A stretch of 64,000 nucleotides of DNA from Candidatus Omnitrophota bacterium (lineage in GTDB: Bacteria > Omnitrophota > Gorgyraeia > Zapsychrales > Fredricksoniimonadaceae), in contig JBGAJA010000004.1 of NCBI GenBank assembly GCA_044225175.1, positions 81,631 through 145,630 of the forward strand, in the 5' to 3' direction. The translations under genes were made by a program, and so were the position numbers. The number at the start of each line of letters is the position of its first letter. Positions within the stretch are counted from its first letter, which is position 1. Positions 1 through 64,000 of the stretch are shown piece after piece. Below the pieces are notes generated by a model that did not search any database, was not told where the DNA came from, and worked only from the letters and a program-made list of their open reading frames with translations.

Positions 1-1584
1 GCTATATGGCTCTAGATCATGAGGTGCTGCCAGCATGGCATGGTTAGCGGTAAATAAATTTTCTGATACTCGTGTTAGTCTTTTTACGCTTTTTGTGCCA
101 CTGATCATGGCTGGGTTTGTAGGACTTGATTTAATCTTATTAACTTTTCTCCATTTTTCTTCAATTTGCATGTAAAACTCTTCTGCCCTGTGTCTTAAAA
201 TATTAGTTCCATTAGCATCTGCCGCGGTTTCCCCAGACGCCATACTTTGTTTTAATTGATCAATTAAGACTTCCACTTCTTCTGAGGGTTTATAAGGAAT
301 AATACTGATGCTTATACGCAATAAACTTGCGAATGCCTTAGAAAGTCCTGTCAACATAGCTGGATTTGATGTTATTTGTAATACTTCTGTTGATCTTAAA
401 GAAGTATTATTGATTAATGCTAAATCAGCTCCTCCTGAAAAATATTTTCTAGAAATAGGCTGTTGGCTAATAGGATCCTGATCTTGCTTAATGTAGTTGT
501 AGACACCTTTTTTAAAGGCGTGGAGGTATTGATTGTAGATCAATTCAATATCCGTAGGGGCAGGTCCCTGTGCCTGCCCTTTTTTTGGATCAACATCATT
601 TTGTTGAGGGCGGCCACGGGCAGCCGCCCCTACGTATTGGATTCCTGCCGTTTTATTTTTATCCGCATACACCTGCGCCAAAATCGAATCTTTAATCTTC
701 TTCTTGTACCAAGTGGCTAGAATCAAAGAACTATAAACCTGCCTAAGCTGCACAAAATTGGCCCCTTCATTGATCTCCTTAGTCAATTCAGGAATAACAA
801 CCTCCCGTATGATCTGACTGTGCAAAAAGGTGTCAGACACCTTTTTATCAACCCGCCCCTTCAAAAAGGTGTCTGACACCTTTTTGGAGGCTACGTAGTC
901 TTCTTCTAACATCACTTTCAGCCTGGATTCCACTACATAGGCTGTTCCGGCCTTTGCATTCTCATAGACTACGGCTTTCTCGGGGACTATCCATACCTTG
1001 TTGAAAGTATTGACTGGGATATTGGTTGTTCCATACCTTTTGGCGGATTCTTCGTAGATTCTCTTCCAAAACTTACGGCCAATCTCTTCTTCTGGATACA
1101 TAAGGCTGGCTGTGATCTGTTTGAGCATGTAGTCCTGGGCCAAAAGGTCGCGGCCCATCTCGGTTTGGCCAAAGCTTTCGGGGACTATGCGGTTTTTTTC
1201 ATAGGGACTTAGATTCACCCATAGGTCGGCTTCTGGGGTGGTTAAAGAGGCCAAAAAGTACTTGATTAGACGGTTGGACTCTTCCTTCAATTTATGTGCA
1301 TCAGCGACGGAACGTGACCCTTGATCTAGGATAAAATCGAACATAAAAGGATTATCTGGATGGACCTTGATTCCTTTGAGCAAAGGAGGGTTCACAGGGG
1401 CGCTTAGATGCACCCTACCCCCAGATTTGGGCAAACGCAGCTGCTGAGCATAGGCTGGCAATGGGCCAATGGTATTAATTAAAAAAATGATGACCATCAG
1501 CCAAAGGCTGATCCGCCTTTGGCGGAAAAAGGCAAAAACAATCCCCAGGCACAAAGCCCTTCTTAACTTTACAATCTTAAACAT
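1..1584 (-). CDS. Giant modular secreted protein, paralog P1, N-terminal part; the gene continues beyond the window start
   Basis: Hand translation of the minus strand from ATG 1582-1584 (in-frame TAA four codons upstream) stays open to position 1. It has a signal-peptide-like N-terminus and clear homology to the N-terminal ~330 aa of the 3589-aa protein (LWVNLSPYEK, NTFNKVWI, KKVSDTF x2, RKYFSGG). It is missing from the ORF track only because no stop lies inside the window. Confidence 0.7.
   Translation of the reverse strand, partial: MFKIVKLRRALCLGIVFAFFRQRRISLWLMVIIFLINTIGPLPAYAQQLRLPKSGGRVHLSAPVNPPLLKGIKVHPDNPFMFDFILDQGSRSVADAHKLKEESNRLIKYFLASLTTPEADLWVNLSPYEKNRIVPESFGQTEMGRDLLAQDYMLKQITASLMYPEEEIGRKFWKRIYEESAKRYGTTNIPVNTFNKVWIVPEKAVVYENAKAGTAYVVESRLKVMLEEDYVASKKVSDTFLKGRVDKKVSDTFLHSQIIREVVIPELTKEINEGANFVQLRQVYSSLILATWYKKKIKDSILAQVYADKNKTAGIQYVGAAARGRPQQNDVDPKKGQAQGPAPTDIELIYNQYLHAFKKGVYNYIKQDQDPISQQPISRKYFSGGADLALINNTSLRSTEVLQITSNPAMLTGLSKAFASLLRISISIIPYKPSEEVEVLIDQLKQSMASGETAADANGTNILRHRAEEFYMQIEEKWRKVNKIKSSPTNPAMISGTKSVKRLTRVSENLFTANHAMLAAPHDLEPYS
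552..634. repeat. GC-rich palindromic element with CCGTAGGGG...CCCCTACG termini, inserted in-frame in P1
   Basis: Outer inverted repeat ccgtagggg/cccctacg with two inner hairpins (gggcagg-N8-cctgccc; gggcggc-N8-gccgccc). It is translated as a Gly/Ala/Pro/Arg-rich insert (YVGAAARGRPQQNDVDPKKGQAQGPAPTD) that the other paralogs lack at this position. Confidence 0.6.
824..885. repeat. Pair of 23-bp perfect palindromes AAAAAGGTGTC(A/T)GACACCTTTTT separated by 16 bp, in-frame in P1
   Basis: Copies at 824-846 (centre A) and 863-885 (centre T). Each encodes KKVSDTF on the minus strand. The same pair occurs in P3 and P4. Confidence 0.7.
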
Positions 1585-1630
1585 ATCGAAAGTTTACTAT
1601 ATATATAATAAAATCGCCAATTTCCGCATT

Positions 1631-1654
1631 AAAAAGGTGTCTGACACCTTTTTT
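1631..1654. terminator. Palindromic hairpin AAAAAGGTGTCTGACACCTTTTTT immediately downstream of the bolA stop; putative bidirectional intrinsic terminator
   Basis: A-tract / 6-bp GC stem / T-tract. It lies between the convergent 3' ends of P1 and bolA. The same 23-mer occurs at 18501-18526. Confidence 0.45.
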
Positions 1655-1907
1655 AACATTTGGCTTGGATGGAAAGGGCGTGAATTTGGGATTTTAGGGG
1701 TTTTAGGGCTTCGTAGATCATGCGGTGGCGGTCGATTAGTTTAATGCCTTCGAAAACGGATGATTCAATGATGACTTGGTAGTGGCCACCTTCTTTGGCA
1801 CCAGCATGGCCAGCATGCTTGGCGCTATCATCAATGACCTCAAGATATTGCGGATGAAACTTCTCACGTAGGATGTTTTCTATATTTGCTTTAACCATAG
1901 TTTGCAT
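1653..1907 (-). CDS. BolA family protein
   Basis: 84 aa. Carries the BolA signature ...SSVFEGIKLIDRHRMIYEAL...IHALSIQA. Confidence 0.7.
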   Translation of the reverse strand: MQTMVKANIENILREKFHPQYLEVIDDSAKHAGHAGAKEGGHYQVIIESSVFEGIKLIDRHRMIYEALKPLKSQIHALSIQAKC

Positions 1908-1921
1908 TATACTATCTTTCT

Positions 1922-3211
1922 ATGAATAAAATATCTTTAGCTAATTTCACTCAAACGATTTGCGTCCCTTGCATCCAAAGCCAACAGCGCGAAATTCATG
2001 CCTGGCTCAAAGGTCTCGAAAAAAACTACACCCCCATTTACAGCTCTGTTGATATCCGCGATGCAGGTTTTAAAATCGCTGTTGTAGATACCAATCTCTT
2101 TCCAGCTGGTTTTAATAATCTTTGTGAGCACGGTGTTGAAGATGCCAAAACATTAATCAAAAATGCAATTCTCAAACGCGTCCCAAATGCCAAAGATATC
2201 CTAATCGTTGCTGAAGAACATACCCGCAATAGTTATTACCTAGAAAATATTCGTATTCTTCAAGACATCATTCAAAATGCTGGCTTTAACACCATTATTG
2301 CAACGTTCTTTAATGATGAGCCAACCTTTTGCCAGCAAACAGATAGCTCTGTTGATCTTGAAACATCAAGCGGGCAAAAAGTTAAAATCCATTGCTTCAA
2401 ACGAATCTTAGAAAAGATCAAATCTAAAGAAGCTCATTATGACATGATGATCATGAACAATGATTTATCAACCGGAATCCCTGAAGCGCTTCTTGAAGCC
2501 AATATTCCGATGTACCCTTCCATTCACGCAGGCTGGCATTCTAGACTCAAATCTGAACATTTCCGTCACACCAATGCATTAATGCAACAATTTGCTTACA
2601 TGGTAGGATTAGACCCATGGCTGTTTACTTGCCTCTATTCTCAAATTGACCACATTGATATTAACAAAGAAGAAGATCGCCAAAGACTCTACGTTCAATC
2701 TAAAGATTTATTTGAAAAAATCCAAGCAAAATACGATCTTCATAGTATTCAAGAAAAACCATTCATCTTTATCAAAGCTAACAGCGGTACATATGGCCTT
2801 GGAGTTGTTCCTATTGAATCTCCCGAACAAGTCCTTGAATTGAATCGTCGCAAGAGAAACGATCTCTCCCACGGCAAAAGCTCACAAGAGATCCATAACT
2901 TTATCCTTCAAGAAGGCGTTCCAACGATTCATTCAATTGGAGACAAACCTTCTGAAGTGTGTATTTATCAAATTGATAACAACTTAGTTGGCGGATTTTA
3001 TCGCTCTCATGCATCCAAAGGTTCAAGGGAAAACCTGAACTCCCCTGGCGGCATGAACTTCCAAAAAATGTGTCCTCATCTAGATAAGTACGGCCAAGAC
3101 TGCGGCATTGAACATAATTTAAACATCTTTGACATTTATCGTATCCTCGCTCGTATTGCCGGCGTTGCAGCGACCCAAGAAATCAAAGAATTGGAGAACA
3201 ATAAAACATGA
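1922..3211 (+). CDS. gshA: Putative glutamate--cysteine ligase (short GshA-type family)
   Basis: 429 aa. Immediately upstream of, and overlapping by 4 nt with, a clear gshB. Its length and motifs are compatible with the short GshA family. The assignment rests partly on context. Confidence 0.45.
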   Translation: MNKISLANFTQTICVPCIQSQQREIHAWLKGLEKNYTPIYSSVDIRDAGFKIAVVDTNLFPAGFNNLCEHGVEDAKTLIKNAILKRVPNAKDILIVAEEHTRNSYYLENIRILQDIIQNAGFNTIIATFFNDEPTFCQQTDSSVDLETSSGQKVKIHCFKRILEKIKSKEAHYDMMIMNNDLSTGIPEALLEANIPMYPSIHAGWHSRLKSEHFRHTNALMQQFAYMVGLDPWLFTCLYSQIDHIDINKEEDRQRLYVQSKDLFEKIQAKYDLHSIQEKPFIFIKANSGTYGLGVVPIESPEQVLELNRRKRNDLSHGKSSQEIHNFILQEGVPTIHSIGDKPSEVCIYQIDNNLVGGFYRSHASKGSRENLNSPGGMNFQKMCPHLDKYGQDCGIEHNLNIFDIYRILARIAGVAATQEIKELENNKT

Positions 3212-4143
3212 AATTCTTATTCTTAATGGACCCTCTTGAAATGATCAAGATGGAAACTGATACAACTTTTATTTTAATGTTAGAAGCTCATAATCGCGGA
3301 CATGAGGTTTATTATGTCCCTAAAGACGGCATCAGTTTAATTGAAGGAAAACTATTCTTTAATGCGATCAAAGTCAAAGTCCAAGCAATTCTCCATGAAC
3401 CTTTTACAAATGAACAGATGAAATACCTCTCCCAAGATGAGATCCATGCGTTTTTTATCCGTCCTGATCCTCCTGTTGATGAACAATACCTGATGAACAC
3501 ATGGCTGTTAGATCATATGCCAAAACATATTCCAGTTATTAACAGCGCTTCCGGAGTCCGTACAGTTAATGAAAAAATATGGTCCGCTCAATTTACCAAG
3601 TACACACCAGCTACCATCGTCTCAGGAAATAAAAAAGATCTTCTAGATTTTATTAAGCAGCATCGCAATGTCATTGCTAAACCAACCAATGGTTTTGGCG
3701 GACAGTCCGTCTTTCATATTGAAGAAGGTCATACCAATACAAAAGTTATTCTTGAAACATTAAGCAACGGATACTCCAAAACGATCATTCTTCAGAAATA
3801 TATCCCTGAATCTAAGAATGGTGACAAAAGAATTCTCTTACTCAACGGCGAGCTTTTAGGTGTTGTCTTACGTCTTCACGAAGAAGGCGAACATAGAAAT
3901 AACTTCTATGCAGGCGGCAAACCAATGCCGACAACCATAAATAAACGCGATGAAGAAATCATAGAAACCTTAAAACCACACCTACAACAATTAGGACTCT
4001 ACTTTGTGGGGATTGATATTCTAGGGGACTACTTAATCGAAGTTAATGTAACTTCACCCACATGCTTGCAAGAAATGAACCACCTCTATAATCAAAACCT
4101 TGAGAAAAAAGTCATTGATTTTGTAGAAAAATTGATAAAATAA
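3208..4143 (+). CDS. gshB: Glutathione synthetase (prokaryotic ATP-grasp type)
   Basis: 311 aa. Typical GshB N-terminus (MKFLFLMDPLE...DTTF) and ATP-grasp C-terminal half. Confidence 0.85.
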   Translation: MKFLFLMDPLEMIKMETDTTFILMLEAHNRGHEVYYVPKDGISLIEGKLFFNAIKVKVQAILHEPFTNEQMKYLSQDEIHAFFIRPDPPVDEQYLMNTWLLDHMPKHIPVINSASGVRTVNEKIWSAQFTKYTPATIVSGNKKDLLDFIKQHRNVIAKPTNGFGGQSVFHIEEGHTNTKVILETLSNGYSKTIILQKYIPESKNGDKRILLLNGELLGVVLRLHEEGEHRNNFYAGGKPMPTTINKRDEEIIETLKPHLQQLGLYFVGIDILGDYLIEVNVTSPTCLQEMNHLYNQNLEKKVIDFVEKLIK

Positions 4144-4149
4144 CGCCCT

Positions 4150-4392
4150 ATGCAAGAACTTACTCTATACCATTTCAACGGCTGTCCTTATTGTGCAAAA
4201 GTCCGCAACTATCTTGCTAAAGAAAAAATCACCATTCCTATGAAAGATATTCTTGAAAACCCCGGCTTTAGAGATGAACTTCTTAAAATTGGCGGTAAAA
4301 CCCAAGTACCCTGCCTGGTTATCAATGGTAAGGCTCTCTATGAATCTATGGATATTATTAAGTGGTTTGAAAATAATTATAAAAAATCATGA
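4150..4392 (+). CDS. Glutaredoxin (dithiol, CPYC)
   Basis: 80 aa with a CPYC active site and GG/TVP motifs. Confidence 0.8.
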   Translation: MQELTLYHFNGCPYCAKVRNYLAKEKITIPMKDILENPGFRDELLKIGGKTQVPCLVINGKALYESMDIIKWFENNYKKS

Positions 4393-4643
4393 CTGCCTAC
4401 ATAAAAGCTAAAATCGAAACCGCTCTTCCCAATGCAACGGCCTATGTCTTAGATCCCATGAATGACGGTCAACATTTACAGGCCTATGTAGTCTCTGAAG
4501 TCTTTGAAGGAATGCCTGTTTTTAAGCAACAACAACTCGTTATGACTGCCATCAAGGATGTATTTTCAACGGTCCATGCACTTGGTTTAAAGACTTTTAC
4601 ACCTACTAAATGGGAAGAAGTTAAATCACAATATGGATTTTAA
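4389..4643 (+). CDS. BolA-like protein
   Basis: 84 aa. Shows the BolA-like pattern (VSEVFEG...VHALGLKTF) and sits between two glutaredoxins. Confidence 0.55.
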   Translation: MTAYIKAKIETALPNATAYVLDPMNDGQHLQAYVVSEVFEGMPVFKQQQLVMTAIKDVFSTVHALGLKTFTPTKWEEVKSQYGF

Positions 4644-4662
4644 TTAATAAGGAGAGATTAAT

Positions 4663-4977
4663 ATGTTATCTGAGGCTCTTAAAAAACAAATCGAAAATGA
4701 TATCAAAAACAATAAAGTCGTCATCTTCATGAAAGGCACTGCTGATCAACCTATGTGCGGCTTTTCTGGAAGATCTATCCAAATTCTTCAATCCTACAAT
4801 GTTCCCATCAAAGATTACAATGTACTCGCCTCCGAAGAAATCCGCCAAGGCATCAAAGAAATGACTAACTGGCCTACCATCCCTCAAATATTCGTCAATG
4901 GAGAATTTATCGGCGGATGTGATATTGTCACTGAAATGCATGAAAACGGTGAGTTAGCTACCCTTCTAAAATCTTGA
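4663..4977 (+). CDS. grxD: Monothiol glutaredoxin (Grx4 type, CGFS)
   Basis: 104 aa with a CGFS active site and the WPTIPQIFVNGEFIGGCD motif. Confidence 0.85.
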   Translation: MLSEALKKQIENDIKNNKVVIFMKGTADQPMCGFSGRSIQILQSYNVPIKDYNVLASEEIRQGIKEMTNWPTIPQIFVNGEFIGGCDIVTEMHENGELATLLKS

Positions 4978-6509
4978 TGGCATCTTGGTTCCGACGATCT
5001 GCTGTATCCTTATTCTTCTTAGGTCTACTCCTGTGTGGTCTAAGTATTTATAAAGACTATGGTGTGCATTGGGATGAATATAATAATCAAGAGTTTGGAC
5101 ATAAGTGGAAAGTCTATGTTCTAGATGTTGCACATACTGGCTCTATCACTCAAAGTTATCCAACCGTAGATGAAATGGATTTGAGGCATGGGCCATTTGT
5201 CGAACTATCCCTTAACTTTTTGAAGAATGCCCTCAAGATCAACTCGCTTAAGGAAATCATCCTCTTTCGCCACCTTTGTTGCTTCTTTATTTTTATCTTA
5301 GGCGTCTTTTTCTTTTACTTGTTATGCAACCGTTTCTTCAAAGACTGGAAAATTGCCCTTCTAGGCTGTGTATTTCTGGTTTTAAGCCCTCGCATTTTTG
5401 CACATAGTTTTTATGACACCTTTGATATTCCTTTCTTATCTTTTTATGTCATTAGTATTTACACTATGTTTCGTTTTCTCGATCAAAAAAACGTGCCCAA
5501 TGCTATTTTTCATGCTTTGGCTTGCGCCATATTAATTGATACCAGACTTGCCGGCTTAATCATTCCTCTTTTAACATTGATCTTTTTTAAACCTAAAGAT
5601 ATTAAGCCATTTTTCTTGTATGGACTGTCTTTAATCTTCTTAGTTATCCTTGGATGGCCCTTATTGTGGCCTGACCCCTTAACAAACTTTCTAAAAGTAT
5701 TTCTAGAAACGCACAACTCCAACTTCCCTTATTCCTGTCTTTTCTGGGGAAAATTCTATATGGGCTATGATTTACCCTGGTACAGCACATGGGTATGGAT
5801 TTTCGTCACTACTCCTTTATTTTACAGTGTATTCTTTCTCATCGGCTGCGTGTTTATGATTAAAGATTTCAAAATTACAAAATTTGATATCCACCAACGA
5901 AATACAATTCTAATCTTCTTGTGTTTTCTAATCCCCTTACTATTAGCTAACGGAAAAACATATAATGGCTGGAGGCATCTTTATTTTATTTATCCTCCCT
6001 TCTTGATGATCACCTTAATCGGCCTCTTTTCCATATGGAAAGAAATTCGAACAAATTTAGACGGACAAATGCGAAACGTTCTTCAAACAATAGTTCTAGT
6101 CATCACTTCTATGAGTTTGGCTGGCATTCTATGGATGATGATCAAACTTCATCCTTATGAACACGTCTACTTCAATCGACTGGCAGGAAAAGACATGCAT
6201 GAAGTCAAAGGCCGCTTTGAACTGGATTATTGGGGAGTTTCCTATAAGCAGGCATTGGAATACCTTCTTAAACATGATCCTCAAGAATTGATTTCTATTT
6301 CAGGGGGAGACAATTCCTGGCCCCTTATTACCAACAACTTAAATATCCTTGACCCTCAAGATAAAAAGAGATTTATACAAACAACCCCTGACAAAGCCCA
6401 ATACATGATTACAAACTATCTGCAGCACCCAAATGACTATCCATTTCCTAAATACGCATCCCTTTCTATCGGAAATGCAGAGATTTTAACCATTTATAAG
6501 CTCAAATAA
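4974..6509 (+). CDS. Polytopic membrane protein, putative GT-C glycosyltransferase (ArnT/PMT-like)
   Basis: 511 aa with more than 10 predicted TM helices and an acidic HWDEY motif in the first extracytoplasmic loop. Coupled to grxD by a 4-nt overlap. Confidence 0.4.
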
Positions 6510-6549
6510 CCTTTTGACAACCCTCACGATTTCACCTATCTTTAACGAT

Positions 6550-9500
6550 ATGAAAAAAGCACCTCAAGACAGCATTTTACGGACTCTTTTGAATCAGCGG
6601 ATCCTTATCCTCGACGGAGCCATGGGCACCATGATTCAAAAGTATAAGCTCACCGAAGAACAATACCGGGGGATACGATTTAAGGATTGGAAGAGCGATA
6701 TTAAGGGAAACAATGATCTTCTCTCCCTGACCCAGCCCCACATCATTGAAGAAATTCACAGCCAATACTTCCAAGCTGGCGCAGATATCATTGAAACTAA
6801 CACCTTCAATTGTAATCGTATCAGTATGGCCGATTACAACATGGAAGAGCTGGTTTATGAGCTCAATGTGGCAGCTGCAAAGATCGCCAAAAAAGCTGCT
6901 GAAAAATTCAATAAAGCTAATCCTAATAAACCAAGATTTGTAGCTGGTGCCATTGGTCCTACGACCCGTACTGCGTCGTTATCTCCTGATGTTAATAATC
7001 CAGCTTTCCGAGCTGTAACCTTTGATCAATTGGTCGAAGCCTATAGCGAGCAAATCAAAGGTCTCATGGATGGCGGCGTTGATCTTCTTTTGATTGAAAC
7101 CATCTTTGATACGCTAAACGCCAAAGCTGCGATTTATGCGGTTGAGCTATACAATGAAAAAGTTGGCTACAAGATTCCCTTGATGATTTCTGGAACAATC
7201 ACGGATGCCAGCGGGCGTACATTATCAGGACAAACAACCGAAGCGTTCTGGATTTCCATGAGACACGCACGTCCTTTAAGCATCGGTCTTAACTGCGCCC
7301 TTGGCCCCAAGGATATGCGCCAATACATCGCAGAGCTTTCCCGAGTCGCCGATTGTTTTGTTAGCTGCTACTCAAATGCTGGACTTCCCAATGCCTTTGG
7401 AGAGTATGATCTAGGGGCTGATGATATGGCCACAATCGTCAAAGAATTCGCCCAAAGCGGACTCATTAATATTCTTGGCGGTTGTTGCGGAACAACACCG
7501 GACCATATCAAAGCCATGGCTCATATGGTTGATGGCCTTCCTCCACGGACTATTCCCCATATTAAACATTACAGTTCCTTCTCGGGACTTGAGCCATTTA
7601 TCATTCATGAAAATACGAATTTTGTGAATGTTGGCGAGAGAACCAATGTCACTGGATCCAAGCAATTTGCCCGTCTCATTATTGGTGGAAAATTTGATGA
7701 AGCCCTTGCGGTTGCCCGCCAGCAAGTAGAAAATGGGGCTCAAATGATTGACGTGAACATGGATGAAGCCATGCTTAATTCTCAGGAGTCCATGACTAAA
7801 TTTCTCAATCTAATTGCCTCCGAACCAGACATATCCAAAGTTCCCATCATGATCGATTCATCTAAATGGTCAGTCATTGAAGAAGGCCTTAAGTGTGTCC
7901 AAGGCAAAAGCGTTGTGAACTCAATTAGTCTTAAAGAAGGTGAAGCTCCTTTCAAAGAACAAGCCAAGAAAGTCCTTCGCTATGGAGCTGCTGCGGTTGT
8001 CATGGCATTTGATGAACAAGGTCAAGCAGATACCGTGGAGAAACGAGTGAGCATCTGTAAAAGAGCTTTCAAAATTCTGACTGAAGAAATCGGCTTTGAT
8101 CCTCAAGATATTATCTTTGATCCAAACATCTTTGCGATTGCAACTGGGATTGAAGAACACAATAACTATGCGGTTGACTTCTTTGAAGCAACCAAGCAAA
8201 TCAAAGCTGCCTGCCCGGGCTGTTTAATTTCTGGTGGCGTATCCAATGTTTCCTTTTCTTTTCGTGGTAATGATCCTGTGCGTGAAGCTATGCATGCCTC
8301 GTTCCTCTATCACGCCGTTCACGCTGGCATGGATATGGGAATTGTGAATGCTGGAATGATTGCGGTCTATTCTGAAATCCCAAAAGACTTCCTTGAGCTT
8401 ATTGAAGATGTCATTCTAAATAGACGTCCTGATGCAACTGAACGCTTGGTTTCCTTTGCTGAAACTGTCAAAGCCACGGGTGAAAAGAAACAAGAGGATC
8501 TTGCTTGGAGATCGCTGCCTGTGGAAGAACGATTATCTCATGCTTTAGTCAAAGGAATTGTGGACTTTATCGACGTGGATACAGAAGAAGCACGTCAGAA
8601 ATCCACCCGTCCTTTAGATGTTATTGAAGGCCCATTAATGAATGGGATGAATGTGGTTGGAGATTTATTCGGCTCAGGAAAAATGTTCTTGCCTCAAGTT
8701 GTCAAAAGTGCCCGTGTCATGAAGAAGTCCGTCGCCTACCTTCAACCTTTCATTGAAAAAGAAAAAGATCAGACTGCCAAAGCAGCCGGTGTGGTTGTCA
8801 TGGCAACTGTTAAAGGTGATGTGCATGACATTGGAAAGAATATCGTAGGAGTCGTACTAGCCTGCAATGGCTTCAAAATCATTGATCTGGGCGTCATGGT
8901 TGCCTGTGACAAGATTCTTAAGACTGCTCAAGAAAACAAAGCGGACATGATTGGTCTTTCTGGACTTATTACCCCCTCTCTCGATGAAATGGTCAATGTC
9001 GCAAGTCAAATGCAAAAAGAGAATTTCTCTATACCTCTTTTGATTGGCGGAGCTACAACTTCCCCTGCTCATACAGCTGTTAAGATTGCGCCTGCTTATA
9101 ATCGAAATATTGTCATCTACATTAAAGACGCCTCTCGCAGCGTTGGCGTATGCCGCACGCTCATGGATGATAAAACCAAGGATGATTTAAAGAAGCAAAC
9201 ATTGAAGGATTACGAAAATCTACGCCAAGAACATGCTTCCAGACAAGCTTCTAGGAACTTTGTAAGTATAGACAAAGCTCGGCAAAAAGCCTTTGTTACT
9301 GATTGGACCAAAGCAGAGATCACCAAGCCTTCTTTCCTTGGACTTAAGACATACAAAGACTTTGACCTTAATGAAATCCGTAAACGCATCGACTGGTCAT
9401 TCTTCTTTATTGCCTGGGAGCTTAAAGGAAAATTCCCACAAATCTTAAAAGATCCCGTCTATGGTCAGCAGGCAACTCAAGTCTATAATGATGCCAATGC

Positions 9501-10233
9501 CCTTTTAGATGAAATCATTGCCAAGAAACTTCTAACTGCTCATGGAGTTGTTGGCTTCTTCCCTGCTAATTCTGTAGGAGATGATATTGAAATCTACACA
9601 GATGATACAAGAACCAAGGTCACAGATGTTTTCTATAACTTACGTCAACAAAATGTGATTAACGACAACCAACCTATGCTATCCCACGCAGATTACATTG
9701 CTCCTAAATCATCAGGAGTTAAAGACTACCTTGGCCTGTTTGCGGTCACAGCTGGAATTGGTTTGGATGAATTGGTCAAAAGATTTGAAGATGATCACGA
9801 TGATTATAAAAGCATTCTGGCCAAAGCTGTGGCGGATCGCCTTGCTGAAGCTTTTGCGGAACTTATGCACCTTAAAGTCCGTCGTGAACTTTGGGGATTT
9901 GCCAAAGACGAACAATTAACGGATGAACAAATTAACTTGGGTCAATATAAAAGCATTCGCCCTGCTCCAGGCTATCCTGCCTGCCCTGATCACACAGAAA
10001 AAGCCACTCTCTTTAAAGTCTTAGATGCAACTAAGAATACCGGTATCAACTTAACGGAAAGCTTTGCTATGTATCCAACAGCTGCTGTCTGTGGTATTTA
10101 CTTTGCCCACCCACAATCAAAGTACTTTTCTATTGGAAAAATAGAAAAAGACCAAGTCCAAGACTATGCCAAACGAAAAAACATGGACCTGCCGGAAGTT
10201 GAAAAATGGTTGGGACCTAATTTAGGGTATTAA
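6550..10233 (+). CDS. metH: Cobalamin-dependent methionine synthase
   Basis: Collinear with, and highly similar to, E. coli MetH through the Hcy, pterin, B12 (DxHxxG) and AdoMet domains. The start was moved from the TTG at 6514 to the ATG at 6550, which aligns with the E. coli N-terminus. Confidence 0.95.
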
Positions 10234-10238
10234 TCAAA

Positions 10239-18526: not shown

Positions 18527-20640
18527 TTTTTTCTATATGGTGCCAAAGACTTCAGGTATTCAACTGGTGGATTATAGCCTAAAAGCTGGGCTTCTTCCAG
18601 ATAATGAATAGCGCCGGCAAAGTCTCTAGATTTAAAAGAAAGTATCGATAAATTTACAAATGCGCTTTGATGGTTTTTGTTGATGCCAACTGTTTTCAAA
18701 TAAGAAGCCATAGCCTCTGCGTCTTGTCCTAGCTGAGCATATACATTTCCCATATTGTAGTAAGCTTCTGCCTGCTGAGAATCTTTTTCTAAAGATTTTT
18801 CGTAATAATTTAAAGCTTCTTTCAACTCTCCTGCCGACTCAGATAGGTACCCCAAATAAAAATAAGGTTTGGCATCCCTAGGGTCTAAATTTATTGCTTT
18901 TTGATAAAACATTCTTGAGCGATCAAGATCAGAAAGCGCATTGTAAATAATCCCAAGGTTTAAATAACCTTGAGCATGCTTTGGATAAAAGTGCAGCAAT
19001 TGTTGGTAAACCATAAGAGCACTCTTTAAATCCCCCATTTGTTGGTAACGATTGCCCAGATTTAATAATGCCTTCTCATAACGAGGATTTAACTCCAAAG
19101 ACTTCTTATAAAAACGAATCGCTTCTTCAAAACCACCAACCTGCTCATACAAGAAACCCAAATTTAAATAGTCTGCCGCTGTGTATTTCTTTCTTTTCGA
19201 TATCTCTTCAAAATTTGAAAGAACTTCTTCTCTTTGCTCCTGATACAGTTTTTCTTGAGGATTCTTTTCAATACCATCGGAATAGGCTTTAATAATACGC
19301 GAATAAATCTCTTCATCTTCAGGATTGAATTTTAAAAGACGATTAAAATGATCTATCGCACTTCGAGGGTTATTCATCTTTTGAGATAGCACTCCCAAAC
19401 TAAAAAGAACATCTTTCGCCTTTGGATCTATCTCCAAAGCTTTGTTATATATCAACAGCGCTTCATTATTCTTTTCAATGTCCTCATAAACCTTTCCCAA
19501 ATGAAGATAGGAATCCATATAAGTACCATCTTTGCCAATAGCTTGTTTATAAAGGTCAATGACTTCCTCCATCTTCCTAAACTTCGACTTATCAATCGAG
19601 ATCTTATTCTCAGCAGCTCCTTGCGAAACCAATTCCACATATGCACGATAATCATTTTGCGACTGTTGGTATTCTGGAGTTTTCTCAATAGCTTCAGCCA
19701 AATAATTAAAAATAACTGGCCGGGGATTAAGTTTTAGCTGATGTTTCCACAAACTTACAGTATCTAACCAAACAAAACACTGGTAATAGGTTAAAATGGA
19801 CAAGCCCATCAAGAGCGTAGCTAAAGCAGCCATAAAGATCTGACCCAAGATTGCTTCCTGAGTCTTTAAAAACCGATACAAACGCCCTATCCAAAAAGCA
19901 GTGAATAAAGATACCATCACTAATGGTAAATAGAACAAATGATCTCTAAATAAGAAAGGTGGTGAAAGAAATATTGCTTTATTGTTAATGATTGCAAAAA
20001 CAAATGCAATCAGAAGAAATGGCCAGTATTTTATAAGATTGATTTGTTTTTTCTTTATCCAATCCATACAAATAATTGCCAATGGCAGACTAATCGCATG
20101 AGCTGAAGAAAGCATACTTAACAAGGCAAAAACTAAGCTTAATCTGAAGTTATCATTACGGTAATAAAGGATGGATAATAAATAAAACAAAACATACAGA
20201 AGCTCTTTTCTTTGCGATAGCCATCCTACCACCTCGACTTGTAAAGGATTTAACGCAAAAATTAAAGCTCCTCCAAATGCTTCAAAAAGACTCAGCTCAA
20301 AACTTATGGCCAATAAAAAAACTAAAATCACCACAGCGATATGCAGCAAAACATTGTCCAAATGAAACAGTAATGGGTTGAACCCCGCAATAAGACGCTC
20401 CAAAGAATAAGATAAAATGGGTATGGGAATATATTGATGATCGAATGAACGAGTTAGTATCGCCTTAATGTGCGCTCCATCAAAATTCTGCACATTGACA
20501 TTCTTAGTAATTAAAAGATCATCTTTATAGGAAAGAAAATGCGCTTTTAGAAGAGGACTGTAGCTTAAGAAAGTACACACAATTAATAATAAAATTAAGA
20601 GTGTTCTCCTTGAGGAAAATAACCGCGAGAATAAAGACAT
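18523..20640 (-). CDS. TMTC-like protein: N-terminal polytopic GT-C (PMT_2/DUF1736-like) domain fused to C-terminal TPR repeats
   Basis: 705 aa. The first ~300 aa contain ~9 TM helices, with YKDDLLITKN after TM1 and a ...LNPLQVEVVGWLSQRKELL motif resembling the DD and hP.h.E.V motifs of TMTC/PMT-like O-mannosyltransferases. The remaining ~400 aa are at least 9 TPR repeats. Confidence 0.55.
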   Translation of the reverse strand: MSLFSRLFSSRRTLLILLLIVCTFLSYSPLLKAHFLSYKDDLLITKNVNVQNFDGAHIKAILTRSFDHQYIPIPILSYSLERLIAGFNPLLFHLDNVLLHIAVVILVFLLAISFELSLFEAFGGALIFALNPLQVEVVGWLSQRKELLYVLFYLLSILYYRNDNFRLSLVFALLSMLSSAHAISLPLAIICMDWIKKKQINLIKYWPFLLIAFVFAIINNKAIFLSPPFLFRDHLFYLPLVMVSLFTAFWIGRLYRFLKTQEAILGQIFMAALATLLMGLSILTYYQCFVWLDTVSLWKHQLKLNPRPVIFNYLAEAIEKTPEYQQSQNDYRAYVELVSQGAAENKISIDKSKFRKMEEVIDLYKQAIGKDGTYMDSYLHLGKVYEDIEKNNEALLIYNKALEIDPKAKDVLFSLGVLSQKMNNPRSAIDHFNRLLKFNPEDEEIYSRIIKAYSDGIEKNPQEKLYQEQREEVLSNFEEISKRKKYTAADYLNLGFLYEQVGGFEEAIRFYKKSLELNPRYEKALLNLGNRYQQMGDLKSALMVYQQLLHFYPKHAQGYLNLGIIYNALSDLDRSRMFYQKAINLDPRDAKPYFYLGYLSESAGELKEALNYYEKSLEKDSQQAEAYYNMGNVYAQLGQDAEAMASYLKTVGINKNHQSAFVNLSILSFKSRDFAGAIHYLEEAQLLGYNPPVEYLKSLAPYRKK

Positions 20641-20643
20641 GGA

Positions 20644-21165
20644 TTAGTATTGAATGATTGAATAAATCGGCAAATCGACAAGACGCTCTTTACCTTTAAG
20701 AAATTGCAATTCAACGACAAAGGCAACGCCCACAATCTTGGCTTTTTGAGCTTTAATTAAATCAACGACGGCTTTAACAGTCCCTCCGGTTGCCAAAAGA
20801 TCATCAACGATAAGAACACGTGAATGAACTTTAAGAGCATCCTCATGGATCTCTAAAGTATCTGATCCGTACTCGAGCTGGTAAGTAACGCTTTTAGTTT
20901 TATAAGGTAATTTTCCTTTTTTTCTAACAGGAATAAAACCTGCTCCAAGCTTGTAAGCCAAGGCAGACCCAAAAATAAATCCACGAGCTTCCACCCCAAC
21001 GACATATTCAACACGTTCGCCCTTAAACTTCTTAGCTAACGTATCGATGGATTGCTTAAACGCATCTTTATTTTTAAGTAGTGTTGATATATCTTTAAAA
21101 ACGATTCCCTCTTGCGGAAAATTAGGGATATCTCGGATATGTTTCTTCAGATCAAGAGTTTTCAT
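20644..21165 (-). CDS. apt: Adenine phosphoribosyltransferase
   Basis: 173 aa with the PRPP-binding motif VLIVDDLLATGGT. Confidence 0.9.
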   Translation of the reverse strand: MKTLDLKKHIRDIPNFPQEGIVFKDISTLLKNKDAFKQSIDTLAKKFKGERVEYVVGVEARGFIFGSALAYKLGAGFIPVRKKGKLPYKTKSVTYQLEYGSDTLEIHEDALKVHSRVLIVDDLLATGGTVKAVVDLIKAQKAKIVGVAFVVELQFLKGKERLVDLPIYSIIQY

Positions 21166-21171
21166 AACTTA

Positions 21172-22020
21172 TTAAACTTTTGCCATGGATTGGGCGCGGA
21201 CTAATTTTGCAGATAACATTTCTTTAAAAGGCAGTTTTGCTTTGCCATGACTAATTAAATACAAAGCTTCAAGGCCTAAGCGTCCCATCTCAACTAAAGG
21301 CTGTGTAACTGTAGCTAGAGGAACAGAACTTGTGGCCCTCAAAGGATTATCATCAAATCCACACAGAGACAGATCATTAGGGATACGGATTTTTTTGGTT
21401 TTTGCAACATCCACGACTTCCAAAGCCATAACATCAGAGGCCGCAAAAATAGCTGTCGGACGATTCTTTAACTTCATCAAATCAATCGCAGCCTGACGGG
21501 CTGGGGTTCTTAAAAATCCACCAATCTTAACAAAGCTTTTATCTACTGCAATGTGATGCTTCTTAAGCGCATCGTAATATCCAGCTAAACGAGACTCTCC
21601 TGCTTGAGTAGATAGGTCTCCTGCAATGGTGGCAATTCTCTCATGTCCAAGATTAATAAACTCTTCAGTAACCTTAAAAGCAGCCTCATAGTTATTCACA
21701 TGAATACAATTGATAGGTTCATCAATTTTGTTATTTAACACCAATGAAGGCATGCCTCGCATGATGGCCTTTTTAACTATCTCAAGATCATTATCAATGT
21801 CAGCAAAAAGGATCCCATCAACATTTTTACGATCGAGAAGAGTTGGATCTAACCAAGATTTATGATCGGACCTGTCTGTAATGTGGACTAAGAAGTCTAC
21901 ATTCAAACGACTTGCTGCTAAATTAACGCCTTTGGTGATTTCGCCAGTATAATAGGAATGAAAAATGTCTTCAAAACGAGGTAGAATCAAAACAAAAATA
22001 TGCTTACGTTTGACAGCCAT
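21172..22020 (-). CDS. LacI-type periplasmic-binding-fold (sugar-binding) domain protein without an HTH
   Basis: 282 aa. Similar to the ligand-binding domain of LacI/RbsR regulators and lacks the N-terminal DNA-binding helix. Confidence 0.5.
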   Translation of the reverse strand: MAVKRKHIFVLILPRFEDIFHSYYTGEITKGVNLAASRLNVDFLVHITDRSDHKSWLDPTLLDRKNVDGILFADIDNDLEIVKKAIMRGMPSLVLNNKIDEPINCIHVNNYEAAFKVTEEFINLGHERIATIAGDLSTQAGESRLAGYYDALKKHHIAVDKSFVKIGGFLRTPARQAAIDLMKLKNRPTAIFAASDVMALEVVDVAKTKKIRIPNDLSLCGFDDNPLRATSSVPLATVTQPLVEMGRLGLEALYLISHGKAKLPFKEMLSAKLVRAQSMAKV

Positions 22021-22026
22021 AGGTAC

Positions 22027-22869
22027 TTATTGATCCTCTTTCTCTTTTAAAATTTTCTTTAATTTTTGTATGGTGAGATCTTCGATTTGACGTACTCTTT
22101 CGCGGGATAGATTAAGCTTACGAGCAATTTTAGCTAAGGTATAGTTTTCTCCATCCGTTAACCCATAACGCATTTCAATAATCGTACGTTCTCTAGGCTC
22201 AAGGTCATTTAATAAAGCGCGCGCGCGTTCTTGATTAAAAAACATTTCTAATTGCTCATCAGGGGCAATTAAGCTTTCATCTTCCACAATATCTTTGAAT
22301 TGACCTTCGCTATCATTTCCAATTGGAGCATCAAGGCTCGACATTTTAGCGATAGCTCCATCAAGTTCTTTCACTCGATCGATCGTAACCTTCATTTTCT
22401 TGGCAATTTCAGCAACTGTTGGTTTACGATGCATTTGCTGATGAAGTTTTTCATAGACTTTACGATACTTTAGGATTTCTTCGTTCAAATAGACAGGAAC
22501 ACGGATCATCTTTCCTTGATCAATGATCGCACGAGAAATAGCTTGCTTAATCCACCAAGCCGCATATGTAGAGAAACGAAATCCACGCTCAGGATCGAAT
22601 TTATCGACCCCTCTCATAAGACCTATATTACCTTCTTCAATTAAATCACTGAGTGCAATTCCAAGATTGATATAGCGCTTGGCTATCGAAATGACCAGAC
22701 GCAGATTAGAGCGGATCATTTTTTCGCGAGCAGCTTTATCCCCTTTTAAATAACGGCGGGCTAAATCAACTTCTTCTTCAGGTTTAAGAAGAGGTATATT
22801 CTTGATGTCTTTGAGATATGCTTTAACTGGATCCATGTAGGGCTTGATTATGCCATGCTCAAAGAGCAT
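22027..22869 (-). CDS. RNA polymerase sigma factor, sigma-70 family (regions 2-4 only)
   Basis: Region 2 (NLRLVISIAKRY...FSTYAAWWIKQAI) and region 4 (LSRERVRQIE) motifs. The start was moved from the TTG at 22875 to an ATG. Confidence 0.8.
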   Translation of the reverse strand: MLFEHGIIKPYMDPVKAYLKDIKNIPLLKPEEEVDLARRYLKGDKAAREKMIRSNLRLVISIAKRYINLGIALSDLIEEGNIGLMRGVDKFDPERGFRFSTYAAWWIKQAISRAIIDQGKMIRVPVYLNEEILKYRKVYEKLHQQMHRKPTVAEIAKKMKVTIDRVKELDGAIAKMSSLDAPIGNDSEGQFKDIVEDESLIAPDEQLEMFFNQERARALLNDLEPRERTIIEMRYGLTDGENYTLAKIARKLNLSRERVRQIEDLTIQKLKKILKEKEDQ

Positions 22870-22892
22870 GCGCAACCTTAAATTATTATTTT

Positions 22893-22949
22893 GTAGGGGC
22901 AGGTTCTAAACCTGCCCCTTATAAGGGTGGGTTTGGAACCCACCCCTAC
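22893..22949. repeat. Intergenic palindromic element GTAGGGG...CCCCTAC with two inner hairpins
   Basis: gtagggg-caggttctaaacctg-cccctt / aagggtgggtttggaacccacccctac. Same termini as the in-frame elements. Lies between the ppdK stop and the sigma-factor start. Confidence 0.6.
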
Positions 22950-22954
22950 GATAA

Positions 22955-25744
22955 TTATTTTCGTTTTGCTGTCTTTTTGCCGGCAGAAGCTTTCTTTTCA
23001 GCTAATGCGCCTTGAGCTGCTGCTAAACGAGCAATAGGAACACGATAAGGTGAGCAAGAAACATAATTCATTCCAGCTCTGTGGCAGAACTTAACGCTTT
23101 CTGCTTCTCCACCATGTTCACCACAAATACCAACTTTTAAGTCTTTCTTCACAGAACGACCACGTTCAATACCCCATTTGACTAAAAGACCAACACCCTC
23201 TTGGTCAAGAGATTGGAAAGGATCATCTCTAAAGATTCCTTTACCACCTTCTTTTTCATTAGCAACATATGTAGGTAAGAAACGACCAGCGTCGTCACGA
23301 GATAGACCTAATGTCATCTGCGTTAAATCGTTAGTTCCGAAACTAAAGAACTCAGCCACTTCAGCGATTTGATCTGCAAGTAATGCTGCTCTTGGAATTT
23401 CAATCATTGTTCCAACGAGATAAGGCAATGTGACTTTAGCTTGTTTGATTAAATGATCGGCAGTTTTACGAGTCTCTTGTTCCAGAATCTTAAACTCTTT
23501 CTTATCCATAGTTAAAGGAATCATAATTTCAGGCAAAACTTTGACTCCCTCTTTGCGACACTTGATCGCAGCAGCAATGATTGCCGTGACTTGCATTTCA
23601 AGAATCTCAGGATAAGTAATACATAAACGGCAACCTCTGTGGCCCAACATAGGGTTGGATTCATGAAGTTGTTCGCAGCGATGTTTGATTTTATCAGTTG
23701 ATAAGCCGGTAATTTTGCTTAATTTTTCAATACCAGCGTGATCTTTTGGTGTGAATTCGTGCAATGGCGGATCGATCAAACGGATGGTTACAGGAAATCC
23801 GTTCATTGCTTTAAAAATTCCATAGAAGTCATTGGTTTGGAAAGGTAGCAATTTCGCCAATGCTGTTTTACGTGTTTCCAATGTTTCAGCAACGATCATT
23901 TCTTGGATAGCTAAACGACGTTCTTCTGTATCAAAGAACATATGTTCTGTACGGCAAAGCCCAATACCTTCAGCACCCATTTTGATAGCATTTTCAGCAT
24001 CATATGGTGTGTCTGCATTGGTACGCACTTTGATTGTACGCATGGTATCAGCCCATTTAAGGATTGTGTAATATGCTTCTGGAAGGCTAGGATCTTTAAG
24101 CGGCAAATCACCAGAATAAATTTCACCAGCAGAACCATCAAGGGTAATAAATTCACCTTGCTTGATTGTCTTACCATTAACAGTCATAGATTTTGTTTCA
24201 TAATTGATATTTAACGCTTCACATCCAACGATACAGCATTTACCCCAACCGCGAGCAACGACTGCTGCGTGTGAAGTCTTACCGCCGGTGGCTGTTAAGA
24301 TACCTTTAGCAGCATGCATACCGCCTACGTCTTCAGGAGATGTTTCCTTACGGACTAAAATGACCTTCTCTCCCTTAGCTCCCAATTTTTCAGCTTCGGC
24401 AGCGGTAAAGACAACCTTACCTGCAGCAGAACCAGGAACAGCATTGATACCACCACCTAAGCGAATCTTCTTTAATTGATCCACTGAGGTTTTAGTTGTA
24501 TCGATGACAGGATAGAATAAACGTTCGATATCATCAGATGAGATACGATTGACTGCTTGTTCTTTAGTAATAACTGGCTTAATGGCCAATTCAGCGAATT
24601 TCTTAGGTAAATAACCCTTCTTAACCAAGTCATTAGCTTGAGCTTTAGTTAATAAAGGTTTTGTGGCGTGATCCAAAGCGATTTGGAAAGCACCAGCTGG
24701 AGATCTCTTACCTGTACGGCATTGAAGCATATATAACTTTTCATCTTCAACGGTAAATTCAAGATCTTGCATTTCCTTATAATAGGATTCAAGGATGGCA
24801 CGAACAGCACATAATTGATCATATGCCTTTGGCATGGTGTCTTGAAGTGTTTGTAATTTAAGGGGGGTACGGATACCAGCTACAACGTCTTCCCCTTGGG
24901 CATTGATTAAATAATCACCGTAGAAGATGTTTTCGCCTGTGTTTGGATCGCGGGTAAAGCAAACGCCTGTTCCAGAGTTGTCACCCTTGTTACCATAAAC
25001 CATCTGAACAACGTTGACAGCAGTACCTTTAAGATCGGTAATCTTTTCAACACGACGATAGGTTTGTGCTTTTTCAGCTTCCCAGCTTGAGAAAACAGCC
25101 ATGATAGCACCCCATAATTGCTTATAAGGATCTTGTGGGAAATCTTCGCCCTTGTTCATTTTATAAAAAGCTTTAAATTGATCACATAATTCCTTAAGTT
25201 TTTCAGCAGGAATTTCTGGATCATTCTTAACACCAATTTCATGCTTCATTTCATGAAGCATATCTTCCATTGGTTGCTTGGATAATCCCATAGCTGTGGA
25301 AGAAAACATTTGGATAAAACGTCTGTATGAATCATACGCAAATCTGGGGTTTCCAGTTTTCTTCGCTAAACCTTCAACGCTTTTATCATTTAACCCTAAG
25401 TTCAAAATTGTCTCTAACATACCAGGCATGGAACGAGCTGCACCAGATCTGACAGACACAAGCAATGGATCATTGTTATCGCCTAATTTCTTACCCGTGA
25501 CTTTTTCAAGTTTAGTAACAGCTTCACGAACTTCTTTTTCTAAACCAGCAGGAAGTTTCTTGCCTAATTTATAATACTCTTCGCAAGTTTGAATAGAGAC
25601 GGTAAAACCAGCAGGAACTGGGATGCCTATGGTGGTCATTTCCATAAGACCAATACCCTTTCCTCCTAATACATTCTTTGTTAGATCTTCGCCTTTGGCT
25701 TCTGCTTTACCAGCGCCGTAGGAAAACACATGCTTTTTAGCCAT
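22955..25744 (-). CDS. ppdK: Pyruvate, phosphate dikinase
   Basis: 929 aa with an ATP-grasp N-domain, the phospho-His motif (GGKTSHAAVVARGWGKCCIVG) and a PEP-utilising C-domain. Confidence 0.95.
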   Translation of the reverse strand: MAKKHVFSYGAGKAEAKGEDLTKNVLGGKGIGLMEMTTIGIPVPAGFTVSIQTCEEYYKLGKKLPAGLEKEVREAVTKLEKVTGKKLGDNNDPLLVSVRSGAARSMPGMLETILNLGLNDKSVEGLAKKTGNPRFAYDSYRRFIQMFSSTAMGLSKQPMEDMLHEMKHEIGVKNDPEIPAEKLKELCDQFKAFYKMNKGEDFPQDPYKQLWGAIMAVFSSWEAEKAQTYRRVEKITDLKGTAVNVVQMVYGNKGDNSGTGVCFTRDPNTGENIFYGDYLINAQGEDVVAGIRTPLKLQTLQDTMPKAYDQLCAVRAILESYYKEMQDLEFTVEDEKLYMLQCRTGKRSPAGAFQIALDHATKPLLTKAQANDLVKKGYLPKKFAELAIKPVITKEQAVNRISSDDIERLFYPVIDTTKTSVDQLKKIRLGGGINAVPGSAAGKVVFTAAEAEKLGAKGEKVILVRKETSPEDVGGMHAAKGILTATGGKTSHAAVVARGWGKCCIVGCEALNINYETKSMTVNGKTIKQGEFITLDGSAGEIYSGDLPLKDPSLPEAYYTILKWADTMRTIKVRTNADTPYDAENAIKMGAEGIGLCRTEHMFFDTEERRLAIQEMIVAETLETRKTALAKLLPFQTNDFYGIFKAMNGFPVTIRLIDPPLHEFTPKDHAGIEKLSKITGLSTDKIKHRCEQLHESNPMLGHRGCRLCITYPEILEMQVTAIIAAAIKCRKEGVKVLPEIMIPLTMDKKEFKILEQETRKTADHLIKQAKVTLPYLVGTMIEIPRAALLADQIAEVAEFFSFGTNDLTQMTLGLSRDDAGRFLPTYVANEKEGGKGIFRDDPFQSLDQEGVGLLVKWGIERGRSVKKDLKVGICGEHGGEAESVKFCHRAGMNYVSCSPYRVPIARLAAAQGALAEKKASAGKKTAKRK

Positions 25745-25769
25745 CTTAAACTCTCCTTATTTTGTATTT

Positions 25770-25797
25770 GTACGGGCGGGGTCACCCCGCCCCTACG
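25770..25797. terminator. GC hairpin gggcggggt-c-accccgccc flanked by gtac/ctacg; putative terminator of glyQS
   Basis: Perfect 9-bp arms located immediately after the glyQS stop. The termini resemble the TAGGGG/CCCCTA element family. Confidence 0.5.
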
Positions 25798-27111
25798 TTA
25801 AACCAGATTCTTTAAAATATACTCACGTAGGCCAGCTACAGGAATGCGTTCTTGTTTCATGGTATCTCTGTGACGAACTGTGACTTGATTATCTTCTAAC
25901 GATTGGACGTCCACGGTCACGCAGAAAAATGTTCCTACTTCATCTTGACGGCGGTAAAGTTTCCCTATCGCAGCGGAGTCATCGTACACACAAACAATAT
26001 CTTTTTGAAGTTCATTTTTTAATTTTTTTGCTAAAGCGACAATTCCTTCGTTCTTTTTCAAGAGTGGAAGAACAGCAACTTTGATTGGACAAAGTTTTGG
26101 ATGAAATTTCATAACCACACGGGTGGCTTCATTAACAACTTCTTCATGATACGCATCAACTAAGAATGCCAAAGTTCCTCTGTCACATCCACCAGAAGGC
26201 TCAATAACATAAGGATAAAACTCTTCGTTGGTCACAGGATCTTTGTATTGCAAATTAGCTCCTGAAAATTGAGCATGCTGTTTCAAATCATAATCGCCAC
26301 GATTAGCAATTCCCTCAAGTTCAGACCAGCCAAAGGGGAACTTGTACTCTACGTCGGTACATCCAGCAGCATAATGAGCCAATTCATCCTTACCATGTTC
26401 TCTTAATTGTAAATTCTCTTTCTTGATACCTAAATCTGAATACCATTGGAATCGAGCTTGAATCCATTCTTGATACTTCCCTGCAGCTTGTTCTGGACGA
26501 CAGAAGTATTCAATTTCCATTTGTTCAAATTCACGGGTACGAAATGTAAAGTTTCCTGGAGTGATTTCATTACGAAATGATTTACCGATTTGAGCAATAC
26601 CAAAAGGCAATTTACGATGAGTTGCATCCACTACGTTTGGAAAATTCACAAAGATGCCTTGCGCTGTTTCAGGACGCAAGTAAGTGACCGAAGAAGAGTC
26701 TTCCATGGCACCTAAAGACGTTTTAAGCATTAAATTGAACGCACGAGGATCTGAAAAAGTATTGTTACCGCACTGAGGACACTTATTATTCTTGATATGA
26801 TCTGGACGAAGGCGTTTGTTACATTTTTTACATTCAACAAGTTGGTCCACGAAATTAGCTACGTGACCGGAGGCCTCCCATGTTTTTGGATGCATGAGGA
26901 TAGAGCAATCTAACCCAACCACATCTTCACGGAAATGAACAACAGCCTGCCACCAGGCATTTTTGACATTGCGTTTAAGCTCAGCACCCAAAGGACCATA
27001 GTCCCAGGCCCCACCTAAACCACCATATATTTCGGAAGATTGGAAAATAAAGCCGCGTCTTTTGCAGAGGGCCACTACCTTTTCCATTAAATCGGGATTG
27101 CTCATGTACAA
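25798..27111 (-). CDS. glyQS: Glycyl-tRNA synthetase, alpha2 (class II homodimeric) type
   Basis: 437 aa with an N-terminus (SSEIYGGLGGAWDYGPLG) and motifs typical of alpha2-type GlyRS. Confidence 0.9.
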   Translation of the reverse strand: MYMSNPDLMEKVVALCKRRGFIFQSSEIYGGLGGAWDYGPLGAELKRNVKNAWWQAVVHFREDVVGLDCSILMHPKTWEASGHVANFVDQLVECKKCNKRLRPDHIKNNKCPQCGNNTFSDPRAFNLMLKTSLGAMEDSSSVTYLRPETAQGIFVNFPNVVDATHRKLPFGIAQIGKSFRNEITPGNFTFRTREFEQMEIEYFCRPEQAAGKYQEWIQARFQWYSDLGIKKENLQLREHGKDELAHYAAGCTDVEYKFPFGWSELEGIANRGDYDLKQHAQFSGANLQYKDPVTNEEFYPYVIEPSGGCDRGTLAFLVDAYHEEVVNEATRVVMKFHPKLCPIKVAVLPLLKKNEGIVALAKKLKNELQKDIVCVYDDSAAIGKLYRRQDEVGTFFCVTVDVQSLEDNQVTVRHRDTMKQERIPVAGLREYILKNLV

Positions 27112-27196
27112 CGTTCTTTCTATTGATTGTCAAACAGAAGGCGGTATTTTAGCAAAAGAAAAACAAAAAGCAATACTTGATTAAAATTCGACACAT

Positions 27197-28312
27197 TCAA
27201 TTTTGCGATACAAAATCCGGCAGCGGTATGGGGGTTATGGTGAGGATATATGGAACTAGGCCGGTTAAATGGGTTAATTCTGCAGGAAGTTGTACATCTC
27301 CTACCTGAGGCATTTGACCCTGTTCTTTGATCTCTGTTTTCAATAAATCTGGGTTTAGATCAATACCTCCCAAGTCTTTATTCTTGGAAACCTGCGCCTG
27401 ATCTGGCGTTGAGCTACCCACATTCAGCTCTAGGGCCGTAATGATTCTTTCTAATCTCTCTTTTCGCAATTGCAATTGTTTCAATGCCTTGTTATCTAGT
27501 TTGGCTTGCGACCCTGCCTCAGACATGTCTTGTTCTATGCGCTCGATGTTTTCTATTACCTCTAACCTCTGCCCTTCGTAAGCAATCAACTTCTCTAATC
27601 TTTCTTTCTCAACTTGGAGTTGATGGGGTTGCTTTTGTAATGCTTCATTTTCAATTGCGTTAACTTTTTGCACTGGCTTAAATATTGTCCAAAGCTTGCT
27701 CTTCTGTCCGCTCAAATATACTGTACGAATTCGACCATCGGCTTGTTCATATGCAGAAGAAATCCAATCATCATGTTCAAGCCTTTCAATAATGGTGTAG
27801 TTTCCCTCCGCTTGTGCTTCCCAAATATAGGCAATAGTATCGCTTACCGTTATTATTCGACCATCCGAAAGTTCTTTTGCTGATCCTACCCTTTCAGGAT
27901 GTTCTAATGGTTTGGTAGCCTCCACCCATTGGACACCTACCTTTTTCCAAATTCTGGCCGTTTGATCTCTGCCTGCTGTCAAAATTCTTCCATCTGATAA
28001 TGCTACTGCATATTTGATTAATTTGGTCGATTCTTGTTTGATGTCCGTAGGGGCATGATTTATCATGCCCTTTAATTGGGTTTGATGAATCAAACCCCTA
28101 CGGTTAGGGTTTTCATCTCCCGCATCCATCACAAAATCAAACTCAAAAGGCCGATTCGCATGCACCTTAAGGCCCTTCAACATAGGCACATTGCTGGCCA
28201 TCGCAACCTCGTAGGTTCGTAAGGGCAGGTTCCCCTGGGCCTGGGCTGGGATTGGGCCTAGACCGGTTATCAAAAAGCTCACCAATGTTAAAATTGAGAA
28301 TGGTTTTTTCAT
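27197..28312 (-). CDS. Modular secreted protein paralog P2 (371 aa): shared N-domain, short DGRI/WD-like repeats, coiled coil, shared C-terminal tail
   Basis: The first ~86 aa are identical to the 36300-36590 ORF. The C-terminal DLGGIDLNPD...PLPDFV tail is shared with P3 and P4. Its start overlaps the P3 stop (ATGA). Confidence 0.7.
   Translation of the reverse strand: MKKPFSILTLVSFLITGLGPIPAQAQGNLPLRTYEVAMASNVPMLKGLKVHANRPFEFDFVMDAGDENPNRRGLIHQTQLKGMINHAPTDIKQESTKLIKYAVALSDGRILTAGRDQTARIWKKVGVQWVEATKPLEHPERVGSAKELSDGRIITVSDTIAYIWEAQAEGNYTIIERLEHDDWISSAYEQADGRIRTVYLSGQKSKLWTIFKPVQKVNAIENEALQKQPHQLQVEKERLEKLIAYEGQRLEVIENIERIEQDMSEAGSQAKLDNKALKQLQLRKERLERIITALELNVGSSTPDQAQVSKNKDLGGIDLNPDLLKTEIKEQGQMPQVGDVQLPAELTHLTGLVPYILTITPIPLPDFVSQN
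28045..28103. repeat. In-frame 59-bp palindromic element CCGTAGGGG-(two hairpins)-CCCCTACGG in the P2 N-domain
   Basis: Inner palindromes catgatttatcatg and gggtttgatgaatcaaaccc. Encodes ...NRRGLIHQTQLKGMINH.... The homologous position in P1 is ~16 aa shorter and lacks it. Confidence 0.6.
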
Positions 28313-31300
28313 GATTTATGGTTTTGCACGAAATCAGGTAACGGCATTGGAGTAATCTTGATAATAAAAGGAACCAGACCAGTTAAATTGCTTAATCCTT
28401 CAGGAAGTTGTGCATCCCCTACCTGAGGCATTTGGCCCTCGGTTTTGATGTCTGTTTTTAATAAATCTGGATTAAGGTCGATACCTCCTAAGTCTCTTGA
28501 GGATTGAGCGGAATCTGTAGGATGTTTTTCAAGTTGTGCTTCAAGGGCCTTAATAAGTTTCTCTAATCTATTTTTTCGTAACTGTAATTGATCAATCTTA
28601 AATTGCTGTGGCAAATCTACTAGATCTTGTCCTAAAACCCCAACATCATCACCCAAAATGAGATAACGCGAATCTTTGCCCTGGTGATAGGCCAATATAT
28701 GTTTGATCATCTGACCGCTATAGGAATCTGTTAAATTCTTAATGAGATCATCACCTAAAGGCTTTTGTCCTTTCTTAAAAGCAAACGCACGCGTGCTGCC
28801 CTTATCATCATGTAAGCTCAAATAAAATGGCGGATCTGACTCCGCAAAATTCAAAACAGAATAAACAGGATAAACTGAATTGATTTTCTGTATTTCATTG
28901 GTCAAGGAATCATTATTTAGCTCAGATCCATCTGCTTTATAACTAAACACGCTACCCTTTCCAATACTCATGAATACTTGTTCTCCATTGTTTTCTCTGA
29001 TGATCACATCATAAATATGATTAGACTTATGTTTGTTGGAGATAGCCAGAGCTAATGGGACTTCATAAATTCTTCTACCGCCCTCCGTATAAACCGCCAC
29101 AAAACCCCTCTCTCCCGCAAATAAAAACCTTCTTTGTCCCTCAATTTGATACTCTAAGACTGTATAAATATCAAATGGCGTAGGAAGTTCTCTTATGGCT
29201 TTAGCCATAGGGTGGTCCACTTCTCTGCCGTCTTTCCCAAACACATAAACTTGTCTCATTTGACCTACAGCCATAAACGATTCTTCCCCTCTCGAACTAA
29301 AGAATGGAAGCACTTTGAATATGGTTAAATCTCCGAATTTACTTTTGATGGCTTGGACTAAAGGATCATTAGGGACTCTTGTTCCATCTTCCTCAAACGT
29401 AGACATCTTCTGACCGGGCGAATATCCCTTAGTTACAATGCGGACACGACCGTCTCTCTTATAGGAAAAAGAATAATGAATTCCATTTATTCCATGGAAA
29501 AATTTGATGGCTTTAGCTAACTTGGAAGCATTGTCTGTTGGAGGTAAAGCATGGATGGGTCTATAGCTTGGCTTGTGGTCAGCGACTAATCCGGCCACAT
29601 GCCATGATGTGACATGACCTCTTTCATCCACAACCTCTAAATGAGTTCCATCCGCAGATATAGATACAGAAATAAAATTATTCGCAGAATGCTTTGATCC
29701 TATCTCTGTTCTTTCTTCCCATACACCCTGATCATTCTTAGTCCATATCCAAATCTTACCCTGACTGCCCACTATGACAAAATAACTACCATCTGGTGAA
29801 ACAGCCACATCATTTCGTCCCCCTGGGGTTAAGCGAACATTCTGCTGAGTTCCTTTGCTATCCCAAATACTAACCTCACGATTACCCATAGCCACAAAAC
29901 TTCCATCAGGAAAAACATCCAATGCTTTATAGCCACTGTAGTAATAAGATTGATTCTTGCCCCATTCCCCATCCTTATTCTTCCAAACATTGATCGAATG
30001 CCTCTCAAGAGTTAAAAAAGATTGACCATCCGCAGAAATCACAAGATCTAATGTGCAATCCTCATGGCCTATCAAGGCTTCTTTGCTTGCTATAACAGAG
30101 GGCTCCCATTGATTACGTTCGTTCTTTTTCCATATTTGAATAAACTCATCTGAGGTAGGAGGAACACCATTATTGCCTGATTCAGGCCTGGTATGTAAAG
30201 TCAAAAAATAGTCCCCTTGAGGAGATATGACAATCTTTTGTAAAAGCCCCACCTCACCCCTTGGATCAAAAGAACGCCTGTTTCCCCATGCCCAACCTCT
30301 TTGACCATCGGCATTATAAATTGTAATGCTTCCGTTCGGATCACTTACATCTTGATTGACCATGAAGCTCCCATCTCGAGCAATGGCCTTTATTCTGGAA
30401 TCTACCTGGGATTTTTCTTGAGGCGAGATCTCATGAAGTGGCAATAACCTTAGAATTTGATTCTTTGCTTCCATTGATTTTAAAGCATCCTCGCGCTCTT
30501 GAGAAATACGGGCCAACTCATCTTCATGGGCAATAATTCTTTCAAGCCATTTTTTCCTTTTTTCTAATACAACAAGGCTGCTTTGCCCTACTCGAGGTCC
30601 TCCCACGTCCCAAATTCTCTCTCGTCCCTTGCCATCTACCGTTACAAAGTAAGTCCCATCAGGAGATATGGCAACGGCTGCTGCGACATCTTCAACCCCT
30701 GGATCTGCAACAGTCCCTAAAAATCTTCCTTCCCCCCATTGACCAGCAGCATTTTTTGTTGATATAAACACCTCTCCTTGAGATCCTACGATGACACAAT
30801 AATTGCCATCTGGAGAAATAGCCACATCCTGGAGGTCCATAAAACGATCTTTGACAATCTGGCCAGAGGATACCCATTCATCATTTGACCTTTTGTTTTC
30901 CCAGACGTGGATAAGACCAGACATCTTATCTGTGACCACAAAACTCTTTCCATCAGGAGCTATAGCGACAGATAGTGAATTGTTTAAAGCTGCAGATATC
31001 TGCTGCTTCCATTGAGGTTCACCTTTAGCATTATAAACTTGCACAGCACTGTTGTTATGGACGACCACAAAAAAACTGCTGTCAGGAGCAATGGCTACAT
31101 CCGTTATTTTATATGAATAAGAACCTACAGAAGTCTCTTGCTTCCACTCATTATTTTTCTGAGATTTTCTCCAAATTTGTACTTTCCCAGATTCAGTTGT
31201 TACAACAAAATAACTTCCATCTGGAGCGATTGCTACGTCAGTCAATTCCCAAGGAGAGTCGTTTAATAGTCTGCGACCTGGCACCCATTTATTCTGACTA

Positions 31301-34300
31301 TTTTTATTCCAAAGCGTAAGAATGCCTATTGCAGTTCCATCTCCAACATCCTTATAACTCGTGGTAAGAAAATACGTACCATCTGGAGATAAAGCAACGG
31401 CTGTTATGTCTTCACGATCACTTGTGTTAATGGGCTCTTCCTGTGTGGACCATGTCCCATCAGCTTCTTTACTGGAAATTCTGACCTTCCCAGCCTGCGT
31501 TACAGAGACATAAAACTTTCCATCAGAGGCCACAGCAACAGCCGCTGTAAAACCATCTCCCTTAGAGTTTAATTCGTGAAATTTGATCTGTTCCGGGACT
31601 AATAATTTCTTAGCTATTTCCCAAATCCTAGCGGCTCCATCATCACTTGATAACACAATATAACGGCCGTCGGGACTATAGGCGGCGGTAGACACCCCAT
31701 ATGGAAATCCTGTTAAAGGCTTTCCTATTTGCTGTCTTGTTTGCACATCCCAAAACCTAACAGATCCATCATCACCTGCTGTCACAATATAACGACTATC
31801 TGGACTAAATACTACGCTCACCACTTCCTTATCAAGTCCTTTTAAAGGCTCACCTATTGGCTGTCTTGTTTGGGCATCCCAAATTCTGACCGGGCCATCA
31901 AAACTTACTGTCACAATATAACGTCCATCAGGACTATAGACTGCTGAGCTGAACACTGAATCATCATGTTCTATTAAAGGCTCACCTATTTGCTGTCTTG
32001 TTTGCGCATCCCAAATCCTAACTGTGCCATCACGACTTGCTGTCATAATATAACGGCCGTCGGGACTATAGGTCGCGGTATAGACCCCATTTGAATGTCC
32101 TTTTAAAGGCTTTCCTATTTGCTGACCTGTTTGTGCATCCCAAATCCGAACAATGCTATCATGACTTGCTGTCACGATATAACGACCGTTTGGACTATAG
32201 GCCGCCGAAGTCAGATAATCCTCATGTCCTGTTAAAGTCTCTATTGGCTGTCTTGTTTGCGCATCCCAAATTGTAGCGGTCCTATCATCACTCGCAGTCA
32301 AAATATAACGACCATCTGGACTAAATACTGCGCTCATCACTAACCCAGAATATACTCTGAAAGGCTCACCTATTTGCTGGCCTGTTTGTGCATCCCAAAT
32401 CCGAACTGTCTTATGATCAGATACTGTCACGATATAACGACCATCGCGACTATAGGCTGCTGATCTCACAAAATCAGTATGTCCTGTTAAAGTCTTGATC
32501 ATCTTTCTTTGATCATCAGGCAAGAGCTCTAATAATCCTCTTTTGCCTTGATTGGCCATGATTTCGTTGATCTGAGCAATGACTTTCTCAAGCTCTTTCT
32601 TCCACTTACTTTCAGGCACAAATGCTGCTTTAACTTTAAGCTCATCTTGCCTTGCCTTTAATCTTTCAATCTCACTAGTAAAGAAATCAATCCCTGCCTG
32701 GAATGGATTATTCTCAACCCCTCCTAATTCTTCTAAATGAGACCTTTGTTCCTCAAGAAGTTTAATCACTCGTCCTATGTCTTCGACAGTATCCTTATGC
32801 CCCTGAACAATTCCTTCAATCGTACTCTTCACCTCTGCCAGTGGGTCGGCACTCATGGCTTGATCTGAGCTACCGGTCTTTGCAGTGTTTGGCTTAAATA
32901 TCTTTGTTGTTATGATCTTTCCTTTTAAATCGTCTGTTAAAAGTCGTCCATCAAGGAGACTTTCCTCTTTAGCAATCAATAGTTCTAATTCTTTTTTTCG
33001 AGCTTCTAATGTGCTTAATTCCTGTTGAAGTACATCTTGTCCATCCTTAGGAACATCGGTATCGGGTGTCTGTGGTTCCAATGGTTTAAAAATCTTCCGA
33101 ATTACGGTTGTAGGATGATCTTTAGTTGTAATGAACACACTCGTTCCATCAGGACTAAATCCAATCACAGCATTAACGGCGTCCCCAAGGGAAAAACTTT
33201 TAATTTCTTCTCCTGTTTCAATGTTCCAAATCTTGGCTGTCCCATCCTTGCTCGCCGTAGCGAGCATTCTTCCATCAGGACTAAAATTAACTGAGTCCAC
33301 AAAATAAGAGTGGCCGTTCCACACCCTTATTGTTTTTCTCTTTATAATGTCCCAAACTATGAGCGTACAGTCAGACCCCGTTGCTATTTGGTTTCCATCC
33401 GGACTAAACGCCATGGAATAGATATTGTTGGGCTGTTCTAATGTTACTTCCCTTCTTCCAGTGTCCACATCCCATATCCTTACCGCTTCTCCCGTAGACA
33501 TTTTAATGGTCGCAGCCACCTGTGTGCCATCTGGACTAAAAGCGACTTTTGAACTAAGAGATGTTTTATATCCCAATAATCTCTTCAGTTCTACCCCTGT
33601 ATTCACATCCCATATTCTGATTTTATCTAAAGTTGCTATAACAATCTTTGTACCATCAGAACTCAAGCTCATTGCTTTAAAATTTGTTATGTTCTCTAAT
33701 GTCCTGATTTTTGTTCCTTTATCAACATCCCATATAATCACTTGGGAATTATTCATCGTAGCTATCCTTGTTTCATCTAAACTAAAAACAGTTCCCCAAC
33801 TTATATAATCTCTTAGCGTGTGAAGTTCTTTTAGATTTGGAACATCCCATATTTTAATTATTCCACCTTTGCGTACTGTGACTGCTCTACTCCATTTTGG
33901 CCCTAAAACCATTGAGTCCGTAATGTATTTTTCATCTGGTAATAGCTCTATGGGTTTAATCTGGTCTTCTGGCAAAATTTCCATTTGTTCTTGGCTTGTT
34001 TGCTTTTCTTTAGATGAAGATTCTTGTCTTTCAATTGGTTTAAATATGTTCCAAATCTCAGATCCGAAAGCATCCACTATAAATATTTTACCTTCCGACA
34101 GTATTTGGGCTGATTTCAGTCCAACCACCTCAGCGGTAACCTCTACCTCCCATTTACGTCTGGATATTTTCTTCCATATCTTGACGGTACGATCCTCACT
34201 CGCTGTGAATATTCGTCCATCTTCCAACATATGAGCTGCAACAACGGTACCGTTATGCCCTAGACTATAGCGATCTTTTTCTTCTAAAGTAGCTTCCACT

Positions 34301-36093
34301 TCCCAGCTTTTGTCTTTGTTCTGACGCCATATTTTAGTTGTCCTGTCATAGCTGGTAGACAATATTCTTCCATCTGGCAGCATCTGAGCTGAATGGACAA
34401 TGTCTTCATGTCCTTTTAATGTAGATTCAACTGACCACTGGTTGAGAGAATCTTCTTTCCAAATCTTGAGTGTCGCATCTTTACATGTTGTTAATATTCT
34501 TCCATCTTTCAGCATTTGCGCAGAGGTGACCCAGTTTGGATGCTCTAAATTAGCAGCCACATCCCATTGATCCGCTGAAGATTCTTTCCATATTTTTGCT
34601 GAGCTATCATCACTTGCTGTTAACAGTCTTCCATCCGGTAACATTTGGATGGAATTAATACCGTACTCATGTCCCTTAGGATTAGTATTCTTTGATTCCA
34701 AAGTAGAAGTAATCTGCCATTTGTTCTTCGATTTCTGCATCCATATTTTGATCTTTCCATCATGACTTCCCATCACAATTCGTCCATCGGGTAACATTTG
34801 GGCCAAACTAATTGAGGTTTCTTCCTTCTTTGGCCATGATAATGTTACGAGAACTTCTAATTGATCCTTTGATGTCCTACGCCATATCTTGACTGTGTTA
34901 TCAATACTTGCCGTTAATATTCGTCCATCTTCTAATATTTGATTTGAAAAAATAAGGTCTAAATGCCCTTTAGGATTTTCATCTTTATCAAAAGAGAACT
35001 TCATCTCTTCATGGGTCCACTGATCTATGGGCAGTATTTCTCTGGGGGCATTAGAATTCTCAATTTTTTGACTAGATTTAATTCCACGTCTCAGTTGCTT
35101 AATTCGAGCGATCACTTGCCCAAGTTCTTCTTTATGCTTGCTCTTAGGAGTAACCGCTGCTTTAAGCTCATCTTGCCTTACCCTTAATCTTTCAATCTCA
35201 CTAGTAAACAAATCAATCCCTGCCTGGAATGGATTATTCTCACCCCCCCCTAATTCTTCTAAATGAGACCTTTGTTCCTCAAGAAGCTTAATCACTCGTC
35301 CTATGTCTTCTACTGTATCCTTATGGCCCTGAACAATTCCCTCAATTGTACTCTTTACATCTGCCAGCGGGTCGTTGGCTGTATTCATGGCTGCATCTTT
35401 AAACTGGCTCTTGATGGCAAATAAATGTGACTTTTCAAAGGATTGCACTGCCCGATCTTGAACATCTTTCGGAACACTTGACCAGTCTTTGTACACCATA
35501 GCCTGGTCTAATGCTGCCTGCGGATTGAATCCTCCAGAGAAGTATTTACGGGCCACCATCTGGCGTTTACCCTGAGCGTCAGTCGAAGGGTCTTCCTTGA
35601 TATAGTTAAACACCCCCTGCTTGTAGGACTTCAAATAATCCTGGAATATCTTCTCTTCTTCCTTAGGATCTTTCTTCTGTAACCCTTGGGTCTTGCCTTT
35701 GTTCACATAGGCTTTAGATAGAACACTCTTTTTTAGCTCTTTCTTGTACCAAGCTGCCAAGACCATGGAATTGACAATCTGGCGTAAGGGGGCAAAGTCT
35801 TTGGATTGGTTGACTGCTTTCTCTAACTCAGGAATCACGATCTCACGGACAATTTGACTACATAAAAAGGTGTCAGACACCTTTTTATCCATCTGCCCGC
35901 TCAAAAGGTGTCTGACACCTTTTTGTGGGCTAAAATAGTCTTCTTCCATCATTACCTTCAATTTCACATCCAACACCCATACTGTGTTGTCTTTCATCAA
36001 AAGTGATGCCTGATCCGGCAATATCCATACCTTGTTAAACGTATTAATCGGCACATTGGTATTCCCATACTTCTCTTGTACCTTCCCATACAC
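28309..36093 (-). CDS. Giant WD40 / beta-propeller repeat protein paralog P3 (2594-aa ORF); the N-terminal domain is separated by frameshifts
   Basis: At least three runs of WD40-type repeats (xDGRILTAS..IKIW; GH..V.S..YSPDGRYIVT...RIWD) and a second repeat type (SPDGSYFVV). Internal duplication of a ~90-aa helical module. Shared C-terminal tail. The ORF begins inside the conserved N-domain. Confidence 0.7.
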   Translation of the reverse strand: MYGKVQEKYGNTNVPINTFNKVWILPDQASLLMKDNTVWVLDVKLKVMMEEDYFSPQKGVRHLLSGQMDKKVSDTFLCSQIVREIVIPELEKAVNQSKDFAPLRQIVNSMVLAAWYKKELKKSVLSKAYVNKGKTQGLQKKDPKEEEKIFQDYLKSYKQGVFNYIKEDPSTDAQGKRQMVARKYFSGGFNPQAALDQAMVYKDWSSVPKDVQDRAVQSFEKSHLFAIKSQFKDAAMNTANDPLADVKSTIEGIVQGHKDTVEDIGRVIKLLEEQRSHLEELGGGENNPFQAGIDLFTSEIERLRVRQDELKAAVTPKSKHKEELGQVIARIKQLRRGIKSSQKIENSNAPREILPIDQWTHEEMKFSFDKDENPKGHLDLIFSNQILEDGRILTASIDNTVKIWRRTSKDQLEVLVTLSWPKKEETSISLAQMLPDGRIVMGSHDGKIKIWMQKSKNKWQITSTLESKNTNPKGHEYGINSIQMLPDGRLLTASDDSSAKIWKESSADQWDVAANLEHPNWVTSAQMLKDGRILTTCKDATLKIWKEDSLNQWSVESTLKGHEDIVHSAQMLPDGRILSTSYDRTTKIWRQNKDKSWEVEATLEEKDRYSLGHNGTVVAAHMLEDGRIFTASEDRTVKIWKKISRRKWEVEVTAEVVGLKSAQILSEGKIFIVDAFGSEIWNIFKPIERQESSSKEKQTSQEQMEILPEDQIKPIELLPDEKYITDSMVLGPKWSRAVTVRKGGIIKIWDVPNLKELHTLRDYISWGTVFSLDETRIATMNNSQVIIWDVDKGTKIRTLENITNFKAMSLSSDGTKIVIATLDKIRIWDVNTGVELKRLLGYKTSLSSKVAFSPDGTQVAATIKMSTGEAVRIWDVDTGRREVTLEQPNNIYSMAFSPDGNQIATGSDCTLIVWDIIKRKTIRVWNGHSYFVDSVNFSPDGRMLATASKDGTAKIWNIETGEEIKSFSLGDAVNAVIGFSPDGTSVFITTKDHPTTVIRKIFKPLEPQTPDTDVPKDGQDVLQQELSTLEARKKELELLIAKEESLLDGRLLTDDLKGKIITTKIFKPNTAKTGSSDQAMSADPLAEVKSTIEGIVQGHKDTVEDIGRVIKLLEEQRSHLEELGGVENNPFQAGIDFFTSEIERLKARQDELKVKAAFVPESKWKKELEKVIAQINEIMANQGKRGLLELLPDDQRKMIKTLTGHTDFVRSAAYSRDGRYIVTVSDHKTVRIWDAQTGQQIGEPFRVYSGLVMSAVFSPDGRYILTASDDRTATIWDAQTRQPIETLTGHEDYLTSAAYSPNGRYIVTASHDSIVRIWDAQTGQQIGKPLKGHSNGVYTATYSPDGRYIMTASRDGTVRIWDAQTRQQIGEPLIEHDDSVFSSAVYSPDGRYIVTVSFDGPVRIWDAQTRQPIGEPLKGLDKEVVSVVFSPDSRYIVTAGDDGSVRFWDVQTRQQIGKPLTGFPYGVSTAAYSPDGRYIVLSSDDGAARIWEIAKKLLVPEQIKFHELNSKGDGFTAAVAVASDGKFYVSVTQAGKVRISSKEADGTWSTQEEPINTSDREDITAVALSPDGTYFLTTSYKDVGDGTAIGILTLWNKNSQNKWVPGRRLLNDSPWELTDVAIAPDGSYFVVTTESGKVQIWRKSQKNNEWKQETSVGSYSYKITDVAIAPDSSFFVVVHNNSAVQVYNAKGEPQWKQQISAALNNSLSVAIAPDGKSFVVTDKMSGLIHVWENKRSNDEWVSSGQIVKDRFMDLQDVAISPDGNYCVIVGSQGEVFISTKNAAGQWGEGRFLGTVADPGVEDVAAAVAISPDGTYFVTVDGKGRERIWDVGGPRVGQSSLVVLEKRKKWLERIIAHEDELARISQEREDALKSMEAKNQILRLLPLHEISPQEKSQVDSRIKAIARDGSFMVNQDVSDPNGSITIYNADGQRGWAWGNRRSFDPRGEVGLLQKIVISPQGDYFLTLHTRPESGNNGVPPTSDEFIQIWKKNERNQWEPSVIASKEALIGHEDCTLDLVISADGQSFLTLERHSINVWKNKDGEWGKNQSYYYSGYKALDVFPDGSFVAMGNREVSIWDSKGTQQNVRLTPGGRNDVAVSPDGSYFVIVGSQGKIWIWTKNDQGVWEERTEIGSKHSANNFISVSISADGTHLEVVDERGHVTSWHVAGLVADHKPSYRPIHALPPTDNASKLAKAIKFFHGINGIHYSFSYKRDGRVRIVTKGYSPGQKMSTFEEDGTRVPNDPLVQAIKSKFGDLTIFKVLPFFSSRGEESFMAVGQMRQVYVFGKDGREVDHPMAKAIRELPTPFDIYTVLEYQIEGQRRFLFAGERGFVAVYTEGGRRIYEVPLALAISNKHKSNHIYDVIIRENNGEQVFMSIGKGSVFSYKADGSELNNDSLTNEIQKINSVYPVYSVLNFAESDPPFYLSLHDDKGSTRAFAFKKGQKPLGDDLIKNLTDSYSGQMIKHILAYHQGKDSRYLILGDDVGVLGQDLVDLPQQFKIDQLQLRKNRLEKLIKALEAQLEKHPTDSAQSSRDLGGIDLNPDLLKTDIKTEGQMPQVGDAQLPEGLSNLTGLVPFIIKITPMPLPDFVQNHKS
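35864..35924. repeat. In-frame pair of AAAAAGGTGTC(A/T)GACACCTTTTT palindromes in P3
   Basis: Copies at 35864-35886 and 35903-35924. Encodes ...KGVRHLLSGQMDKKVSDTFL... Confidence 0.7.
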
Positions 36094-36300
36094 CCTCTTC
36101 CAGAATTCTTTCCTCTATCTTTTCTTCCGGATACAGCAAGGATGCCATGATCTGTTTTAAGATATAGTCCTGATCTAACAGCTTCATCCCCATCACTGTT
36201 TCCCAAAATCCTCTGAGATCATTCGGTCTTTTTCATAGGGACTTAGGTTCACCCATAGGTGGTCATTGGGTATGGCTAAGGTTGAGAGGAAGTATTTGAT
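36093..36300 (-). pseudogene. Frameshifted junction between the P3 N-domain ORF and the main ORF
   Basis: Aligned with the P4 segment 46840-47180, this stretch shows +1 (cc-t-c vs ccc), -1 (ttt vs tttt), -1 (ggg vs gggg, inside the CCGTAGGGG terminus) and -3 differences. All lie in or next to homopolymers. Confidence 0.5.
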
Positions 36301-36590
36301 TAGTTTGGTCGATTCTTGTTTGATGTCCGTAGGGTATGATTTATCATGCCCTTTAATTGGGTTTGATGAATCAAACCCCTACGGTTAGGGTTTTCATCCG
36401 CATCCATCACAAAATCAAACTCAAAAGGCCGATTCGCATGCACCTTAAGGCCCTTCAACATAGGCACATTGCTGGCCATCGCAACCTCGTAGGTTCGTAA
36501 GGGCAGGTTCCCCTGGGCCTGGGCTGGGATTGGGCCTAGACCGGTTATCAAAAAGCTCACCAATGTTAAAATTGAGAATGGTTTTTTCAT
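36300..36590 (-). CDS. N-terminal domain fragment of P3 (96-aa ORF with signal peptide)
   Basis: Identical at the nucleotide level to the 5' end of P2 (27197-28312). Its start overlaps the P4 stop (ATGA). Confidence 0.55.
   Translation of the reverse strand: MKKPFSILTLVSFLITGLGPIPAQAQGNLPLRTYEVAMASNVPMLKGLKVHANRPFEFDFVMDADENPNRRGLIHQTQLKGMINHTLRTSNKNRPN
36327..36384. repeat. In-frame palindromic element copy in P3 (left terminus CCGTAGGG, one G short)
   Basis: Same element as at 28045-28103 and 47086-47144. Confidence 0.6.
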
Positions 36591-39500
36591 GATTTATGGT
36601 TTTGCACGAAATCAGGAAGCGGCATGGGGGTGATATCTTTAATAATTGGAACCAAGCCTATGATTTCTTTGAATTCTAAAGGAATATTTGAATTTCCCAG
36701 ATCAGGTGTTTGACCCTGATTTTTAACATCTACTTTTAATACATCTGGATTAAGATCAATACCCCCTAAATCTGATTCTTTCAACATAGCTCGATCTGAA
36801 GGAGCGCTGGACTTGAACAGTTGGTATATTGCAGCCAATCCTACCGTTGTTCCAATGAATGACTTTCCATCTGGATGAAATGCTATGAAAACAAAATTAT
36901 AATCTGTCCCTGCATGAAATGTCATGATCTGGTTACCTGTGATCACGTCATATACCTTCATCCGACCATCCTCAGTGCTCGTAAGAATCTTGCTTCCATC
37001 GGTACTAAAGATGAGGGTTATATTAAATCGAGCACTCTCATCACTCTGAACGTTAATATTCTTGAGTACTTTTCCCGTACTAACATTCCAAACTTTGACT
37101 ATATGATCATCACTTGCAATGGCTATGCGTCTTCCATCTGGGCTAAAGGCGACCGCTAATACTTCTCTTTTGTTTCCTACATATGTCATTATTTTCACAC
37201 CTGTTGTGACATCCAACAGATCTATATTGCCATCATCGCTTGGAACAGCTACTTTGCTCGCATCGGGGCTAAAAGCAAAAGCTTCTAACGGAGCCCTCTC
37301 GACTGCAGATATTGATGTGCTAATTTTTTGTCTTGTTTTAGAATCCCATACGATAACGTTATCCCAACTTGCGGCAAGAGCCAGTCTTCCATCTGGACTA
37401 AAGGCAACACGCATTACTGGTTTTGGACTGTTTAATTTCTTAATTACCTTGCCCGTTTTTACACTCCAGATCCTGGCAGTATTATCCTGGCTTCCACTAA
37501 TGATCCTTTGTCCATCTGGGCTAAAAGCAACAGAAAATACCTGATAATTTTTCTCATGCCCTTCGAACACCCTCAATAATTTTCCTGTTCTTACACTCCA
37601 TATCCTCACTTTTCCATCCTCATGGGCAGTAGCTACTTGTTTTCCATTTGGACTAAACGCAGCAGACCGCACAAAACCTCTATAGTTTCCCAATTTCTTA
37701 GGGGCACCGATCTGGTCTTTAGGCAGAATTTCAAGCTGTTCTTTGGCATCTACCTTAACAGGTTTAAATTTATCATCTATCTTACGTCCAGAAACAACAG
37801 GCACTGATGCTGTTGCAAGGAGTTCTTTCCTGGTTTTTAATTTTCCAATCTCCTCATTAAGCAATGCAATCGCTTCACTAAACACATGCACATCACCCCC
37901 TGCAAGGGTTTCCAAATGACCTTTTTGTACCTCAAGAAGATCAATGATTCCCTGAACATCCTTAATTGTGTCTTGAGGCCTCTTAAGAATACCTTCAATG
38001 ATATCTTTAACATCCCTCGCATTATCTCTTAGTGCATTCATCGCAGAGTCTTTTAAATAGAAAGTTCTTACACCATACTCCTGAAGTCCATATAACATTT
38101 GTTCAAATGACTGTAGGCGGGTCATTTGATTGCCCGTTGTTTTATTAATCACCATCTCATCTAATCTGAGTTTTAAAATCCAGTCCGCCCCCTCTTCTAG
38201 AAACTTTGAAGGCCAACCTTTTTTCGCAATGATTGCTGTTCTTATGATGGCTCGCAAGTTGTCAATTCTTGCACGATTTTCTTGTGTGTGAGCTGGCGGC
38301 AAGGTTATATCGCAGCGTTTATCTAAAATGACACCTAATACTTGATAGGCATCTCTGGCCATATTGAATCGTTTTATTTTTTCTCCAATAGTCACAAGTG
38401 TTGGAAGAGTTAAGTTACTTCCCGCTGGCGCGTTATTTTGAATAGTTACATTTTGTTGAACCGTCATTTCATCAAATAATATTTCTAATCTTTGCTGCAA
38501 AGTTTCAATTTGACGATCGATGTTCCCCATGGTGTTTGTTTGCAAGAATCTAAGCACCCTGTCAATGTCTTCAAATCCTGTTTGTGGCTCACGAATGACC
38601 GGAAGATTCTGAACTAATACTCCCTCTCCTTTGAGAAAGTCCTCCAAAGCATTTTTAGTGGGGTCTTTTGAAAAGAGGCCTTGATCAATAAACACTTGCA
38701 CAATGTTGGAACGCCAGCGGATCAAATTTGCAGCATCTCCTTCTAATGTTAAATTCTCCAAAAGAAGGTCCAGAAGAATTTTCTGAGATATTATTCCCTT
38801 ACTTTGCCGATAATTGAACTGACGGACAATAGCTTTAACAAAAGATTTTAAATTACGAATACTAATTTCCTTATTACGCGGAAAGAATGTTGGATCTTTG
38901 ATTTGACGTCTAGAAATTTCCTGAGCAATGCCAATAATTCCCGAATATTCAATTTCTCCATCAGGATATTTCTTAGGCTTGCCACCAGCATCAAGCTTAG
39001 GCTCACCAATCAAGTGTGGATTAACAGCAAATTGCAGGGAATCCACTATAGATTTCCCGACAGCTGCTTCGTTGAGGTAATAAACCATTTCTTGAGGCGG
39101 CATATCCTCAAAATCAATGACCATATGACGTTCAATAAAGTCATCCGGAAATGATTTGATCCTCTCTCCGCTGCCAGGACGATTAATCGTATGAATAATA
39201 CCAGAACCAGGCTGCCCAAAAGTGACCTGAGACTCTTTGGTTGGATCATGAATCATGTTTCTTTCAGCATATTCATTGAGTAATGAAAGTACGGAAGGGC
39301 GTCCTTGATTGCTTTCATCCATATTTAAGATTTGCCCATGACCATGGCCATCGTCCATAATCGAAGGTAATATCCCAGGAAAAAAACGTGTACGGAAAGA
39401 CTTAAGCGCTCTTGAAAAAGTCAAATGATACCTACGGGTTTCTTCATTGATTTCCGCCTTTAGAATTCCTGGGGCATTCAACAATTTTTGGATGGCGAAT

Positions 39501-42500
39501 GTCATAGTACTTTTTCCTGTTCCAGGTTTTCCTACAAATATCGCGTGTTTACCCAAACCATGCCCTTGAAGATACACATACAATTTAAGAGAGTTCTTAG
39601 CGCTTTCAATCCACTCCTTGATTTCAGAGGGTAATCTACCTGATCGGATTTCTGCCTTTGGATGAAGAGGAACTCTGATGGGATCCCAGAATTCTGCTGA
39701 TGCTCCACTTGGAGTAATGATCAAATAATCACCATCCACTTTAAAAGAGGATTCTTTGAACTCCAAAGGCGGTTTATTTGGACTATCTATACGCCATGCC
39801 TTAAAAGCATGTAATGCACCTTGATAAGTATTATTACGGTCTTCTTCCGCTTTAAAATTATAATAATATTGAATCACACTTAAAGGCCGATACTCCCAGT
39901 CTTTCTCGAAATTGATAAAATGAGTGATGATATTTTTAATAACACGAGGAGATGGCGGCCGTTTCAGGTTCTGAGCAATTCCAGAGGCTGGGCCATTCTT
40001 AAAAAGATCCATAATTTGAGGGTCCTGCGCCATTTTCTGGACTAAATAGTTAGAGTCCAATAAATTCCAAGATTCCCGATTAGCAAAAATAACAGCCTGT
40101 TGTTGAGCACTATAACCTGCAAATGATAGTCTAAGTTCGGCTGCAATACGGACTAATTCAGTAATATCATTTTGCAATTTTTGCCTAAAATTTTCCCAAT
40201 CATCTTTATGAATTCCCTTCTGACGGGCCAAATTTAAAGCATATTCTAGCTGCCAGGCCACTTCATCTTCAGGCCAGTCCCAATAAAATTCCACATCTTT
40301 AAATCTGTCTTGCATGGGCGCATTTGCTTCAAAGCTAGTACCAGTAATACCCGAGCGGATACGATTGACGCTTGCTAATAGCCTGGCGCGCGGGTGATTA
40401 GGCAAAGTCTCAAAACGCGTAATTCCGTCTCGAACAATGGGCCATTTATGAGTTTTGCCTGTGATATGAGATTTGAGGGAATTTAATACGCTTTGACGAA
40501 TTTTATGGGCTTCACGAATGACAAACCACCCTCCTTTATGCATGACCTCATTGAGACCTGAGGGTATGACCCCTGAAGTGCCTGCTTCTTCTGCTCCAAC
40601 GGATTGAGGTCCACTTTCAAGATCTTCCACATCGAGATCTCCATCTCCCGACATCACATATACCTCTTCATTCAATAAATGAGCTGTAGCCATTAAAATT
40701 TCATCTTTTCCAAGACCTGTCTCACCGATTAAACGAACTGCAATTCCATCCCATGAATCACTAGCTGTTTCATTATTAAAACGCAATCGACTTTCGACCT
40801 CCCACTGAGAAGATTTCTTAAAGATAATGACTTCTCCGTCATTATGATTGTACGCAAATACTTTTTCACTGTTGATTTTATAGATATTCCATTGACCTTC
40901 TTGCAATTCAGAAATAGGCAATTCCTTAGCTATATCATCTTTAGGAATATCTATTGAAACGGAATCAAAAACTTTAATAGGTGTGTATCCTCCATGATTA
41001 TCATCTTTTTGCAAAAGCTCAATCTGACCATCTTCAATTTGTCTTAGTCCATAACGGTGGTCTGCTGAATAAGACATATCGATATGGTTGGAGTTATACA
41101 GGGCATCTAAAATTTTAATCATTTTATCCTCAGTAGAGGCCGTCATTGGAATCGTAGTCGTGGGGACATTTGAACCTCCAAGCCCTCTTTGCCAATAAAG
41201 AGCTTCTTCATTAGGACGTTTAAAGACTAAAAATTCATACCCATTTCTAGTTTGAGTAAAGAAATGTTTATAATCGCCCAAAGGTTTCATTTCTCCAAAC
41301 TGAACCTGTGGATCAGAGGTCATGGCCGCATCTACACTGTCCAGCCAGCTGACTCCAGGAGCAGGTGCTCTGATGGAATTAGCAAAAGAGTCCATGACTG
41401 CATTAGGGAGATCTCCAAACGAGGCCGGAGCAATCACACGATGAGGATATTCTTTATTCTGAAGCTGCGAGGCACGCACTTGATTCATATTTCCTAAAGG
41501 AATGATATACACATGAGCACCCTCATCCTCTGCTTGCTGAAGAGTAGTATGGACTTTCCCTTTTTGATCCTCATCCACATCTTCATCCGTCAAAGCAAAA
41601 AGGATGCGAATACTTTTCTCTCCACTGGAAACGGAATCCTGAGAAGATAATAAACGTTCAATATACTTAAAAAGATTGGATGCATAATGAGTACCTCCAC
41701 CTGCATTTAATTTCTTCCACACATCATAAAGTACACGTTCTTTACGAAAATTCTGCTTGCGAGATGTCTCATGGGAAATCATGGTTTCCCCTGGTGCATC
41801 CACAAAAAGACCAACTTCAAATTCAATAGGCGCATATCCTCTGGACTGACGAACTTCATTATGGTTTAAGATAGCGCTCATCATGACAAAATAAATAATC
41901 CTGGCCATTTGAATGGGAAAAATACCCCGTTCATTGTCAACTCCCATACTTCCGCTTCGATCCATCACAAATGACACTTTAACCGGAAGAGGTTCATTAG
42001 GTTTCCATTTGCCAAAAGCAGGTCCCCCTGAAATGGCTGCCACCACATTTGCTAATATCGCACCTTGCTCCAAATCTCTTTCAAAAGTAATATCAACACT
42101 AGGGAGGGTTAAGACTTCCAGAGCTTTAGTAAAACGTTGAATCAGCTTGCCAACTGTGATTGTTTTACCCTTATTTGTAATTTCAATTTCGAGCCATTTG
42201 TTATATTCTTTCCATTCATCCATGGTCAAACCTGTTCGGTTCTTGATCATCTCTTCTTCCGCACGAGCTGCTGCAAGAGGGTCGAAAGGTTTGACAGTAA
42301 TAGGTCTAACAGGAGGTGTGGTTGGTCTTTGACTATTCAAAAAATCATCCACATCTGGAATATTCACCTTATCTGGCATGGATAATTCTTGGCTGTCCTT
42401 TGTCGCAGGCTTGTGTTGTTGGGGTTGATCTTCACTAGCCGGTTGAGAATTTGATGATGAACTTTGGGATGGTTGATTTTGCGATTTCTTTGATGATTGT

Positions 42501-45500
42501 TCCAAAGATTGCTTCAAAGAATCAATCTTACTTTGCAGATCTGATAATTTATTGGAAGCGTCTTTTGTTTTAGATGATGTTTGATCAACTTGCTCTCGAA
42601 TTTCTCCCACTGTGCGTTCAATTTGGCGTACTTGTCCTTGGACTTGAGGGCCATCAGGCTTGGGTTCGCTTAATTTATCTGATAGTTGATCTGTGCCTTT
42701 TTTGAGGGCATTTGCTTTTTCTTGAAGATCATGGATTTGATTTAAAAGGTCTTGGATCTTGCCATCAAATTCTTTTGACGAATCAGAGGCTTCTTTGCCC
42801 TCTTCCGGAGAAGGAAGATTTTGACGCATGCCTTCGGTAGCATCTTTTTGATTAGACGAAGCACTAGAAGCTTCGCGGGCCTGATTCAAAAGATTCTGGG
42901 CTTTCGATTGGATATCTTTGGCTTTGCCTTTAAGATCATCAGCTGTTTTGCGTTGATCATCAAGCGGCTTACTCTCAATTCCAGAAGCATTGACATCCCC
43001 TACCTTGCCCTTCATCCCCTCTAATCCCTGGGTCATCTCTTCAATTTTCTTATTGAGATCACTCAGTTGACCGGCTAAATCTTTCATGGTTTTCTCAACA
43101 TCTTTAATATCATGAGAGCCGCCTTGCTTCTGCCCTTGACCTGGAATGTAGCGACCTTGAGATCCTCGGGAGCCTTGCGGCTTACCTGGCCCTTGGGATT
43201 GTCCTTGTTGACCTGAAGCTCCTGGCTGCCCCTGCTGCCCTGCCTGACCTTGTTTCCCCGATTGGCCCTGTTGACCCTGCTGTCCTTGTTGGCCTTGCTG
43301 GCCCTGTTGACCTTGCTCTCCTTCGCCCTCTTGATCTTGCGGTGTTGGCTGCCCCTGAGAACCGCTTTGGCCGAATTCTTCTTGGGCCTCATCCATTTGC
43401 TCTTGCACAGCTTTTCGAATAGCTTCTTTGGTCTTTTCATCCAAAGAATTCCAGAAATCTTCCAACTGTTGCTTTTGTTCTTCTGTCATTTGATCAAATT
43501 CACGACGCAATGCTTCCTTCTTTTCTTCTTTCATTTTACGTTGATAAGCGCGCCATCGTTCTTCAGTTTTCTTGGCTTTCTCAAAGAGTTCCAAATAAAC
43601 CGGCCAAATCTTTTCTCCAATGGCTTTAACAATTTGCGCATCTTGAATGTATTTAGGATGAAAAAGAAGTTTAAGCCAGCCATAATCTTTGGCATCATCC
43701 AAACTTCCCATTGTTCTAACAACAGCTGTTTCCAAGGCAGGATTGTTGACCCGGGGGTCTTTCATGCTTTGTTCTTGAGGATCATAATGAAACCGTCGAT
43801 ACATCAAAGAATCCAAATATTGCAGATGAAGGGGCAAAGAACTTAACAAGGCCTTGGCCACCAATTGATGGGCTTTTGTATCCCCTAAATCATATCGATC
43901 TCTTAACACCCTTCCCACCCAGAGGGAAGCCCCCTGCAAACTTTGATCTGCTTGACCTGATAAAATACTTTTAGAAGTAACGTCAATTCCAAGGCGTACA
44001 GATTTTGGAAACAATAGTGTGTCCCACAACGTCTGAGTGATGGAGTTTCCTTTAGACGAATCAGGAAGATTCTTCATAAGACCACGTAAACCAAATTTGA
44101 CTTGAGAGATAGCAATAAATGCTAATCCAAGTCCTCTCTCACGGGCCGCTTCGATCTGTCCTTCTAAATCATTTCTGGATGTACCATCATAGAGACGCGG
44201 ATAAATATCTGTGGGAACATAATGAAGCTCTCCCACATAATCACTTTTAGATTGATAACGCCACAGCCCTCTTGGTGTACCTTTAAGTTCAACTTGCTGA
44301 CCTGCCGATGTGCCGGCAAATTTGAGAATGTCATCTGTAATTTTAGCTATTCCATGACCTACTTTAGGATCTTCTGACAAGGCATAACGTTCATAAAGAA
44401 CTTGGAAAAAATCTTTGAGAAGCCGAAGCGGTTTGATGTCTGGGTCTTTGGCTTTCATCTCTGAAAAGACCCCGGCAATTAAAATACCCACCGCTCTTTG
44501 GGCTGCATAACTATTTAAGAGAAGGTCTGCTGACTGCCCTTGTTCTTCATAAACTGCCCGGGCTTCACTTAAAAGATATTCCACAGAGAAGTATCCAGCT
44601 TGACGATCAGAAGTCCCTGGATTGATCATAAATCCAGTTTCTCCCTGCTCGGCAATTTGGCGGCCTCGTTTAAATAAATCCACAGCTGCGGGCTCCTGTG
44701 TCATAGCTGCAAATTCGATTAATTTCTTTTCAAATAAACCTTCATCACCTTTGACAAAACGCTCTATTTCCAGAACACTAACTGCATGGGTAATGTCTTC
44801 CCATTTAAAGGGAATATGAATTTCACCTTGGTTAGCAAAATAATGAAAAAGTTCATGTTTTAAAGCCAATCGAATGAACCATTCAGTGGCTTTATCTTTA
44901 ACATAAACTTTCTTGGATAAAGGATCAAAAAGCCCTCCAGACATGCCAATGACACTGTTCATATTTACAAGAAGATCAGCCGCTGACTCACGCCATTGAT
45001 CAAATGGACCTATTTTAAAAAGAGGCTCTAAGAGGTCTCCAAAATAATAGGATTTCACATCTTCCCTTAATCGTTTTTTCCAAACTTCTTGAGCAGTGCC
45101 ATCAAAAAGCTCTTCTACTGTTTCATCAATGATTTGATCTACAATCCCTCGCGTTTCTTTAGATAGACCCTTGTTGCCAACTACAAGCATTTCTTCATAG
45201 AGCGCCATAAATTTACTTTCAAATTCATGAGGATTTCTAATCTCACCTAGAAAAAATAATCTATCAATCTTTCCTTGGGCATAGACTTGATGAGCCGCCT
45301 TCAATGCAGATTCAAATCCTTGTTCCGTGGTTTTTTGAGACAAAGGCCCAACTACATTAAGCATACTCTGATAAGCCACATGAAAAGCCGGTTCATCGCT
45401 ATTATCCAAAGCTATAACCATGTCTTGTTTCAATGTGAAATAATCTTTCATGACCTCCTGAAGGGAGGCTCGTTCGTAGTCTTTGGAGGGTGGACTAGAC

Positions 45501-47356
45501 ATCGCTTCATCAGTTAATCCATACTTTTTTCTTAAATTTTTTAAAAGAAAAGCTTGTCTTTCTACAATACTCCAAGGATCCTCTTCTGAGGCCTCAATAG
45601 ATTCCCAATATTCTTTATCCACATACCAAGCAACTTTCATCCCGGGATTGTTGTGCTGAATCCAAGTTAAATGTTCTTCAATCTCCTTCTTAAAACCAAA
45701 ATGAAACATACTGATGTTTTTATTTAAAATAATAATTATATTTTTATCATCAATAAGGGTCCTAAACAGATAACCATACTCCCTTAATCGAGCCTCAAGT
45801 AAGCTGATAAAATGAAATTCTATTTTCACATTAGACGTTCTATCTTGAGTGGGTGCGGTTGTGATCGCAACAGATGGTGTTTGTGTTGCTGAATTTGATG
45901 AAGTTAATGGAATAGAAGGAAGACTTTTCTTCTTCTCTTCTAAAACTTTGATGACCTCACCAAGCCTCTCAATGACCCATTGAAAATTATTGGAACTTTG
46001 TTCCTCCAACGCTTGAAAACTATCCTTAGATTGTTTTAACTCTTGAATTGCTTCTTCCACCTTCTCTTGAGAATCTAATGGCTTATCTAAAATGTTCTTG
46101 ATGGTTTGTTCTACATCTTGTCTGTCTTTCAAAGTGGGACTATGGGTCATGGCAGGATCAATGGATTTGAATTCACTTCGTACTGCAAATAAATGTGACT
46201 TCTCAAAGGATTGCATGGCTCGATCTTGAATCTCTTTAGGAACACTTGACCAGTCTTTGTACACCATAGCCTGGTCTAATGCTGCCTGTGGATTGAATCC
46301 TCCTGAGAAATATTTTCGTGCTACCATCTGACCTGTGATCTCGTCTTTTTCCTCCTTAATATAATTGAACACGCCCTTCTTATAGGTCTTAAGATAGTTT
46401 TGGAATATCTTCTCTTCTTCCTTAGGATCTTTCTTCTGTAACCCTTGGGTCTTGCCTTTGTTCACATAGGCTTTAGATAGAACACTCTTTTTTAGCTCTT
46501 TCTTGTACCAAGCTGCCAAGACCATGGAATTGACAATCTGGCGTAAGGGGGCAAAGTCTTTGGATTGGTTGACTGCTTTCTCTAACTCAGGAATCACGAT
46601 CTCACGGACAATTTGACTACATAAAAAGGTGTCAGACACCTTTTTATCCATCTGCCCGCTCAAAAAGGTGTCTGACACCTTTTTGTGGGCTAAATAGTCT
46701 TCTTCCATCATTACCTTCAATTTCACATCCAACACCCATACTGTGTTGTCTTTCATCAAAAGTGATGCCTGATCCGGCAATATCCATACCTTGTTAAACG
46801 TATTAATCGGCACATTGGTATTCCCATACTTCTCTTGTACCTTCCCATACACCCTCTTCCAGAATTCTTTCCCTATCTTTTCTTCCGGATACAGCAAGGA
46901 TGCCATGATCTGTTTTAAGATATAGTCCTGATCTAACAGCTTCATCCCCATCACTGTTTTCCCAAAATCCTCTGAGATCATTCGGTCTTTTTCATAGGGA
47001 GATAGGTTCACCCATAGGTGGTCATTGGGTATGGCTAAGGTTGAGAGGAAGTATTTGATTAGTTTGGTCGATTCTTGTTTGATGTCCGTAGGGGTATGAT
47101 TTATCATGCCCTTTAATTGGGTTTGATGAATCAAACCCCTACGGTTAGGGTTTTCATCTCCCGCATCCATCACAAAATCAAACTCAAAAGGCCGATTCGC
47201 ATGCACCTTAAGGCCCTTCAACATAGGCACATTGCCGGCCATCGCAACCTCGTAGGTTCGTAAGGGCAGGTTCCCCTGGGCATAAGTGGGCATGGGGCCT
47301 ATGATAGAGCTAACGATGAAGCAAACTAATATAGTTAAACTTAATGGGGTTTTCAT
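36587..47356 (-). CDS. Giant modular secreted protein paralog P4 (3589 aa): N-domain, helical region with a Gly-X-Y tract, VWA, two AAA+ (MoxR/AAA_5-like) modules, WD40 propeller, shared C-terminal tail
   Basis: Signal peptide. HELFH at ~nt 44850. 13 consecutive G-X-Y triplets (GEQGQQ...GQS) at ~43205-43330. VWA MIDAS motif (VSFVMDRSGSMG) at ~41950. Degenerate P-loop (LIGETGLGKDE) at ~40715 and Walker A (FVGKPGTGKST) at ~39525. WD40 repeats at 36850-37800. C-terminal ...ITPMPLPDFVQNHKS. Confidence 0.8.
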   Translation of the reverse strand: MKTPLSLTILVCFIVSSIIGPMPTYAQGNLPLRTYEVAMAGNVPMLKGLKVHANRPFEFDFVMDAGDENPNRRGLIHQTQLKGMINHTPTDIKQESTKLIKYFLSTLAIPNDHLWVNLSPYEKDRMISEDFGKTVMGMKLLDQDYILKQIMASLLYPEEKIGKEFWKRVYGKVQEKYGNTNVPINTFNKVWILPDQASLLMKDNTVWVLDVKLKVMMEEDYLAHKKVSDTFLSGQMDKKVSDTFLCSQIVREIVIPELEKAVNQSKDFAPLRQIVNSMVLAAWYKKELKKSVLSKAYVNKGKTQGLQKKDPKEEEKIFQNYLKTYKKGVFNYIKEEKDEITGQMVARKYFSGGFNPQAALDQAMVYKDWSSVPKEIQDRAMQSFEKSHLFAVRSEFKSIDPAMTHSPTLKDRQDVEQTIKNILDKPLDSQEKVEEAIQELKQSKDSFQALEEQSSNNFQWVIERLGEVIKVLEEKKKSLPSIPLTSSNSATQTPSVAITTAPTQDRTSNVKIEFHFISLLEARLREYGYLFRTLIDDKNIIIILNKNISMFHFGFKKEIEEHLTWIQHNNPGMKVAWYVDKEYWESIEASEEDPWSIVERQAFLLKNLRKKYGLTDEAMSSPPSKDYERASLQEVMKDYFTLKQDMVIALDNSDEPAFHVAYQSMLNVVGPLSQKTTEQGFESALKAAHQVYAQGKIDRLFFLGEIRNPHEFESKFMALYEEMLVVGNKGLSKETRGIVDQIIDETVEELFDGTAQEVWKKRLREDVKSYYFGDLLEPLFKIGPFDQWRESAADLLVNMNSVIGMSGGLFDPLSKKVYVKDKATEWFIRLALKHELFHYFANQGEIHIPFKWEDITHAVSVLEIERFVKGDEGLFEKKLIEFAAMTQEPAAVDLFKRGRQIAEQGETGFMINPGTSDRQAGYFSVEYLLSEARAVYEEQGQSADLLLNSYAAQRAVGILIAGVFSEMKAKDPDIKPLRLLKDFFQVLYERYALSEDPKVGHGIAKITDDILKFAGTSAGQQVELKGTPRGLWRYQSKSDYVGELHYVPTDIYPRLYDGTSRNDLEGQIEAARERGLGLAFIAISQVKFGLRGLMKNLPDSSKGNSITQTLWDTLLFPKSVRLGIDVTSKSILSGQADQSLQGASLWVGRVLRDRYDLGDTKAHQLVAKALLSSLPLHLQYLDSLMYRRFHYDPQEQSMKDPRVNNPALETAVVRTMGSLDDAKDYGWLKLLFHPKYIQDAQIVKAIGEKIWPVYLELFEKAKKTEERWRAYQRKMKEEKKEALRREFDQMTEEQKQQLEDFWNSLDEKTKEAIRKAVQEQMDEAQEEFGQSGSQGQPTPQDQEGEGEQGQQGQQGQQGQQGQQGQSGKQGQAGQQGQPGASGQQGQSQGPGKPQGSRGSQGRYIPGQGQKQGGSHDIKDVEKTMKDLAGQLSDLNKKIEEMTQGLEGMKGKVGDVNASGIESKPLDDQRKTADDLKGKAKDIQSKAQNLLNQAREASSASSNQKDATEGMRQNLPSPEEGKEASDSSKEFDGKIQDLLNQIHDLQEKANALKKGTDQLSDKLSEPKPDGPQVQGQVRQIERTVGEIREQVDQTSSKTKDASNKLSDLQSKIDSLKQSLEQSSKKSQNQPSQSSSSNSQPASEDQPQQHKPATKDSQELSMPDKVNIPDVDDFLNSQRPTTPPVRPITVKPFDPLAAARAEEEMIKNRTGLTMDEWKEYNKWLEIEITNKGKTITVGKLIQRFTKALEVLTLPSVDITFERDLEQGAILANVVAAISGGPAFGKWKPNEPLPVKVSFVMDRSGSMGVDNERGIFPIQMARIIYFVMMSAILNHNEVRQSRGYAPIEFEVGLFVDAPGETMISHETSRKQNFRKERVLYDVWKKLNAGGGTHYASNLFKYIERLLSSQDSVSSGEKSIRILFALTDEDVDEDQKGKVHTTLQQAEDEGAHVYIIPLGNMNQVRASQLQNKEYPHRVIAPASFGDLPNAVMDSFANSIRAPAPGVSWLDSVDAAMTSDPQVQFGEMKPLGDYKHFFTQTRNGYEFLVFKRPNEEALYWQRGLGGSNVPTTTIPMTASTEDKMIKILDALYNSNHIDMSYSADHRYGLRQIEDGQIELLQKDDNHGGYTPIKVFDSVSIDIPKDDIAKELPISELQEGQWNIYKINSEKVFAYNHNDGEVIIFKKSSQWEVESRLRFNNETASDSWDGIAVRLIGETGLGKDEILMATAHLLNEEVYVMSGDGDLDVEDLESGPQSVGAEEAGTSGVIPSGLNEVMHKGGWFVIREAHKIRQSVLNSLKSHITGKTHKWPIVRDGITRFETLPNHPRARLLASVNRIRSGITGTSFEANAPMQDRFKDVEFYWDWPEDEVAWQLEYALNLARQKGIHKDDWENFRQKLQNDITELVRIAAELRLSFAGYSAQQQAVIFANRESWNLLDSNYLVQKMAQDPQIMDLFKNGPASGIAQNLKRPPSPRVIKNIITHFINFEKDWEYRPLSVIQYYYNFKAEEDRNNTYQGALHAFKAWRIDSPNKPPLEFKESSFKVDGDYLIITPSGASAEFWDPIRVPLHPKAEIRSGRLPSEIKEWIESAKNSLKLYVYLQGHGLGKHAIFVGKPGTGKSTMTFAIQKLLNAPGILKAEINEETRRYHLTFSRALKSFRTRFFPGILPSIMDDGHGHGQILNMDESNQGRPSVLSLLNEYAERNMIHDPTKESQVTFGQPGSGIIHTINRPGSGERIKSFPDDFIERHMVIDFEDMPPQEMVYYLNEAAVGKSIVDSLQFAVNPHLIGEPKLDAGGKPKKYPDGEIEYSGIIGIAQEISRRQIKDPTFFPRNKEISIRNLKSFVKAIVRQFNYRQSKGIISQKILLDLLLENLTLEGDAANLIRWRSNIVQVFIDQGLFSKDPTKNALEDFLKGEGVLVQNLPVIREPQTGFEDIDRVLRFLQTNTMGNIDRQIETLQQRLEILFDEMTVQQNVTIQNNAPAGSNLTLPTLVTIGEKIKRFNMARDAYQVLGVILDKRCDITLPPAHTQENRARIDNLRAIIRTAIIAKKGWPSKFLEEGADWILKLRLDEMVINKTTGNQMTRLQSFEQMLYGLQEYGVRTFYLKDSAMNALRDNARDVKDIIEGILKRPQDTIKDVQGIIDLLEVQKGHLETLAGGDVHVFSEAIALLNEEIGKLKTRKELLATASVPVVSGRKIDDKFKPVKVDAKEQLEILPKDQIGAPKKLGNYRGFVRSAAFSPNGKQVATAHEDGKVRIWSVRTGKLLRVFEGHEKNYQVFSVAFSPDGQRIISGSQDNTARIWSVKTGKVIKKLNSPKPVMRVAFSPDGRLALAASWDNVIVWDSKTRQKISTSISAVERAPLEAFAFSPDASKVAVPSDDGNIDLLDVTTGVKIMTYVGNKREVLAVAFSPDGRRIAIASDDHIVKVWNVSTGKVLKNINVQSDESARFNITLIFSTDGSKILTSTEDGRMKVYDVITGNQIMTFHAGTDYNFVFIAFHPDGKSFIGTTVGLAAIYQLFKSSAPSDRAMLKESDLGGIDLNPDVLKVDVKNQGQTPDLGNSNIPLEFKEIIGLVPIIKDITPMPLPDFVQNHKS
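46623..46684. repeat. In-frame pair of AAAAAGGTGTC(A/T)GACACCTTTTT palindromes in P4
   Basis: Copies at 46623-46645 and 46662-46684. Encodes AHKKVSDTFLSGQMDKKVSDTFL. Confidence 0.7.
47086..47144. repeat. In-frame 59-bp CCGTAGGGG...CCCCTACGG palindromic element in the P4 N-domain
   Basis: Identical to the P2 copy apart from one base (catgattt vs tatgattt). Confidence 0.6.
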
Positions 47357-47525
47357 ATATCCTTTACTCTTTAATGACTACCTAAAGTAAAGCATATATA
47401 TAAGGGATATTCAAGGGCTGGCAAGGCATTCAAAGAAAACGTTTTCTCTGTGTATAAAAGAGGTTTTAATCAAATTATTTTTATTAAAGGAAAAGATAAA
47501 AAAACTATTCTGATTTTGCAGGTTT

Positions 47526-48107
47526 TTAGGAAGATAAGATATATTTGGCTAAAATATCAGTTTCAATATTAATACTATGACCTACCATTTTAGAACCTAG
47601 ATTAGTGACTTTTAAAGTGTATGGAATCAAATAAACCTGGAAAGCATTCTTTTCTACTTTACCTACAGTCAAACTGATTCCATCTAAAGTCACAGAACCT
47701 TTATGGACCAGATATTTTTGATTGGCTTTTGAAATGCTAACGGTGATACTTACCCAATTCTTGGATTTTTCAATGGCCTTGATTGTTCCTAATTCATCAA
47801 CATGACCTGTGACAAAATGCCCGCCAAATCGACTGTCGGATTTGAGAGCTAACTCTAGATTAACTTTGCTGCCTATTGTAATTTCTTTAAGGGAGGTCTT
47901 TTCAATTGTCTCCTTCATTAAATCAAAAGAAACAATCTTTCCCTTCTTTAGCGTTGCTGTCAGGCAGACTCCATTGATGGCCACACTGTCTCCTAATTTG
48001 ATTTTAGAAGCCAGCATGCCCACATCTACTGTAAGAATAATCAGGTTCTTTTTAAGCTCAATGCCTTTAATAATCCCGAGCTGTTCAATGATTCCCGTAA
48101 ACAACAT
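47526..48107 (-). CDS. ribE: Riboflavin synthase (alpha subunit)
   Basis: 193 aa containing two lumazine-binding repeats (MFTGI..., second repeat GHVDELG). Confidence 0.85.
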   Translation of the reverse strand: MLFTGIIEQLGIIKGIELKKNLIILTVDVGMLASKIKLGDSVAINGVCLTATLKKGKIVSFDLMKETIEKTSLKEITIGSKVNLELALKSDSRFGGHFVTGHVDELGTIKAIEKSKNWVSITVSISKANQKYLVHKGSVTLDGISLTVGKVEKNAFQVYLIPYTLKVTNLGSKMVGHSINIETDILAKYILSS

Positions 48108-49179
48108 GACCTCCTATAAAAATATCATCACCTAGTTTTCCGACGGAGACATCCTTAAGATTAAGCGCTTGATCCACTTTTTTTAAATTGAATCCTCGAA
48201 TACTGTCTAACGCATGTTCATCTCCCATGATCTTAGGGGCTATGATGCAATAATAGTGATCGACCAATTTGTTCTTGAGTGCCCTGCCAATAACCATAGA
48301 ACCGCCTTCAATTAAAACACTCGCAATTTCTCTTTTAGCTAATTCTTTAAATGTCCAAACCATATCCACATGACGACCTTTAGAAGGAGCCACAATAACT
48401 TGCGCCTTCTTGGATAGCAAATTTATTTTTTGCTGACTGGCCTTATTTGTTGTGACAATTAAAACATGTTCGGGGCTTGTTCCTTCAAAAAGCTTAGCTT
48501 TAAGAGGTATTTGAAGAGTAGAGTCCAGGACCACCTTATTGATTAATTTCTTAGGCTCGCTGTTGAGTCTGGGATTATCTTTAAGGACCGTATTAATCCC
48601 CACCAAAATGGCATCAAAACCAAAACGCATTTGATGCGCCCACTTTCGAGCCATGGGACTGGTGATCCATTGGCTGTGACCTGTGTGTGCAGCTATTTTC
48701 CCGTCTAGGGTTTGGGCTGTCTTAGCTACAACAAAGGGCATCTTGTGGGTGATATATTTGTTGAACGCTTCATTGAGTTGGACCAACTCCTCTTGAAGAA
48801 ATCCTGATTCAACCTTGATTCCTGCCTTCTTTAAAATACCAGAAGCCTTGCCACGATTGACTGGATTAGGGTCTAATACCCCGACGACAACCTTGGCAAT
48901 ACCCGCTTGAATAATGGCCTCTGTACAAGGAGGCGTTCGGCCAAAATGGGAGCAAGGTTCAAGTGTGACATACAACGTTGCACCTTTGGCTTTAGCTCCT
49001 GCTTTCTTTAAAGCATCAACCTCCGCATGGTCCCCTCCGCATCGTTTATGCCAACCTTGAGCAATAACTTTGCCCCCTTTAACAATGACTGCGCCAACCA
49101 TAGGATTAGGCGAAGTTAATCCCCAGCCTTTTTTAGCTAGATCTAATGCCAGGGATATATATTTATCGTGTGGGTCCAT
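48085..49179 (-). CDS. ribD: Bifunctional diaminohydroxyphosphoribosylaminopyrimidine deaminase / 5-amino-6-(5-phosphoribosylamino)uracil reductase
   Basis: 364 aa with an N-terminal CMP/dCMP-type deaminase (HAEVDAL...PCSHFGRTPPC) and a C-terminal reductase. Confidence 0.9.
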   Translation of the reverse strand: MDPHDKYISLALDLAKKGWGLTSPNPMVGAVIVKGGKVIAQGWHKRCGGDHAEVDALKKAGAKAKGATLYVTLEPCSHFGRTPPCTEAIIQAGIAKVVVGVLDPNPVNRGKASGILKKAGIKVESGFLQEELVQLNEAFNKYITHKMPFVVAKTAQTLDGKIAAHTGHSQWITSPMARKWAHQMRFGFDAILVGINTVLKDNPRLNSEPKKLINKVVLDSTLQIPLKAKLFEGTSPEHVLIVTTNKASQQKINLLSKKAQVIVAPSKGRHVDMVWTFKELAKREIASVLIEGGSMVIGRALKNKLVDHYYCIIAPKIMGDEHALDSIRGFNLKKVDQALNLKDVSVGKLGDDIFIGGHVVYGNH

Positions 49180-50020
49180 GGGATAATTTTTGTTTCATTT
49201 GTTCAACAGTCTCATAGGAAATGGAAGCTTTTCCGACGTAAGTATAGACTTTAGCTTTACCATGGGCATCTGATCCGCCTGTCATTAAAAGATTGTGTTT
49301 CTTAGCAATCTTTTCATAGATACTTGTGACAATTGGCATGCAGTTTGGGTAATACACTTCTAGACCATCCATTCCATGCTTAACCAAACGAGAAATCAGC
49401 TCATCTTTTTGAGTGAGCATAGGATGCGCCATAACAGCCAGACCGCCGCTTTGATGGATTAAATCGATGGCTTCAAAAGGCGTTTGTTGAAATTTGGGGG
49501 CAAATCCAGGACGGTCTTGGGACAAAAATTTATCAAACACTTCTTTCACATTCTTAGCATGGCCCTTTTGAATCAATAATGTAGCCAAATGCATACGTCC
49601 AACTGCCCGAGACTTAGTCAACGCGGCGGCCTCTTCAAACTCAATATCCTTAATTCCGACTGTCTTTAAGTTCATGATCATCTGCTTCATACGCTCTACC
49701 CTTCCGTCGAGAAATGACTCAATTCTCTCAACAAGAGGGCCTTTATGAATATCGACAAAATACCCTAACATATGAATATCTTTGCCCTCAAATTCGGAAG
49801 AAAGCTCAATACCTGCGATGACCTCCAAATTATGACCTTTAGCTGCCTCCTGTGTTGGAAGAACACCATCAACAACATCATGATCTGTGATGGCAATACA
49901 GGACATCCCATTTTTAGTTGCTTCAAAAACAACTTCTTCTGGAGACATAGTACTGTCTGAGTAATAGGTGTGAATGTGTAAATCCGCCAAGGATGGCATG
50001 GGCTTAATTTCGTGGTTCAA
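49163..50020 (-). CDS. PHP-domain phosphoesterase
   Basis: 285 aa with the N-terminal LHIHTYYSD ... ITDHD PHP motifs. Confidence 0.7.
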
Positions 50021-50426
50021 CGATTTCTTTTTTGTGAATTTTATCTAAAATCCCGTTGACGAATTTGCTGGATTCTAAATCCCCATATTTCTTTGCCAAT
50101 TCAACAGCTTCGTTGATAGCAACTTTTGGAGGTATATCTGTAGTATGCTGTAATTCAAAAAGACCGATTCTCATGACATTACGATCAATCACAGCCATAC
50201 GTTTCAGCTGCCAGTTGGTCGCATACTGGGAAATCTTCTCATCAATGACTTTATAATCCTTTAATACGCCTGTGACAACCATCTTGGCGTACGTCATGAC
50301 TTCTTCATCGGAAACTTCTTCCATCTTCCAATAATCCGCTAAAATTAAATCCAAATCACGATGAGTGATCTCAACTTGATATAAAATCTTTAACGCATGT
50401 TCACGGGCTAATGTTCTTCGGCGCAT
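50004..50426 (-). CDS. nusB: Transcription antitermination factor NusB
   Basis: 140 aa. Typical NusB size and motifs, in its usual position next to ribH. Confidence 0.85.
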
Positions 50427-50432
50427 ATTTAT

Positions 50433-50897
50433 TTACGAAATATTTTTTAATAAATCAATCATTTCCAACGCTGTTATCGCTGCCTCTTGTCCTTTATTAT
50501 AACCTTTAGTTTGGGCACGTTTCTGGGCTTGAGCAATGGTATCTGTTGTTAAAACACCCATGACAATGGGCTTTCCTGTCTGCAAACTAACATTCATCAT
50601 GCCTCGAGACACTTCATTAGCTACAACTTCAAAGTGATAGGTATCCCCTCGGATCACTGCTCCTAAACAAATCACTGCCTCTATATTTTTCTTCTTAGCT
50701 AACTTTAAAGCAGCCACAGGAATTTCAAAACAACCAGGCACCCACAGCGTTGTCACCTGCTTATCAGTTAAACCTTTTTTCTTAAGTTCTTCTAAACAAG
50801 ATTTTAAAAGCGAGTTGGTAATATAATCATTGAAGCTTGAGGCAACAATAGCAATCTGCCCCTTAAATGATGATTTATTTTTTAAATGTGTGACCAT
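50433..50897 (-). CDS. ribH: 6,7-dimethyl-8-ribityllumazine synthase
   Basis: 154 aa with the GAVIRGDTYHFEVVANE motif. Confidence 0.9.
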   Translation of the reverse strand: MVTHLKNKSSFKGQIAIVASSFNDYITNSLLKSCLEELKKKGLTDKQVTTLWVPGCFEIPVAALKLAKKKNIEAVICLGAVIRGDTYHFEVVANEVSRGMMNVSLQTGKPIVMGVLTTDTIAQAQKRAQTKGYNKGQEAAITALEMIDLLKNIS

Positions 50898-50918
50898 GGA
50901 AACGTCTGCAAACCTAAA

Positions 50919-52121
50919 TTAGAGTATATGCCCTAATTTTTCTTTCTTGGTTTTCAAGTATTTTTCATTTCTAGAATTATGTGGCATTTTGATAGGAACA
51001 CGTTCAACCACAGAAAGGCCGTATCCTTCCAACCCAACAATCTTACGGGGATTGTTAGTCAATAACTTGATTTGCTTAACACCTAAATCAACCAACATTT
51101 GAGCACCTAGGCCATAATCACGAAGATCTGCTGGAAACCCTAAAGCTTGGTTGGCCTCAACCGTATCCATACCTTCATCTTGCAAACCATACGCTTTGAT
51201 CTTATTGGCCAATCCAATGCCTCGTCCCTCATGCTGACGGATATACAAAAGGACACCTGAACCAGCGTCATTGATTGCTTTAAGCGCTGTCTTTAATTGG
51301 CTGTTGCAATCGCATCTTAAAGATCCAAAGACATCTCCCGTTAAACATTCAGATTGAGCCCGTACTAACACAGGAGTATTGGGATCAATAGTACCTTTAA
51401 CAAGGGCCACATGGACTGCCCCATCAACCTTAGATTCATAGACCATCATTTGAAAATCACCAAATTCAGTGGGTAATTCTGATTCGGCAACACGTTCGAT
51501 CAGCTTCTCTGTCTTACGGCGATATTCAATTAAACTATCAATTGTGCAAATCTTTATTTTATGTTTCTTGGCAAATTCAATTAAATCATTGGTGCGGGCC
51601 ATGGTTCCATCTTCATTCATGATCTCGCAAATGACACCAGCTGGATAAAGACCGGCCAATTTCATTAAATCAACGGAAGCTTCTGTATGGCCTGCGCGAA
51701 CAAGAACTCCACCGCGACGGGCCCTTAAAGGAAAAAGATGTCCGGGGGTTACTAAATCTGAGGGTTTGGATTTTGGATCAATTAAAACTTCAATCGTTTT
51801 GGCACGATCTGCTGCAGAAATACCTGTTGTGACTCCATAAACTGCATCTACTGTCACTGTCCAGGCGGTATTACATTTTTGGTGCTTAGAATTCAAATCT
51901 TCTTTCATGGGATGCAAATCTAATTCGGAAAGTCTAGAATCTTCCATGGGAACACAAATTAAACCACGCGCGTATTTAGCCATGAAATTGATGGCATCAG
52001 GAGTGATATGCTGGGCCGCCATAAGAACATCACCTTCATTTTCACGACCTTCATCATCCATGACAATGACCATACGGCCAGCTTTAAGCTCTTCTAAGAC
52101 TTCGAGAATTGAATTAAACAT
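50919..52121 (-). CDS. ribBA: Bifunctional DHBP synthase / GTP cyclohydrolase II
   Basis: 400 aa with an N-terminal RibB ([11 protein letters not shown]) and a C-terminal RibA (CxxC...[11 protein letters not shown]). Confidence 0.9.
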
Positions 52122-52244
52122 AATGTTATCCTTCGGTGGGTTAATAATAAGGCAAAAGTATATGTGAAATAAAAGGGCTTGTCAACGCATTTTGCCCCAC
52201 CTATAATACCCAAAATTTTCTATAACCCATGTATTTCTAATAAC

Positions 52245-52712
52245 ATGCAAAAACATAAGATCGTCGCTAAAAAATTATTAACTCAAGAAAAAACAATTGC
52301 TGTTGCAGAAAGCTGTACTGGCGGCCTTTTAGCCAATGAATTGACCAATATCCCAGGGTCTTCTTCCTTTTTCTGGCTTGGAATCATAGCTTACGATAAT
52401 AAAGCTAAGTCCAAACTTCTAAAGATTCCAACCGCTATCCTTAAAAAACATGGTGCCGTCAGCCTTCCTGTAGCTGAACTCATGGCTCAAAATGTTCGCA
52501 AGATTCTAAAGACAGACTTTGGCATTGGTATCACCGGCATTGCAGGCCCAACCGGTGGAACCAAAGACAAACCAGTAGGCCTCGTCTTTATCGCCGTAGC
52601 CAACAAAAAAAGAGTCTTAAGCCAAAAGCACCACTTCAAAGGCCCCAGACTCTCTATTAAAACCCAAGCTGCAGACAAAGCTCTTTATATGCTTTTAACC
52701 CTCCTTTCTTAG
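52245..52712 (+). CDS. CinA C-terminal domain protein (nicotinamide-nucleotide amidohydrolase PncC-like)
   Basis: IAVAESCTGGLLA ... GITGIAGP motifs. The start was moved to the ATG (MQKHK). Confidence 0.75.
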   Translation: MQKHKIVAKKLLTQEKTIAVAESCTGGLLANELTNIPGSSSFFWLGIIAYDNKAKSKLLKIPTAILKKHGAVSLPVAELMAQNVRKILKTDFGIGITGIAGPTGGTKDKPVGLVFIAVANKKRVLSQKHHFKGPRLSIKTQAADKALYMLLTLLS

Positions 52713-52770
52713 GATGAACTTTGCCAGATATTACTTTTTTTTTCAAAAAAAACTCCTATAATACCGCCTT

Positions 52771-53433
52771 ATGGATTTAAAACATCGCATTCAAAGATCA
52801 TTCAAACCTCGCTTTGCCATGATTTATCCTTTTGGCGTTTATGCCCTTCTCTTTGGGGCTATTACTGATCATTCTCTTCGCGCGGGTATTGGCTATGTCA
52901 TTACTGGACTTCTTATCCGCCTCTGGTCCAATGGGTATGCTATCAAAAATGATAAATTAACAACTTCTGGGCCCTATGCTTATGTCCGCAATCCTCTTTA
53001 TGTAGGGACATTTTTAATTGCCATCGGATTTGCCATTATGCTTAACTTTGGACCTGTGGTTGGGGTTTTATTTCTTGCGGCCCTGGCCTTTGTTTATTAC
53101 GGGACAGTTAAAAACGAAGAAGGAATGCTTCTAAAGAAATTTGGCTCAAAATATACCGATTATCGATCTAAAGTCTTGGCCTTTATTCCAAGACTTACTC
53201 CCTATATTGAAGGTGAAAAATGGCCTTTTGACATGGATAGACTCATATTCAGTAAAGAATACAAATCCATTGTGTGGATAACCATCCTCATTATTGCTTT
53301 CCACCTTAAAAGCCGCATCTGGATCGAACACAAACCCATGACAGAAAAAACATGGGGCTTAATCTTACTTGCTGCTTTACTTATTTTGGTGGATGTTTTC
53401 TACGAAATGAATAAAAAGAAGAAAAAGTCTTAA
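52771..53433 (+). CDS. ICMT/PEMT-family membrane methyltransferase
   Basis: 220 aa with 4-5 TM helices, plus VRNPLY and EE..L...FG..Y..Y motifs. Confidence 0.6.
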   Translation: MDLKHRIQRSFKPRFAMIYPFGVYALLFGAITDHSLRAGIGYVITGLLIRLWSNGYAIKNDKLTTSGPYAYVRNPLYVGTFLIAIGFAIMLNFGPVVGVLFLAALAFVYYGTVKNEEGMLLKKFGSKYTDYRSKVLAFIPRLTPYIEGEKWPFDMDRLIFSKEYKSIVWITILIIAFHLKSRIWIEHKPMTEKTWGLILLAALLILVDVFYEMNKKKKKS

Positions 53434-54386
53434 CTTTCTTTGACTACCTTTACAGCCCCTAAAATAACCGCATCATCTCCAAGTGTAGATTGTAAAATCT
53501 GACAAGAATTAAATTTCTTGAAGAATGGATCAGCTTTGAGCGCTTTTTGAATGACTGGCAGCATAAAAAATCCACACGCTTTAATGACTCCCCCGCCTAA
53601 AACAATGGCTTGAGGATTAAAAATGTGATTTAAAGACACACATGCTTGTCCAAGAACACTAGAGACATTATTTAATACTAATGTAACGACACGATCGTTC
53701 TTTTGAAGTGCTTCTTTAAGAAGGCGGCTTTTAATGGTTGATAAGTCGCCATGATTGAGGTCTTTGATGATGCTCTTCTGGCCTTTTTTAATGAGCATAC
53801 GGATATCGCGTTCAATGGCCCAACGGCTTGCCATGGCTTCCAGACACCCATGATTACCACAATGACAAACTGGCCCATTAACTCTCATAATCATATGCCC
53901 TAATTCGGTTGCAGCTCCTTGGGTACCAAATAACATTTTCCCATCTGTAATTGCAGCTCCCCCTACACCTGTTCCTGGAAAAATACCTACCACTTCACTA
54001 AGACCACGAGCAGCCCCTAACCATGCTTCTCCTAAAAGGCCGGCGTTCACATCATTGAGCATAGCTACTTTCTTGCGATACTTCTTTTTAAGTTCCACAT
54101 GCAAGGGGAATCCTGTCAGATTAATATTAGGGGCAGCTAAAATATAGTTCTTACGTGTGTCTACGATTCCTGGAACTCCTAGCCCAATTCCCTCAACCTG
54201 AGACATAGGGACATTGGACTCTATCCTAACCTCATCAATGACATCGACCAAACAAGCTAAAATGCTTTTAGGATTCGCTTTGGCTGGAGAAGGAATCTTG
54301 ACCCTAGAAAGAATCTTCCCTCGATGCGACACCATCGAAGCTGCAATCTTTGTTCCTCCAATATCAATACCTATGTAATGACTCAT
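53430..54386 (-). CDS. ROK-family sugar kinase (glucokinase; possibly polyphosphate-dependent)
   Basis: 318 aa with GIDIGGTK at the N-terminus and the ROK CxCGxxGCxE motif (CHCGNHGCLE). Confidence 0.8.
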   Translation of the reverse strand: MSHYIGIDIGGTKIAASMVSHRGKILSRVKIPSPAKANPKSILACLVDVIDEVRIESNVPMSQVEGIGLGVPGIVDTRKNYILAAPNINLTGFPLHVELKKKYRKKVAMLNDVNAGLLGEAWLGAARGLSEVVGIFPGTGVGGAAITDGKMLFGTQGAATELGHMIMRVNGPVCHCGNHGCLEAMASRWAIERDIRMLIKKGQKSIIKDLNHGDLSTIKSRLLKEALQKNDRVVTLVLNNVSSVLGQACVSLNHIFNPQAIVLGGGVIKACGFFMLPVIQKALKADPFFKKFNSCQILQSTLGDDAVILGAVKVVKES

Positions 54387-54394
54387 AATATTTT

Positions 54395-56416
54395 CTAGTG
54401 AGTATAATGTTTAATAAAGTAGTCCTGTACTCCGAAAGCTGCTTTCTCATGAGGCAATCTATGATAAATCTTATCTTTTTTAAGCAAACGTGTCTTGAGA
54501 GTATCTTTTTGATAGTTATCAAGAATAAACTGTAAATGAGTTTTAATCTCAGGCTTGGTGATTTCAAAAAGAAGCTCGACTCGCCTATCAAAATTTCGAG
54601 TCATCCAATCAGCGGAAGATAAAAAGACCCGTGGATTTCCCCCATTATTAAAGACAAAAATTCTGGAATGCTCTAAAAACTGCCCGACAATGCTTTTGAC
54701 TTCAATGGTTTCACTTAAACCTTCCACTCCTGGGATCAAACAACAAATTCCGCGTACGATCAATTTAATCTTAACTCCCGCTTGGGAAGCAGAATAAAGT
54801 TTATCAATCATCTGAACATCTTCCAAAGAGTTCATTTTGGCAATAATCAATCCATTCTTATGCTTTGCATGAAACTCTATTTCTCGATCAATCAAATCAA
54901 AGAAGTATTTTCTAAGATCGTGCGGTGCAGAAATAATCCTTTTCCATGGACTGGATTGAGAATACCCCGTAATGACATTAAACACATCTGCCACATCCCT
55001 TGCGAAATCATCATTGGCAGTAAAATAACCAATATCTGTATAAATTCGGGCTGTTTTTTCATTGTAGTTACCGGTAGATAAATGAACATAGCGGCGAATA
55101 CGTCCCTCTTCCCTTCTTACAATCAATGTCATCTTAGAGTGGATCTTGAGTCCTGCAATCCCATAAATCACATGGCAACCAGCTTGTTCAAGTTCACGAG
55201 CCCAATGAATGTTCTTTTCCTCTTCAAATCGGGCTTTGATTTCTACGACAACTGTGACCTGTTTTCGGTTCTTGGCCGCATGCATCAAAGCTTGAATAAT
55301 GTTGGAATCTTCATTGGTTCGATATAACGTCATCTTAATAGCCAATACATCAGGATCTTTGGAAGCTGTTTGAATCAAATCTTCAGCTGGAAAGAATGAT
55401 TGAAATGGAAGATGAATGATAAAGTCTTCTTCTTTAATCTTATCGAAAATATTCTCATAAGGCGTTTTAGAAGGCACATAAGTTTCAAAACGCTCGCCAG
55501 GTCGATCAATATTACTGGCCATTTCATAGAAGAAACCTAAATCAAGATCAGAGGCTAGAAAAACAATTTCTTCCTTAGAAAAACCAAGTCCATTGCATAA
55601 GACATCAATCAATTCTTCACTGGAGCCTTTTTCCATCTGAACATACACGGTCTTTGCGCTGGTTCTTTTCTTTAATTCTTTTTCCATGGCCTTTAAGAGA
55701 TTAGGGGCAAATTCTTCATCAAAAGCAATTTCACTATCGCGCAAAATCCTAAACGTTGAAGCTGATTGGATTTTGTATCCCTTAAAGAATTCCTTTAAAT
55801 TATCTCTAATCAGATCATCAATGAGAATAAAATCAAACTCCTCCCCTTCAGAAGGAAGCTTTAGAAGCCTGGGAACAGATTTTGGTACAGGCAAAATGGC
55901 TAAATGGTTTTTATCCTGTCGGATAATAGAAACTGCAAATGCGAGCGTCTTAGAAGGCAAAATAGGAAATGGATGCCCTTGGTCTACAGCCATGGGGGTA
56001 ATAATAGGATAGAGCGTTGAATCAAAATATCTCTTCACAAATTTCTTTTGTGTCTCGTTTAGATCATCAATCTTTTTAAGATAAATCTTATTTTTCTCTA
56101 ATGTGGTTTTAATGGATTTCGAATACACGTCATAGAGGTCCTTGACTAAATCATCTGCCCTTAGTTTAATTTCTGAAAATAAATCAGCAGGAGTAAAGCC
56201 CAGATGATCTTTGCGATTGTATCCTGAATCTAAGAGCTTTTTCACGCCAGCCACACGGACCATATAAAATTCATCAAGGTTGCTAATAAAAATACTTAAA
56301 AACTTAAGGCGTTCTAATAATGGATTATGGCTGTCAGCAGCCTCTTCCAGAACACGTCGATTAAATTCCAACCAGCTTAAATCACGATGTATATATTTAT
56401 CTTTAATGTCTTCCAT
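54395..56416 (-). CDS. ppk: Polyphosphate kinase 1
   Basis: 673 aa, collinear with PPK1 (N-terminal DLSWLEFNRRVL and two PLD-like HxK regions). Confidence 0.9.
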   Translation of the reverse strand: MEDIKDKYIHRDLSWLEFNRRVLEEAADSHNPLLERLKFLSIFISNLDEFYMVRVAGVKKLLDSGYNRKDHLGFTPADLFSEIKLRADDLVKDLYDVYSKSIKTTLEKNKIYLKKIDDLNETQKKFVKRYFDSTLYPIITPMAVDQGHPFPILPSKTLAFAVSIIRQDKNHLAILPVPKSVPRLLKLPSEGEEFDFILIDDLIRDNLKEFFKGYKIQSASTFRILRDSEIAFDEEFAPNLLKAMEKELKKRTSAKTVYVQMEKGSSEELIDVLCNGLGFSKEEIVFLASDLDLGFFYEMASNIDRPGERFETYVPSKTPYENIFDKIKEEDFIIHLPFQSFFPAEDLIQTASKDPDVLAIKMTLYRTNEDSNIIQALMHAAKNRKQVTVVVEIKARFEEEKNIHWARELEQAGCHVIYGIAGLKIHSKMTLIVRREEGRIRRYVHLSTGNYNEKTARIYTDIGYFTANDDFARDVADVFNVITGYSQSSPWKRIISAPHDLRKYFFDLIDREIEFHAKHKNGLIIAKMNSLEDVQMIDKLYSASQAGVKIKLIVRGICCLIPGVEGLSETIEVKSIVGQFLEHSRIFVFNNGGNPRVFLSSADWMTRNFDRRVELLFEITKPEIKTHLQFILDNYQKDTLKTRLLKKDKIYHRLPHEKAAFGVQDYFIKHYTH

Positions 56417-56418
56417 CT

Positions 56419-57960
56419 CTAGTCCTGACTCTTAACGGTCAATGTTAATTTGTTACCGGTAATTTCCTCAAAAAGTTCTTTTTTCTCTAAGAAATTCTCT
56501 TTTTCTAATAAGAAGTTCTCATGAGTAAAGACCACAATTGTAGCATCTCCAGAAGAATTGAATTTAATCTCTAAACGTTTGGCCTTTTGTTTATGGGAAC
56601 GGTCCAAAGCGTTCGCAATACGCAACAAAGCGCTTAACTTCTGGACCAAAATCTGTTGTTGGGACGATAAAGAATTATAAACCAAATGGGTCTTTAAAGG
56701 TGCGGAACGCCTATGGTAACGGGCAATACAGGCGATAATGTTGATCTCATCTTCTGTTAAGCGAAACATATTAGAAGAGCTGATGATATATTCGCTATGT
56801 TTATGATGGGCGCGATTATTAATAAACATACCCAAATCATGCAAATAGGATGCCAAGATTAAATATAACCTGTCTTCTTCATTGAGCCCTAAAATTTCTT
56901 TAAAGGCCTCAAAAAGGTGATCGGTTAAGAAAGCTACATGCTTCAAATGGTCCAAGTCCATACCATATTTCTTACATAAGAAATTAGCGACAGAGACCAA
57001 CTGACTTACTTTATCGGTCTTCTCGGAAGATTCTAGGCGAAAAAGCTGATTAGCCAAAATTGCCTCAGACAAAGAAGCTTCAAGGATATAGATATACTCC
57101 TTCTTGTTAAGTTTTAGCAACTTATTAAGAACGATGGCAAATCCAATAATAGTCGTCGAAATATCTGCAGGGACATTATAAGTACGTGCAATCTCTTCTG
57201 CATTCATTTGCTGAAGCTTCAAAACAAACTCTGCCGCTTCTGAGGCTTTTAATTTGTAAAAATCCGATTCCCTCTTCTTATTAGGAAGAATGTTCTGCAA
57301 ATAAATAGAATAGTTTTCATCGATAAGGATCACATCATCGATGACCAAATTTGGGTTATTCTTTTTTAGAAAGAATATTTCATTTTCTACATATTCTTCT
57401 GTTGCTTCGTGGATCTCCTGCATGGAACCATCTAGATTCTCCATGAATTGAGATAATCGAAGTGTTCCAATGGGAAAACCTATATTAGTCAATGTAAGGC
57501 CTTGGGACATGACAGAAATATCTAAACTTCCAGCACCTAATTCTGCAATGAGGAGATCTTTCTCTGCAACGGGATATGTTTTTTTGAGTTTGTGGGAGAG
57601 AAAATAGTCAATGTAATAAACAACATCCCCTACGTTTAAAACATCGATTTTAAAGCCTGTTTTTCTAAGAACTGTGTCAGCAAAAATATCTTGGTTGCGG
57701 GCTTCTCTAACGGCAGTTGTAGCAATAACGGTGACATCAGAAACATCATATTCTTTAAGTATCTCTTTATATTTTTGTAAAACGGAAGCTGTTTGATTGA
57801 TAATGCCTTGTGGAATACGCCCTTTAAGGAAGGCGTGACGACCTAAAGGAACAGTGTTCTTTAAAGATTCAATGATCTTTATGTCATCACCATGACGCTC
57901 ACCGATCAAAAGCTTTGTGGATGACGATCCTATATCAATAACTCCCCAACGCATAATCAC
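56419..57960 (-). CDS. ppx: Exopolyphosphatase / pppGpp phosphohydrolase family with a C-terminal HD domain
   Basis: 513 aa. N-terminal Ppx/GppA ASKHA fold (VIDIGSSSTKL) and C-terminal HD (YLHDLG). Confidence 0.85.
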   Translation of the reverse strand: MIMRWGVIDIGSSSTKLLIGERHGDDIKIIESLKNTVPLGRHAFLKGRIPQGIINQTASVLQKYKEILKEYDVSDVTVIATTAVREARNQDIFADTVLRKTGFKIDVLNVGDVVYYIDYFLSHKLKKTYPVAEKDLLIAELGAGSLDISVMSQGLTLTNIGFPIGTLRLSQFMENLDGSMQEIHEATEEYVENEIFFLKKNNPNLVIDDVILIDENYSIYLQNILPNKKRESDFYKLKASEAAEFVLKLQQMNAEEIARTYNVPADISTTIIGFAIVLNKLLKLNKKEYIYILEASLSEAILANQLFRLESSEKTDKVSQLVSVANFLCKKYGMDLDHLKHVAFLTDHLFEAFKEILGLNEEDRLYLILASYLHDLGMFINNRAHHKHSEYIISSSNMFRLTEDEINIIACIARYHRRSAPLKTHLVYNSLSSQQQILVQKLSALLRIANALDRSHKQKAKRLEIKFNSSGDATIVVFTHENFLLEKENFLEKKELFEEITGNKLTLTVKSQD

Positions 57961-58469
57961 CTCTCATTACCCCTTAAACTATACCATATGATGAACCAGA
58001 ATGAAATCTCACGACCAAAGGACAGGTTGGGCCCCTAAATCCCCTTTGAAGATCACTCCTGCCATACCCAATGATACACAAACTAGAAAAATTAAAAAAG
58101 AATATTGAATAAAATAATAAGCAGACTCTTGAATAAAACCTAAACGAAAAGTTTTACTTTTAAAAGCTGCTACCTCTTCTATAACAAGATAGATGTTAGT
58201 TAGCATTTCTAAAATCGATCAGTAAACAGTTAGAAAAAAAAGTATTGAAAAGAACAAATAATAGGCCAATTAAATATAAATATACTCTTGGGAATTCTTG
58301 ATCATGAGAAAGGACCTGTTGGAACAGGCCCTCAAGAGGACGATTATGAAAATTAATAAATACACAATATTCATCATTCCAAAGCGGACGTTGACTGAAA
58401 TAATGACATGCGATTAAGAATAAATACCATCCAATTACAGCTAAAGGAGCAAGCCGTAATAGTTTCGTT

Positions 58470-64000: not shown

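Follow-up and report, generated by a model that had tools for sequence, protein, structure and literature searches.

A dispersed 23-bp palindrome shared by intergenic sites and giant genes of Candidatus Omnitrophota as a probable REP/REPIN-type element

Introduction

A 64-kb stretch of DNA from a Candidatus Omnitrophota bacterium (the window, analysed here over its full length) contains a 23-bp palindrome that stands singly behind the stop codons of two genes and in pairs within the coding sequences of three giant paralogous genes, P1, P3 and P4. The locus raises the question of why the same palindrome is shared by intergenic sites and by paralogues that have otherwise diverged. In the preliminary description of this DNA, the singles were regarded as bidirectional intrinsic terminators and the conservation of the pairs as a sign of selection on an attenuator, an RNA-processing site or a recombination hotspot. 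On the other hand, short palindromes are also spread by transposases. The two described super-families of REPs are defined by GTAG/CGTC tags, REPs usually sit right behind stop codons, and intragenic REP dimers encoding 20–30 amino acids have already been documented (PMC3733652).

Copies of the palindrome in the window

At up to three mismatches, eight matches to AAAAAGGTGTCWGACACCTTTTT were found in the window, where none is expected, and 100 dinucleotide-preserving shuffles of the window gave no match, which bears out the palindrome as a real feature. Seven of the eight copies are exact and the copy at 35902 carries one mismatch; weaker, variant or decayed copies of the 23-mer are absent from the window. 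Two copies are singles, and the remaining six form three doublets within the giant genes (Table 1). The earlier placement of the singles directly after stop codons was upheld, the TAA of both bolA and the TPR gene being overlapped by a single A.

In all three doublets, the A-centred copy comes first and the T-centred copy second. The separation of 16 bp that had been described for the pairs holds for P1 and P4 but not for P3, where it is 15 nt. Similarly, the reading KKVSDTF, which had been assigned to every genic copy, applies to five of the six, and these share one reading frame; the P3 copy at 35902–35924 is one T short and encodes QKGVRHLL in a different frame. In P1, the doublet encodes KKVSDTFL-KGRVD-KKVSDTFL (residues 234–254). 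The ORFs of P1 and P4 remain open across the doublets. The P3 stretch homologous to the P4 N-terminus reaches the ATG at 36590 and is interrupted by 1-nt indels, four of them in addition to the deletion in the palindrome.

Table 1. Positions of the palindromic repeats and neighbouring genes in the window.
Feature	Position	Strand	Remarks
Copies of AAAAAGGTGTCWGACACCTTTTT, first base	824, 863, 1631, 18501, 35864, 35902, 46623, 46662		
P1	1..1584	minus	N-terminal part of a giant protein extending beyond the window
GTAG-tagged REP dimer, classical, GTAGGGGCAGG...GCCGCCCCTAC	554..633	minus	in frame, second variable loop of P1
REPIN-like doublet, P1	824..885	minus	REP 863-885, 16-nt spacer 847-862, REP 824-846
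Single REP	1631..1653	.	between bolA and P1; 1-nt overlap with bolA TAA stop
bolA	1653-1907	minus	TAA stop shares one A with the 23-mer
Single REP	18501..18523	.	1-nt overlap with TAA stop of the TPR gene
TPR gene	18523-20640	minus	stop shares one A with the 23-mer
GTAG-tagged REP dimer, intergenic	22893..22949	.	
GTAG-tagged REP, further single	25774-25796		
GTAG-tagged REP dimer	28047-28101		in ORF 27197-28312; same dimer as 47088..47142
P3	28309..36590	minus	giant WD40 protein; long ORF start 36093
REPIN-like doublet, P3	35864..35924	minus	coding-strand first copy 35902-35924 with 1-nt deletion
GTAG-tagged REP dimer	36329-36382		in P3; same dimer as 47088..47142
P4	36587..47356	minus	3589-aa giant protein; AAA_5 and WD40 domains
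REPIN-like doublet, P4	46623..46684	minus	reads KKVSDTFL-SGQMD-KKVSDTFL
GTAG-tagged REP dimer	47088..47142	minus	in frame, third variable loop of P4

An independent short-read contig (run SRR28480385) shows 100% identity across 10.3 kb, and since it carries the bolA copy, the 23-mer is not an assembly artefact. An adaptor or assembly origin was also rejected because the ORFs are open, the second assembly is concordant, and long-read, single-cell and isolate genomes contain the repeat as well. The idea of a DNA-uptake sequence was discarded because the half-sites are not over-represented alone; all except two of the AAAGGTGTC/GACACCTTT 9-mers sit in full palindromes.

No Rfam family reached its gathering threshold anywhere in the window; around the doublet, generic miRNA-hairpin matches appeared, all of them sub-threshold. 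IMG/VR yielded no match for the 23-mer, which gives no sign of a phage-borne element, and likewise none for two shuffled-stem control palindromes, so that the controls offer no contrast. No match to a 55-nt doublet query was found among the PLSDB plasmids, a result to which the BLAST low-complexity filter may contribute. Literature searches yielded nothing relevant on the 23-mer, its asymmetric variants, or the peptide readings KKVSDTF, KGVRHLF and KRCLTPF/KRCQTPF.

Distribution in other genomes

The exact 23-mer was found at more than 100 loci in at least seven phyla besides Omnitrophota, the taxon labels being those of MAG records, in which some bins are possibly contaminated, with contigs of 0.9–2.6 Mb included. 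At least 117 exact copies occur in at least 100 of these loci, with several copies per genome, unrelated flanks and genome GC contents from 31 to 73%. Among the palindrome-selected loci (680 kb in total), no other A4-stem-T4 palindrome recurs: the 23-mer has 126 copies there, and any other stem at most one. The flanks of the 117 copies contain no conserved tag, neither GTAG nor CGTC, and 751 kb of DNA from other Omnitrophota contains no copy of the 23-mer. The palindrome differs in two loop bases from the asymmetric REP of the clade, AAAAGGTGTCAGGAACCTTTT. A variant of the 23-mer is GGTGTCAGGAACC.

The doublets of other genomes are predominantly in the A-then-T order observed in the window (17, against one T-then-A and 11 direct), and this, the arrangement of REPINs, is also the polarity of the left and right REPs at RAYT genes. 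In the other genomes, crude ORF calls place approximately 40% of the singles at -20 to +40 nt relative to an ORF 3' end, and the stop codon itself is overlapped or supplied by several of them. The central base of the singles showed no bias relative to the upstream gene (18 against 15).

Linkage to tyrosine transposase genes

In each of two loci from other phyla, L015 (Syntrophomonadaceae) and L024 (Nitrospiraceae), an ORF lies between two copies of the 23-mer. These ORFs match Pfam Y1_Tnp (PF01797; E 1.6e-11 and 1.5e-13, respectively) and NCBIfam NF047646, the REP-associated tyrosine transposase, with scores of 80.4 and 71.7 bits, respectively, at a cut-off of 80. RAYT genes were detected by tblastn in 8 of 100 palindrome-selected loci, and a family REP lies within about 150 nt of the RAYT gene in L005, L014, L015, L024, L031 and L056. 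The RAYT ORFs keep the HUH motif and the catalytic Tyr.

The linkage was also examined reciprocally with four RAYT homologues that were picked by protein similarity only (L185, L186, L187/L188 and L189/L190). All four have a family REP approximately 55 nt upstream of the ATG, and two of them additionally have an inverted REP copy spanning the stop codon. A RAYT gene flanked by the same repeat was thus found in other genomes; there is none within the 64-kb window, and 751 kb from other Omnitrophota loci likewise gave no tblastn match.

Nucleotide conservation between P1 and P4

The comparison of synonymous divergence that had been suggested for the P1/P4 alignment was carried out, and the palindromes do not diverge at the rate of their surroundings. 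Fifteen of 16 palindrome codons are identical between P1 and P4, against 62 of 146 codons (42%) encoding identical amino acids in the rest of the domain. The longest identical runs between the two genes are two of 26 nt, both at the palindromes, and the third longest is 15 nt. The doublets occupy exactly the same codon in P1 and P4 with equal spacer length, and 11 of 16 spacer nucleotides are identical.

This conservation had been taken as a sign of selection. However, other genomes supply more than 120 homologues that are nearer to P1 than P4 is and that lack the element, so that the identity between P1 and P4 need not reflect long-term selection. Judged from these alignments, late arrival of the repeat would fit the P1/P4 identity better than long purifying selection. 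An attenuator, processing site or recombination hotspot maintained by selection is accordingly not retained as the primary explanation, given that the 23-mer is dispersed over many phyla and flanks RAYT genes there.

Loop context and GTAG-tagged REPs

P1 carries an Omnitrophota-specific N-terminal domain, in which the doublet takes the place of a hypervariable linker that joins two conserved motifs, LKVMLEEDY and SQIVREIVIPEL. Across the 120 homologue matches listed, no part of the domain varies more than this linker. In the AlphaFold model, residues 240–250 form a loop with a pLDDT of about 51 between the helices at 227–239 and 251–273; a Foldseek search with the model of the N-terminal domain gave no significant match. 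One ortholog, P0001 (83% identity), contains the identical 21-residue peptide, while KKVSDTFL is absent from the other 119 of the 120 matches listed. A metagenome scan retrieved no relative nearer than 65% identity. With open ORFs, a variable loop of low pLDDT and 119 of the 120 listed homologues without it, the doublet has the properties of an in-frame palindromic insertion at a permissive site.

The same site hosts other hairpins elsewhere. In a comparison of 83 homologous linkers (38 long and 45 short) with control segments of the same gene, the linkers were more structured than the controls in 35 of the 38 long and 25 of the 45 short cases, and a perfect stem of 7 bp or more was present in 27 long linkers and five short ones. 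Homologues from other genomes with a long loop carry different hairpin repeats there, and DNA hairpins were confirmed in L101–L103.

REPs of the tagged type are present in the window as well (Table 1). The dimer in P1 at 554..633 lies in a loop with a pLDDT of 51–60 and belongs to a REP family other than that of the 23-mer, within the same protein. The intergenic GTAG-tagged dimer and the further tagged single indicate that this genome has ordinary extragenic REPs.

Alternative explanations

Folding of the mRNA at the in-frame pairs, which had been proposed as a check, gave a 24-bp duplex of about -38 kcal/mol (-37.8 kcal/mol for the P1 doublet); over the doublets, the stem is perfect, with energies of -36 to -38 kcal/mol and z scores of -5 to -8. 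Such stability could be understood if the elements were REP-derived but used by the host, with the doublet duplex serving as an RNase III site or translation brake, the singles as 3'-end stabilisers or attenuators, and this function keeping the copies perfect. Consistent with such use, the copies are perfect in spite of divergence in the spacer and flanks, the junctions are identical in P1 and P4, and REPs are known to influence mRNA stability and termination (PMC3733652). However, the same loop elsewhere in Omnitrophota contains unrelated hairpins or none, from which no particular structure seems to be needed, and recent spread explains the perfect copies equally well. Host use as the reason for the perfection of the copies is therefore considered unlikely, although a secondary use of the 23-mer, for example through the doublet duplex or through effects of REPs near stops on mRNA, may accompany a mobile origin.

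The earlier reading of the singles as dedicated bidirectional intrinsic terminators, which would have arisen independently and come to lie in some genes by chance, draws on the element's make-up of A-tract, stem and T-tract, on the abutment of both singles on a stop codon, and on a consensus terminator scan that flagged the 18501 copy. The single hairpin, however, is weak (-9 to -10 kcal/mol) with three G-C pairs, and its U5 run is locked by pairing with A5 in the stem. Moreover, the tRNA-Arg(CCT) gene that begins 6 nt downstream of the 18501 copy would be left without a promoter. Convergence cannot produce an identical 23-mer in different phyla when the same loci lack other A4-stem-T4 palindromes, and it leaves the placement on both sides of RAYT genes unexplained. 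Termination as the primary explanation is thus very improbable.

A still different view would be that the peptide repeat (two KKVSDTFL units) is selected as protein and that the DNA palindrome is incidental, for which the common frame of five genic copies and the 21 residues shared with P0001 could be cited. This is scarcely credible in light of the codon identity described above, the lack of the peptide in the 119 other listed homologues, the low-confidence loop and most variable segment of the domain in which it lies, the different frame of one P3 copy, and the non-coding copies of the window and of other phyla. The preliminary view of the palindrome as an entity of the DNA rather than a protein motif is therefore supported: genic and intergenic copies are the same. 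Finally, an operator or similar site bound by a host protein, for instance a nucleoid or segregation factor, with parS-like cross-phylum conservation, would agree with a perfect palindrome that is invariant across phyla and has one copy 47 nt upstream of the P1 ATG, but deserves next to no weight because the many copies per genome are scattered and apparently mostly 3' of genes, have a fixed doublet polarity, are consistently linked to RAYT genes and to no other gene, and are missing from 751 kb of other Omnitrophota DNA.

Proposed origin of the palindromes

Taken as a repeat family, the 23-mer is very probably a REP and its doublets REPINs, that is, non-autonomous miniature mobile elements copied by a RAYT or TIRYT-like transposase. 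In the proposed mechanism, a single-copy HUH/Y1 tyrosine transposase would recognise the REP as a single-stranded DNA hairpin and copy it around the genome; binding and cleavage of the 23-mer by the transposase, and its mobility, are predictions of this model. A cognate RAYT is presumably encoded in this genome and may have mobilised the copies in the window. The surviving copies would be those directly behind stop codons or in frame in the tolerant hypervariable loop of the N-terminal domain. Since 23 + 16 gives a period of 39 nt, which is divisible by three, and stops are absent from two of the three frames, a doublet adds approximately 21 hydrophilic residues, and the genic copies may be mainly tolerated passengers.

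The properties expected of REPs and REPINs are largely present. The palindrome is short and dispersed, with eight copies in the window and further copies in other genomes, and inverted doublets with a short spacer and fixed orientation occur in both. In the window, both singles lie at stops, yet six of the eight copies are genic. The family is untagged and thus departs from the GTAG/CGTC definition. Two observations fit less easily: all eight copies are near-perfect and without relics, a state that is atypical of long-resident REPs and counts against the REP reading, and the identical codon, spacer length and 11 of 16 spacer nucleotides in P1 and P4 are not predicted by simple independent transposition.

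Comparison with known systems

Like the repeats of the REP/REPIN–RAYT systems of Escherichia coli and Pseudomonas fluorescens (PMC3116915, PMC2817692, PMC5581495, PMC8266576), the 23-mer is a dispersed palindrome in the 20–40 bp range, with many of its copies in other genomes apparently just 3' of ORFs, that forms inverted doublets with a short spacer and fixed polarity and has a Y1/HUH transposase gene between the same repeats. In contrast to them, it lacks the GTAG tag and is a perfect palindrome bordered by A5/T5, its linked transposases are of approximately 225–231 aa and gave no match in a PDB sequence search, and no cognate RAYT is found in the 64-kb window. Furthermore, these systems are described as mostly vertical and lineage-specific, whereas the identical 23-mer occurs in many phyla.

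A closer parallel in some respects is provided by TIRtrons (TIRYT; Di Nocera et al. 2013, PMC3733652), in which RAYT-like genes lie between untagged, partly self-complementary inverted repeats. Both have an untagged repeat at a fixed distance from a tyrosine transposase gene and moderately abundant repeat families that occur as singles, dimers and clusters, but the shared TIR motif of TIRtrons is GGGGWSAS, as against GGTGTCAG here. The 23-mer was not found in the text and supplementary files of PMC3733652, and it may match a family shown there only in figures.

The behaviour of the genic copies recalls that of Rickettsia palindromic elements (RPE) and intragenic REPs (PMC3733652), which are likewise in-frame palindromes that leave genes open, often as dimers adding 20–30 residues, sometimes twice per ORF, at permissive sites. 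The resemblance to RPE is one of behaviour only, with no sequence relation to the 23-mer: RPE are 100–150 bp long and have no known transposase, whereas the unit here is 23 bp and the doublet 62 bp, and the hosts are giant Omnitrophota proteins with REP dimers in three loops of one domain. With IS200/IS605, the enzyme superfamily is shared (Pfam Y1_Tnp), and recognition of a subterminal single-stranded hairpin is the likely mechanism. The 23-mer repeats, however, would move without the gene, which itself looks single-copy, and the REPs at its sides are not IS ends.

Implications

On this reading, the 23-mer is a further member of the known REP class and not a novel regulatory device. What seemed a riddle, a palindrome "conserved" in diverged paralogues, becomes a recognisable REP/REPIN case, and the occurrence of a repeat beside Y1 transposase genes in other genomes offers a route by which such cases can be recognised. 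REP/REPIN-type elements are hereby extended to Candidatus Omnitrophota and to giant genes. The presence of REP dimers in three loops of one domain bears on gene calling, domain annotation and family alignments in uncultured bacteria.

A broader scenario is conceivable but doubtful. The invariant REP, together with a large RAYT-like clade of approximately 225 aa, might have spread horizontally to at least eight phyla including CPR and Omnitrophota; insertion of REPINs from several families into identical codon positions in three loops of the N-terminal domain, either targeted or repeated, might be a source of loop diversity, and the perfection of the copies might come from host use of the hairpin. 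If true, such horizontal spread would contradict a strictly vertical, lineage-specific REPIN–RAYT partnership. The cross-phylum 23-mer and the abundant, poorly described RAYT clade linked to it provide a lead on how REP–RAYT systems spread.

Association of the palindrome with RAYT transposases

The palindrome AAAAAGGTGTCWGACACCTTTTT (23-mer) occurs eight times in the window, at 824, 863, 1631, 18501, 35864, 35902, 46623, and 46662 (up to three mismatches allowed), and seven of the eight copies are exact. None appeared in 100 dinucleotide-preserving shuffles of the window, and a looser pattern including related variants found no further copy across its whole length. The single copies at 1631 and 18501 each share one A with a TAA stop, that of bolA (1653–1907) and that of a TPR gene (18523–20640), respectively, and the remaining six form three doublets, one each within P1, P3, and P4. 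The single copies and in-frame pairs of the preliminary description are thus confirmed; its KKVSDTF reading holds for P1 and P4, both translated as KKVSDTFL-x5-KKVSDTFL, but not for one P3 copy, which lacks one T and is read as QKGVRHLL, the missing T belonging to a series of five 1-nt indels that separate the N-terminus of P3 from that of P4. The bolA copy is also present in an independent short-read contig (run SRR28480385) that is identical to the window across 10.3 kb.

In two loci of other genomes, L015 (Syntrophomonadaceae) and L024 (Nitrospiraceae), copy pairs 0.7–0.9 kb apart enclose a single ORF that matches Pfam Y1_Tnp and retains the HUH motif and catalytic tyrosine, with scores of 80.4 and 71.7 bits, respectively, against NCBIfam NF047646 “REP-associated tyrosine transposase” (cut-off 80). 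By tblastn, RAYT genes were detected in 8 of 100 palindrome-selected loci, with a family repeat no farther than about 150 nt from the gene in six of these, and none was detected in 751 kb of other Omnitrophota loci; none was found in the 64-kb window. The transposase protein family is very large (at least 8000 matches). In a reverse test, four members picked by protein similarity alone all had the family repeat about 55 nt upstream of the RAYT start codon, and an inverted copy spanned the stop codon in two of them. Most RAYT loci carry the asymmetric form AAAAGGTGTCAGGAACCTTTT, from which the window palindrome departs at two loop positions, and the repeats to the left and right of the gene are oriented like those of a doublet. 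Repeats of this polarity that flank such a transposase gene are defining features of REP/REPIN and RAYT systems (PMC3116915, PMC2817692, PMC5581495), and because the 23-mer carries no tag, it also resembles the TIRYT/TIRtron variant (Di Nocera et al., PMC3733652). The 23-mer is most probably an untagged REP/REPIN family tied to a widespread RAYT clade.

Among the RAYT loci, TTGAC directly follows the left REP in L014, L185, L186, and L189 (TTGAT in L024), some 55 nt ahead of the start codon, and in L187–L190 the right REP contains the TGA stop codon of the RAYT gene; the repeat may overlap the promoter and the end of the transposase gene. A second Y1_Tnp gene in tandem with the first, in L189 (3506–4177) and L190 (3367–4038), is flanked by another palindrome, GAAAAGGGGACATTCTA / TAGAATGTCCCCTTTTC, similar to the GGGGACAT hairpins of Omnitrophota linkers.

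Distribution in other genomes

With one genome scanned per species, exact 23-mers were present in at least 100 stretches and more, assigned by record title to Planctomycetota, Gamma-, Beta-, and Alphaproteobacteria, several Bacillota, Nitrospirota, Actinomycetota, Bdellovibrionota, Parcubacteria, and Saccharibacteria; these names are chiefly MAG labels, and the set includes 0.9–2.6 Mb contigs, one single-cell genome, and one isolate. The loci range from 31 to 73% GC and have unrelated flanks, which often lengthen the palindrome by lineage-specific bases, e.g., AATAAGTT...AACTTATT in Syntrophomonadaceae. Across 680 kb of these loci, it is the sole recurrent A4-stem-T4 palindrome (126 copies versus at most one per other stem). 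By crude ORF calls, about 40% of the single copies elsewhere fall between −20 and +40 nt relative to an ORF 3' end, and the stop codon itself is in some cases part of the repeat. Close pairs are A-centred then T-centred in 17 cases, the reverse in one, and direct in 11. No copy was found in 751 kb of other Omnitrophota DNA. Searches of literature text returned no report of the 23-mer or its peptide readings, and the family appears to be undescribed so far.

Host genes and the variable loop

Coordinates of tagged REPs, host genes, and the tRNA gene in the window
Feature	Position	Strand	Location	Remarks
GTAG-tagged REP dimer	22893–22949		intergenic	
GTAG-tagged REP	25774–25796		intergenic	
GTAG-tagged REP dimer	554–633		in frame, P1 loop	encodes YVGAAARGRPQQNDVDPKKGQAQGPAPT
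GTAG-tagged REP dimers	28047–28101, 36329–36382, 47088–47142		in frame, P3/P4 group	encode NRRGLIHQTQLKGMINHxPT
P1	1–1584, continues beyond window	minus		large paralogous gene
P3	long ORF 28309–36093	minus		large paralogous gene
P4	36587–47356	minus		large paralogous gene; 3589 aa; AAA_5 and WD40 domains
tRNA-Arg(CCT) gene	18417–18494	minus		ARAGORN; begins 6 nt past the 18501 palindrome

The N-terminal domain of P1 is an uncharacterised domain, with no Pfam match and no significant hit in a fold search against the PDB. It has 1510 homologues, and those with a named source are all from Candidatus Omnitrophota/Omnitrophica, bar one partial match labelled Minisyncoccia. It comprises a signal/TM helix and, after it, a conserved region of about 350 aa, and it stands at the front of many Omnitrophota proteins, giant ones among them. 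The doublet occupies the domain's most variable segment, between conserved LKVMLEEDY and SQIVREIVIPEL motifs, and among the homologues listed its peptide is common only to P1 and its 83% ortholog P0001. In an AlphaFold model of the domain (pLDDT 79, pTM 0.74), the doublet loop corresponds to residues 240–250, between helices 227–239 and 251–273, where confidence is about 51.

Classical GTAG-tagged, G+C-rich REP dimers lie in intergenic DNA of the window and also, in frame, in another two variable loops, so that three loops of this one domain bear REP dimers; in-frame REP dimers that add 20–30 residues, at times two per ORF, have already been described (PMC3733652). When 83 distinct homologous linkers were read as DNA, the short ones (up to 78 nt) had no excess of structure, whereas 35 of the 38 longer ones were more stably folded than control segments from their own gene. 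Perfect stems of 7 bp or more were present in 27 of the 38, and 12 shared 14-mers with another site in their own locus, often another variable loop some 300 nt farther downstream. In other Omnitrophota (L104–L183), this linker bears further recurring hairpins, among them ATTCCCGCGAAAGCGGGAAT (“VIPAKAGIQ”), GTAGGGGCGGGTTCACAACCCGCCC, GGGGACATG...CGTGTCCCC, CCCTCCCCCTTGTGGGGAGGG, and GTCATTGCGAGG...CTCGCAATGAC, some of them GTAG-tagged or matching the GGGGWSAS motif reported for TIRYT repeats (Di Nocera et al., PMC3733652).

Compared with P4, the N-terminus of P3 (36093–36590) has five 1-nt indels, mostly in homopolymers, and one 3-nt deletion, so that part of its domain falls in a 96-aa ORF and the rest in the long ORF; either the paralogue is decaying or the consensus contains errors in a repeat of about 1 kb. 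A 371-aa ORF (27197–28312, minus strand) is nearly identical to P3/P4 over its first ~100 residues, GTAG-REP dimer included, and divergent thereafter, as would be expected if the 5' ends of the paralogues had recently recombined or been duplicated. P1 adjoins a thiol-redox cluster (1653–10233) with two BolA genes, two glutaredoxin-like genes, GshA, GshB, a PMT_2-family protein, and a cobalamin-dependent methionine synthase. The tRNA-Arg(CCT) gene was not reported by a gathering-threshold Rfam scan of the whole window.

Conservation, folding, and age of the in-frame copies

The reading of the single copies as terminator-like is in line with their location at the TAA stops of bolA and the TPR gene, and less so with their weak RNA fold (−9 to −10 kcal/mol), in which the U-run is paired with the A-run; the 18501 copy, 6 nt upstream of tRNA-Arg(CCT), fits an efficient terminator poorly. 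Doublets fold into a perfect 24-bp stem (−36 to −38 kcal/mol, z-scores −5 to −8).

Selection on the DNA or RNA structure had been proposed from the nucleotide identity of the in-frame copies. That identity is borne out: in the P1/P4 codon alignment, nucleotide identity is 60% and third-position identity 41% domain-wide, and the same codon is used at 62 of 146 identical amino acids, against 15 of 16 identical codons within the palindromes, so the element is conserved as DNA rather than diverging synonymously at the flank rate. The two longest identical runs, 26 nt each, coincide with the palindromes (the third is 15 nt), while the 16-nt spacer matches at just 11 positions. P1 and P4 are 48.5% identical; every one of the 120 foreign homologues listed is nearer to P1 than P4 is, and the element is absent from all of these but P0001. 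Because these other homologues and 751 kb from other Omnitrophota lack it, the doublet would most simply be younger than the paralogue split, and a late arrival would account for the P1/P4 identity without long purifying selection. Both doublets lie at exactly the same codon, with homologous yet diverged spacers; this may stem from targeted insertion, from one paralogue being copied into another and the arms then being maintained, or from a use of the hairpin by the host.

The 23-mer does not call for a selected regulatory structure; a REP/REPIN family linked to a RAYT clade would probably account for it. Its copies in the window would then represent insertions behind genes, together with in-frame insertions tolerated in a permissive loop.

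Follow-up and report, generated by a model that had tools for sequence, protein, structure and literature searches.

The window, i.e. the whole stretch of 64,000 nucleotides analysed here, carries three consecutive genes, P4, P3 and P2, on its minus strand, as well as the N-terminal part of a fourth gene, P1, which lies 25 kb from the other three and extends beyond the edge (Table 1). A sequence-only reading of this DNA had described the three as overlapping at their stop and start codons, and the open reading frames (ORFs) agree: both the P4/P3 and the P3/P2 junctions read ...AAATCATGAAAAAACC, which gives a TGA/ATG overlap of 4 nt in either case. The exact ATGA junction sequence found no match in metagenome contigs. 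These overlaps are the evidence for the translational coupling that had also been proposed; in P3, coupling would lead to a 96-aa product as sequenced. P3 is split into a main ORF of 2594 aa (28309..36093) and a separate 96-aa N-terminal fragment (36300..36590), and stitching over the frameshifts yields ~2760 aa instead of the ~2700 aa first estimated. P4, with an SD-like AAAGGA 5' of its ATG, is the sole intact gene among P2–P4 and the sole copy able to yield a full protein as sequenced. The array consists of genuine members of one family, one intact (P4) and two damaged (P3 and P2). Its neighbours in the window are of housekeeping type (rib operon, glyQS, PPDK, a sigma-70 factor and similar), the next gene downstream being glycyl-tRNA synthetase.

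Table 1 Position of the genes and features discussed in the text (window coordinates).
Feature	Position	Strand	Description and basis
P4	36587..47356	minus	3589-aa ORF; signal peptide, head, five D-x-A-M-delimited modules, tail
P3	28309..36590	minus	stitched over frameshifts (three-frame translation, DNA alignment to P4)
P2	27197..28312	minus	371 aa; signal peptide, ~75 residues from the start of the head, three blades resembling WD40, coiled coil, tail
P1	1..1584	minus	528 N-terminal aa of diverged fourth paralog; extends beyond window
P4 signal peptide	47279..47356	minus	MKTPLSLTILVCFIVSSIIGPMPTYA/QG, Sec/SPase I type; inspection
P4 head	46291..47281	minus	~330 aa; head HMM positions 1-312
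P4 D-P-A-M after head	46148..46159	minus	aa 400-403; motif search
P4 boundary motif DEAM	45500-45511	minus	
P4 boundary motif DAAM	41321-41332	minus	
P4 boundary motif DSAM	38039-38050	minus	
P4 boundary motif DRAM	36785-36796	minus	
P4 collagen-like (GQQ)n tract	43199..43321	minus	Pfam Collagen 18.6 bits, below cut-off
P4 VWA-like domain	41402..41974	minus	MIDAS DRSGS; Pfam VWA E 0.006
P4 AAA_5 module 1	40466..40735	minus	atypical Walker A (GETGLGKD); Pfam AAA_5 29.6 bits
P4 AAA_5 module 2	39170..39544	minus	intact Walker A (GKPGTGKST) and Walker B (NMDE); Pfam AAA_5 35.6 bits
P4 WD40 beta-propeller	36851..37696	minus	Pfam WD40/beta-propeller families, E down to 1e-48
P4 C-terminal tail	36590..36781	minus	DLGGIDLNP...GLVPIIKDITPMPLPDF; tail HMM at 36598-36781; alignments
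Junction unit 1	36293..36773	minus	P4 tail, ATGA, P3 signal peptide/head start; self-blastn
Near-identical head tract, P3 copy	35642..36511	minus	P4 copy at 46401-47276
Pair of 23-nt palindromes in P4 head loop	46623..46684	minus	AAAAAGGTGTC[A/T]GACACCTTTTT

The three genes were said to share their N-terminal region and a C-terminal tail, with P1 as a more diverged fourth paralog, and both statements hold up in pairwise blastp comparisons. Across the first 101 aa, P2 is 98% identical to P3 and 83% identical to P4, and P3 and P4 share 77% identity over 482 aa; the tails of P2, P3 and P4 are 50-59% identical to each other over ~70 aa, and the P1 head is 41-46% identical to the heads of P3 and P4. 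Head and tail hidden Markov models (HMMs) built from other genomes match all four genes at the expected ends. The head is complete in P4 and in P1 (HMM positions 3-312 at 423-1440), degraded in P3, where it matches piecewise around the frameshifts (positions 1-51 and 121-312), and absent as a full domain from P2, which keeps a stub (positions 1-63 of 312, at 28000-28240). The tails of P2 (27202-27388), P3 (28320-28509) and P4 match HMM positions 6-70 and end 3-5 residues short of the stop codon; their middle part departs from the family consensus. By inspection, a Sec-type signal peptide precedes the head in P1–P4, and 87 of 94 family heads show the n-region/h-region pattern, 74 of the 94 with a small-x-small site as well, in line with the proposed secreted nature of the proteins. 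A 240-aa block of P1 is 99.6% identical to a database protein (P0001), the remainder of both proteins being different, a mosaic pattern.

In P4, the signal peptide coincides with a helix at residues 3-18 of the AlphaFold2 (AF2) model, and the head displays 39 invariant residues, including WVNLSPYE, DYxLKQ, TFNKVWI and PRKYFSGG. Copies of a short D-x-A-M motif start at aa 400, 616, 2009, 3103 and 3521. Among the modules named beforehand, the WD40 propeller and two AAA+ modules of the AAA_5 type could be verified in Pfam (the AAA_5 matches at aa ~2208-2297 and 2605-2729 exceed the cut-off of 22 bits), whereas the von Willebrand A (VWA) domain and the collagen-like tract match only below the cut-off. 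The VWA match scores 17.2 bits against a cut-off of 23.8, covers profile positions 3-170 of 174 and has a visible DxSxS MIDAS. After the (GQQ)n tract follow ~500 aa of coiled coil and low complexity, which match coiled-coil families in Pfam. As its cargo unites a pair of AAA_5 modules with a coiled region rich in Q, E and D and with a VWA-like domain bearing a MIDAS, P4 recalls the MoxR AAA+/VWA pairs and midasin (AAA_5, acidic linker and MIDAS), but the VWA stands before the AAA modules, of which there are two only, a signal peptide lies in front and the VWA is below the cut-off. Nothing meaningful was found for aa 451-1300 in Pfam and NCBIfam, no homolog of the AAA module (aa 2013-3103) at E<=1e-5, and no match of the P4 cargo in PDB sequence and profile searches. 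An HELFH (HExxH) motif occurs in a region of P4 without known family; no family match backs the motif.

The cargo of P3 comprises helical linker modules and at least five propellers ahead of the tail, and the WD40 propellers claimed for it are evident in Pfam (E 1e-127). An internal linker duplication (32574-32848 versus 35106-35374, 86% in self-blastn) makes P3 look like two fused linker-plus-propeller units, and D-x-A-M is found at aa 399 and 1243. A search for gene-conversion tracts, as had been suggested, brought up a near-identical head tract of 876 nt in P3 and P4, which differs by three substitutions, five 1-nt indels and one 3-nt deletion in the DNA alignment. The 1-nt indels of P3 lie at 36334, 36201, 36114, 35935 and 35906, and four of the five fall in homopolymers 3-5 nt long. 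Position 36398 has the 3-nt deletion. Frameshifts are limited to the P3 head, with none elsewhere across ~18 kb of P3/P4 coding sequence. Since family heads are otherwise only ~56% identical, within one locus as well as between metagenome-assembled genomes (MAGs), the identity of the tract must be recent: judged from the sequences, gene conversion or duplication has made the two heads alike over ~876 nt only a very short time ago. Recent within-locus duplication as a general trend of the family was considered and dropped, as heads of the same locus are no closer than heads of different MAGs.

P2 had been credited with short DGRI repeats only. The repeats are there, but blastp identifies them as WD40-like blades, 31-37% identical to the first P3 propeller. 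Neither a Pfam match of P2 nor an NCBIfam match of the whole protein was obtained, and in place of D-x-A-M it carries DQAQ. P2 is an internally truncated derivative. A comparison of the array with itself, likewise suggested beforehand, revealed duplicated units far above chance (self-blastn, E 1e-176 to 0): junction unit 1 recurs at 28011-28495, where it includes the P3 tail, ATGA and the start of the P2 head (88.5% over 487 nt). The tandem lpl lipoprotein paralogs of Staphylococcus aureus, an unrelated protein family, offer a parallel: there, too, the unit that evolves or is duplicated starts in the 3' end of an ORF and crosses the junction into the 5' end of its neighbour (PMC2568036).

The canonical order of the family is a Sec signal peptide, a head of ~330 aa, one to several modules of cargo separated by D-x-A-M and a tail of ~60 aa, which follows the pattern GGIDLN...DPAM...G-f-vPVIinIqP at the extreme C-terminus. 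In other MAGs, 58 of 66 complete full-head ORFs (682-3072 aa) bear the tail in the same ORF. An exhaustive profile search of cluster representatives detected the tail in 5,796 of them at E<=1e-3, always C-terminally; among 57 proteins with a tail and a length of 600 aa or more, 40 have a head as well and 17 have no detectable head, some of which may be split gene calls. D-x-A-M occurs 195 times in the family against 14.8 expected (~13-fold enrichment), first at a median of 22 aa beyond the head, and P1 shows N-x-A-M variants. The domain searches proposed earlier identified WD40 and AAA_5, as described, and assigned head and tail to no family. The head is an alpha/beta fold without detectable structural relative and had no match in Pfam, NCBIfam or PDB in sequence and profile searches; for the tail, the P4 segment against Pfam and whole P2 and a further member (P0006) against NCBIfam gave nothing at E<=1, and PDB sequence and profile searches were empty. 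A description of the head–cargo–tail family turned up neither in Pfam and NCBIfam nor in the literature that could be searched.

This is apparently a very large, Omnitrophota-specific and undescribed family. The head search returned at least 1000 matches, and all those with a phylum-level source name, a minority, are Omnitrophota MAG proteins. In species-representative genomes we counted at least 589 loci; the best 80 are spread over 44 assemblies, a single assembly contributing up to 7 of them; the question of copy number in relatives is thereby answered with many paralogs per genome. A local, diversifying array had been envisaged: shared ends and a variable middle are confirmed, but the architecture is phylum-wide and anciently diverged rather than locally diversified. 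Tandem arrays exist in other MAGs, too (L003, L015, L026, L042, L063 and others), with intergenic gaps of -8 to 265 bp, indicating that tight coupling is not a family trait. In a census of 54 other members, which found 52 cargo families, 25 of them listed, the cargo was mostly of cytoplasmic type: kinases, PP2C, GDH, PGI, PGM, HEAT and AAA+. Clustering of 462 neighbouring ORFs yielded nothing recurrent except a TPR membrane protein at 8 loci (the largest cluster), and no secretion, sortase-like or protease gene was consistently adjacent to family loci.

Omnitrophota are ultra-small, uncultured and probably host-dependent bacteria, whose large 'hypothetical' proteins are thought to mediate cell contact and have few recognisable parts. 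On balance, we find it probable that the array represents tandem members of an Omnitrophota family of Sec-exported proteins, in which head and tail are putative handles for interchangeable cargo. The unit that was duplicated here starts in the tail of one gene and crosses the ATGA into the following head; homogenisation over ~876 nt affected the heads of P3 and P4, P3 being frameshifted there now, and P2 is a product of internal truncation. After export by Sec, head and tail may serve as common handles that anchor the proteins in the envelope or surface coat, help them through the outer membrane, or do both, and cargo might be swapped via recombination at the conserved ends and the D-x-A-M linkers. 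But, why should ATP-dependent cargo follow a Sec signal? This is a paradox, unless another cell receives the cargo. Much of it depends on ATP or on substrates of the cytoplasm (in P4 the second AAA+ module with its intact-looking Walker A and B motifs; in other members kinases, GDH and PGI), and thus most plausibly works on the surface or in the interior of a partner or host cell, or as a binding scaffold. Such a reading of the cargo agrees with the dependence on hosts that has been proposed for Omnitrophota (PMC10066038). More tentatively, we put forward a new, Omnitrophota-wide export or delivery platform, with D-x-A-M and GG as processing or recombination joints and fusion of cassettes under loss of the junction as a route to giant genes. 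By means of one new N-terminal and one new C-terminal domain, thousands of Sec-exported proteins would then bring cytoplasmic-type enzymes, ATPases, kinases and scaffolds out of the cell and perhaps into that of a host or prey.

The common head and tail allow the exported repertoire of any Omnitrophota genome to be listed, and domain models of both would annotate thousands of currently unannotated proteins. They also permit localisation work in cultured Velamenicoccus, a search for machinery that recognises the tail and tests of processing at D-x-A-M and GG. The window itself provides snapshots of gene duplication, homogenisation, fusion and loss: a tail–junction–head unit is present twice, one tract bears the mark of fresh gene conversion, one copy is frameshifted and another truncated.

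How does the family compare with known systems? Cargo of the type IX secretion system of Bacteroidota likewise combines a Sec signal peptide, diverse cargo, a small conserved C-terminal domain and many paralogs per genome. However, the Omnitrophota tail has no Por_Secre_tail match in Pfam or NCBIfam and is shorter (~60 aa), and a conserved N-terminal head is not known from type IX cargo. Nor is this system known from Omnitrophota. Type I-secreted RTX adhesins (LapA-like) have RTX nonapeptide repeats and a C-terminal T1SS signal but lack a Sec signal peptide; here, no RTX/HemolysinCabind was among the Pfam matches listed, and a Sec-type signal peptide is present. Closest in phylum are the Omnitrophota giants, described as 'Archaeovorins' and Dockerin-type proteins (10.1101/2023.11.21.568195; 10.64898/2026.06.07.730766; PMC10066038). 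Giants and head–cargo–tail proteins share an N-terminal signal peptide, long multi-domain chains with few annotated domains, and domains of AAA_5, HEAT, kinase and metabolic-enzyme type, and both are proposed to act on the cell surface or where the cell meets its host; giants, however, measure 10-147 kaa, the proteins described here 0.7-3.8 kaa. P4 (10.8 kb, 3589 aa) and P3 (~8.3 kb) lie below the thresholds applied to giants (>20 kb, PMC10066038; >=10 kaa, 10.64898/2026.06.07.730766). Giants were defined by length, transmembrane helices and nearby T2SS/T4P loci, and the ~330-aa head, GGIDLN tail and D-x-A-M motif are not described in those papers (10.1101/2023.11.21.568195; 10.64898/2026.06.07.730766; PMC10066038). 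Inside the window we found no secretion locus nearby, including a T2SS/T4P-like locus with downstream pilZ.

Instead of lasting handles, head and tail could be pro-domains of precursors that are cut at the linkers into head, cargo and tail. Such cuts might fall at D-x-A-M or at two invariant GG pairs, one closing the head (PRKYFSGG) and one opening the tail (GGIDLN). D-x-A-M falls in disordered linkers at module boundaries (low pLDDT in the AF2 model), with five copies in P4, and often precedes the tail; it acts at the protein level. Its use as an internal translation start was dropped in the absence of any SD-like nucleotide bias. Processing by C39/S8 peptidases has, moreover, been proposed for the giant proteins (10.1101/2023.11.21.568195). 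Yet protease genes are neither present in the window nor recurrent near family loci, DxAQ replaces DxAM ahead of the P2 and P3 tails, a further copy of the motif resides within the tail, and a short linear motif could equally be a docking site. Taken together, we regard a polyprotein as rather unlikely.

We are similarly sceptical of a scaffold that resides in the envelope, in which nothing is delivered, repeats build a periplasmic or surface coat and enzyme-like domains are dead bricks. The purely repeat- and propeller-based cargo of P3 and P2, the long coiled-coil and collagen-like tracts of P4 and the degenerate Walker A of its first AAA_5 would suit such a coat, and an extracellular coat of giant proteins was proposed for Velamenicoccus (PMC10066038). 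In contrast, the second AAA_5 of P4 has kept Walker A and B and the VWA its MIDAS. Elsewhere in the family, cargo enzymes are near full-length and high-scoring (PGI E 4e-199, GDH 7e-47), which argues against decayed bricks.

It appears quite improbable that mis-assembly or unpolished repeats gave rise to the shared ends or, more narrowly, to the P3/P4 tract together with the frameshifts of P3, an assembly duplication being the concern voiced in the sequence-only reading. The ratio of indels, all in P3, to substitutions in the tract resembles consensus error more than natural decay, and split head and tail ORFs occur at 5 other MAG loci. However, the genes are distinct, with a P4 signal peptide unlike those of P3 and P2, tails as divergent as given above and unrelated cargo; in P4 the repeat is read through in an unbroken ORF, and the same architecture and tandem arrays recur in dozens of independent assemblies. 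The search of metagenome contigs for the junction and the palindromes brought up no second assembly of this locus with which the P3 indels could be compared. What stands of the concern is that the P3 indels reflect either decay into a pseudogene following gene conversion or an assembly error linked to the repeat.

Least credible by far, and largely refuted, is the earlier interpretation as polymorphic toxins or effectors, i.e. cassettes with a conserved trafficking end, exchangeable toxic tips, immunity genes and conflict-driven diversification: CDI, Rhs and MafB systems also combine a conserved trafficking region and a swappable payload with recombination at conserved borders, to which the conserved ends, the tandem arrangement and the recombination evidence at the junction unit would conform, but here the payload is internal and the C-terminus conserved rather than variable, no toxin domain was found by Pfam in P2–P4 or the 25 listed of 52 cargo families, the array has no small genes of immunity type between its members or behind them (ATGA overlaps, then glycyl-tRNA synthetase), ORFs of 60-200 aa within P2–P4 are all antisense or out-of-frame and none is immunity-like, and the paralogs are old, without rapid turnover.

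A minor observation concerns the palindromes in the P4 head loop, which recur as a pair at 35864-35924 (P3) and 824-885 (P1); a pattern search revealed 8 sites versus 0 expected. None of 120 palindrome-bearing metagenome contigs was related to the window. The pair lies in frame within the head loop, encodes KKVSDTFL twice and is predicted to form, as RNA, a hairpin of 24 bp (-41.5 kcal/mol, z -8.7).

In the window, four paralogous genes (P1 to P4) encode members of a family in which a conserved N-terminal domain of about 330 aa, termed head, and a conserved C-terminal domain of about 60 aa of the GGIDLN type, termed tail, enclose variable modules referred to as cargo. Protein comparisons gave 98% identity between P2 and P3 over the first 101 aa, 77% between P3 and P4 across 482 aa and 50-59% among the C-terminal ~70 aa of P2, P3 and P4, in line with the common ends described in the sequence-only reading of this DNA. 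P1, regarded there as a diverged fourth paralog leaving the window, is indeed one, its head sharing 41-46% identity with the P3 and P4 heads. Both array junctions (P4/P3 and P3/P2) read ...AAATCATGAAAAAACC, and the proposed ATGA overlap was seen in the DNA at each of them, the TGA stop sharing four bases with the next ATG. The description as a three-gene array needs qualification: P4 is intact, but the head of P3 is frameshifted and that of P2 is only a stub. The array is flanked by a riboflavin operon on one side and by glyQS/PPDK/sigma-70 on the other, and the remainder of the window consists of housekeeping genes.

Coordinates of family genes, palindromes and unassigned reading frames in the window
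Feature	Position	Strand	Remark
P4	36587-47356	minus	3589-aa reading frame
P3 main ORF	28309-36093	minus	2594 aa
P3 N-terminal fragment	36300-36590	minus	96 aa
P2	27197-28312	minus	371-aa reading frame
P1	start at 1584	minus	fourth ORF; continues past window edge
Palindrome pair in P1 head	824-846, 863-885		in frame, KKVSDTFL each
Palindrome pair in P3 head	35864-35886, 35902-35924		in frame, KKVSDTFL each
Palindrome pair in P4 head	46623-46645, 46662-46684		in frame, KKVSDTFL each
Palindrome, intergenic	1631-1653		terminator-like
Palindrome, intergenic	18501-18523		terminator-like; between TPR gene stop and tRNA-Arg
956-aa ORF	10239-13109	plus	no Pfam match at E ≤ 1e-4
581-aa ORF	13139-14884	minus	no Pfam match at E ≤ 1e-4
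368-aa ORF	16930-18036	minus	no Pfam match at E ≤ 1e-4

A query with the P4 head (aa 1-430) retrieved at least 1000 database proteins, none above about 50% identity; all matches with a phylum-level source name were Omnitrophota MAG proteins, and most carried no such name. In a pattern scan limited to a single genome for each species, at least 589 head loci were found, the best 80 of which stem from 44 assemblies (up to seven loci per MAG); their labels are Omnitrophota, 'uncultured Planctomycetales' and, once, 'bacterium'. When all six frames of these 80 loci were scanned with HMMs built for head and tail, 58 of 66 complete full-head ORFs also contained the tail; for five of the other eight, it lay in a separate ORF downstream, as in the split P3. 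Complete full-head ORFs span 682 to 3072 aa (median 1300), while open-ended ones exceed 3700 aa. An exhaustive HMMER search of 1.84 billion cluster representatives with the tail profile gave 5,796 matches at E ≤ 1e-3, of which 2,511 also reached E ≤ 1e-10; among the matches listed, every one stops no more than a few to about 25 residues short of the C-terminus, and the head is also present in 40 of the 57 tail-bearing proteins with 600 aa or more. In 87 of the 94 heads with an available N-terminus, the preceding sequence combines a basic n-region with a hydrophobic stretch free of charged residues, followed in 74 of these 87 by a small-x-small site (typically A-Q-A↓Q); judged by its sequence, the element is a predicted Sec/SPase I signal peptide. 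The head contains 39 invariant residues, including WVNLSPYE, DYxLKQ, TFNKVWI, LRQ and PRKYFSGG. Neither head nor tail matched Pfam, NCBIfam or any PDB sequence or profile, and the head core of a second family member, modelled with a pLDDT of about 90, likewise gave no match for the head.

Tandem same-strand arrays occur in other MAGs as well (e.g. loci L003, L015, L026, L042 and L063, the last with three genes), with gaps of -8 to 265 bp between family genes; family genes thus typically lie next to each other, and the ATGA overlap is a local feature. No conserved neighbours emerged from clustering 462 neighbour ORFs, as the largest cluster (a TPR membrane protein) covered just 8 loci. Family heads are about 56% identical, in the same locus and in different MAGs alike, and the family is thus old. 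Recent gene-conversion-like events are seen in the P3 and P4 heads, which are nearly identical, and in a 240-aa block, including both KKVSDTFL inserts, in which P1 is 99.6% identical to P0001, an NCBI protein encoded on a contig of 819,945 bp. P1 and P0001 differ in signal peptide and cargo; P0001 is either a mosaic paralog, belonging to this genome or to a sister genome, or a product of gene conversion.

With respect to cargo, Pfam supported the WD40 propellers previously assigned to P3 and P4 and the two AAA+ modules of P4, both exceeding the cut-off as AAA_5. Two further assignments in P4 stood in part: the (GQQ)n repeat of the collagen-like tract and the DxSxS MIDAS motif of the VWA domain are present, but both domains scored under the cut-off. 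The DGRI units thought to be the only content of P2 also exist, but protein comparison identified them as three WD40-like blades. The second AAA_5 module of P4 retains Walker A and Walker B and the VWA its MIDAS, as read from the motifs; no homolog of the AAA module was found at E ≤ 1e-5 among 5.8 billion sequences. An HExxH motif (KHELFH) lies at aa ~880 of P4 (~44.7 kb) inside the otherwise unannotated region 620-1300, with no metalloprotease family or PDB sequence in support. In 54 cargo regions of other members no Pfam family dominates; the broad set of normally cytoplasmic domains includes Glu/Leu/Phe/Val dehydrogenase, protein kinase, alanine dehydrogenase, response-regulator receiver, HEAT repeats, methyltransferases, HATPase_c, GNAT, PP2C, NUDIX, phosphoglucose isomerase (E 4e-199), PPDK and phosphoglucomutase.

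The modules are separated by a linker motif, D-x-A-M, which occurs 195 times in family ORFs (1.42 per 1000 aa) compared to 14.8 occurrences predicted by shuffling; for other ORFs of family loci and for other window genes, the frequency is 0.10 and 0.16 per 1000 aa, respectively. Its first copy follows the head by a median of 22 residues, further copies often precede the tail and one lies within the tail consensus. In P4, the copies at aa 400, 616, 2009, 3103 and 3521 delimit head, four cargo modules and tail, and D-x-A-M falls in low-confidence linkers of the AF2 model. The nucleotides upstream show no Shine-Dalgarno-like bias, which makes D-x-A-M a protein-level signal rather than a series of internal translation starts.

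Our data establish architecture, phyletic spread, paralogy and cargo diversity of the family as well as local duplication, conversion and decay. The proteins would belong to the exported modular type whose targeting ends are conserved, the ends here being two apparently new domains. We propose that they would leave the cytoplasm via Sec, that head and tail would act as common handles by which the proteins are kept in the envelope or surface layer, cross the outer membrane or both, and that cargo could be swapped between members. Since much of it depends on ATP or metabolites, the cargo probably either acts at or inside a partner cell or provides a binding scaffold, in agreement with the host-dependent and possibly predatory way of life that has been proposed for Omnitrophota (PMC10066038). 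Rival explanations are that the proteins are cut into separate polypeptides at D-x-A-M or GG, or that they form a purely structural coat. A polymorphic-toxin system is poorly supported; only the logic of conserved ends and variable payload is in common. The closest functional analogy to such exported modular proteins is T9SS cargo, in which arbitrary cargo is likewise placed between a signal peptide and a short conserved domain at the C-terminus; however, it lacks the head and there is no sequence membership. The accessible text of the Omnitrophota giant-gene papers (10.1101/2023.11.21.568195; 10.64898/2026.06.07.730766; PMC10066038) describes signal peptides, transmembrane helices, a similar domain mixture and flanking T2SS/T4P loci, and term searches of it found no mention of the conserved head, GGIDLN tail or D-x-A-M. 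'GGIDLN' occurred in no open-access paper or preprint searched; a description may exist elsewhere.

The duplicated DNA unit is the junction (tail, ATGA, signal peptide and head start) rather than a gene, with 88.5% match between the copies at 28011-28495 and 36293-36773; the S. aureus lpl cluster, in the available part of PMC2568036, offers a parallel. A helical linker module is also duplicated within P3 (32574-32848 and 35106-35374, 86%), the second copy preceded by D-x-A-M; P3 thus resembles two fused 'linker plus propellers' units. Its head is split over three reading frames. Over 876 nt, P4 (46401-47276) and P3 (35642-36511) differ by only 3 substitutions, plus five single-base indels and one 3-nt deletion, every one in P3; outside this tract identity drops to ~80% and then vanishes. 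Four of the five single-base indels sit in runs of 3-5 identical bases, and the indel-to-substitution ratio of 6:3 looks like consensus error, casting doubt on the reality of the five indels. As a rival explanation, an assembly artefact is poorly supported, this ratio being one point in its favour. P2 retains the signal peptide and the first ~63 of 312 head positions, followed directly by propeller blades. As sequenced, only P4 can therefore give a full-length protein. Separate consecutive same-strand head and tail ORFs, as in P3, were also observed at L003, L016, L024, L072 and L077; split family genes are thus recurrent and could reflect real decay or repeat-related assembly error. Several database proteins with a tail (P0303, P0244 and P0225) start mid-head, at or just before '...KLKVMLEQDYLS', directly ahead of the variable loop and coinciding with the P3 frame break and palindromes; a repeat at this place may have caused breaks in gene calling or assembly.

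This 23-nt perfect palindrome, AAAAAGGTGTC[A/T]GACACCTTTTT, has 8 sites in the window against 0 expected. The in-head pairs occupy a variable, low-pLDDT loop of each full head (P1, P3 and P4) and are each predicted to fold into a 24-bp RNA hairpin (-41.5 kcal/mol, z -8.7). No copy of the palindrome was present in the 1.09 Mb covered by other Omnitrophota loci; the exact 23-mer is present in at least 120 unrelated metagenome contigs (GC 0.40-0.72), often just past a stop codon and often paired, reminiscent of REP elements or the in-frame insertions of Rickettsia palindromic elements. A tRNA-Arg (CCT; 18417-18494, minus) lies directly downstream of the palindrome trailing the TPR gene stop; an Rfam gathering scan of the whole window gave zero matches, this tRNA included.

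The segment 59250-60842 carries two short ORFs of 159 and 169 aa with ~600 apparently non-coding nt between them. The second ORF weakly matches EF-Tu domain 2 (E 7e-5, under cut-off) and possibly represents a translational GTPase fragment; EF-Tu/ribosomal cargo has been reported from hypervariable Omnitrophota genome regions in a 2026 preprint. The 956-, 581- and 368-aa ORFs sit amid glycosyltransferase, radical-SAM/SPASM and PMT_2-like genes, so the region 10239-18036 may be an envelope-glycan locus. Within the 368-aa ORF, blastn detected a tandem repeat (17162-17547, ~82% identity) with copies offset by 72-240 nt.

Follow-up and report, generated by a model that had tools for sequence, protein, structure and literature searches.

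A conserved C-terminal tail coupled to an N-terminal domain in large proteins of Candidatus Omnitrophota, a candidate sorting or docking module

Three genes in a 64 kb stretch of DNA from a Candidatus Omnitrophota bacterium (the whole stretch is hereafter called the window) end in a tail that is a real, selected, phylum-wide and uncurated C-terminal tag. The tail is coupled one-to-one with an N-terminal domain (the N-domain), and the cargo between the two ends is freely exchangeable from protein to protein. Omnitrophota are uncultured, mostly ultra-small bacteria that are thought to live as predators or epibionts, and they encode many huge proteins that lack annotation. The pair of end modules provides a simple sequence rule by which a large paralogous family can be spotted, as well as a testable hypothesis on how its members are sorted or assembled.

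Results and Discussion

Organisation of the locus

Genes A, B and C are all located on the minus strand. Gene A (27197..28312, 371 aa) encodes a signal peptide, residues 1 to about 105 of the N-domain, degenerate WD-like repeats, a coiled coil, and the tail, while the core of the N-domain is absent. The signal peptide, with a junction reading ...PAQA/QGNLP, and the truncated N-domain (residues 1–105) occupy positions 27998..28312 of the minus strand. Gene B (28309..36590, minus strand) consists of a 2594-aa ORF at 28309–36093 and N-terminal fragments extending up to position 36590; its signal peptide is followed by the N-domain (35503–36590), which 1-nt indels interrupt close to positions 36334, 36201, and 36114, and then by several blocks of WD40 and propeller type, a coiled coil, and the tail. 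Gene C (36587..47356, minus strand, 3589 aa) starts with a signal peptide (about 47279–47356, ...PTYA/QG) that, together with the full N-domain (residues 1–356), covers positions 46289..47356 of the minus strand. It continues with a coiled-coil and Gln/Gly-rich region, a candidate vWA-like MIDAS motif recognised by eye, two AAA_5 stretches, and a WD40 propeller, and ends with the tail. The stop codon of gene B overlaps the start codon of gene A as ATGA, and that of gene C overlaps the start codon with which the N-terminal gene B fragment begins.

Matches to the N-domain HMM cover positions 11–358 in gene C, 166–358 in gene B with fragments covering 13–169 across the frameshifts, and 13–108 in gene A; the tail HMM match ends 1–2 residues before the stop in all three genes. 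An earlier note on this DNA had spoken of three complete C-termini; the genes themselves are not all intact, as the 5' end of gene B is broken by the three 1-nt indels and the N-domain of gene A is truncated. A fourth family member (1..1593, minus strand) has a signal peptide and an N-domain closer to the canonical type; it leaves the window through the left edge, and any tail would lie beyond that edge. The flanks of the window carry housekeeping genes, including a riboflavin operon and genes for GlyRS, PPDK, and a sigma factor.

Tail copies in the window

Measured from the aspartate that opens DLGG through the stop codon, the tail of gene A (DLGGIDLNPDLLKTEIKEQGQMPQVGDVQLPAELTHLTGLVPYILTITPIPLPDFVSQN followed by a stop codon) is located at 27197..27376, the tail of gene B (DLGGIDLNPD...PLPDFVQNHKS and a stop) at 28309..28494, and the tail of gene C (DLGGIDLNPDVLKVDVK...PLPDFVQNHKS and a stop) at 36587..36772, all on the minus strand at the C-termini of their genes. 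These positions agree to about 4 nt with those given previously, and a six-frame motif scan revealed no fourth copy in the 64 kb window. The tails are 59–61 residues long and share the pattern DLGGIDLNPD...GLVP.I..ITP.PLPDFV, followed by 3–5 residues and a stop codon, with PDFVSQN or PDFVQNHKS at the very end. The consensus proposed earlier was essentially correct, except that its element P.E is broken in copy B (PEG). In an alignment of the last approximately 78 residues of the three proteins, 34 columns are invariant, and 32 of them fall within the tail. Stronger conservation of the tail than of the adjacent cargo, which the earlier note had also claimed, was confirmed by comparison of genes A and C, which can be aligned only at their two ends, over 105 N-terminal residues with 81% identity and 69 C-terminal residues with 55% identity.

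A short linker motif, D-x-A-[QM], precedes the tails: DQAQ is located nine residues upstream of tail A (27392..27403, minus strand), and its equivalents are DSAQ upstream of tail B and DRAM upstream of tail C. The suggestion that each tail follows an IFKP/coiled-coil linker was correct only in part. In gene A, IFKP occurs about 100 residues upstream of the tail and is followed by a coiled coil. Gene B has in common with gene A both the WD-like repeats and the coiled coil just upstream of the tail, but its IFKP motifs are more than 1400 residues away from the tail. Neither element was found in gene C, where QLFKS closes the WD40 propeller and no coiled coil is present at that linker position. 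The tail module as a whole is not characterised by an IFKP/coiled-coil linker.

Selection and gene conversion

When the tails of genes A, B and C are compared across 56 gap-free codons (DLGG to PDFV), their DNA identity is 68–79%. The dS and dN/dS values were 1.03 and 0.11 for the pair A–B, 0.86 and 0.38 for A–C, and 0.87 and 0.34 for B–C. Since synonymous sites are nearly saturated while dN/dS is in the range of 0.11–0.38, recent conversion alone cannot explain the conservation, and the tail is under purifying selection.

Gene conversion is active in the locus at the 5' ends of the genes, opposite to the tails. There, genes A, B and C have been homogenised to 95–96% DNA identity, over the first approximately 1.1 kb of genes B and C and, in gene A (96%), over the first approximately 300 coding nucleotides and the upstream junction. 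One could argue from this homogenisation that the tail is functionless in itself and that its likeness merely reflects recent duplication or gene conversion among tandem paralogues. However, the much lower identity of the tail DNA and its substitution pattern contradict such a reading, as does the retention of the same module in 45 other assemblies and in hundreds of metagenomic proteins; a pure conversion artefact is ruled out by the dS and dN values and by phylum-wide conservation, and the probability left to it is negligible. Conservation caused by conversion only had been named in the earlier note as the outcome that would speak against its proposal, and the dS and dN/dS values point the other way. 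The selection signature, combined with the conservation of the module across the phylum, identifies the tail as a functional, selected C-terminal module.

Distribution of the tail in Omnitrophota

An exhaustive search of 1.84 billion representative proteins with a profile of the three window tails, as the earlier note had advised, yielded 51 matches at E<1e-3, comprising 50 genuine ones and one spurious repeat protein. The likeness of the tails is far above chance. The genuine matches are proteins of 72 to 3561 residues, and in 48 of the 50 GGIDLN starts 57–143 residues from the C-terminus; one protein, P0045, lacks the exact motif. The canonical form of the tail derived from these matches, GGIDLNP.LLDLQIKRDGxGVPLP..QQP...M.I.GF.PVIINITPV.NLP.LLG, comprises 56–60 residues.

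A scan for the canonical form, using one genome per species, gave 148 confirmed matches, from which 76 loci in 45 assemblies were kept, several of them from one genome. All belong to MAGs of Candidatus Omnitrophota or to MAGs loosely labelled as "uncultured Planctomycetales" or "bacterium", and all named database homologues are annotated as "hypothetical protein [Candidatus Omnitrophica/Omnitrophota]". An alignment of 100 tails from the 45 assemblies shows no variation at GGI, G42, and P45, and identity exceeds 85% in many of its columns. The canonical tail usually continues into a variable acidic extension, and a median of 87 residues separates GGIDL from the stop; in all 103 tail-bearing frames of the 76 loci and the window, the tail profile ends 1–63 residues from the stop.

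The window tails retain GGIDLNP and G[LF].P.I..ITP..LP, have lost IKRDGNGVPLP..QQP and LLG, and carry no extension. Judging from these sequence features, they are a diverged subtype of the canonical module, with P0050 and P0005 as the closest relatives. No close kin of the PLPDFV subtype were detected in the metagenome scan, which revealed just nine distant loci with 33–44% identity, and a word-indexed homologue search with the three window tails, which requires shared 5-mers and a query-like length, produced no match. Pfam and NCBIfam contained no family matching the tail or the N-domain, the Pfam comparison covering the window genes, 10 representative carriers, and 36 family members, and a sequence search of the PDB with the profiles of both modules gave no match either. 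In the literature accessible to search, we found no description of the tail/N-domain module, nor any occurrence of the string GGIDLN.

Coupling of the tail to the N-domain

HMMs of the tail and of the N-terminal region were run on all stop-to-stop frames of the 76 loci and the window. Both ends, including an N-domain of about 358 positions, were present in 68 of the 103 tail-bearing frames; these 68 account for practically every frame that starts within its locus. The exceptions without an N-domain (L010, L032, L045, and L057) are short and mostly frameshift pieces; conversely, all frames with an N-domain and no tail are cut by the end of the locus or separated from the tail by a frameshift. 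In addition, the N-domain begins at residue 1 in all 12 long representative matches with a signal-peptide-like start. The question raised in the earlier note, whether each carrier of the tail has the N-domain, is therefore answered in the affirmative by the 68 two-ended frames and the 12 long representatives. Given this strict coupling, the tail is one half of a two-ended frame rather than a free-standing signal.

The N-domain is about 360 residues long, has about 50 invariant columns, and gave at least about 860 matches in a length-limited search. It is directly preceded by Sec signal peptides with an A-x-A site, and an N-terminal hydrophobic segment was found in 54 of 63 complete members. 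The family members range from 565 to more than 3400 residues. Several copies are present per genome, often in tight tandem operons, and arrays of two to four members with gaps of -4 to about 300 nt are common. Clustering of adjacent ORFs revealed no conserved neighbour or partner gene across the 76 loci, and no clear pattern of correlated loss of N-domain invariants was seen in the diverged window subtype.

The cargo differs between members and is unrelated from one to another. In the window, it includes WD40 and other propellers, AAA_5 ATPases, the candidate vWA-like motif, and coiled coils. In 36 other members, we found HEAT repeats (five cases), UDP-glucose pyrophosphorylase (five), and response-regulator receiver domains (three), along with single cases of PGK, PEPCK, PGM/PMM, glycosyltransferases, and GGDEF. 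Much of this cargo is nucleotide-dependent and of cytoplasmic type, yet it is located behind a signal peptide.

Predicted structure of the two ends

A full-length AlphaFold model was obtained for P0140, a complete member of 622 aa that is a called gene in GCA_016201795.1. The N-domain is modelled at a pLDDT of 80–94 as a mixed alpha/beta fold with two long helices and a long beta-hairpin, whereas the cargo is disordered; the tail, represented by an alignment only three sequences deep, has a pLDDT of 50–61 and two short strands. When tail A was modelled alone with a 117-sequence alignment, the pLDDT was 73 and the pTM 0.24, and hardly any secondary structure was predicted; the final 27 residues are extended, with a pLDDT of 83–93. 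Since about eight of the 56 tail residues are prolines and the model is non-globular, the tail looks like a linear recognition peptide, not a folded domain. The hydrophobic stretch of the canonical tail has a median KD19 of 1.58 and reaches 1.99, while the values for the window tails, 1.08–1.27, are much lower.

Possible function of the tail

The reading we favour, with a probability of about 0.35, is that the tail is a docking or sorting peptide acting jointly with the N-domain after Sec export. The proteins would be built as a two-ended frame, with a cleavable Sec signal peptide and the N-domain of about 360 residues at one end, exchangeable cargo in the middle, and the proline-rich tail at the other end. 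The tail is predicted to act after export as a linear docking peptide, bound in an extended conformation by a conserved partner. The most likely partner would be the N-domain of the family itself, either of a neighbouring molecule or in cis, because the two modules never occur apart, are co-conserved, and had no other linked partner across the 76 loci. Co-expressed paralogues could then be tied head-to-tail, or held at both ends on the cell envelope, displaying their cargo. Such an arrangement would follow a logic like that of dockerin and cohesin, except that each subunit would carry both halves. Several observations argue against docking to the N-domain. AlphaFold placed the tail of P0140 on the N-domain without confidence, with the tail alignment being shallow at three sequences; the tail of gene A is under selection although only the first approximately 105 residues of the N-domain are left; and in the window the N-termini have been homogenised while the tails have diverged, which indicates no paralogue-specific co-evolution of the two ends. 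One-to-one coupling would be equally expected if a third component read both ends. Moreover, PGK, PEPCK, UDPGP, GGDEF, and AAA+ cargo is hard to reconcile with a purely extracellular scaffold, and cargo of the cytoplasmic type may point instead to delivery into prey cells.

A dedicated sorting machine encoded elsewhere in the genome is nearly as likely as docking to the N-domain. The tail would then be a sorting or secretion tag, and the N-domain a separate anchor or second signal; an envelope machine would recognise the tail after Sec export, transfer the protein to or through the outer membrane, and perhaps cut off the tag. T9SS C-terminal domains and exosortase tags follow a comparable logic. 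That many paralogues per genome, within a single phylum, join a Sec signal at the N-terminus to a conserved tag at the very C-terminus is consistent with this, as are the hydrophobic end and variable acidic extension, which resemble those of a cleavable tag, and the extended model, which would suit a recognition peptide. However, no match to TIGR04183, PEP-CTERM, LPXTG, or GlyGly-CTERM was obtained, and no machine gene is conserved as a neighbour across the 76 loci. In no case did a protein carry the tail but lack the N-domain, a pairing that would be uncommon among general export tags, and the 56 residues of the tail at 70–80% identity are far more constrained than known secretion signals.

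Two further readings are less likely than either docking or a sorting machine, and we consider both improbable. One of them assumes that the tail is a membrane-inserting segment, such as a tail anchor or a re-entrant hydrophobic hairpin, that pins the C-terminus. Although GF.PVIINITPV.NLP.LLG is transmembrane-like in about half of the canonical members, its 19 residues hold three prolines as well as Asn and Thr, the models contain no helix, no basic cluster flanks the segment, and the extension is acidic; besides, the window tails remain under selection at their low KD19. Alternatively, the tail could be a processing element, i.e., a pro-peptide, an intramolecular chaperone, or a cleavage site. 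A C39-type peptidase might cut behind the invariant GG, or cleavage might occur at the D-x-A-M linker, freeing the cargo modules of a polyprotein. [quoted passage not shown] Nevertheless, the residues preceding GG are unlike a double-glycine leader, with position -3 alone being weakly hydrophobic, a mere cleavage site would not need 56 conserved downstream residues, and no peptidase gene is linked to the family across the 76 loci.

Comparison with known systems

The T9SS C-terminal domain resembles the Omnitrophota tail in being combined with an N-terminal Sec signal, unrelated cargoes, and many paralogues within one phylum. However, it is a folded beta-sandwich of approximately 70–100 residues (TIGR04183/Por_Secre_tail), whereas the Omnitrophota tail is modelled as extended, the tail A model (pTM 0.24) having essentially no secondary structure. 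T9SS cargo has no obligatory N-terminal domain and typically consists of extracellular enzymes and adhesins, unlike that of the Omnitrophota family. No T9SS match was found at the C-terminus, the 67-residue tail hitting none of the NCBIfam families at E<=0.1, and none of the ORFs scanned in the 64 kb window encodes T9SS machinery (PorU/V, SprA, etc.). A weak Por_Secre_tail match was noticed inside gene B, at residues 2071–2113, and was rejected, since no single stretch passed.

The dockerin (PF00404) is likewise a C-terminal module of approximately 60–70 residues in secreted proteins with interchangeable catalytic cargo, whose genes are often clustered. It differs in having a duplicated Ca-binding F-hand and a Pfam model, while the tail is proline-rich and non-helical, and no dockerin match to Pfam was found in the window genes, the 10 representative carriers, or the 36 family members. 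In the cellulosome, the cohesin is borne by a separate scaffoldin, whereas each Omnitrophota carrier would hold its presumed receptor, the N-domain.

The tags of exosortase, sortase, and rhombosortase are also short, conserved, C-terminal, and lineage-restricted, and occur in paralogues bearing signal peptides. In PEP-CTERM, LPXTG, and GlyGly-CTERM, a short motif is followed by a transmembrane helix and then by a basic cluster; the tail, with its 56 conserved residues, lacks this arrangement, as indicated by a KD19 of at most 1.27 in the window, the absence of a predicted helix and of a basic cluster, the acidic extension of the canonical form, and the lack of an NCBIfam match. None of the T9SS, dockerin, and exosortase-type systems has an obligatory N-terminal partner domain.

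The N-domain itself is comparable to the TPS domain of TpsA and CdiA, which occupies approximately 250–360 residues after the signal peptide of very large variable proteins. Yet the TPS domain is a beta-helix, the N-domain is modelled as mixed alpha/beta and has no match to Pfam Haemagg_act or any other Pfam family, and TpsA proteins carry no conserved C-terminal tail. A T1SS/RTX signal does not agree with the A-x-A signal peptides present in the family, and no RTX or hemolysin-type Ca-binding Pfam matches were found in the window genes or the 36 members.

We would place the tail with the known kind of C-terminal sorting or docking tags, and the two-ended frame has a fair chance of representing a new system. 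The general idea of the earlier note, a functional C-terminal module, is right, whichever of the suggested roles (secretion signal, anchor, or partner-binding peptide) may apply. If the tail is a new tag of this kind, it would add a class beside sortase, exosortase, T9SS, and dockerin, and would point to the machinery or partner that reads it. It is conceivable, though doubtful, that the N-domain and the tail together make up an autonomous system for export and assembly in Omnitrophota that has not been described before. In that case, any polypeptide inserted between the two ends could be exported and then either become part of a lattice attached to the envelope or be delivered into the cells of prey or hosts, and the exported cargo would include whole glycolytic and glycogen enzymes, AAA+ ATPases, and signalling domains. 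Such a system would explain the presence of nucleotide-dependent enzymes behind signal peptides in ultra-small, probably predatory or epibiotic bacteria, and would give a handle on the giant proteins of Omnitrophota.

Giant "Archaeovorin" and other long proteins of the same phylum, as described in two preprints (10.1101/2023.11.21.568195; 10.64898/2026.06.07.730766), also combine signal peptides with metabolic and regulatory domains of cytoplasmic type (HEAT, AAA_5, PGM, receiver, and GGDEF); term searches of both texts revealed no mention of a shared N-domain or C-terminal tail. The same paradox of cytoplasmic cargo behind signal peptides is noted in the latter, a 2026 preprint on giant Omnitrophota proteins (10.64898/2026.06.07.730766), and the end-module pair sharpens it, as ATP-, GTP-, and UTP-dependent enzymes are found behind Sec signal peptides. 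In one family member, P0036, inspection by eye indicates that PGK, PGI, TIM, and phosphomutase are seemingly strung between the two ends.

Sequence exchange and divergence among the paralogues

The 5' ends of the three tandem paralogues, genes A, B and C, share 95–96% DNA identity over positions 27998-28360, 35400-36640 and 46150-47400, the preceding stop/ATGA junction included. Unlike these near-identical ends, the conserved C-terminal tails of the same genes have diverged to dS values of about 0.9–1.0. The N-terminal ends seem to be the sole zone of gene conversion among the three paralogues.

Gene A (27197-28312) is a mini-member of the family, in which the N-domain ends after ...ESTKLIKY, at about residue 100, and degenerate WD-like repeats are joined directly to this shortened domain. 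Despite the shortening, comparison of its tail with that of gene B yielded a dN/dS of 0.11. Gene A may have arisen through a recent deletion or recombination event. In gene B, the 5' end (36093-36590) is interrupted, relative to gene C, by 1-nt indels located mostly within homopolymer runs (near 36334, 36201 and 36114; also 35935/35906). Either gene B is a young pseudogene, or these indels are sequencing or polishing errors inside a 95%-identical repeat.

A fourth family member, with a signal peptide and an N-domain, is encoded on the minus strand at 1-1593 and extends past the window edge, so that any cargo and tail would lie outside. Its N-domain is more canonical than that of gene C, with 58% versus 50% identity to the family consensus.

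A palindromic 19-nt element, AAAGGTGTC[AT]GACACCTTT, was found in eight exact copies in the window versus none expected (826-883, 1633-1651, 18503-18521, 35866-35922 and 46625-46682). Three family genes carry it as in-frame pairs within the variable loop of the N-domain, read as ...KKVSDTFLSGQMDKKVSDTFL... in the protein, and single copies occur in intergenic DNA. The pattern suggests a REP-like repeat that has invaded a permissive stretch of coding sequence. In other family members, the same loop contains unrelated odd insertions.

Internal regions, linkers and tail extensions

In gene C, a collagen-like low-complexity stretch rich in Gln and Gly (GQQGQQGQQ...) precedes a long coiled-coil region, from which weak matches to SMC and collagen-like adhesin models were obtained; the collagen/adhesin-model matches cover approximately residues 1263-1532 (~42760-43570). 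In gene B, the NCBIfam T9SS model Por_Secre_tail gave a weak signal of 27.3 bits, with no single stretch passing (residues 2071-2113, ~29755-29883); it sits within a repeat region and not at the C-terminus, and was rejected as a T9SS sorting domain.

A linker motif at the module border is located at 27392-27403, with equivalents before the tails of genes B and C and in the family loci L001-L076 of other assemblies. Family proteins contain D-x-A-M at a density of 0.66 per 1000 residues, versus 0.05 in other ORFs. The 30 residues before the tail include the relaxed form D-x-A-[MQAVLI] in 43% of cases, versus 6.9% for control windows. In other members, (A/S)SSP[IVLM] is an alternative motif at the same position. 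These linker motifs could be processing or modification sites. Alignment of tail fragments, including P0173, P0205 and P0254, revealed that the acidic extension on many canonical tails closes with a short conserved sequence, either (A/S)REPE..(S/N).L(N/K) or E(L/I)S.L. The window tails have no such extension.

Gene neighbourhood

Genes for a polyphosphate kinase and a ROK-family kinase lie close to members of the family in two places: at 53430-56416 in the window, and in GCA_016201795.1 (L086, 1-2483) beside the short complete member P0140. This common kinase neighbourhood may represent residual synteny or a functional neighbourhood. The surroundings of P0140 also include glycogen-metabolism genes and T2SS/T4P ATPases.

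Follow-up and report, generated by a model that had tools for sequence, protein, structure and literature searches.

Omnitrophota is a phylum of uncultured nanobacteria whose genomes contain giant genes, and it is generally assigned a place close to the PVC group. The window analyzed in this study, which is the whole 64-kb stretch of DNA, carries four genes (P1 to P4) of a family of large secreted proteins.

1..1584, minus strand: P1, the 5' part of a large-protein gene that extends beyond the window, with a signal peptide and the conserved Omnitrophota N-domain
27197..28312, minus strand: P2, a chimeric short paralogue of 371 aa
28309..36590, minus strand: P3, a giant paralogue with a main ORF of 2594 aa
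36587..47356, minus strand: P4, a giant paralogue, intact, 3589 aa

The N-domain family is specific to Omnitrophota, occurs in multiple copies, and belongs to secreted large and giant proteins. Pfam gave no match for the N-domain, and in Foldseek no PDB structure matched its model significantly. P2 joins an N-domain segment (the first ~100 aa) to unrelated sequence and to the C-terminal tail, which is conserved, and the 5' end of the P3 N-domain (36093-36590) is interrupted by frameshifts. The first-pass annotation had described palindromic elements inside giant-protein genes; P3 and P4 are giant, but P2, with only 371 aa, is not. The elements of the main family lie at the following positions.

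552..634, minus strand: two inverted GTAGGGG units in loop 4 of the P1 N-domain (motif pair, fold)
22893..22949, minus strand: intergenic head-to-head REP-like dimer in the spacer between ppdK and the sigma-70 gene (units, fold, synteny)
25770..25797, minus strand: single REP-like unit (reverse complement GTAGGGGCGGGGTGACCCCGCCC) in the spacer between glyQS and ppdK (unit, fold, synteny)
28045..28103, minus strand: head-to-head REP-like dimer in N-domain loop 1 of P2 (motif pair, translation, fold)
36327..36384, minus strand: paralogous copy of the loop-1 dimer in the degraded 5' end of P3 (paralogue comparison, fold)
47086..47144, minus strand: paralogous copy of the loop-1 dimer in P4 loop 1, in frame (motif pair, translation, fold)

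Anatomy of the GTAG-tagged units and their copies in P1 to P4

The elements are short, structured, repeated far beyond chance, and lineage-specific. Each unit starts with GTAG(GGG), followed by a stem of 7-10 bp with a loop of 3-8 nt. The units measure 23-26 bp and are usually joined head to head, with GTAG on the outside and a spacer of 6-7 nt (28 nt at 552-634), into dimers of 55-83 bp. The 64-kb window contains 11 units, most of them intragenic, at 4 independent sites instead of six, namely the loop-1 dimer of P2-P4, the loop-4 pair of P1, the dimer after ppdK, and the singlet after glyQS. The motif CGTAGGGG occurs 10 times against 0.44 expected, and exact CGTAGGGG...CCCCTACG pairs, of which 0 are expected, were found at 553-634, 28046-28102, and 47087-47143. 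The window was searched for GTAG followed by a perfect stem of at least 7 bp, with shuffled sequence and other tetramers as controls. All 9 units recovered begin with GTAGGGG, whereas shuffled sequence gave a mean of 0.8 units and the control tetramers gave 0-3, so that among the tested tetramers the excess was found for GTAG only.

The single-stranded DNA fold of 28040-28108 has an outer stem and two inner hairpins (-19 kcal/mol, z -7.4), which confirms the structure first proposed for 28045-28103, and the folds of the elements have z scores from -3.8 to -7.9. The terminal complement is just 7-9 bp long. No direct repeat was found in the flanks of 28045/28103 or 25770/25797, and an AT-rich near-repeat was seen only at 22893/22949. 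The Rfam gathering search of the window returned no family. The variant with AT-rich stems found in P2-P4 was absent from all 160 related loci searched. We also observed that the stems vary among copies yet remain perfectly paired, which would not ordinarily be expected of copies made recently from a single master element and could reflect selection on structure or hairpin-templated repair.

The dimer at 28045-28103 is composed of the left unit GTAGGGGCATGATTTATCATGCCC, the spacer TTTAATT, and a right unit that is the reverse complement of GTAGGGGTTTGATTCATCAAACCC; it is translated as RRGLIHQTQLKGMINHAPT. In-frame copies had been claimed for P2, P3, and P4 alike. This was correct for P2 and P4, where the dimer is read as NPNRRGLIHQTQLKGMINH(A/T)PTD and the P4 copy carries a single C-to-T change within a stem, but the P3 copy has lost one nucleotide in the terminal G/C run and is frameshifted out of frame. 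All three copies lie inside one near-identical block of ~230 bp. The loop-1 dimer was therefore inserted once and then carried to P2, P3, and P4 within this tract by duplication or gene conversion, instead of being inserted three times as the copies had been counted before.

Comparison with about 200 homologues, most of which have basal lengths of 18, ~22, and 14 aa for loops 1, 3, and 4, gave the length added by the elements. Loop 1 has 35 aa in P2 and P4 and 19 aa in P1, in agreement with the 16-aa difference noted earlier. P1 carries its own family member in loop 4, with 37 aa against the basal 14 aa, where two units (554-579 and 608-633) are separated by the 28-nt spacer. This element follows ...YADKNKTAGIQY and is translated as YVGAAARGRPQQNDVDPKKGQAQGPAPT. 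Its termini are the same and form an exact pair, as first reported, but loop 4 is not the position equivalent to loop 1. The translated elements form linkers of 19-28 aa. An AF2 model of the P4 N-domain, with a mean pLDDT of 72.5, places the element peptide in coil between the strand 55-64 and the helix 89-108, and pLDDT falls below 50 at residues 74-84. By this prediction, the elements occupy poorly ordered connecting loops of the N-domain. The translated peptides are probably neutral.

Intergenic copies and a second palindrome family

The two intergenic copies adjoin stop codons within an array of co-directional genes. The dimer at 22893-22949 starts 5 nt past the ppdK stop codon, upstream of the sigma-70 gene, and the singlet at 25770-25797 lies 1 nt past the glyQS stop codon, upstream of ppdK. 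Both were present where the first-pass annotation had placed them, but their description as terminators holds only for their position. A terminator consensus scan of 18000-29000 called neither copy, and the hairpins are followed by the tails TTATAA, TACAAAAT, and GTACAAAT instead of a T-run. Thus, they do not qualify as intrinsic terminators, and it is more likely that these copies act as 3' mRNA hairpins. Gene order is conserved in syntenic relatives that share 70-85% GlyRS identity. They have an empty spacer between glyQS and ppdK, and their ppdK-sigma spacer is unstructured or holds an unrelated palindrome. Because the intergenic sites are empty in the closest relatives, the insertions are lineage-specific. 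The basal lengths of loops 1 and 4, which prevail among the homologues, likewise show that homologues free of the inserts exist.

A second palindrome family, AAAAAGGTGTC[A/T]GACACCTTTTT, is 23 nt long, and its copies in loop 3 are read as KKVSDTFL.

824..886, minus strand: two palindromes in P1 loop 3, both translated as KKVSDTFL
1631..1653, no strand assigned: KKVSDTFL-type palindrome in the spacer between a bolA-like gene and P1
18501..18523, no strand assigned: KKVSDTFL-type palindrome at the 3' end of a TPR gene
35862..35923, minus strand: pair of KKVSDTFL palindromes in loop 3 of P3
46621..46685, minus strand: pair of KKVSDTFL palindromes in loop 3 of P4

The last base of the copy at 18501-18523 overlaps the TPR stop codon at 18523. 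This palindrome was absent from all 160 related loci searched. Although loop 3 holds two 23-nt palindromes, it has 24 aa against a basal length of ~22 aa. Several loops contain palindromes without added length, and simple insertion fails to explain them.

Palindromes in the N-domain loops across Omnitrophota

At least one expanded loop was present in 50 of 83 Omnitrophota N-domains, and most of these loops fold with z < -2. The palindromes concerned belong to many unrelated families. Perfect hairpins occur at 0.243 per kb in N-domains, close to the density in intergenic DNA (0.24), whereas other ORFs have 0.059 per kb and the rest of the same ORFs has 0.028 per kb, which is ~9-fold below the N-domains (p = 2e-7). 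The three loops of the N-domain are thus an insertion hot spot across Omnitrophota, and this hot spot is the new part of the present results. A full-text literature search returned no paper on palindromic elements in Omnitrophota.

Units nearly identical to those of the window were found in other contexts and in other Omnitrophota MAGs (loci L021, L037, L041, L107, and L117). For example, both loop 1 and loop 3 contain a dimer in L037, where an intergenic singlet also lies 17 nt past a stop codon. The loop and spacer motifs GTTCNAAAC, CCTTGTG, and TTATAA/TTAATA recur in unrelated contexts of different genomes. A scan of the genome contigs with P1 gave only paralogues with no more than 67% identity, and the only close relative of P1 is represented by P0001 and P0005 on an 819,945-bp NCBI contig. 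P1 and P0001 share about 100% identity as far as the loop-4 element but about 76% beyond it, and they carry different dimers in this same loop; the P0001 loop-4 peptide VGVGSKPTQDRAGLEPAPT matches the dimer type of 22893-22949. In another family, the VIPAKAGIQ-type palindrome, 20 of 20 in-frame occurrences use one of five open frames.

Two further candidates were rejected. In locus L114, the inverted GTAG units around ~400 bp proved to be an array of palindromes in tandem rather than a transposase gene. GTAG/GGGG microhomology in the conserved D-x-G-D and V-A-G-V codons was considered as a target site, but GTAG in uninserted loops stays at the level of codon usage.

Origin of the repeats and competing explanations

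Studies have shown that GTAG-tagged REPs form head-to-head dimers, known as REPINs or BIMEs (Di Nocera et al. 2013, PMC3733652; Nunvar et al. 2010, PMC2817692). GTAG REPs at sites <20 bp past ORFs are on record, as are intragenic copies, among them dimers that encode 20-30 aa; the intragenic copies are most abundant in Opitutus terrae (Verrucomicrobium, PVC superphylum) and also present in Pseudomonas, Stenotrophomonas, and Thauera (PMC3733652). In the elements studied here, GTAG likewise directly abuts a short palindrome, and the 7-10 bp stems fall within the REP definition (stem 5-13 bp, loop 2-20 nt). Inverted pairs with a short spacer and GTAG outermost were found at 22893-22949, at 28045-28103, and in its two paralogous copies, including heterodimers with unlike stems in their two units. 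The glyQS singlet, the ppdK dimer, and the L037 singlet lie just past ORFs, the first two a few bases beyond the stop codons of co-directional genes in the window. The empty syntenic spacers and the different dimers of P1 and P0001 reproduce the lineage-specific presence of REPs, and in-frame intragenic dimers of about 20-30 aa, sometimes with two inserts per ORF, are also shared. Unlike the published GTAG REPs, these elements come from a phylum outside that survey (PMC3733652), most units in the window are intragenic, the tag is extended to GTAGGGG...CCC, and no RAYT was seen in the window. The published intragenic copies are scattered over unrelated proteins, whereas the inserts here cluster in three loops of one paralogous N-domain.

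Other repeat systems share part of this pattern. Escherichia coli REP/BIME sequences with TnpA_REP (RayT) also combine GTAG with an imperfect palindrome, occur as inverted pairs, and lie in 3' untranslated regions, where they are known to function in the stability of mRNA 3' ends and not in termination; they differ in being extragenic and in having a known cognate RayT gene flanked by REPs (PMC3479197, PMC8266576). MITEs such as ERIC, BOX, Correia, and QMITE1 are small non-autonomous repeats that add peptide segments to ORFs (PMC10969869), but MITEs end in 15-30 bp inverted repeats derived from IS elements and are flanked by target-site duplications. Our elements lack these features, with 7-9 bp of terminal complement and no consistent duplication.

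The first-pass annotation had compared the elements with Rickettsia palindromic elements (RPEs), and in behavior this comparison was supported, since one palindrome family occurs both between genes and in frame within genes whose homologues lack the insert (loop 1 of P2 and P4 and loop 4 of P1; the P3 copy is frameshifted). As in RPEs, the sites are surface-compatible, and the AF2 prediction places the insert in a loop compatible with the fold. Kinship with RPEs did not hold, and we consider membership in or relationship to that family very improbable. By their descriptions, RPEs (RPE-1 to RPE-10) are about 100-150 bp long according to the summary of Ogata et al. 2000 and 2002 in PMC10969869, the short RPE-4 and RPE-6 fall into a CGTC-tagged superfamily, and the RPE-1 element has a greater length (PMC3733652, PMC10969869). 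They are dispersed over many unrelated housekeeping genes of a different host clade, whereas the elements here have 23-26 bp units, 55-83 bp dimers, and a GTAG tag, the anatomy of REPs and REPINs (tag, short hairpin, head-to-head dimer), in an Omnitrophota rather than a Rickettsiales host.

We believe that these elements are probably GTAG-tagged REP-type palindromic repeats, mostly REPIN-like head-to-head dimers, which have spread and are tolerated in the N-domain loops. The units may spread as non-autonomous single-strand elements, through a RAYT/TnpA_REP-type Y1 enzyme acting in trans or through recombination. No RAYT or transposase domain was found in the 29 window ORFs scanned against Pfam (of 35 ORFs of at least 150 aa), and tblastn with an E. 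coli RayT sequence, which is a weak test, found nothing in 2 Mb of related loci. Only events that preserve the frame, introduce no stop codon, and fall in tolerant loops would survive, and the conserved flanks in the N-domain would allow inserts to pass among paralogues by gene conversion. Together, conserved flanks and loop tolerance would explain the phylum-wide hot spot in three loops.

It is scarcely credible that the repeats are an artefact of collapsed repeats in assembly or sequencing. Short-read Logan contigs do break inside an element (L163 starts at 28051) and beside P1, and the P3 frameshifts could be assembly errors in a repeated region. The Logan contigs that match the window proteins end at repeats and extend the sequence no further, but these independent contigs are 100% identical to the window without strain variation, including across the intergenic copies. 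The population also occurs in the read sets SRR28480385 and SRR28480388, and equivalent elements exist in dozens of unrelated MAGs and in protein records. The palindromes could instead have been made in place by hairpin-templated mutation and repair or by ectopic patch conversion, the GTAGGGG ends being convergence or local bias. This would suit loops that are almost wholly palindrome without a gain in length, stem variation that is fully compensated, and the absence of a transposase from the ORFs and related loci searched. We regard it as improbable, since near-identical units and dimers with the same loop and spacer motifs occur in unrelated contexts of different genomes, only GTAG among the tested tetramers is in excess before hairpins, and the intergenic sites of relatives are cleanly empty.

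A somewhat better case, though still an unlikely one, can be made for functional cis elements instead of tolerated passengers. Cruciforms or hairpins in the DNA would stimulate exchange among paralogues, by recombination or gene conversion, and modules would be shuffled or surface proteins diversified in this way. Hairpins in the RNA would make ribosomes or RNA polymerase pause near the start of very long genes. The ~9-fold hairpin enrichment specific to the N-domain, the perfect pairing kept despite diverged stems, the frame preference of the VIPAKAGIQ-type palindrome, and the drop in P1/P0001 identity at the loop-4 element with its different dimers all fit such a function, and the tract shared by P2, P3, and P4 begins at a REP-like half site, with the P2 end ~33 nt beyond the dimer. 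These junction coincidences amount to two or three anecdotes. With many unrelated families and about 40% of domains having none, no particular element is needed, and the same units stand at ordinary REP sites past housekeeping genes. A change-point scan of 109 within-genome paralogue pairs placed optima near the loops, but it is confounded by uneven conservation, gave no clear breakpoint signal, and was discarded. More doubtful than a cis function in general is the idea that the three loops are dedicated landing or exchange sites, where hairpins mark or create breakpoints for swapping paralogous and horizontally acquired modules and so diversify the loops. If this were true, the loops would serve to diversify secreted giant proteins by means of palindromes, some families of which would keep to a strict frame preference.

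The REP-type reading has practical consequences. These elements break short-read assemblies, yield spurious frameshifts and pseudogene calls in giant genes, and exaggerate the apparent divergence between homologues. Palindromic repeats that lie between genes and are also translated inside ORFs have already been described in Opitutus and Rickettsia, and the present results extend them to a new phylum, so that Omnitrophota joins the few lineages with REP-type palindromes translated within proteins. The hot spot is sharply defined, with recurrent insertion of many palindrome families into three loops of one unannotated, phylum-specific N-domain. It is a natural system for studying how such elements enter ORFs and keep the frame, and whether the mosaicism of paralogues is driven by the elements.

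GTAG-tagged palindromes within and between genes

The first-pass annotation proposed RPE-like mobile palindromes (RPE, Rickettsia palindromic element) at six places. The observation that a palindrome lies both between genes and in open reading frames was real, with corrections. All host genes of the element are on the minus strand.

Element copies and host genes
28045–28103: 59-bp element, CCGTAGGGG-CATGATTTATCATGCCC-TTTAATT-GGGTTTGATGAATCAAA-CCCCTACGG
27197–28312, minus strand: P2, element in frame, NPNRRGLIHQTQLKGMINH(A/T)PTD
36587–47356, minus strand: P4, element in frame, NPNRRGLIHQTQLKGMINH(A/T)PTD
552–634: P1 element, inverted single units 554–579 and 608–633, 28 nt between

Exact CGTAGGGG...CCCCTACG pairs were found at 553–634, 28046–28102 and 47087–47143, where shuffled sequences predict none, and the octamer occurred 10 times in the window against 0.44 expected. 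Nine units of GTAG with a directly adjoining perfect hairpin were present in the window, and all nine start with GTAGGGG; the shuffled-sequence control gave a mean of 0.8, and other tetramers gave 0–3. In each unit, GTAG abuts a stem of 7–10 bp, and units are paired head-to-head across a spacer of 6–7 nt, including heterodimers in which the stems of the two units differ. Folded as single-stranded DNA, the elements formed an outer stem with two inner hairpins and a singlet formed one hairpin (z-scores from -3.8 to -7.9). One intergenic copy lies 5 nt past the ppdK stop codon, the other 1 nt past that of glyQS; they had been taken for terminator positions, but no T-run lies behind them and the terminator scan did not call them.

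Stems abutted by GTAG, units paired head-to-head across a short spacer, and heterodimers have been described for REPs tagged with GTAG and for REPINs, their dimers (Di Nocera et al. 2013, PMC3733652). These REPs favour sites <20 bp past ORFs in co-directional arrays, and more than half of the intragenic ones are dimers or groups, encoding 20–30 aa; Opitutus terrae (PVC superphylum) has the most intragenic REPs, about 70 entries (PMC3733652). The window units share with them the GTAG-abutting stem, head-to-head pairing, short spacer and heterodimers. The RPE analogy stands as behaviour and fails as family membership, because RPE-4 and RPE-6 lie in another, CGTC-tagged superfamily, whereas the window tag is GTAG. 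Judging from this anatomy, we believe that the elements belong to the GTAG REP/REPIN kind as new members; intragenic occurrence has already been published for this kind. No RAYT (the cognate Y1 enzyme) or other transposase was seen in the window, and tblastn with an E. coli RayT query, a weak test, found no RAYT in 2 Mb of loci.

The N-domain genes and the spread of one insertion

All homologues of the N-domain, the N-terminal ~350 aa, came from Candidatus Omnitrophota/Omnitrophica. The top homologue of the P4 N-domain is only ~50% identical, and P1 has a single close relative, its near-orthologue, the protein P0001 (85%). The domain had no Pfam match and no PDB fold match. It sits behind a signal peptide and heads proteins of ~350 to >3500 aa, with many paralogues per genome. 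In the large proteins (27197–47356 and homologues), WD40-like and other modules lie between it and a conserved C-terminal tail, DLGGIDLNPD...GLVP.I..ITP.PLPDF, and P4 contains a long low-complexity, Q/G-rich tract. P2, which had been counted among the giant proteins, is a 371-aa chimera.

Alignment of the three 5' regions showed a ~230-bp block, including the element, that is nearly identical in P2, P3 and P4; the region upstream of it is common to P2 and P3, and the downstream N-domain to P3 and P4. The three copies represent a single insertion, propagated via duplication or gene conversion. The block starts exactly at a REP-like half site, GTAAGGGCAGGTTCCCCTG (28219–28237, 36497–36515 and 47260–47278; coding strand ...QGNLPLR...), upstream of which P4 diverges from P2 and P3. 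An in-frame element had been claimed for P2, P3 and P4. This holds for P2 and P4; the P3 copy has lost 1 nt of the terminal run inside the element, 3 nt are missing just upstream, and the 5' end of the P3 N-domain (36093–36590) is broken over at least three reading frames. Either P3 is a decaying or pseudogenised paralogue here, or this end, which has repeats in P2 and P4, was mis-assembled.

Logan short-read assemblies from the same population (SRR28480385, SRR28480388) were 100% identical to the window. One independent contig (L163) begins at 28051, inside the REP dimer, and another (L162) at 1575, next to P1; thus, these repeats fragment assemblies. Secondary BLAST matches of L163 also marked a direct repeat of ~190 bp (~84–85% identity) at 17242–17530, inside the ORF 16930–18036.

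Insertions in the variable loops

Three loops of the N-domain (1, 3 and 4) are variable connectors; their modal lengths across about 200 homologues are 18, ~22 and 14 aa. Loop 1 of P4 (35 aa) and loop 4 of P1 (37 aa) are outliers. P1 is indeed shorter at the element position, as first noted (loop 1, 19 residues vs 35); its own element lies in a different loop, as two inverted single units. These lengths point to insertion rather than deletion. AlphaFold modelling of the P4 domain (mean pLDDT 72.5) placed the element peptide in coil between a strand and a helix, with pLDDT <50.

The intergenic sites were compared in 80 glyQS-centred metagenomic loci; the order glyQS-ppdK-sigma-(lacI)-PRTase (sigma70, lacI-like) is kept across distant Omnitrophota. 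In the closest relatives (GlyRS identity 85–70%), the glyQS-ppdK spacer is short and without structure, and the ppdK-sigma spacer is unstructured or holds unrelated palindromes; both spacers are empty sites. The ppdK-sigma spacer of L082–L098 is a recurrent landing place of unrelated palindromes; L090, for instance, has nested hairpins of ~90 nt there, and L098 has GGGGACGGTTCTCTAAAGAGAACCGTCCCC. Just upstream of glyQS on an unrelated high-GC metagenomic contig (L114, 9500–9935) lies a ~400-bp tandem palindrome array, bounded by inverted GTAGCGCCGCG... units and not a transposase gene.

Closely similar units occur in other Omnitrophota. In L037, dimers occupy loop 1 and loop 3; the first (GTAGGGGACGGTTCTAAACCGTCCC-TTAATA-...CCCGCCCCTAC) is close to window 22893–22949, and an intergenic singlet lies 17 nt past a stop codon. 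Further units are in L021, L041, L107 and L117. Loop 4 of P0001 reads VGVGSKPTQDRAGLEPAPT, the peptide that dimers of the GTTCCAAAC/TTGGAAC type encode, where P1 has a different pair. At the protein level, the identity of P1 (1–1584) to P0001 is about 100% over residues ~45–292 and falls to ~76% directly past the loop-4 REP site, with unrelated sequence beyond the N-domain, which suggests a mosaic junction at the loop-4 element.

Expansion (at least 5 aa longer) was scored in 83 N-domains, from 80 genome loci and the window genes. At least one loop was expanded in 50/83 and at least two in 24/83. Expanded loops folded with z < -2 in 21/28 (loop 1), 20/32 (loop 3) and 11/23 (loop 4) cases; basal loops folded as in shuffled sequence. 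The inserts belong to many palindrome families, with peptides including VIPAKAGIQ, VIARSEATKQS, VSLRGA..., LSSPNALIGDP, VILSAAKDL, VETQNFASL and MPTRGHV...NVKAPQGN. In the window alone, 11 hairpins fall in 3.8 kb of N-domains vs 7 in 55.8 kb of all other ORFs.

Perfect hairpins (stem at least 9 bp) per kb
N-domain: 0.243
Rest of N-domain-bearing ORFs: 0.028 (Fisher p = 2e-7)
Other long ORFs, N-domain loci: 0.059
ORFs of glyQS-centred loci: 0.085
Intergenic DNA, N-domain loci: 0.24

A second palindrome, AAAAAGGTGTCNGACACCTTTTT (AAAAAGGTGTC[A/T]GACACCTTTTT; stem 9–12 bp, loop 3 nt), has eight window copies (824–846, 862–886, 1631–1653, 18501–18523, 35862–35888, 35903–35923, 46621–46647 and 46661–46685). 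Paired in-frame copies in loop 3 of P1, P3 and P4 read KKVSDTFL, and those at 1631 and 18501 lie at gene ends; it thus shows the same dual use as the GTAG element. The peptide recurs in P0001 and P0005 (related genome), and the palindrome was absent from all 160 loci searched. The GTCATTCCCGCGAAAGCGGGAATCCA palindrome occurs in frame 20 times across all three loops (L001–L080 and P0001–P0181, some records perhaps being the same genes). It always reads VIPAKAGIQ/H, and the four other open frame/orientation combinations are never used. The new, moderately interesting part is that, phylum-wide, the N-domain loops of large and giant Omnitrophota proteins specifically form a hot spot.

Mechanism and possible function

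The elements are short, structured, lineage-specific repeats that occupy disordered loops as well as 3' positions typical of REPs. One insertion event has spread among three paralogues. We infer that the units are non-autonomous single-strand elements on which a Y1 (RAYT-like) enzyme would act in trans, or are spread by recombination, and that only frame-preserving, stop-free events in tolerant loops would survive selection. The conserved N-domain flanks might let gene conversion copy inserts between paralogues, which would raise insert frequency in the N-domain specifically. A breakpoint scan of paralogue pairs gave optima near the loops, confounded by uneven conservation.

Simple insertion fits several observations poorly. 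Some loops are full of palindrome yet no longer, stems vary between copies and are still perfectly paired, the VIPAKAGIQ type always uses one of five open frames (20/20), and two or three mosaic junctions fall at elements or close to them. These features leave room for a functional role of the palindromes in recombination or diversification.

Follow-up and report, generated by a model that had tools for sequence, protein, structure and literature searches.

The P4 locus

The window, the whole stretch of 64,000 nucleotides that was analysed, carries on its minus strand an open reading frame, P4 (36587..47356), that starts with ATG and encodes 3589 aa, with no internal stop over 10.8 kb. The frame is intact, and an open frame of 3,589 codons cannot have arisen by chance in DNA of 40% GC. 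A coordinate check of the translation confirmed all the motif positions given in that annotation, and the domain order described there, a VWA domain followed by two AAA modules and then by WD40 repeats, was borne out. The protein, from an Omnitrophota-type bacterium, unites behind an export signal a zinc protease, a VWA domain that binds metal, a pair of MoxR-like ATPase modules and a propeller of WD40 repeats. Its layout comprises a predicted Sec-type signal peptide with an N-terminal domain (the N-module), a cassette of ~2,600 aa, the propeller and a GGIDL C-tail. The gene just downstream of P4 encodes a WD40 giant that bears the same N-module and C-tail envelope, with five 1-nt homopolymer indels within its N-module (35.4-36.6 kb).

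A conserved peptidase-VWA-AAA cassette

The HExxH peptidase, coiled coil, VWA domain, link domain, AAA1, AAA2 and helical domain form a conserved cassette of ~2,600 aa. When 1.84 billion representatives were searched with it, 88 matches were obtained, 48 of them at E<1e-30, and about 35-48 clusters of 2-7.5-kaa proteins were found, with the same module order in ~35; almost all of these proteins bear signal peptides. The closest relatives were all labelled as Omnitrophica/Omnitrophota or Planctomycetia MAGs. A search of genomes for related loci, carried out with strict patterns that under-sample the taxonomic spread, gave four loci. In L002, L003 and L005, from three independent MAGs, the modules lie in one reading frame, and the domain order of P4 recurs in these other genomes. 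In L001, the breaks are 1-nt homopolymer indels. On these grounds, a frameshifted or chimeric P4 gene was ruled out. The wider proposal, in which the long frame results from chimeric assembly or from a pseudogene in decay, is extremely improbable: the indels of the downstream gene show that indels do occur in this assembly, and the exact P4 sequence is absent from the protein collection searched, but 10.8 kb run without one stop, the identical module order in a single frame is found in the three MAGs and also in dozens of database proteins, and the functional residues of P4 are kept in its homologues. The recurrence of the block from the HExxH motif to AAA2, a conserved cassette and no one-off fusion, had been missed in the first-pass annotation.

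The first module of the cassette is a gluzincin-like metallopeptidase (43577..45529, minus strand; aa 610-1260). It contains the motif HELFH (aa 834-838, 44843-44857) and a third zinc ligand, Glu853 (44798-44800), and this HExxH+E set is invariant in 32 out of 32 homologues. In the structural model, the core (aa 700-1080) of this ~650-aa module has a predicted gluzincin metallopeptidase fold; with the HExxH motif, a downstream Glu ligand on the next helix and the modelled zincin fold, the module shows the features of the gluzincins (MA clan). The motif reported previously at ~44.85 kb is confirmed, but that description was incomplete: the motif would be the active site of this larger module with its modelled gluzincin core. 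A Pfam search of the module gave no match to any named peptidase family, and a profile search against PDB sequences gave nothing significant (IrrE, E=2.3); it could be placed in no named MEROPS or Pfam peptidase family. Compared with known gluzincins (thermolysin M4, fungalysin M36, M1, M3 and M32), sequence identity is 7-13%, the spacing from His to Glu is 15 residues instead of the ~19-20 of M1 and M4, and, unlike in the named families, the peptidase core is embedded in a helical module of 650 aa.

Between the peptidase and the VWA domain lie a disordered, Q/G-rich low-complexity linker (43196..43321, minus strand; aa 1346-1387) and a coiled-coil or charged helical stalk (42257..43159, minus strand; aa ~1400-1700), the latter with weak matches to SMC, laminin and filament profiles and with a position conserved throughout the cassette family. 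The linker holds an uninterrupted run of 14 G-X-Y triplets, not 13 as first counted, and its description as collagen-like did not stand. The tract derives from a 9-bp tandem repeat, is mostly GQQ, Gln-rich, with a single Pro and far shorter than bacterial collagens, and its Collagen Pfam score is 18.5 bits against a cut-off of 27.2; homologues have at most five triplets at this position, in such manner that the tract is specific to the P4 copy. A collagen-like stalk was rejected on the Pfam score, the repeat origin and the absence in homologues, and the tract does not qualify as a collagen triple helix. These data bear on the idea that P4 could be a collagen-like surface adhesin, with a trimeric G-X-Y stalk presenting the VWA and WD40 heads and with P-loops that are relics. 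The 14 triplets, weak profile matches to the Scl2/SclB and Lcl collagen-like adhesins and the fact that VWA and WD40 are both binding domains speak for it, but with a short, Gln-rich tract of repeat origin that is missing from all homologues, and with AAA2 and the peptidase keeping their catalytic residues more strictly than relics would be expected to, we consider it very improbable.

The VWA domain (41333..41989, minus strand; aa ~1790-2008) contains the motif DRSGS (aa 1799-1803, 41948-41962). The Pfam VWA profile (PF00092) reached only 18.6 bits on P4, below its cut-off of 23.8, and one homologue, P0129, passes this cut-off at 27.3 bits. All five MIDAS ligands (D1799, S1801, S1803, T1889 and D1924) are kept in 39-40 out of 40 homologues, and the presence of a MIDAS-containing VWA, as originally proposed, is supported by this complete MIDAS despite the sub-threshold profile score. 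A chance occurrence of DxSxS was rejected, as the motif belongs to the complete conserved MIDAS. Next to the VWA domain there is a conserved "link" domain (40757..41329, minus strand; aa 2010-2200), with the pattern GY+HFF..YLVF..W.RG.GG..VP..SYS.DG.

The two ATPase modules, AAA1 (39677..40756, minus strand; aa 2201-2560) and AAA2 (38957..39676, minus strand; aa 2561-2800), are both recognised by the Pfam AAA_5 profile (PF07728; gathering score 22), at aa ~2208-2352 with 32.9 bits and at aa 2605-2729 with 36.3 bits. In AAA1, the Walker A GETGLGKD (aa 2211-2218, 40703-40726) keeps the Lys and has no Ser/Thr, the Walker B reads VIRE, with the Asp changed to Arg2281 and Glu2282 kept, and the sensor-1 Asn is N2331, followed by R2351. 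Across the family, the Walker A Lys of AAA1 is found in 41 of 42 sequences and is followed by D in 20, G in 14 and N in 4, and the Walker B position holds Asp in 29 sequences and Arg in 8 (n=42), with E in 41, the sensor Asn in 42 and the Arg in 42. Because the Walker A Ser/Thr is replaced, Mg coordination by AAA1 is uncertain. AAA2 has a canonical Walker A, GKPGTGKST (GKPGTGKS at aa 2609-2616, 39509-39532), a Walker B ILNMDE (D2680, E2681), a sensor-1 Asn (N2725) and R2743, with family conservation of GK[ST] in 42/47, [E/D]E in 47/47, N in 45/47 and R in 47/47; among solved structures, it showed similarity only to CobS, and this was weak (E 0.12). The Walker B Glu, the sensor-1 Asn and the Arg are therefore conserved in both modules in 42-47 homologues, with the Asp to Arg change in the AAA1 of P4, and the two AAA_5 matches together with the motif profiles support the earlier description of a degenerate first P-loop and a canonical second one. 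Relic P-loops were rejected, since full motif sets are conserved across the family. Within the sub-lineage of P4, ATPase activity may be decaying, as judged from the loss of the Walker B Asp in AAA1 of P4 and its nearest relatives and from the AAA2 Walker B of L001, which reads LTE where P4 has MDE.

The cassette ends with a helical domain (37757..38956, minus strand; aa 2801-3200) that is conserved in the family. After it, P4 has a seven-bladed WD40 propeller (36845..37696, minus strand; aa 3221-3504; E down to 1e-48), already noted in the first reading and sustained here by Pfam and by the repeats: PF00400 gives 131.9 bits, aa 3228-3498 match profiles of whole propellers, and seven "AFSPDG...W" blades are legible in the sequence. 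The propeller is a variable add-on, and relatives carry HEAT or other repeats instead.

The N-module and C-tail envelope

The first 26 residues of P4 (47279..47356, minus strand) are a predicted Sec-type signal peptide, with cleavage expected between TYA and QG. The N-terminus, MKTPLSLTILVCFIVSSIIGPMPTYA followed by QG, has one basic residue and a hydrophobic core of 15 residues (Kyte-Doolittle 2.67), and the residues at -3/-1 are small. The signal was judged by hydrophobicity, by the -3/-1 rules and by family-wide conservation, which together agree with the export-type N-terminus predicted before. The consensus "A.AQ" is kept across the family of proteins with the N-module. Signal-peptide-like N-termini were seen in ~20 of 24 complete family members, and other hydrophobic segments are almost nil. 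In P4 itself, a hydrophobicity scan found no internal TM-like segments, and the only other strongly hydrophobic segment is a buried VWA helix.

The signal is followed by the Omnitrophota N-module (46247..47278, minus strand; aa 27-370), with the invariant motifs WVNLSPYEK and YFSGG. It has >3194 homologues at ~50% identity, N-terminal in every case, and aa 1-370 of P4 are 40-52% identical to the 120 listed members. The alignment has 42 invariant columns, which include W115-P120 and Y349-G353, and P4 shows both the signal peptide and the ~340-aa WVNLSP.E...YFSGG domain by which the family is defined in this analysis. The AF2 model of the N-module has a pLDDT of 69, and a fold search against the PDB gave no match. 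The cargo of the family consists mostly of nucleotide-dependent "cytoplasmic" enzymes (for example kinases, HATPase_c, methyltransferases, PGK, PPDK, GGDEF, MutS and helicases). At the other end of P4, the family C-tail (36590..36814, minus strand; aa 3515-3589) follows the consensus SDRAM...GGIDLNP..., with aa 3518-3589 corresponding to the ~70-aa D.AM...GGIDL tail. The motif GG[IVL]D[LFM] is found in the last 120 aa of 106 out of 124 proteins (the 120 listed N-module matches plus P0001-P0004), and paralogous C-tails inside the window are 55-59% identical. This envelope is specific to Omnitrophota: the N-module recurs in more than 3,000 proteins of very varied cargo, and among those examined that are complete, the majority have the C-tail too. 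The envelope around P4 had been overlooked in the first-pass annotation. In the Omnitrophota giant-protein literature that could be searched, neither the N-module nor the GGIDL C-tail is described, nor are D.AM and the peptidase-VWA-AAA cassette.

The N-module is joined to the cassette by a spacer that is partly helical or of low complexity (45530..46246, minus strand; aa 371-609), at whose start there are three D.AM motifs (aa 361, 378 and 400). This motif raises the question of whether P4 is a polyprotein, fused only as a gene. Cuts at D-x-A-M would then free the N-module and the C-tail at the two ends and, between them, the peptidase, a VWA protein and a protein with tandem AAA modules, and the products would include, in the classical manner, a MoxR ATPase and a separate VWA partner. 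P4 has seven D.AM motifs, whereas shuffles predict 0.37 and gave 3 at most; the 120 listed N-module proteins have 335, against 14.7 expected. The boundaries of the HExxH module (610), between VWA and link (2010) and of the C-tail (3515) were set independently from BLAST coverage, and each of them has a D.AM site (aa 616, 2009 and 3521) no more than ~6 residues away; the site between VWA and link is kept in L002 (WLDTVDSAMTT) and in P0125/P0139. That giant proteins of Omnitrophota are cleaved after translation has been suggested before. Against this, no protease with D.AM specificity was identified, one D.AM is inside the conserved fold of the C-tail (DPAML) and two N-terminal ones are in helices of moderate confidence in the AF2 model and not in disordered linkers, suggesting that the motif may be structural, and cassette relatives outside the P4 lineage do not have D.AM, with other short recurring motifs seemingly present by eye. 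Cleavage into separate proteins is unlikely, if worth keeping in mind, and it would be compatible with an exported machine, which it does not exclude.

Related systems and a working model

MoxR ATPases usually act with a separate VWA partner, as stated in the first-pass annotation, but fusions of both are known in BchD/ChlD and midasin. BchD is an AAA+-VWA fusion, and the chelatase motors (BchI/BchD and CobS/CobT) share with P4 the combination of one catalytically active AAA+ (predicted as such in P4), one degenerate AAA+ and a MIDAS VWA. The order is reversed, with VWA first in P4 and last in BchD, and P4 has no chelatase substrate subunit, shows marginal sequence similarity and carries an export signal along with a peptidase and a coiled coil. 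Midasin/Rea1, a eukaryotic nuclear protein, builds one ring from the six AAA modules of its single chain, and its MIDAS is C-terminal. The resemblance of P4 to midasin and to dynein-type AAA_5 arrays, as suggested at first, holds for the presence of AAA_5 modules and a MIDAS in one very long chain with long linkers; it fails for the six modules and the C-terminal MIDAS, as P4 has two AAA modules, with the VWA on their N-terminal side, and would require oligomerisation to form a ring. RavA-ViaA, CbbQ-CbbO, NorQ-NorD and CoxD-CoxE are separate cytoplasmic MoxR/VWA pairs with a single AAA module, and have in common with P4 an AAA_5/MoxR ATPase with a MIDAS VWA as chaperone or maturation module. 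Apart from matches limited to Walker A, phmmer with the P4 core found no classical MoxR/VWA pair at E<1e-3.

A closer parallel in components is offered by the MoxR-vWA-beta-propeller gene triads (Kaur, Burroughs, Iyer, Aravind 2020, PMC7159879), in which MoxR and vWA act as a chaperone/co-chaperone pair linked with beta-propellers, and the vWA component occasionally bears a fused metallopeptidase effector. These ternary systems were described in Planctomycetes/Verrucomicrobia-type lineages, with a proposed action near the membrane (PMC7159879). Both they and P4 have a MoxR-clade AAA+, a MIDAS vWA and a beta-propeller, with deviant P-loops in the MoxR component. The published systems, however, are three separate genes, whereas P4 holds everything in a single polypeptide, with two AAA modules in tandem; their propeller has ~4 blades and lies directly C-terminal to vWA, whereas that of P4 has seven WD40 blades, comes after the ATPases and lacks conservation across the family; and their P-loop variant is GXXXTAKS, versus GxxGxGK[D/G/N] in the P4 family (PMC7159879). 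P4 also has a predicted signal peptide, unlike them, and no third variable component of that kind, with TPR or propeller, was identified in its neighbourhood, where the downstream WD40 giant has the envelope of P4 itself and a TPR protein is encoded upstream; P4 does not fit as a ternary system. The earlier statement that this architecture is not a described family remains valid insofar as no description of this small conserved family was found, but P4 is less isolated than claimed, given the known fusions and the triads (PMC7159879).

This comparison brings up the reading of P4 as a protein that is not secreted, a single-chain version of those conflict or quality-control systems. Its strictly conserved ATPase motifs imply a need for ATP, the N-module cargo is dominated by nucleotide-dependent "cytoplasmic" enzymes, the ternary systems are thought to be intracellular, near the membrane, and some extracellular predictions for Omnitrophota giants are doubted by published authors too. 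We find it quite unlikely in view of the N-termini, whose basic n-regions, h-regions of 12-16 residues and AxA-type c-regions are those of typical cleaved Sec signals and not of N-out anchors; besides, the positive-inside rule places the bulk of the chain outside, and there is no second hydrophobic segment to return it.

Long proteins of Omnitrophota are mostly predicted to be exported, AAA_5 is one of the domains most often found in them, and predation has been put forward as their role (10.1101/2023.11.21.568195, 10.64898/2026.06.07.730766). The giant proteins known as archaeovorins belong to the same phylum as P4 and likewise show a predicted export signal and long concatenations of domains, and they share with the cargo of the N-module family AAA_5, HEAT, HATPase_c, PPDK_N, NUDIX, GGDEF and methyltransferase domains; proteolytic processing and a predation role have been proposed for them. 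They measure 30-147 kaa, often with many TM helices, whereas P4 has 3.6 kaa and no internal TM helices, and Pfam and profile searches found no GH/GT domains in P4, which falls outside the archaeovorins as proteins of >10-30 kaa with many TM helices and rich in glycosyl hydrolases/transferases.

As a tentative working model, to which we give a little less than an even chance, P4 would be an exported single-chain remodelling machine of the MoxR-VWA type that carries its own protease. AAA2, with its canonical motifs, would be the motor, and AAA1 would act as a nucleotide-binding or structural/regulatory module, like the inactive AAA+ of BchD or a degenerate type-II AAA+ ring. P4 chains would oligomerise into one ring or two stacked rings, the MIDAS would clamp an acidic residue, supplied either by a client or by some other stretch of the same chain, and ATP-driven remodelling would govern the access to the peptidase or its activity, with the WD40 propeller as a platform binding targets or partners. 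The N-module and the C-tail would serve to sort or anchor the protein in an export route particular to the phylum, where the sorting role of the N-module is a guess from its position and ubiquity.

We know of no source of ATP outside the bacterial cytoplasm, which counts against an exported machine. The strict conservation of the ATPase motifs, together with the predicted export, points to a site with ATP outside the producer; most likely the machine would act at a host or prey cell, or inside it, where ATP exists outside the producer's cytoplasm. Such a site would suit a predator or a parasite, lifestyles that have been proposed for Omnitrophota, and we purely infer a delivery of P4 into the prey cell.

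More generally, one can imagine a phylum-wide, so far undescribed scheme of export and processing in Omnitrophota, rather unlikely in our estimation, in which the envelope brackets interchangeable cargo, D-x-A-M marks the cuts, and nucleotide-dependent enzymes are delivered outside, probably onto or into prey. Among this cargo would be a whole motor of protease, VWA and double AAA+ that retains its catalytic residues. If this were true, P4 would be an AAA+ machine working outside the cytoplasm of its producer, and the giant archaeovorins might be suggested to be concatenated arrays of such cassettes. It is a puzzle in the long and giant proteins of Omnitrophota that export is predicted for domains whose cofactors, such as ATP and SAM, are cytoplasmic, and the catalytic residues of the P4 ATPase, demonstrably under selection, make a miscalled localisation or dead domains less likely answers to it. 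The N-module, the C-tail and D.AM offer handles on the sorting and processing of large proteins in ultra-small, probably predatory bacteria. MoxR-VWA pairs are widespread, chaperone-like and poorly understood, and the conserved single-chain form, with a zinc protease and an export signal of its own, is a defined construct for addressing the MIDAS ligand and the target of the ATPase.

Regarding the surroundings of P4, no secretion, injection or protease-partner genes were found in the neighbourhood, and PADLOC defence models gave no link of P4 to known defence systems. The flanking genes are housekeeping ones (riboflavin, tRNA-synthetase and PPDK genes), and a TPR protein is encoded upstream in the window, at 18523-20640.

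P4 gene and module content

P4 is encoded by one ORF of 3589 aa (36587..47356, minus strand, from the ORF listing), with an ATG start and a translation free of internal stops, in agreement with the 3589-aa protein described in the first-pass annotation. In a regular-expression scan, HELFH (aa 834-838, 44843-44857), DRSGS (aa 1799-1803, 41948-41962), GETGLGKD (aa 2211-2218, 40703-40726) and GKPGTGKS (aa 2609-2616, 39509-39532) were all located on the minus strand where that annotation had put them, together with a G-X-Y run on the same strand (aa 1346-1387, 43196-43321) that has 14 triplets, not 13 as counted before.

WD40 families swamp a Pfam scan of whole P4. In a scan by tiles, two AAA_5 modules were detected above the cut-off of 22 bits (32.9 and 36.3 bits), bearing out the proposed AAA+ pair, and seven blades can be read in the WD40 region (aa 3221-3504), as had been proposed. 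The VWA match was sub-threshold (18.6 bits, cut-off 23.8), as was that to Collagen (18.5 bits, cut-off 27.2); aa ~1400-1650 gave coiled-coil-type noise, and neither aa 1-1250 nor the final 90 residues had any Pfam match in the tiled scan. NCBIfam added only weak similarities to SMC, Scl, EccA and GvpN. Between the two AAA modules, a small beta-rich insert (aa ~2510-2596, ~39570-39830; FKVDGDYLIITP...WDPIRVPLHP) is highly conserved in the family and weakly matches a domain of the TORC2 subunit AVO1 (PDB 3ulb, E 0.025).

The G-X-Y tract, called collagen-like in the first-pass annotation, is not a collagen domain. The tract, composed mostly of GQQ, contains a 9-bp repeat array (43225-43317, TRF), the equivalent linker of the homologues is Q/G/S/P-rich with no G-X-Y periodicity, and the longest G-X-Y run elsewhere in the family has 5 triplets; the tract is a low-complexity spacer.

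The conserved cassette and its sites

P4 belongs to two nested families, the inner of which was delimited with phmmer by searching 1.84 billion representatives exhaustively for matches to aa 1750-2949. Proteins below E<1e-3 numbered only 88, and 48 of these passed E<1e-30; the stronger matches are mostly 2-7.5 kaa long. The domain order, which the first-pass annotation had suggested seeking in other genomes, recurs in around 35 proteins as HExxH module, coiled coil, VWA, a ~190-aa "link" domain, AAA1, AAA2 and helical domain, and the entire cassette lies within a single reading frame in three independent MAG contigs. In one relative, P0129, it is circularly permuted, with link-AAA1-AAA2-helical first and HExxH-coil-VWA last, an arrangement that speaks for two separable halves which are nonetheless kept in one protein. 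The flanking regions vary: some proteins carry the N-module, a domain located behind the signal peptide of P4, and others a different signal-peptide-bearing N-terminal domain, and the cassette is followed C-terminally by WD40 in P4 and P0139, by HEAT repeats in P0126, by repeats of another kind in the MAG locus L002 and by a metallophosphatase in P0131. The orthologue at locus L001 (GCA_040753435.1, JBFMEN010000029.1) is annotated as three ORFs of 1923, 466 and 4690 aa; since both breaks (15560-15800 and 17040-17200) are indels of one base in runs of G4 and T3, the three probably form a single gene of ~7 kaa. In this orthologue a large insertion of HEAT-like repeats separates the link domain from AAA1, HEAT repeats replace WD40, and AAA2 has LTE in place of MDE.

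Conservation of the sites was measured as column counts on family alignments. The HExxH motif and a Glu 15 residues past its second His are present in 32/32 sequences (P4 H834, E835, H838 and E853). The AF2 model of P4 aa 700-1080, based on 18 aligned sequences, was confident (pLDDT 86.9, pTM 0.79) and places HExxH within one predicted helix and the invariant Glu at the start of the next. This module, a divergent zincin that belongs to none of the named families, was recognised neither by Pfam nor by a profile search of PDB sequences. The MIDAS proposed for the VWA domain is confirmed, its D-x-S-x-S, Thr and Asp (P4 D1799, S1801, S1803, T1889 and D1924) being kept in 39-40 of 40 proteins. AAA2 retains Walker A GK[ST] (42/47; GKPGTGKST in P4), Walker B [E/D]E (47/47; MDE), the sensor-1 Asn (45/47; N2725) and an Arg (47/47; R2743), and therefore resembles an active ATPase, as judged from its motifs. 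In AAA1, the Walker A Lys (41/42; K2217) is followed by D/G/N, almost never S/T (D2218 in P4), the first acid of Walker B is Asp in 29 proteins and Arg in 8 (R2281 in P4), and the Walker B Glu (41/42; E2282), sensor-1 Asn (42/42; N2331) and Arg (42/42; R2351) are kept, so AAA1 looks like a conserved yet deviant nucleotide site, more degenerate in the P4 sub-lineage. The earlier distinction between a degenerate first P-loop and a canonical second one is thus upheld, and because these columns are conserved in the family, the P-loops do not lack Walker B and sensor elements, nor is the D-x-S-x-S a chance match.

Among described systems, P4 comes closest to the MoxR-vWA-centred ternary systems, one subtype of which has a beta-propeller and occurs in Planctomycetes and Verrucomicrobia (PMC7159879). 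Unlike them, P4 joins tandem AAA modules in one chain and bears a signal peptide; its P-loop variant is different, and its 7-bladed propeller is not conserved in the family. The type of system is known, and P4 is a new variant of it. By the defining features of those groups, P4 belongs neither to the midasins nor to the chelatases or archaeovorins.

N-module, C-tail and D-x-A-M motif

With P4 aa 1-1260 as query, >3194 proteins were matched, the common part being aa ~1-370 of P4 (40-52% identity), invariably N-terminal in the matched protein. These N-module proteins differ widely in their downstream Pfam domains, which include protein kinase, HATPase_c, methyltransferases, PGK, PPDK, GGDEF, MutS, helicase, metallophosphatase, NUDIX and HEAT. 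Two alignments of N-module proteins (A1 and A2) showed the invariant signatures WVNLSP.E and YFSGG and an unexpected C-terminal consensus, D.AM...GGIDLT...IKFH.DPAML.QLQNAPGF.PVII.IQP...FLG, matched by the final 70 residues of P4 (the C-tail) and present in 106/124 proteins (120 N-module matches plus P0001-P0004). The N-module (signal peptide plus ~340 aa) and the ~70-aa C-tail bracket highly varied cargo in >3,000 database proteins and are Omnitrophota-specific; no Pfam model or PDB fold match was found, nor any mention in the literature searched. The N-module model (P4 aa 27-480) is predicted to have long helices and a beta-hairpin at aa 190-217, and its best-ranked Foldseek rows, not significant (E 1.9-8.7, probability <= 0.04), were NheA and ClyA, alpha-pore-forming toxins with long helices plus a beta-tongue. 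A role in membrane insertion or translocation is a lead and nothing more.

D-x-A-M occurs 7 times in P4 against 0.37 expected, at aa 361 (46265-46276), 378 (46214-46225), 400 (46148-46159), 616 (45500-45511), 2009 (41321-41332), 3103 (38039-38050) and 3521 (36785-36796), and 335 times against 14.7 expected in 120 N-module proteins; N-x-A-M is likewise enriched. The main alternative to P4 as an exported machine, and one partly compatible with it, is that the chain may be processed at D-x-A-M. The 23-fold enrichment in the N-module family speaks for it, as does the coincidence of three P4 sites with module boundaries that had been set independently, one of them the VWA|link junction that precedes AAA1; the motif may be one of processing or punctuation, or else a structural cap. 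The whole N-module/C-tail/D.AM scheme, outside the original finding, may be a more novel item than P4 itself.

By eye, cassette relatives without an N-module apparently have short recurring inter-module motifs of their own, RSE[VA]R in P0131 and P0143, [GS].RM[AT] in P0128 and P0142, and GFG[AT][ED] in P0138, often directly before the conserved "IEGY+HFF" with which the link domain opens.

Predicted export, proposed mechanism and genomic setting

Besides a buried VWA helix, the only strongly hydrophobic stretch of P4 is aa 5-23. The residues after it, TYA|QG, agree with the -3/-1 rule of signal peptidase I cleavage; this rule-based call sustains the signal peptide reported earlier. A basic n-region, hydrophobic core and AxA-like c-region were found in ~20/24 cassette proteins with complete N-termini, and almost none of them has a second TM-like segment, so export appears integral to the cassette family. 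This sits uneasily with the conserved ATPase sites; that P4 is instead cytoplasmic and membrane-tethered seems improbable. Omnitrophota giant proteins in general have already been seen to present this export/ATP paradox, and both predation and proteolytic processing were proposed for them (10.1101/2023.11.21.568195, 10.64898/2026.06.07.730766).

By analogy with MoxR-VWA biology (RavA-ViaA, CbbQ-CbbO, chelatases and midasin; PMC7159879), P4 as an exported machine would perform ATP-dependent remodelling driven by AAA2, AAA1 being structural or regulatory, akin to the inactive AAA+ of BchD. The MIDAS would bind an acidic residue of the client, the peptidase would be the effector, WD40 a recognition platform, and N-module and C-tail sorting elements. 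Taken together, we regard this picture as tentative, a little short of an even chance.

P4 is flanked by housekeeping genes, with a riboflavin operon with nusB upstream, a class-II tRNA synthetase and PPDK downstream, and gshA/gshB, metH, a radical-SAM enzyme and a glycosyltransferase farther away; no secretion, protease or immunity partner was evident near P4 in the gene neighbourhood of the window. For every part, the nearest homologues carry the label Candidatus Omnitrophica/Omnitrophota, with two MAGs assigned to Planctomycetia, so the window derives from a chromosome of Omnitrophota type. The window contains four N-modules (46247-47356 in P4, 35479-36590, 28001-28312 and 430-1512) and three C-tails (36590-36814, 28312-28521 and 27209-27415). 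Directly downstream of P4 lies a multi-WD40 giant of the same N-module/C-tail class (28309-36590, minus strand, ~2.76 kaa), then a minimal 371-aa member (27197-28312, minus strand), and a fourth N-module gene runs past the left edge. Both junctions, P4 to giant and giant to minimal member, are ATGA overlaps in which the start lies on the preceding stop, and in L002 another N-module gene, with the N-terminus "MKTPL...", starts on an ATGA overlap in the same way. The giant's N-module shares 95% DNA identity with that of P4 over 1130 nt and is broken (~35900-36330) by five 1-nt indels, every one in a homopolymer run, which is why the gene is listed with a GTG start at 36093 and 2594 aa; they are either a long-read error signature or the mark of a young pseudogene. 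Inside that ORF, far from the C-terminus (aa 2071-2113, 29755-29883), the model TIGR04183 for the T9SS type-A sorting domain scores 27.3 bits against a cut-off of 23.

A 17-nt perfect palindrome, AAGGTGTCWGACACCTT, occurs in 8 copies in the window against 0 expected (827-843, 866-882, 1634-1650, 18504-18520, 35867-35883, 35905-35921, 46626-46642 and 46665-46681). Single copies occupy two intergenic spots, one adjoining tRNA-Arg, and tandem pairs lie in frame within three N-module coding regions, the pair in P4 encoding two copies of KKVSDTFL in a loop that is variable and of low confidence. The palindrome has the look of a REP-like element, domesticated or tolerated within coding sequence.
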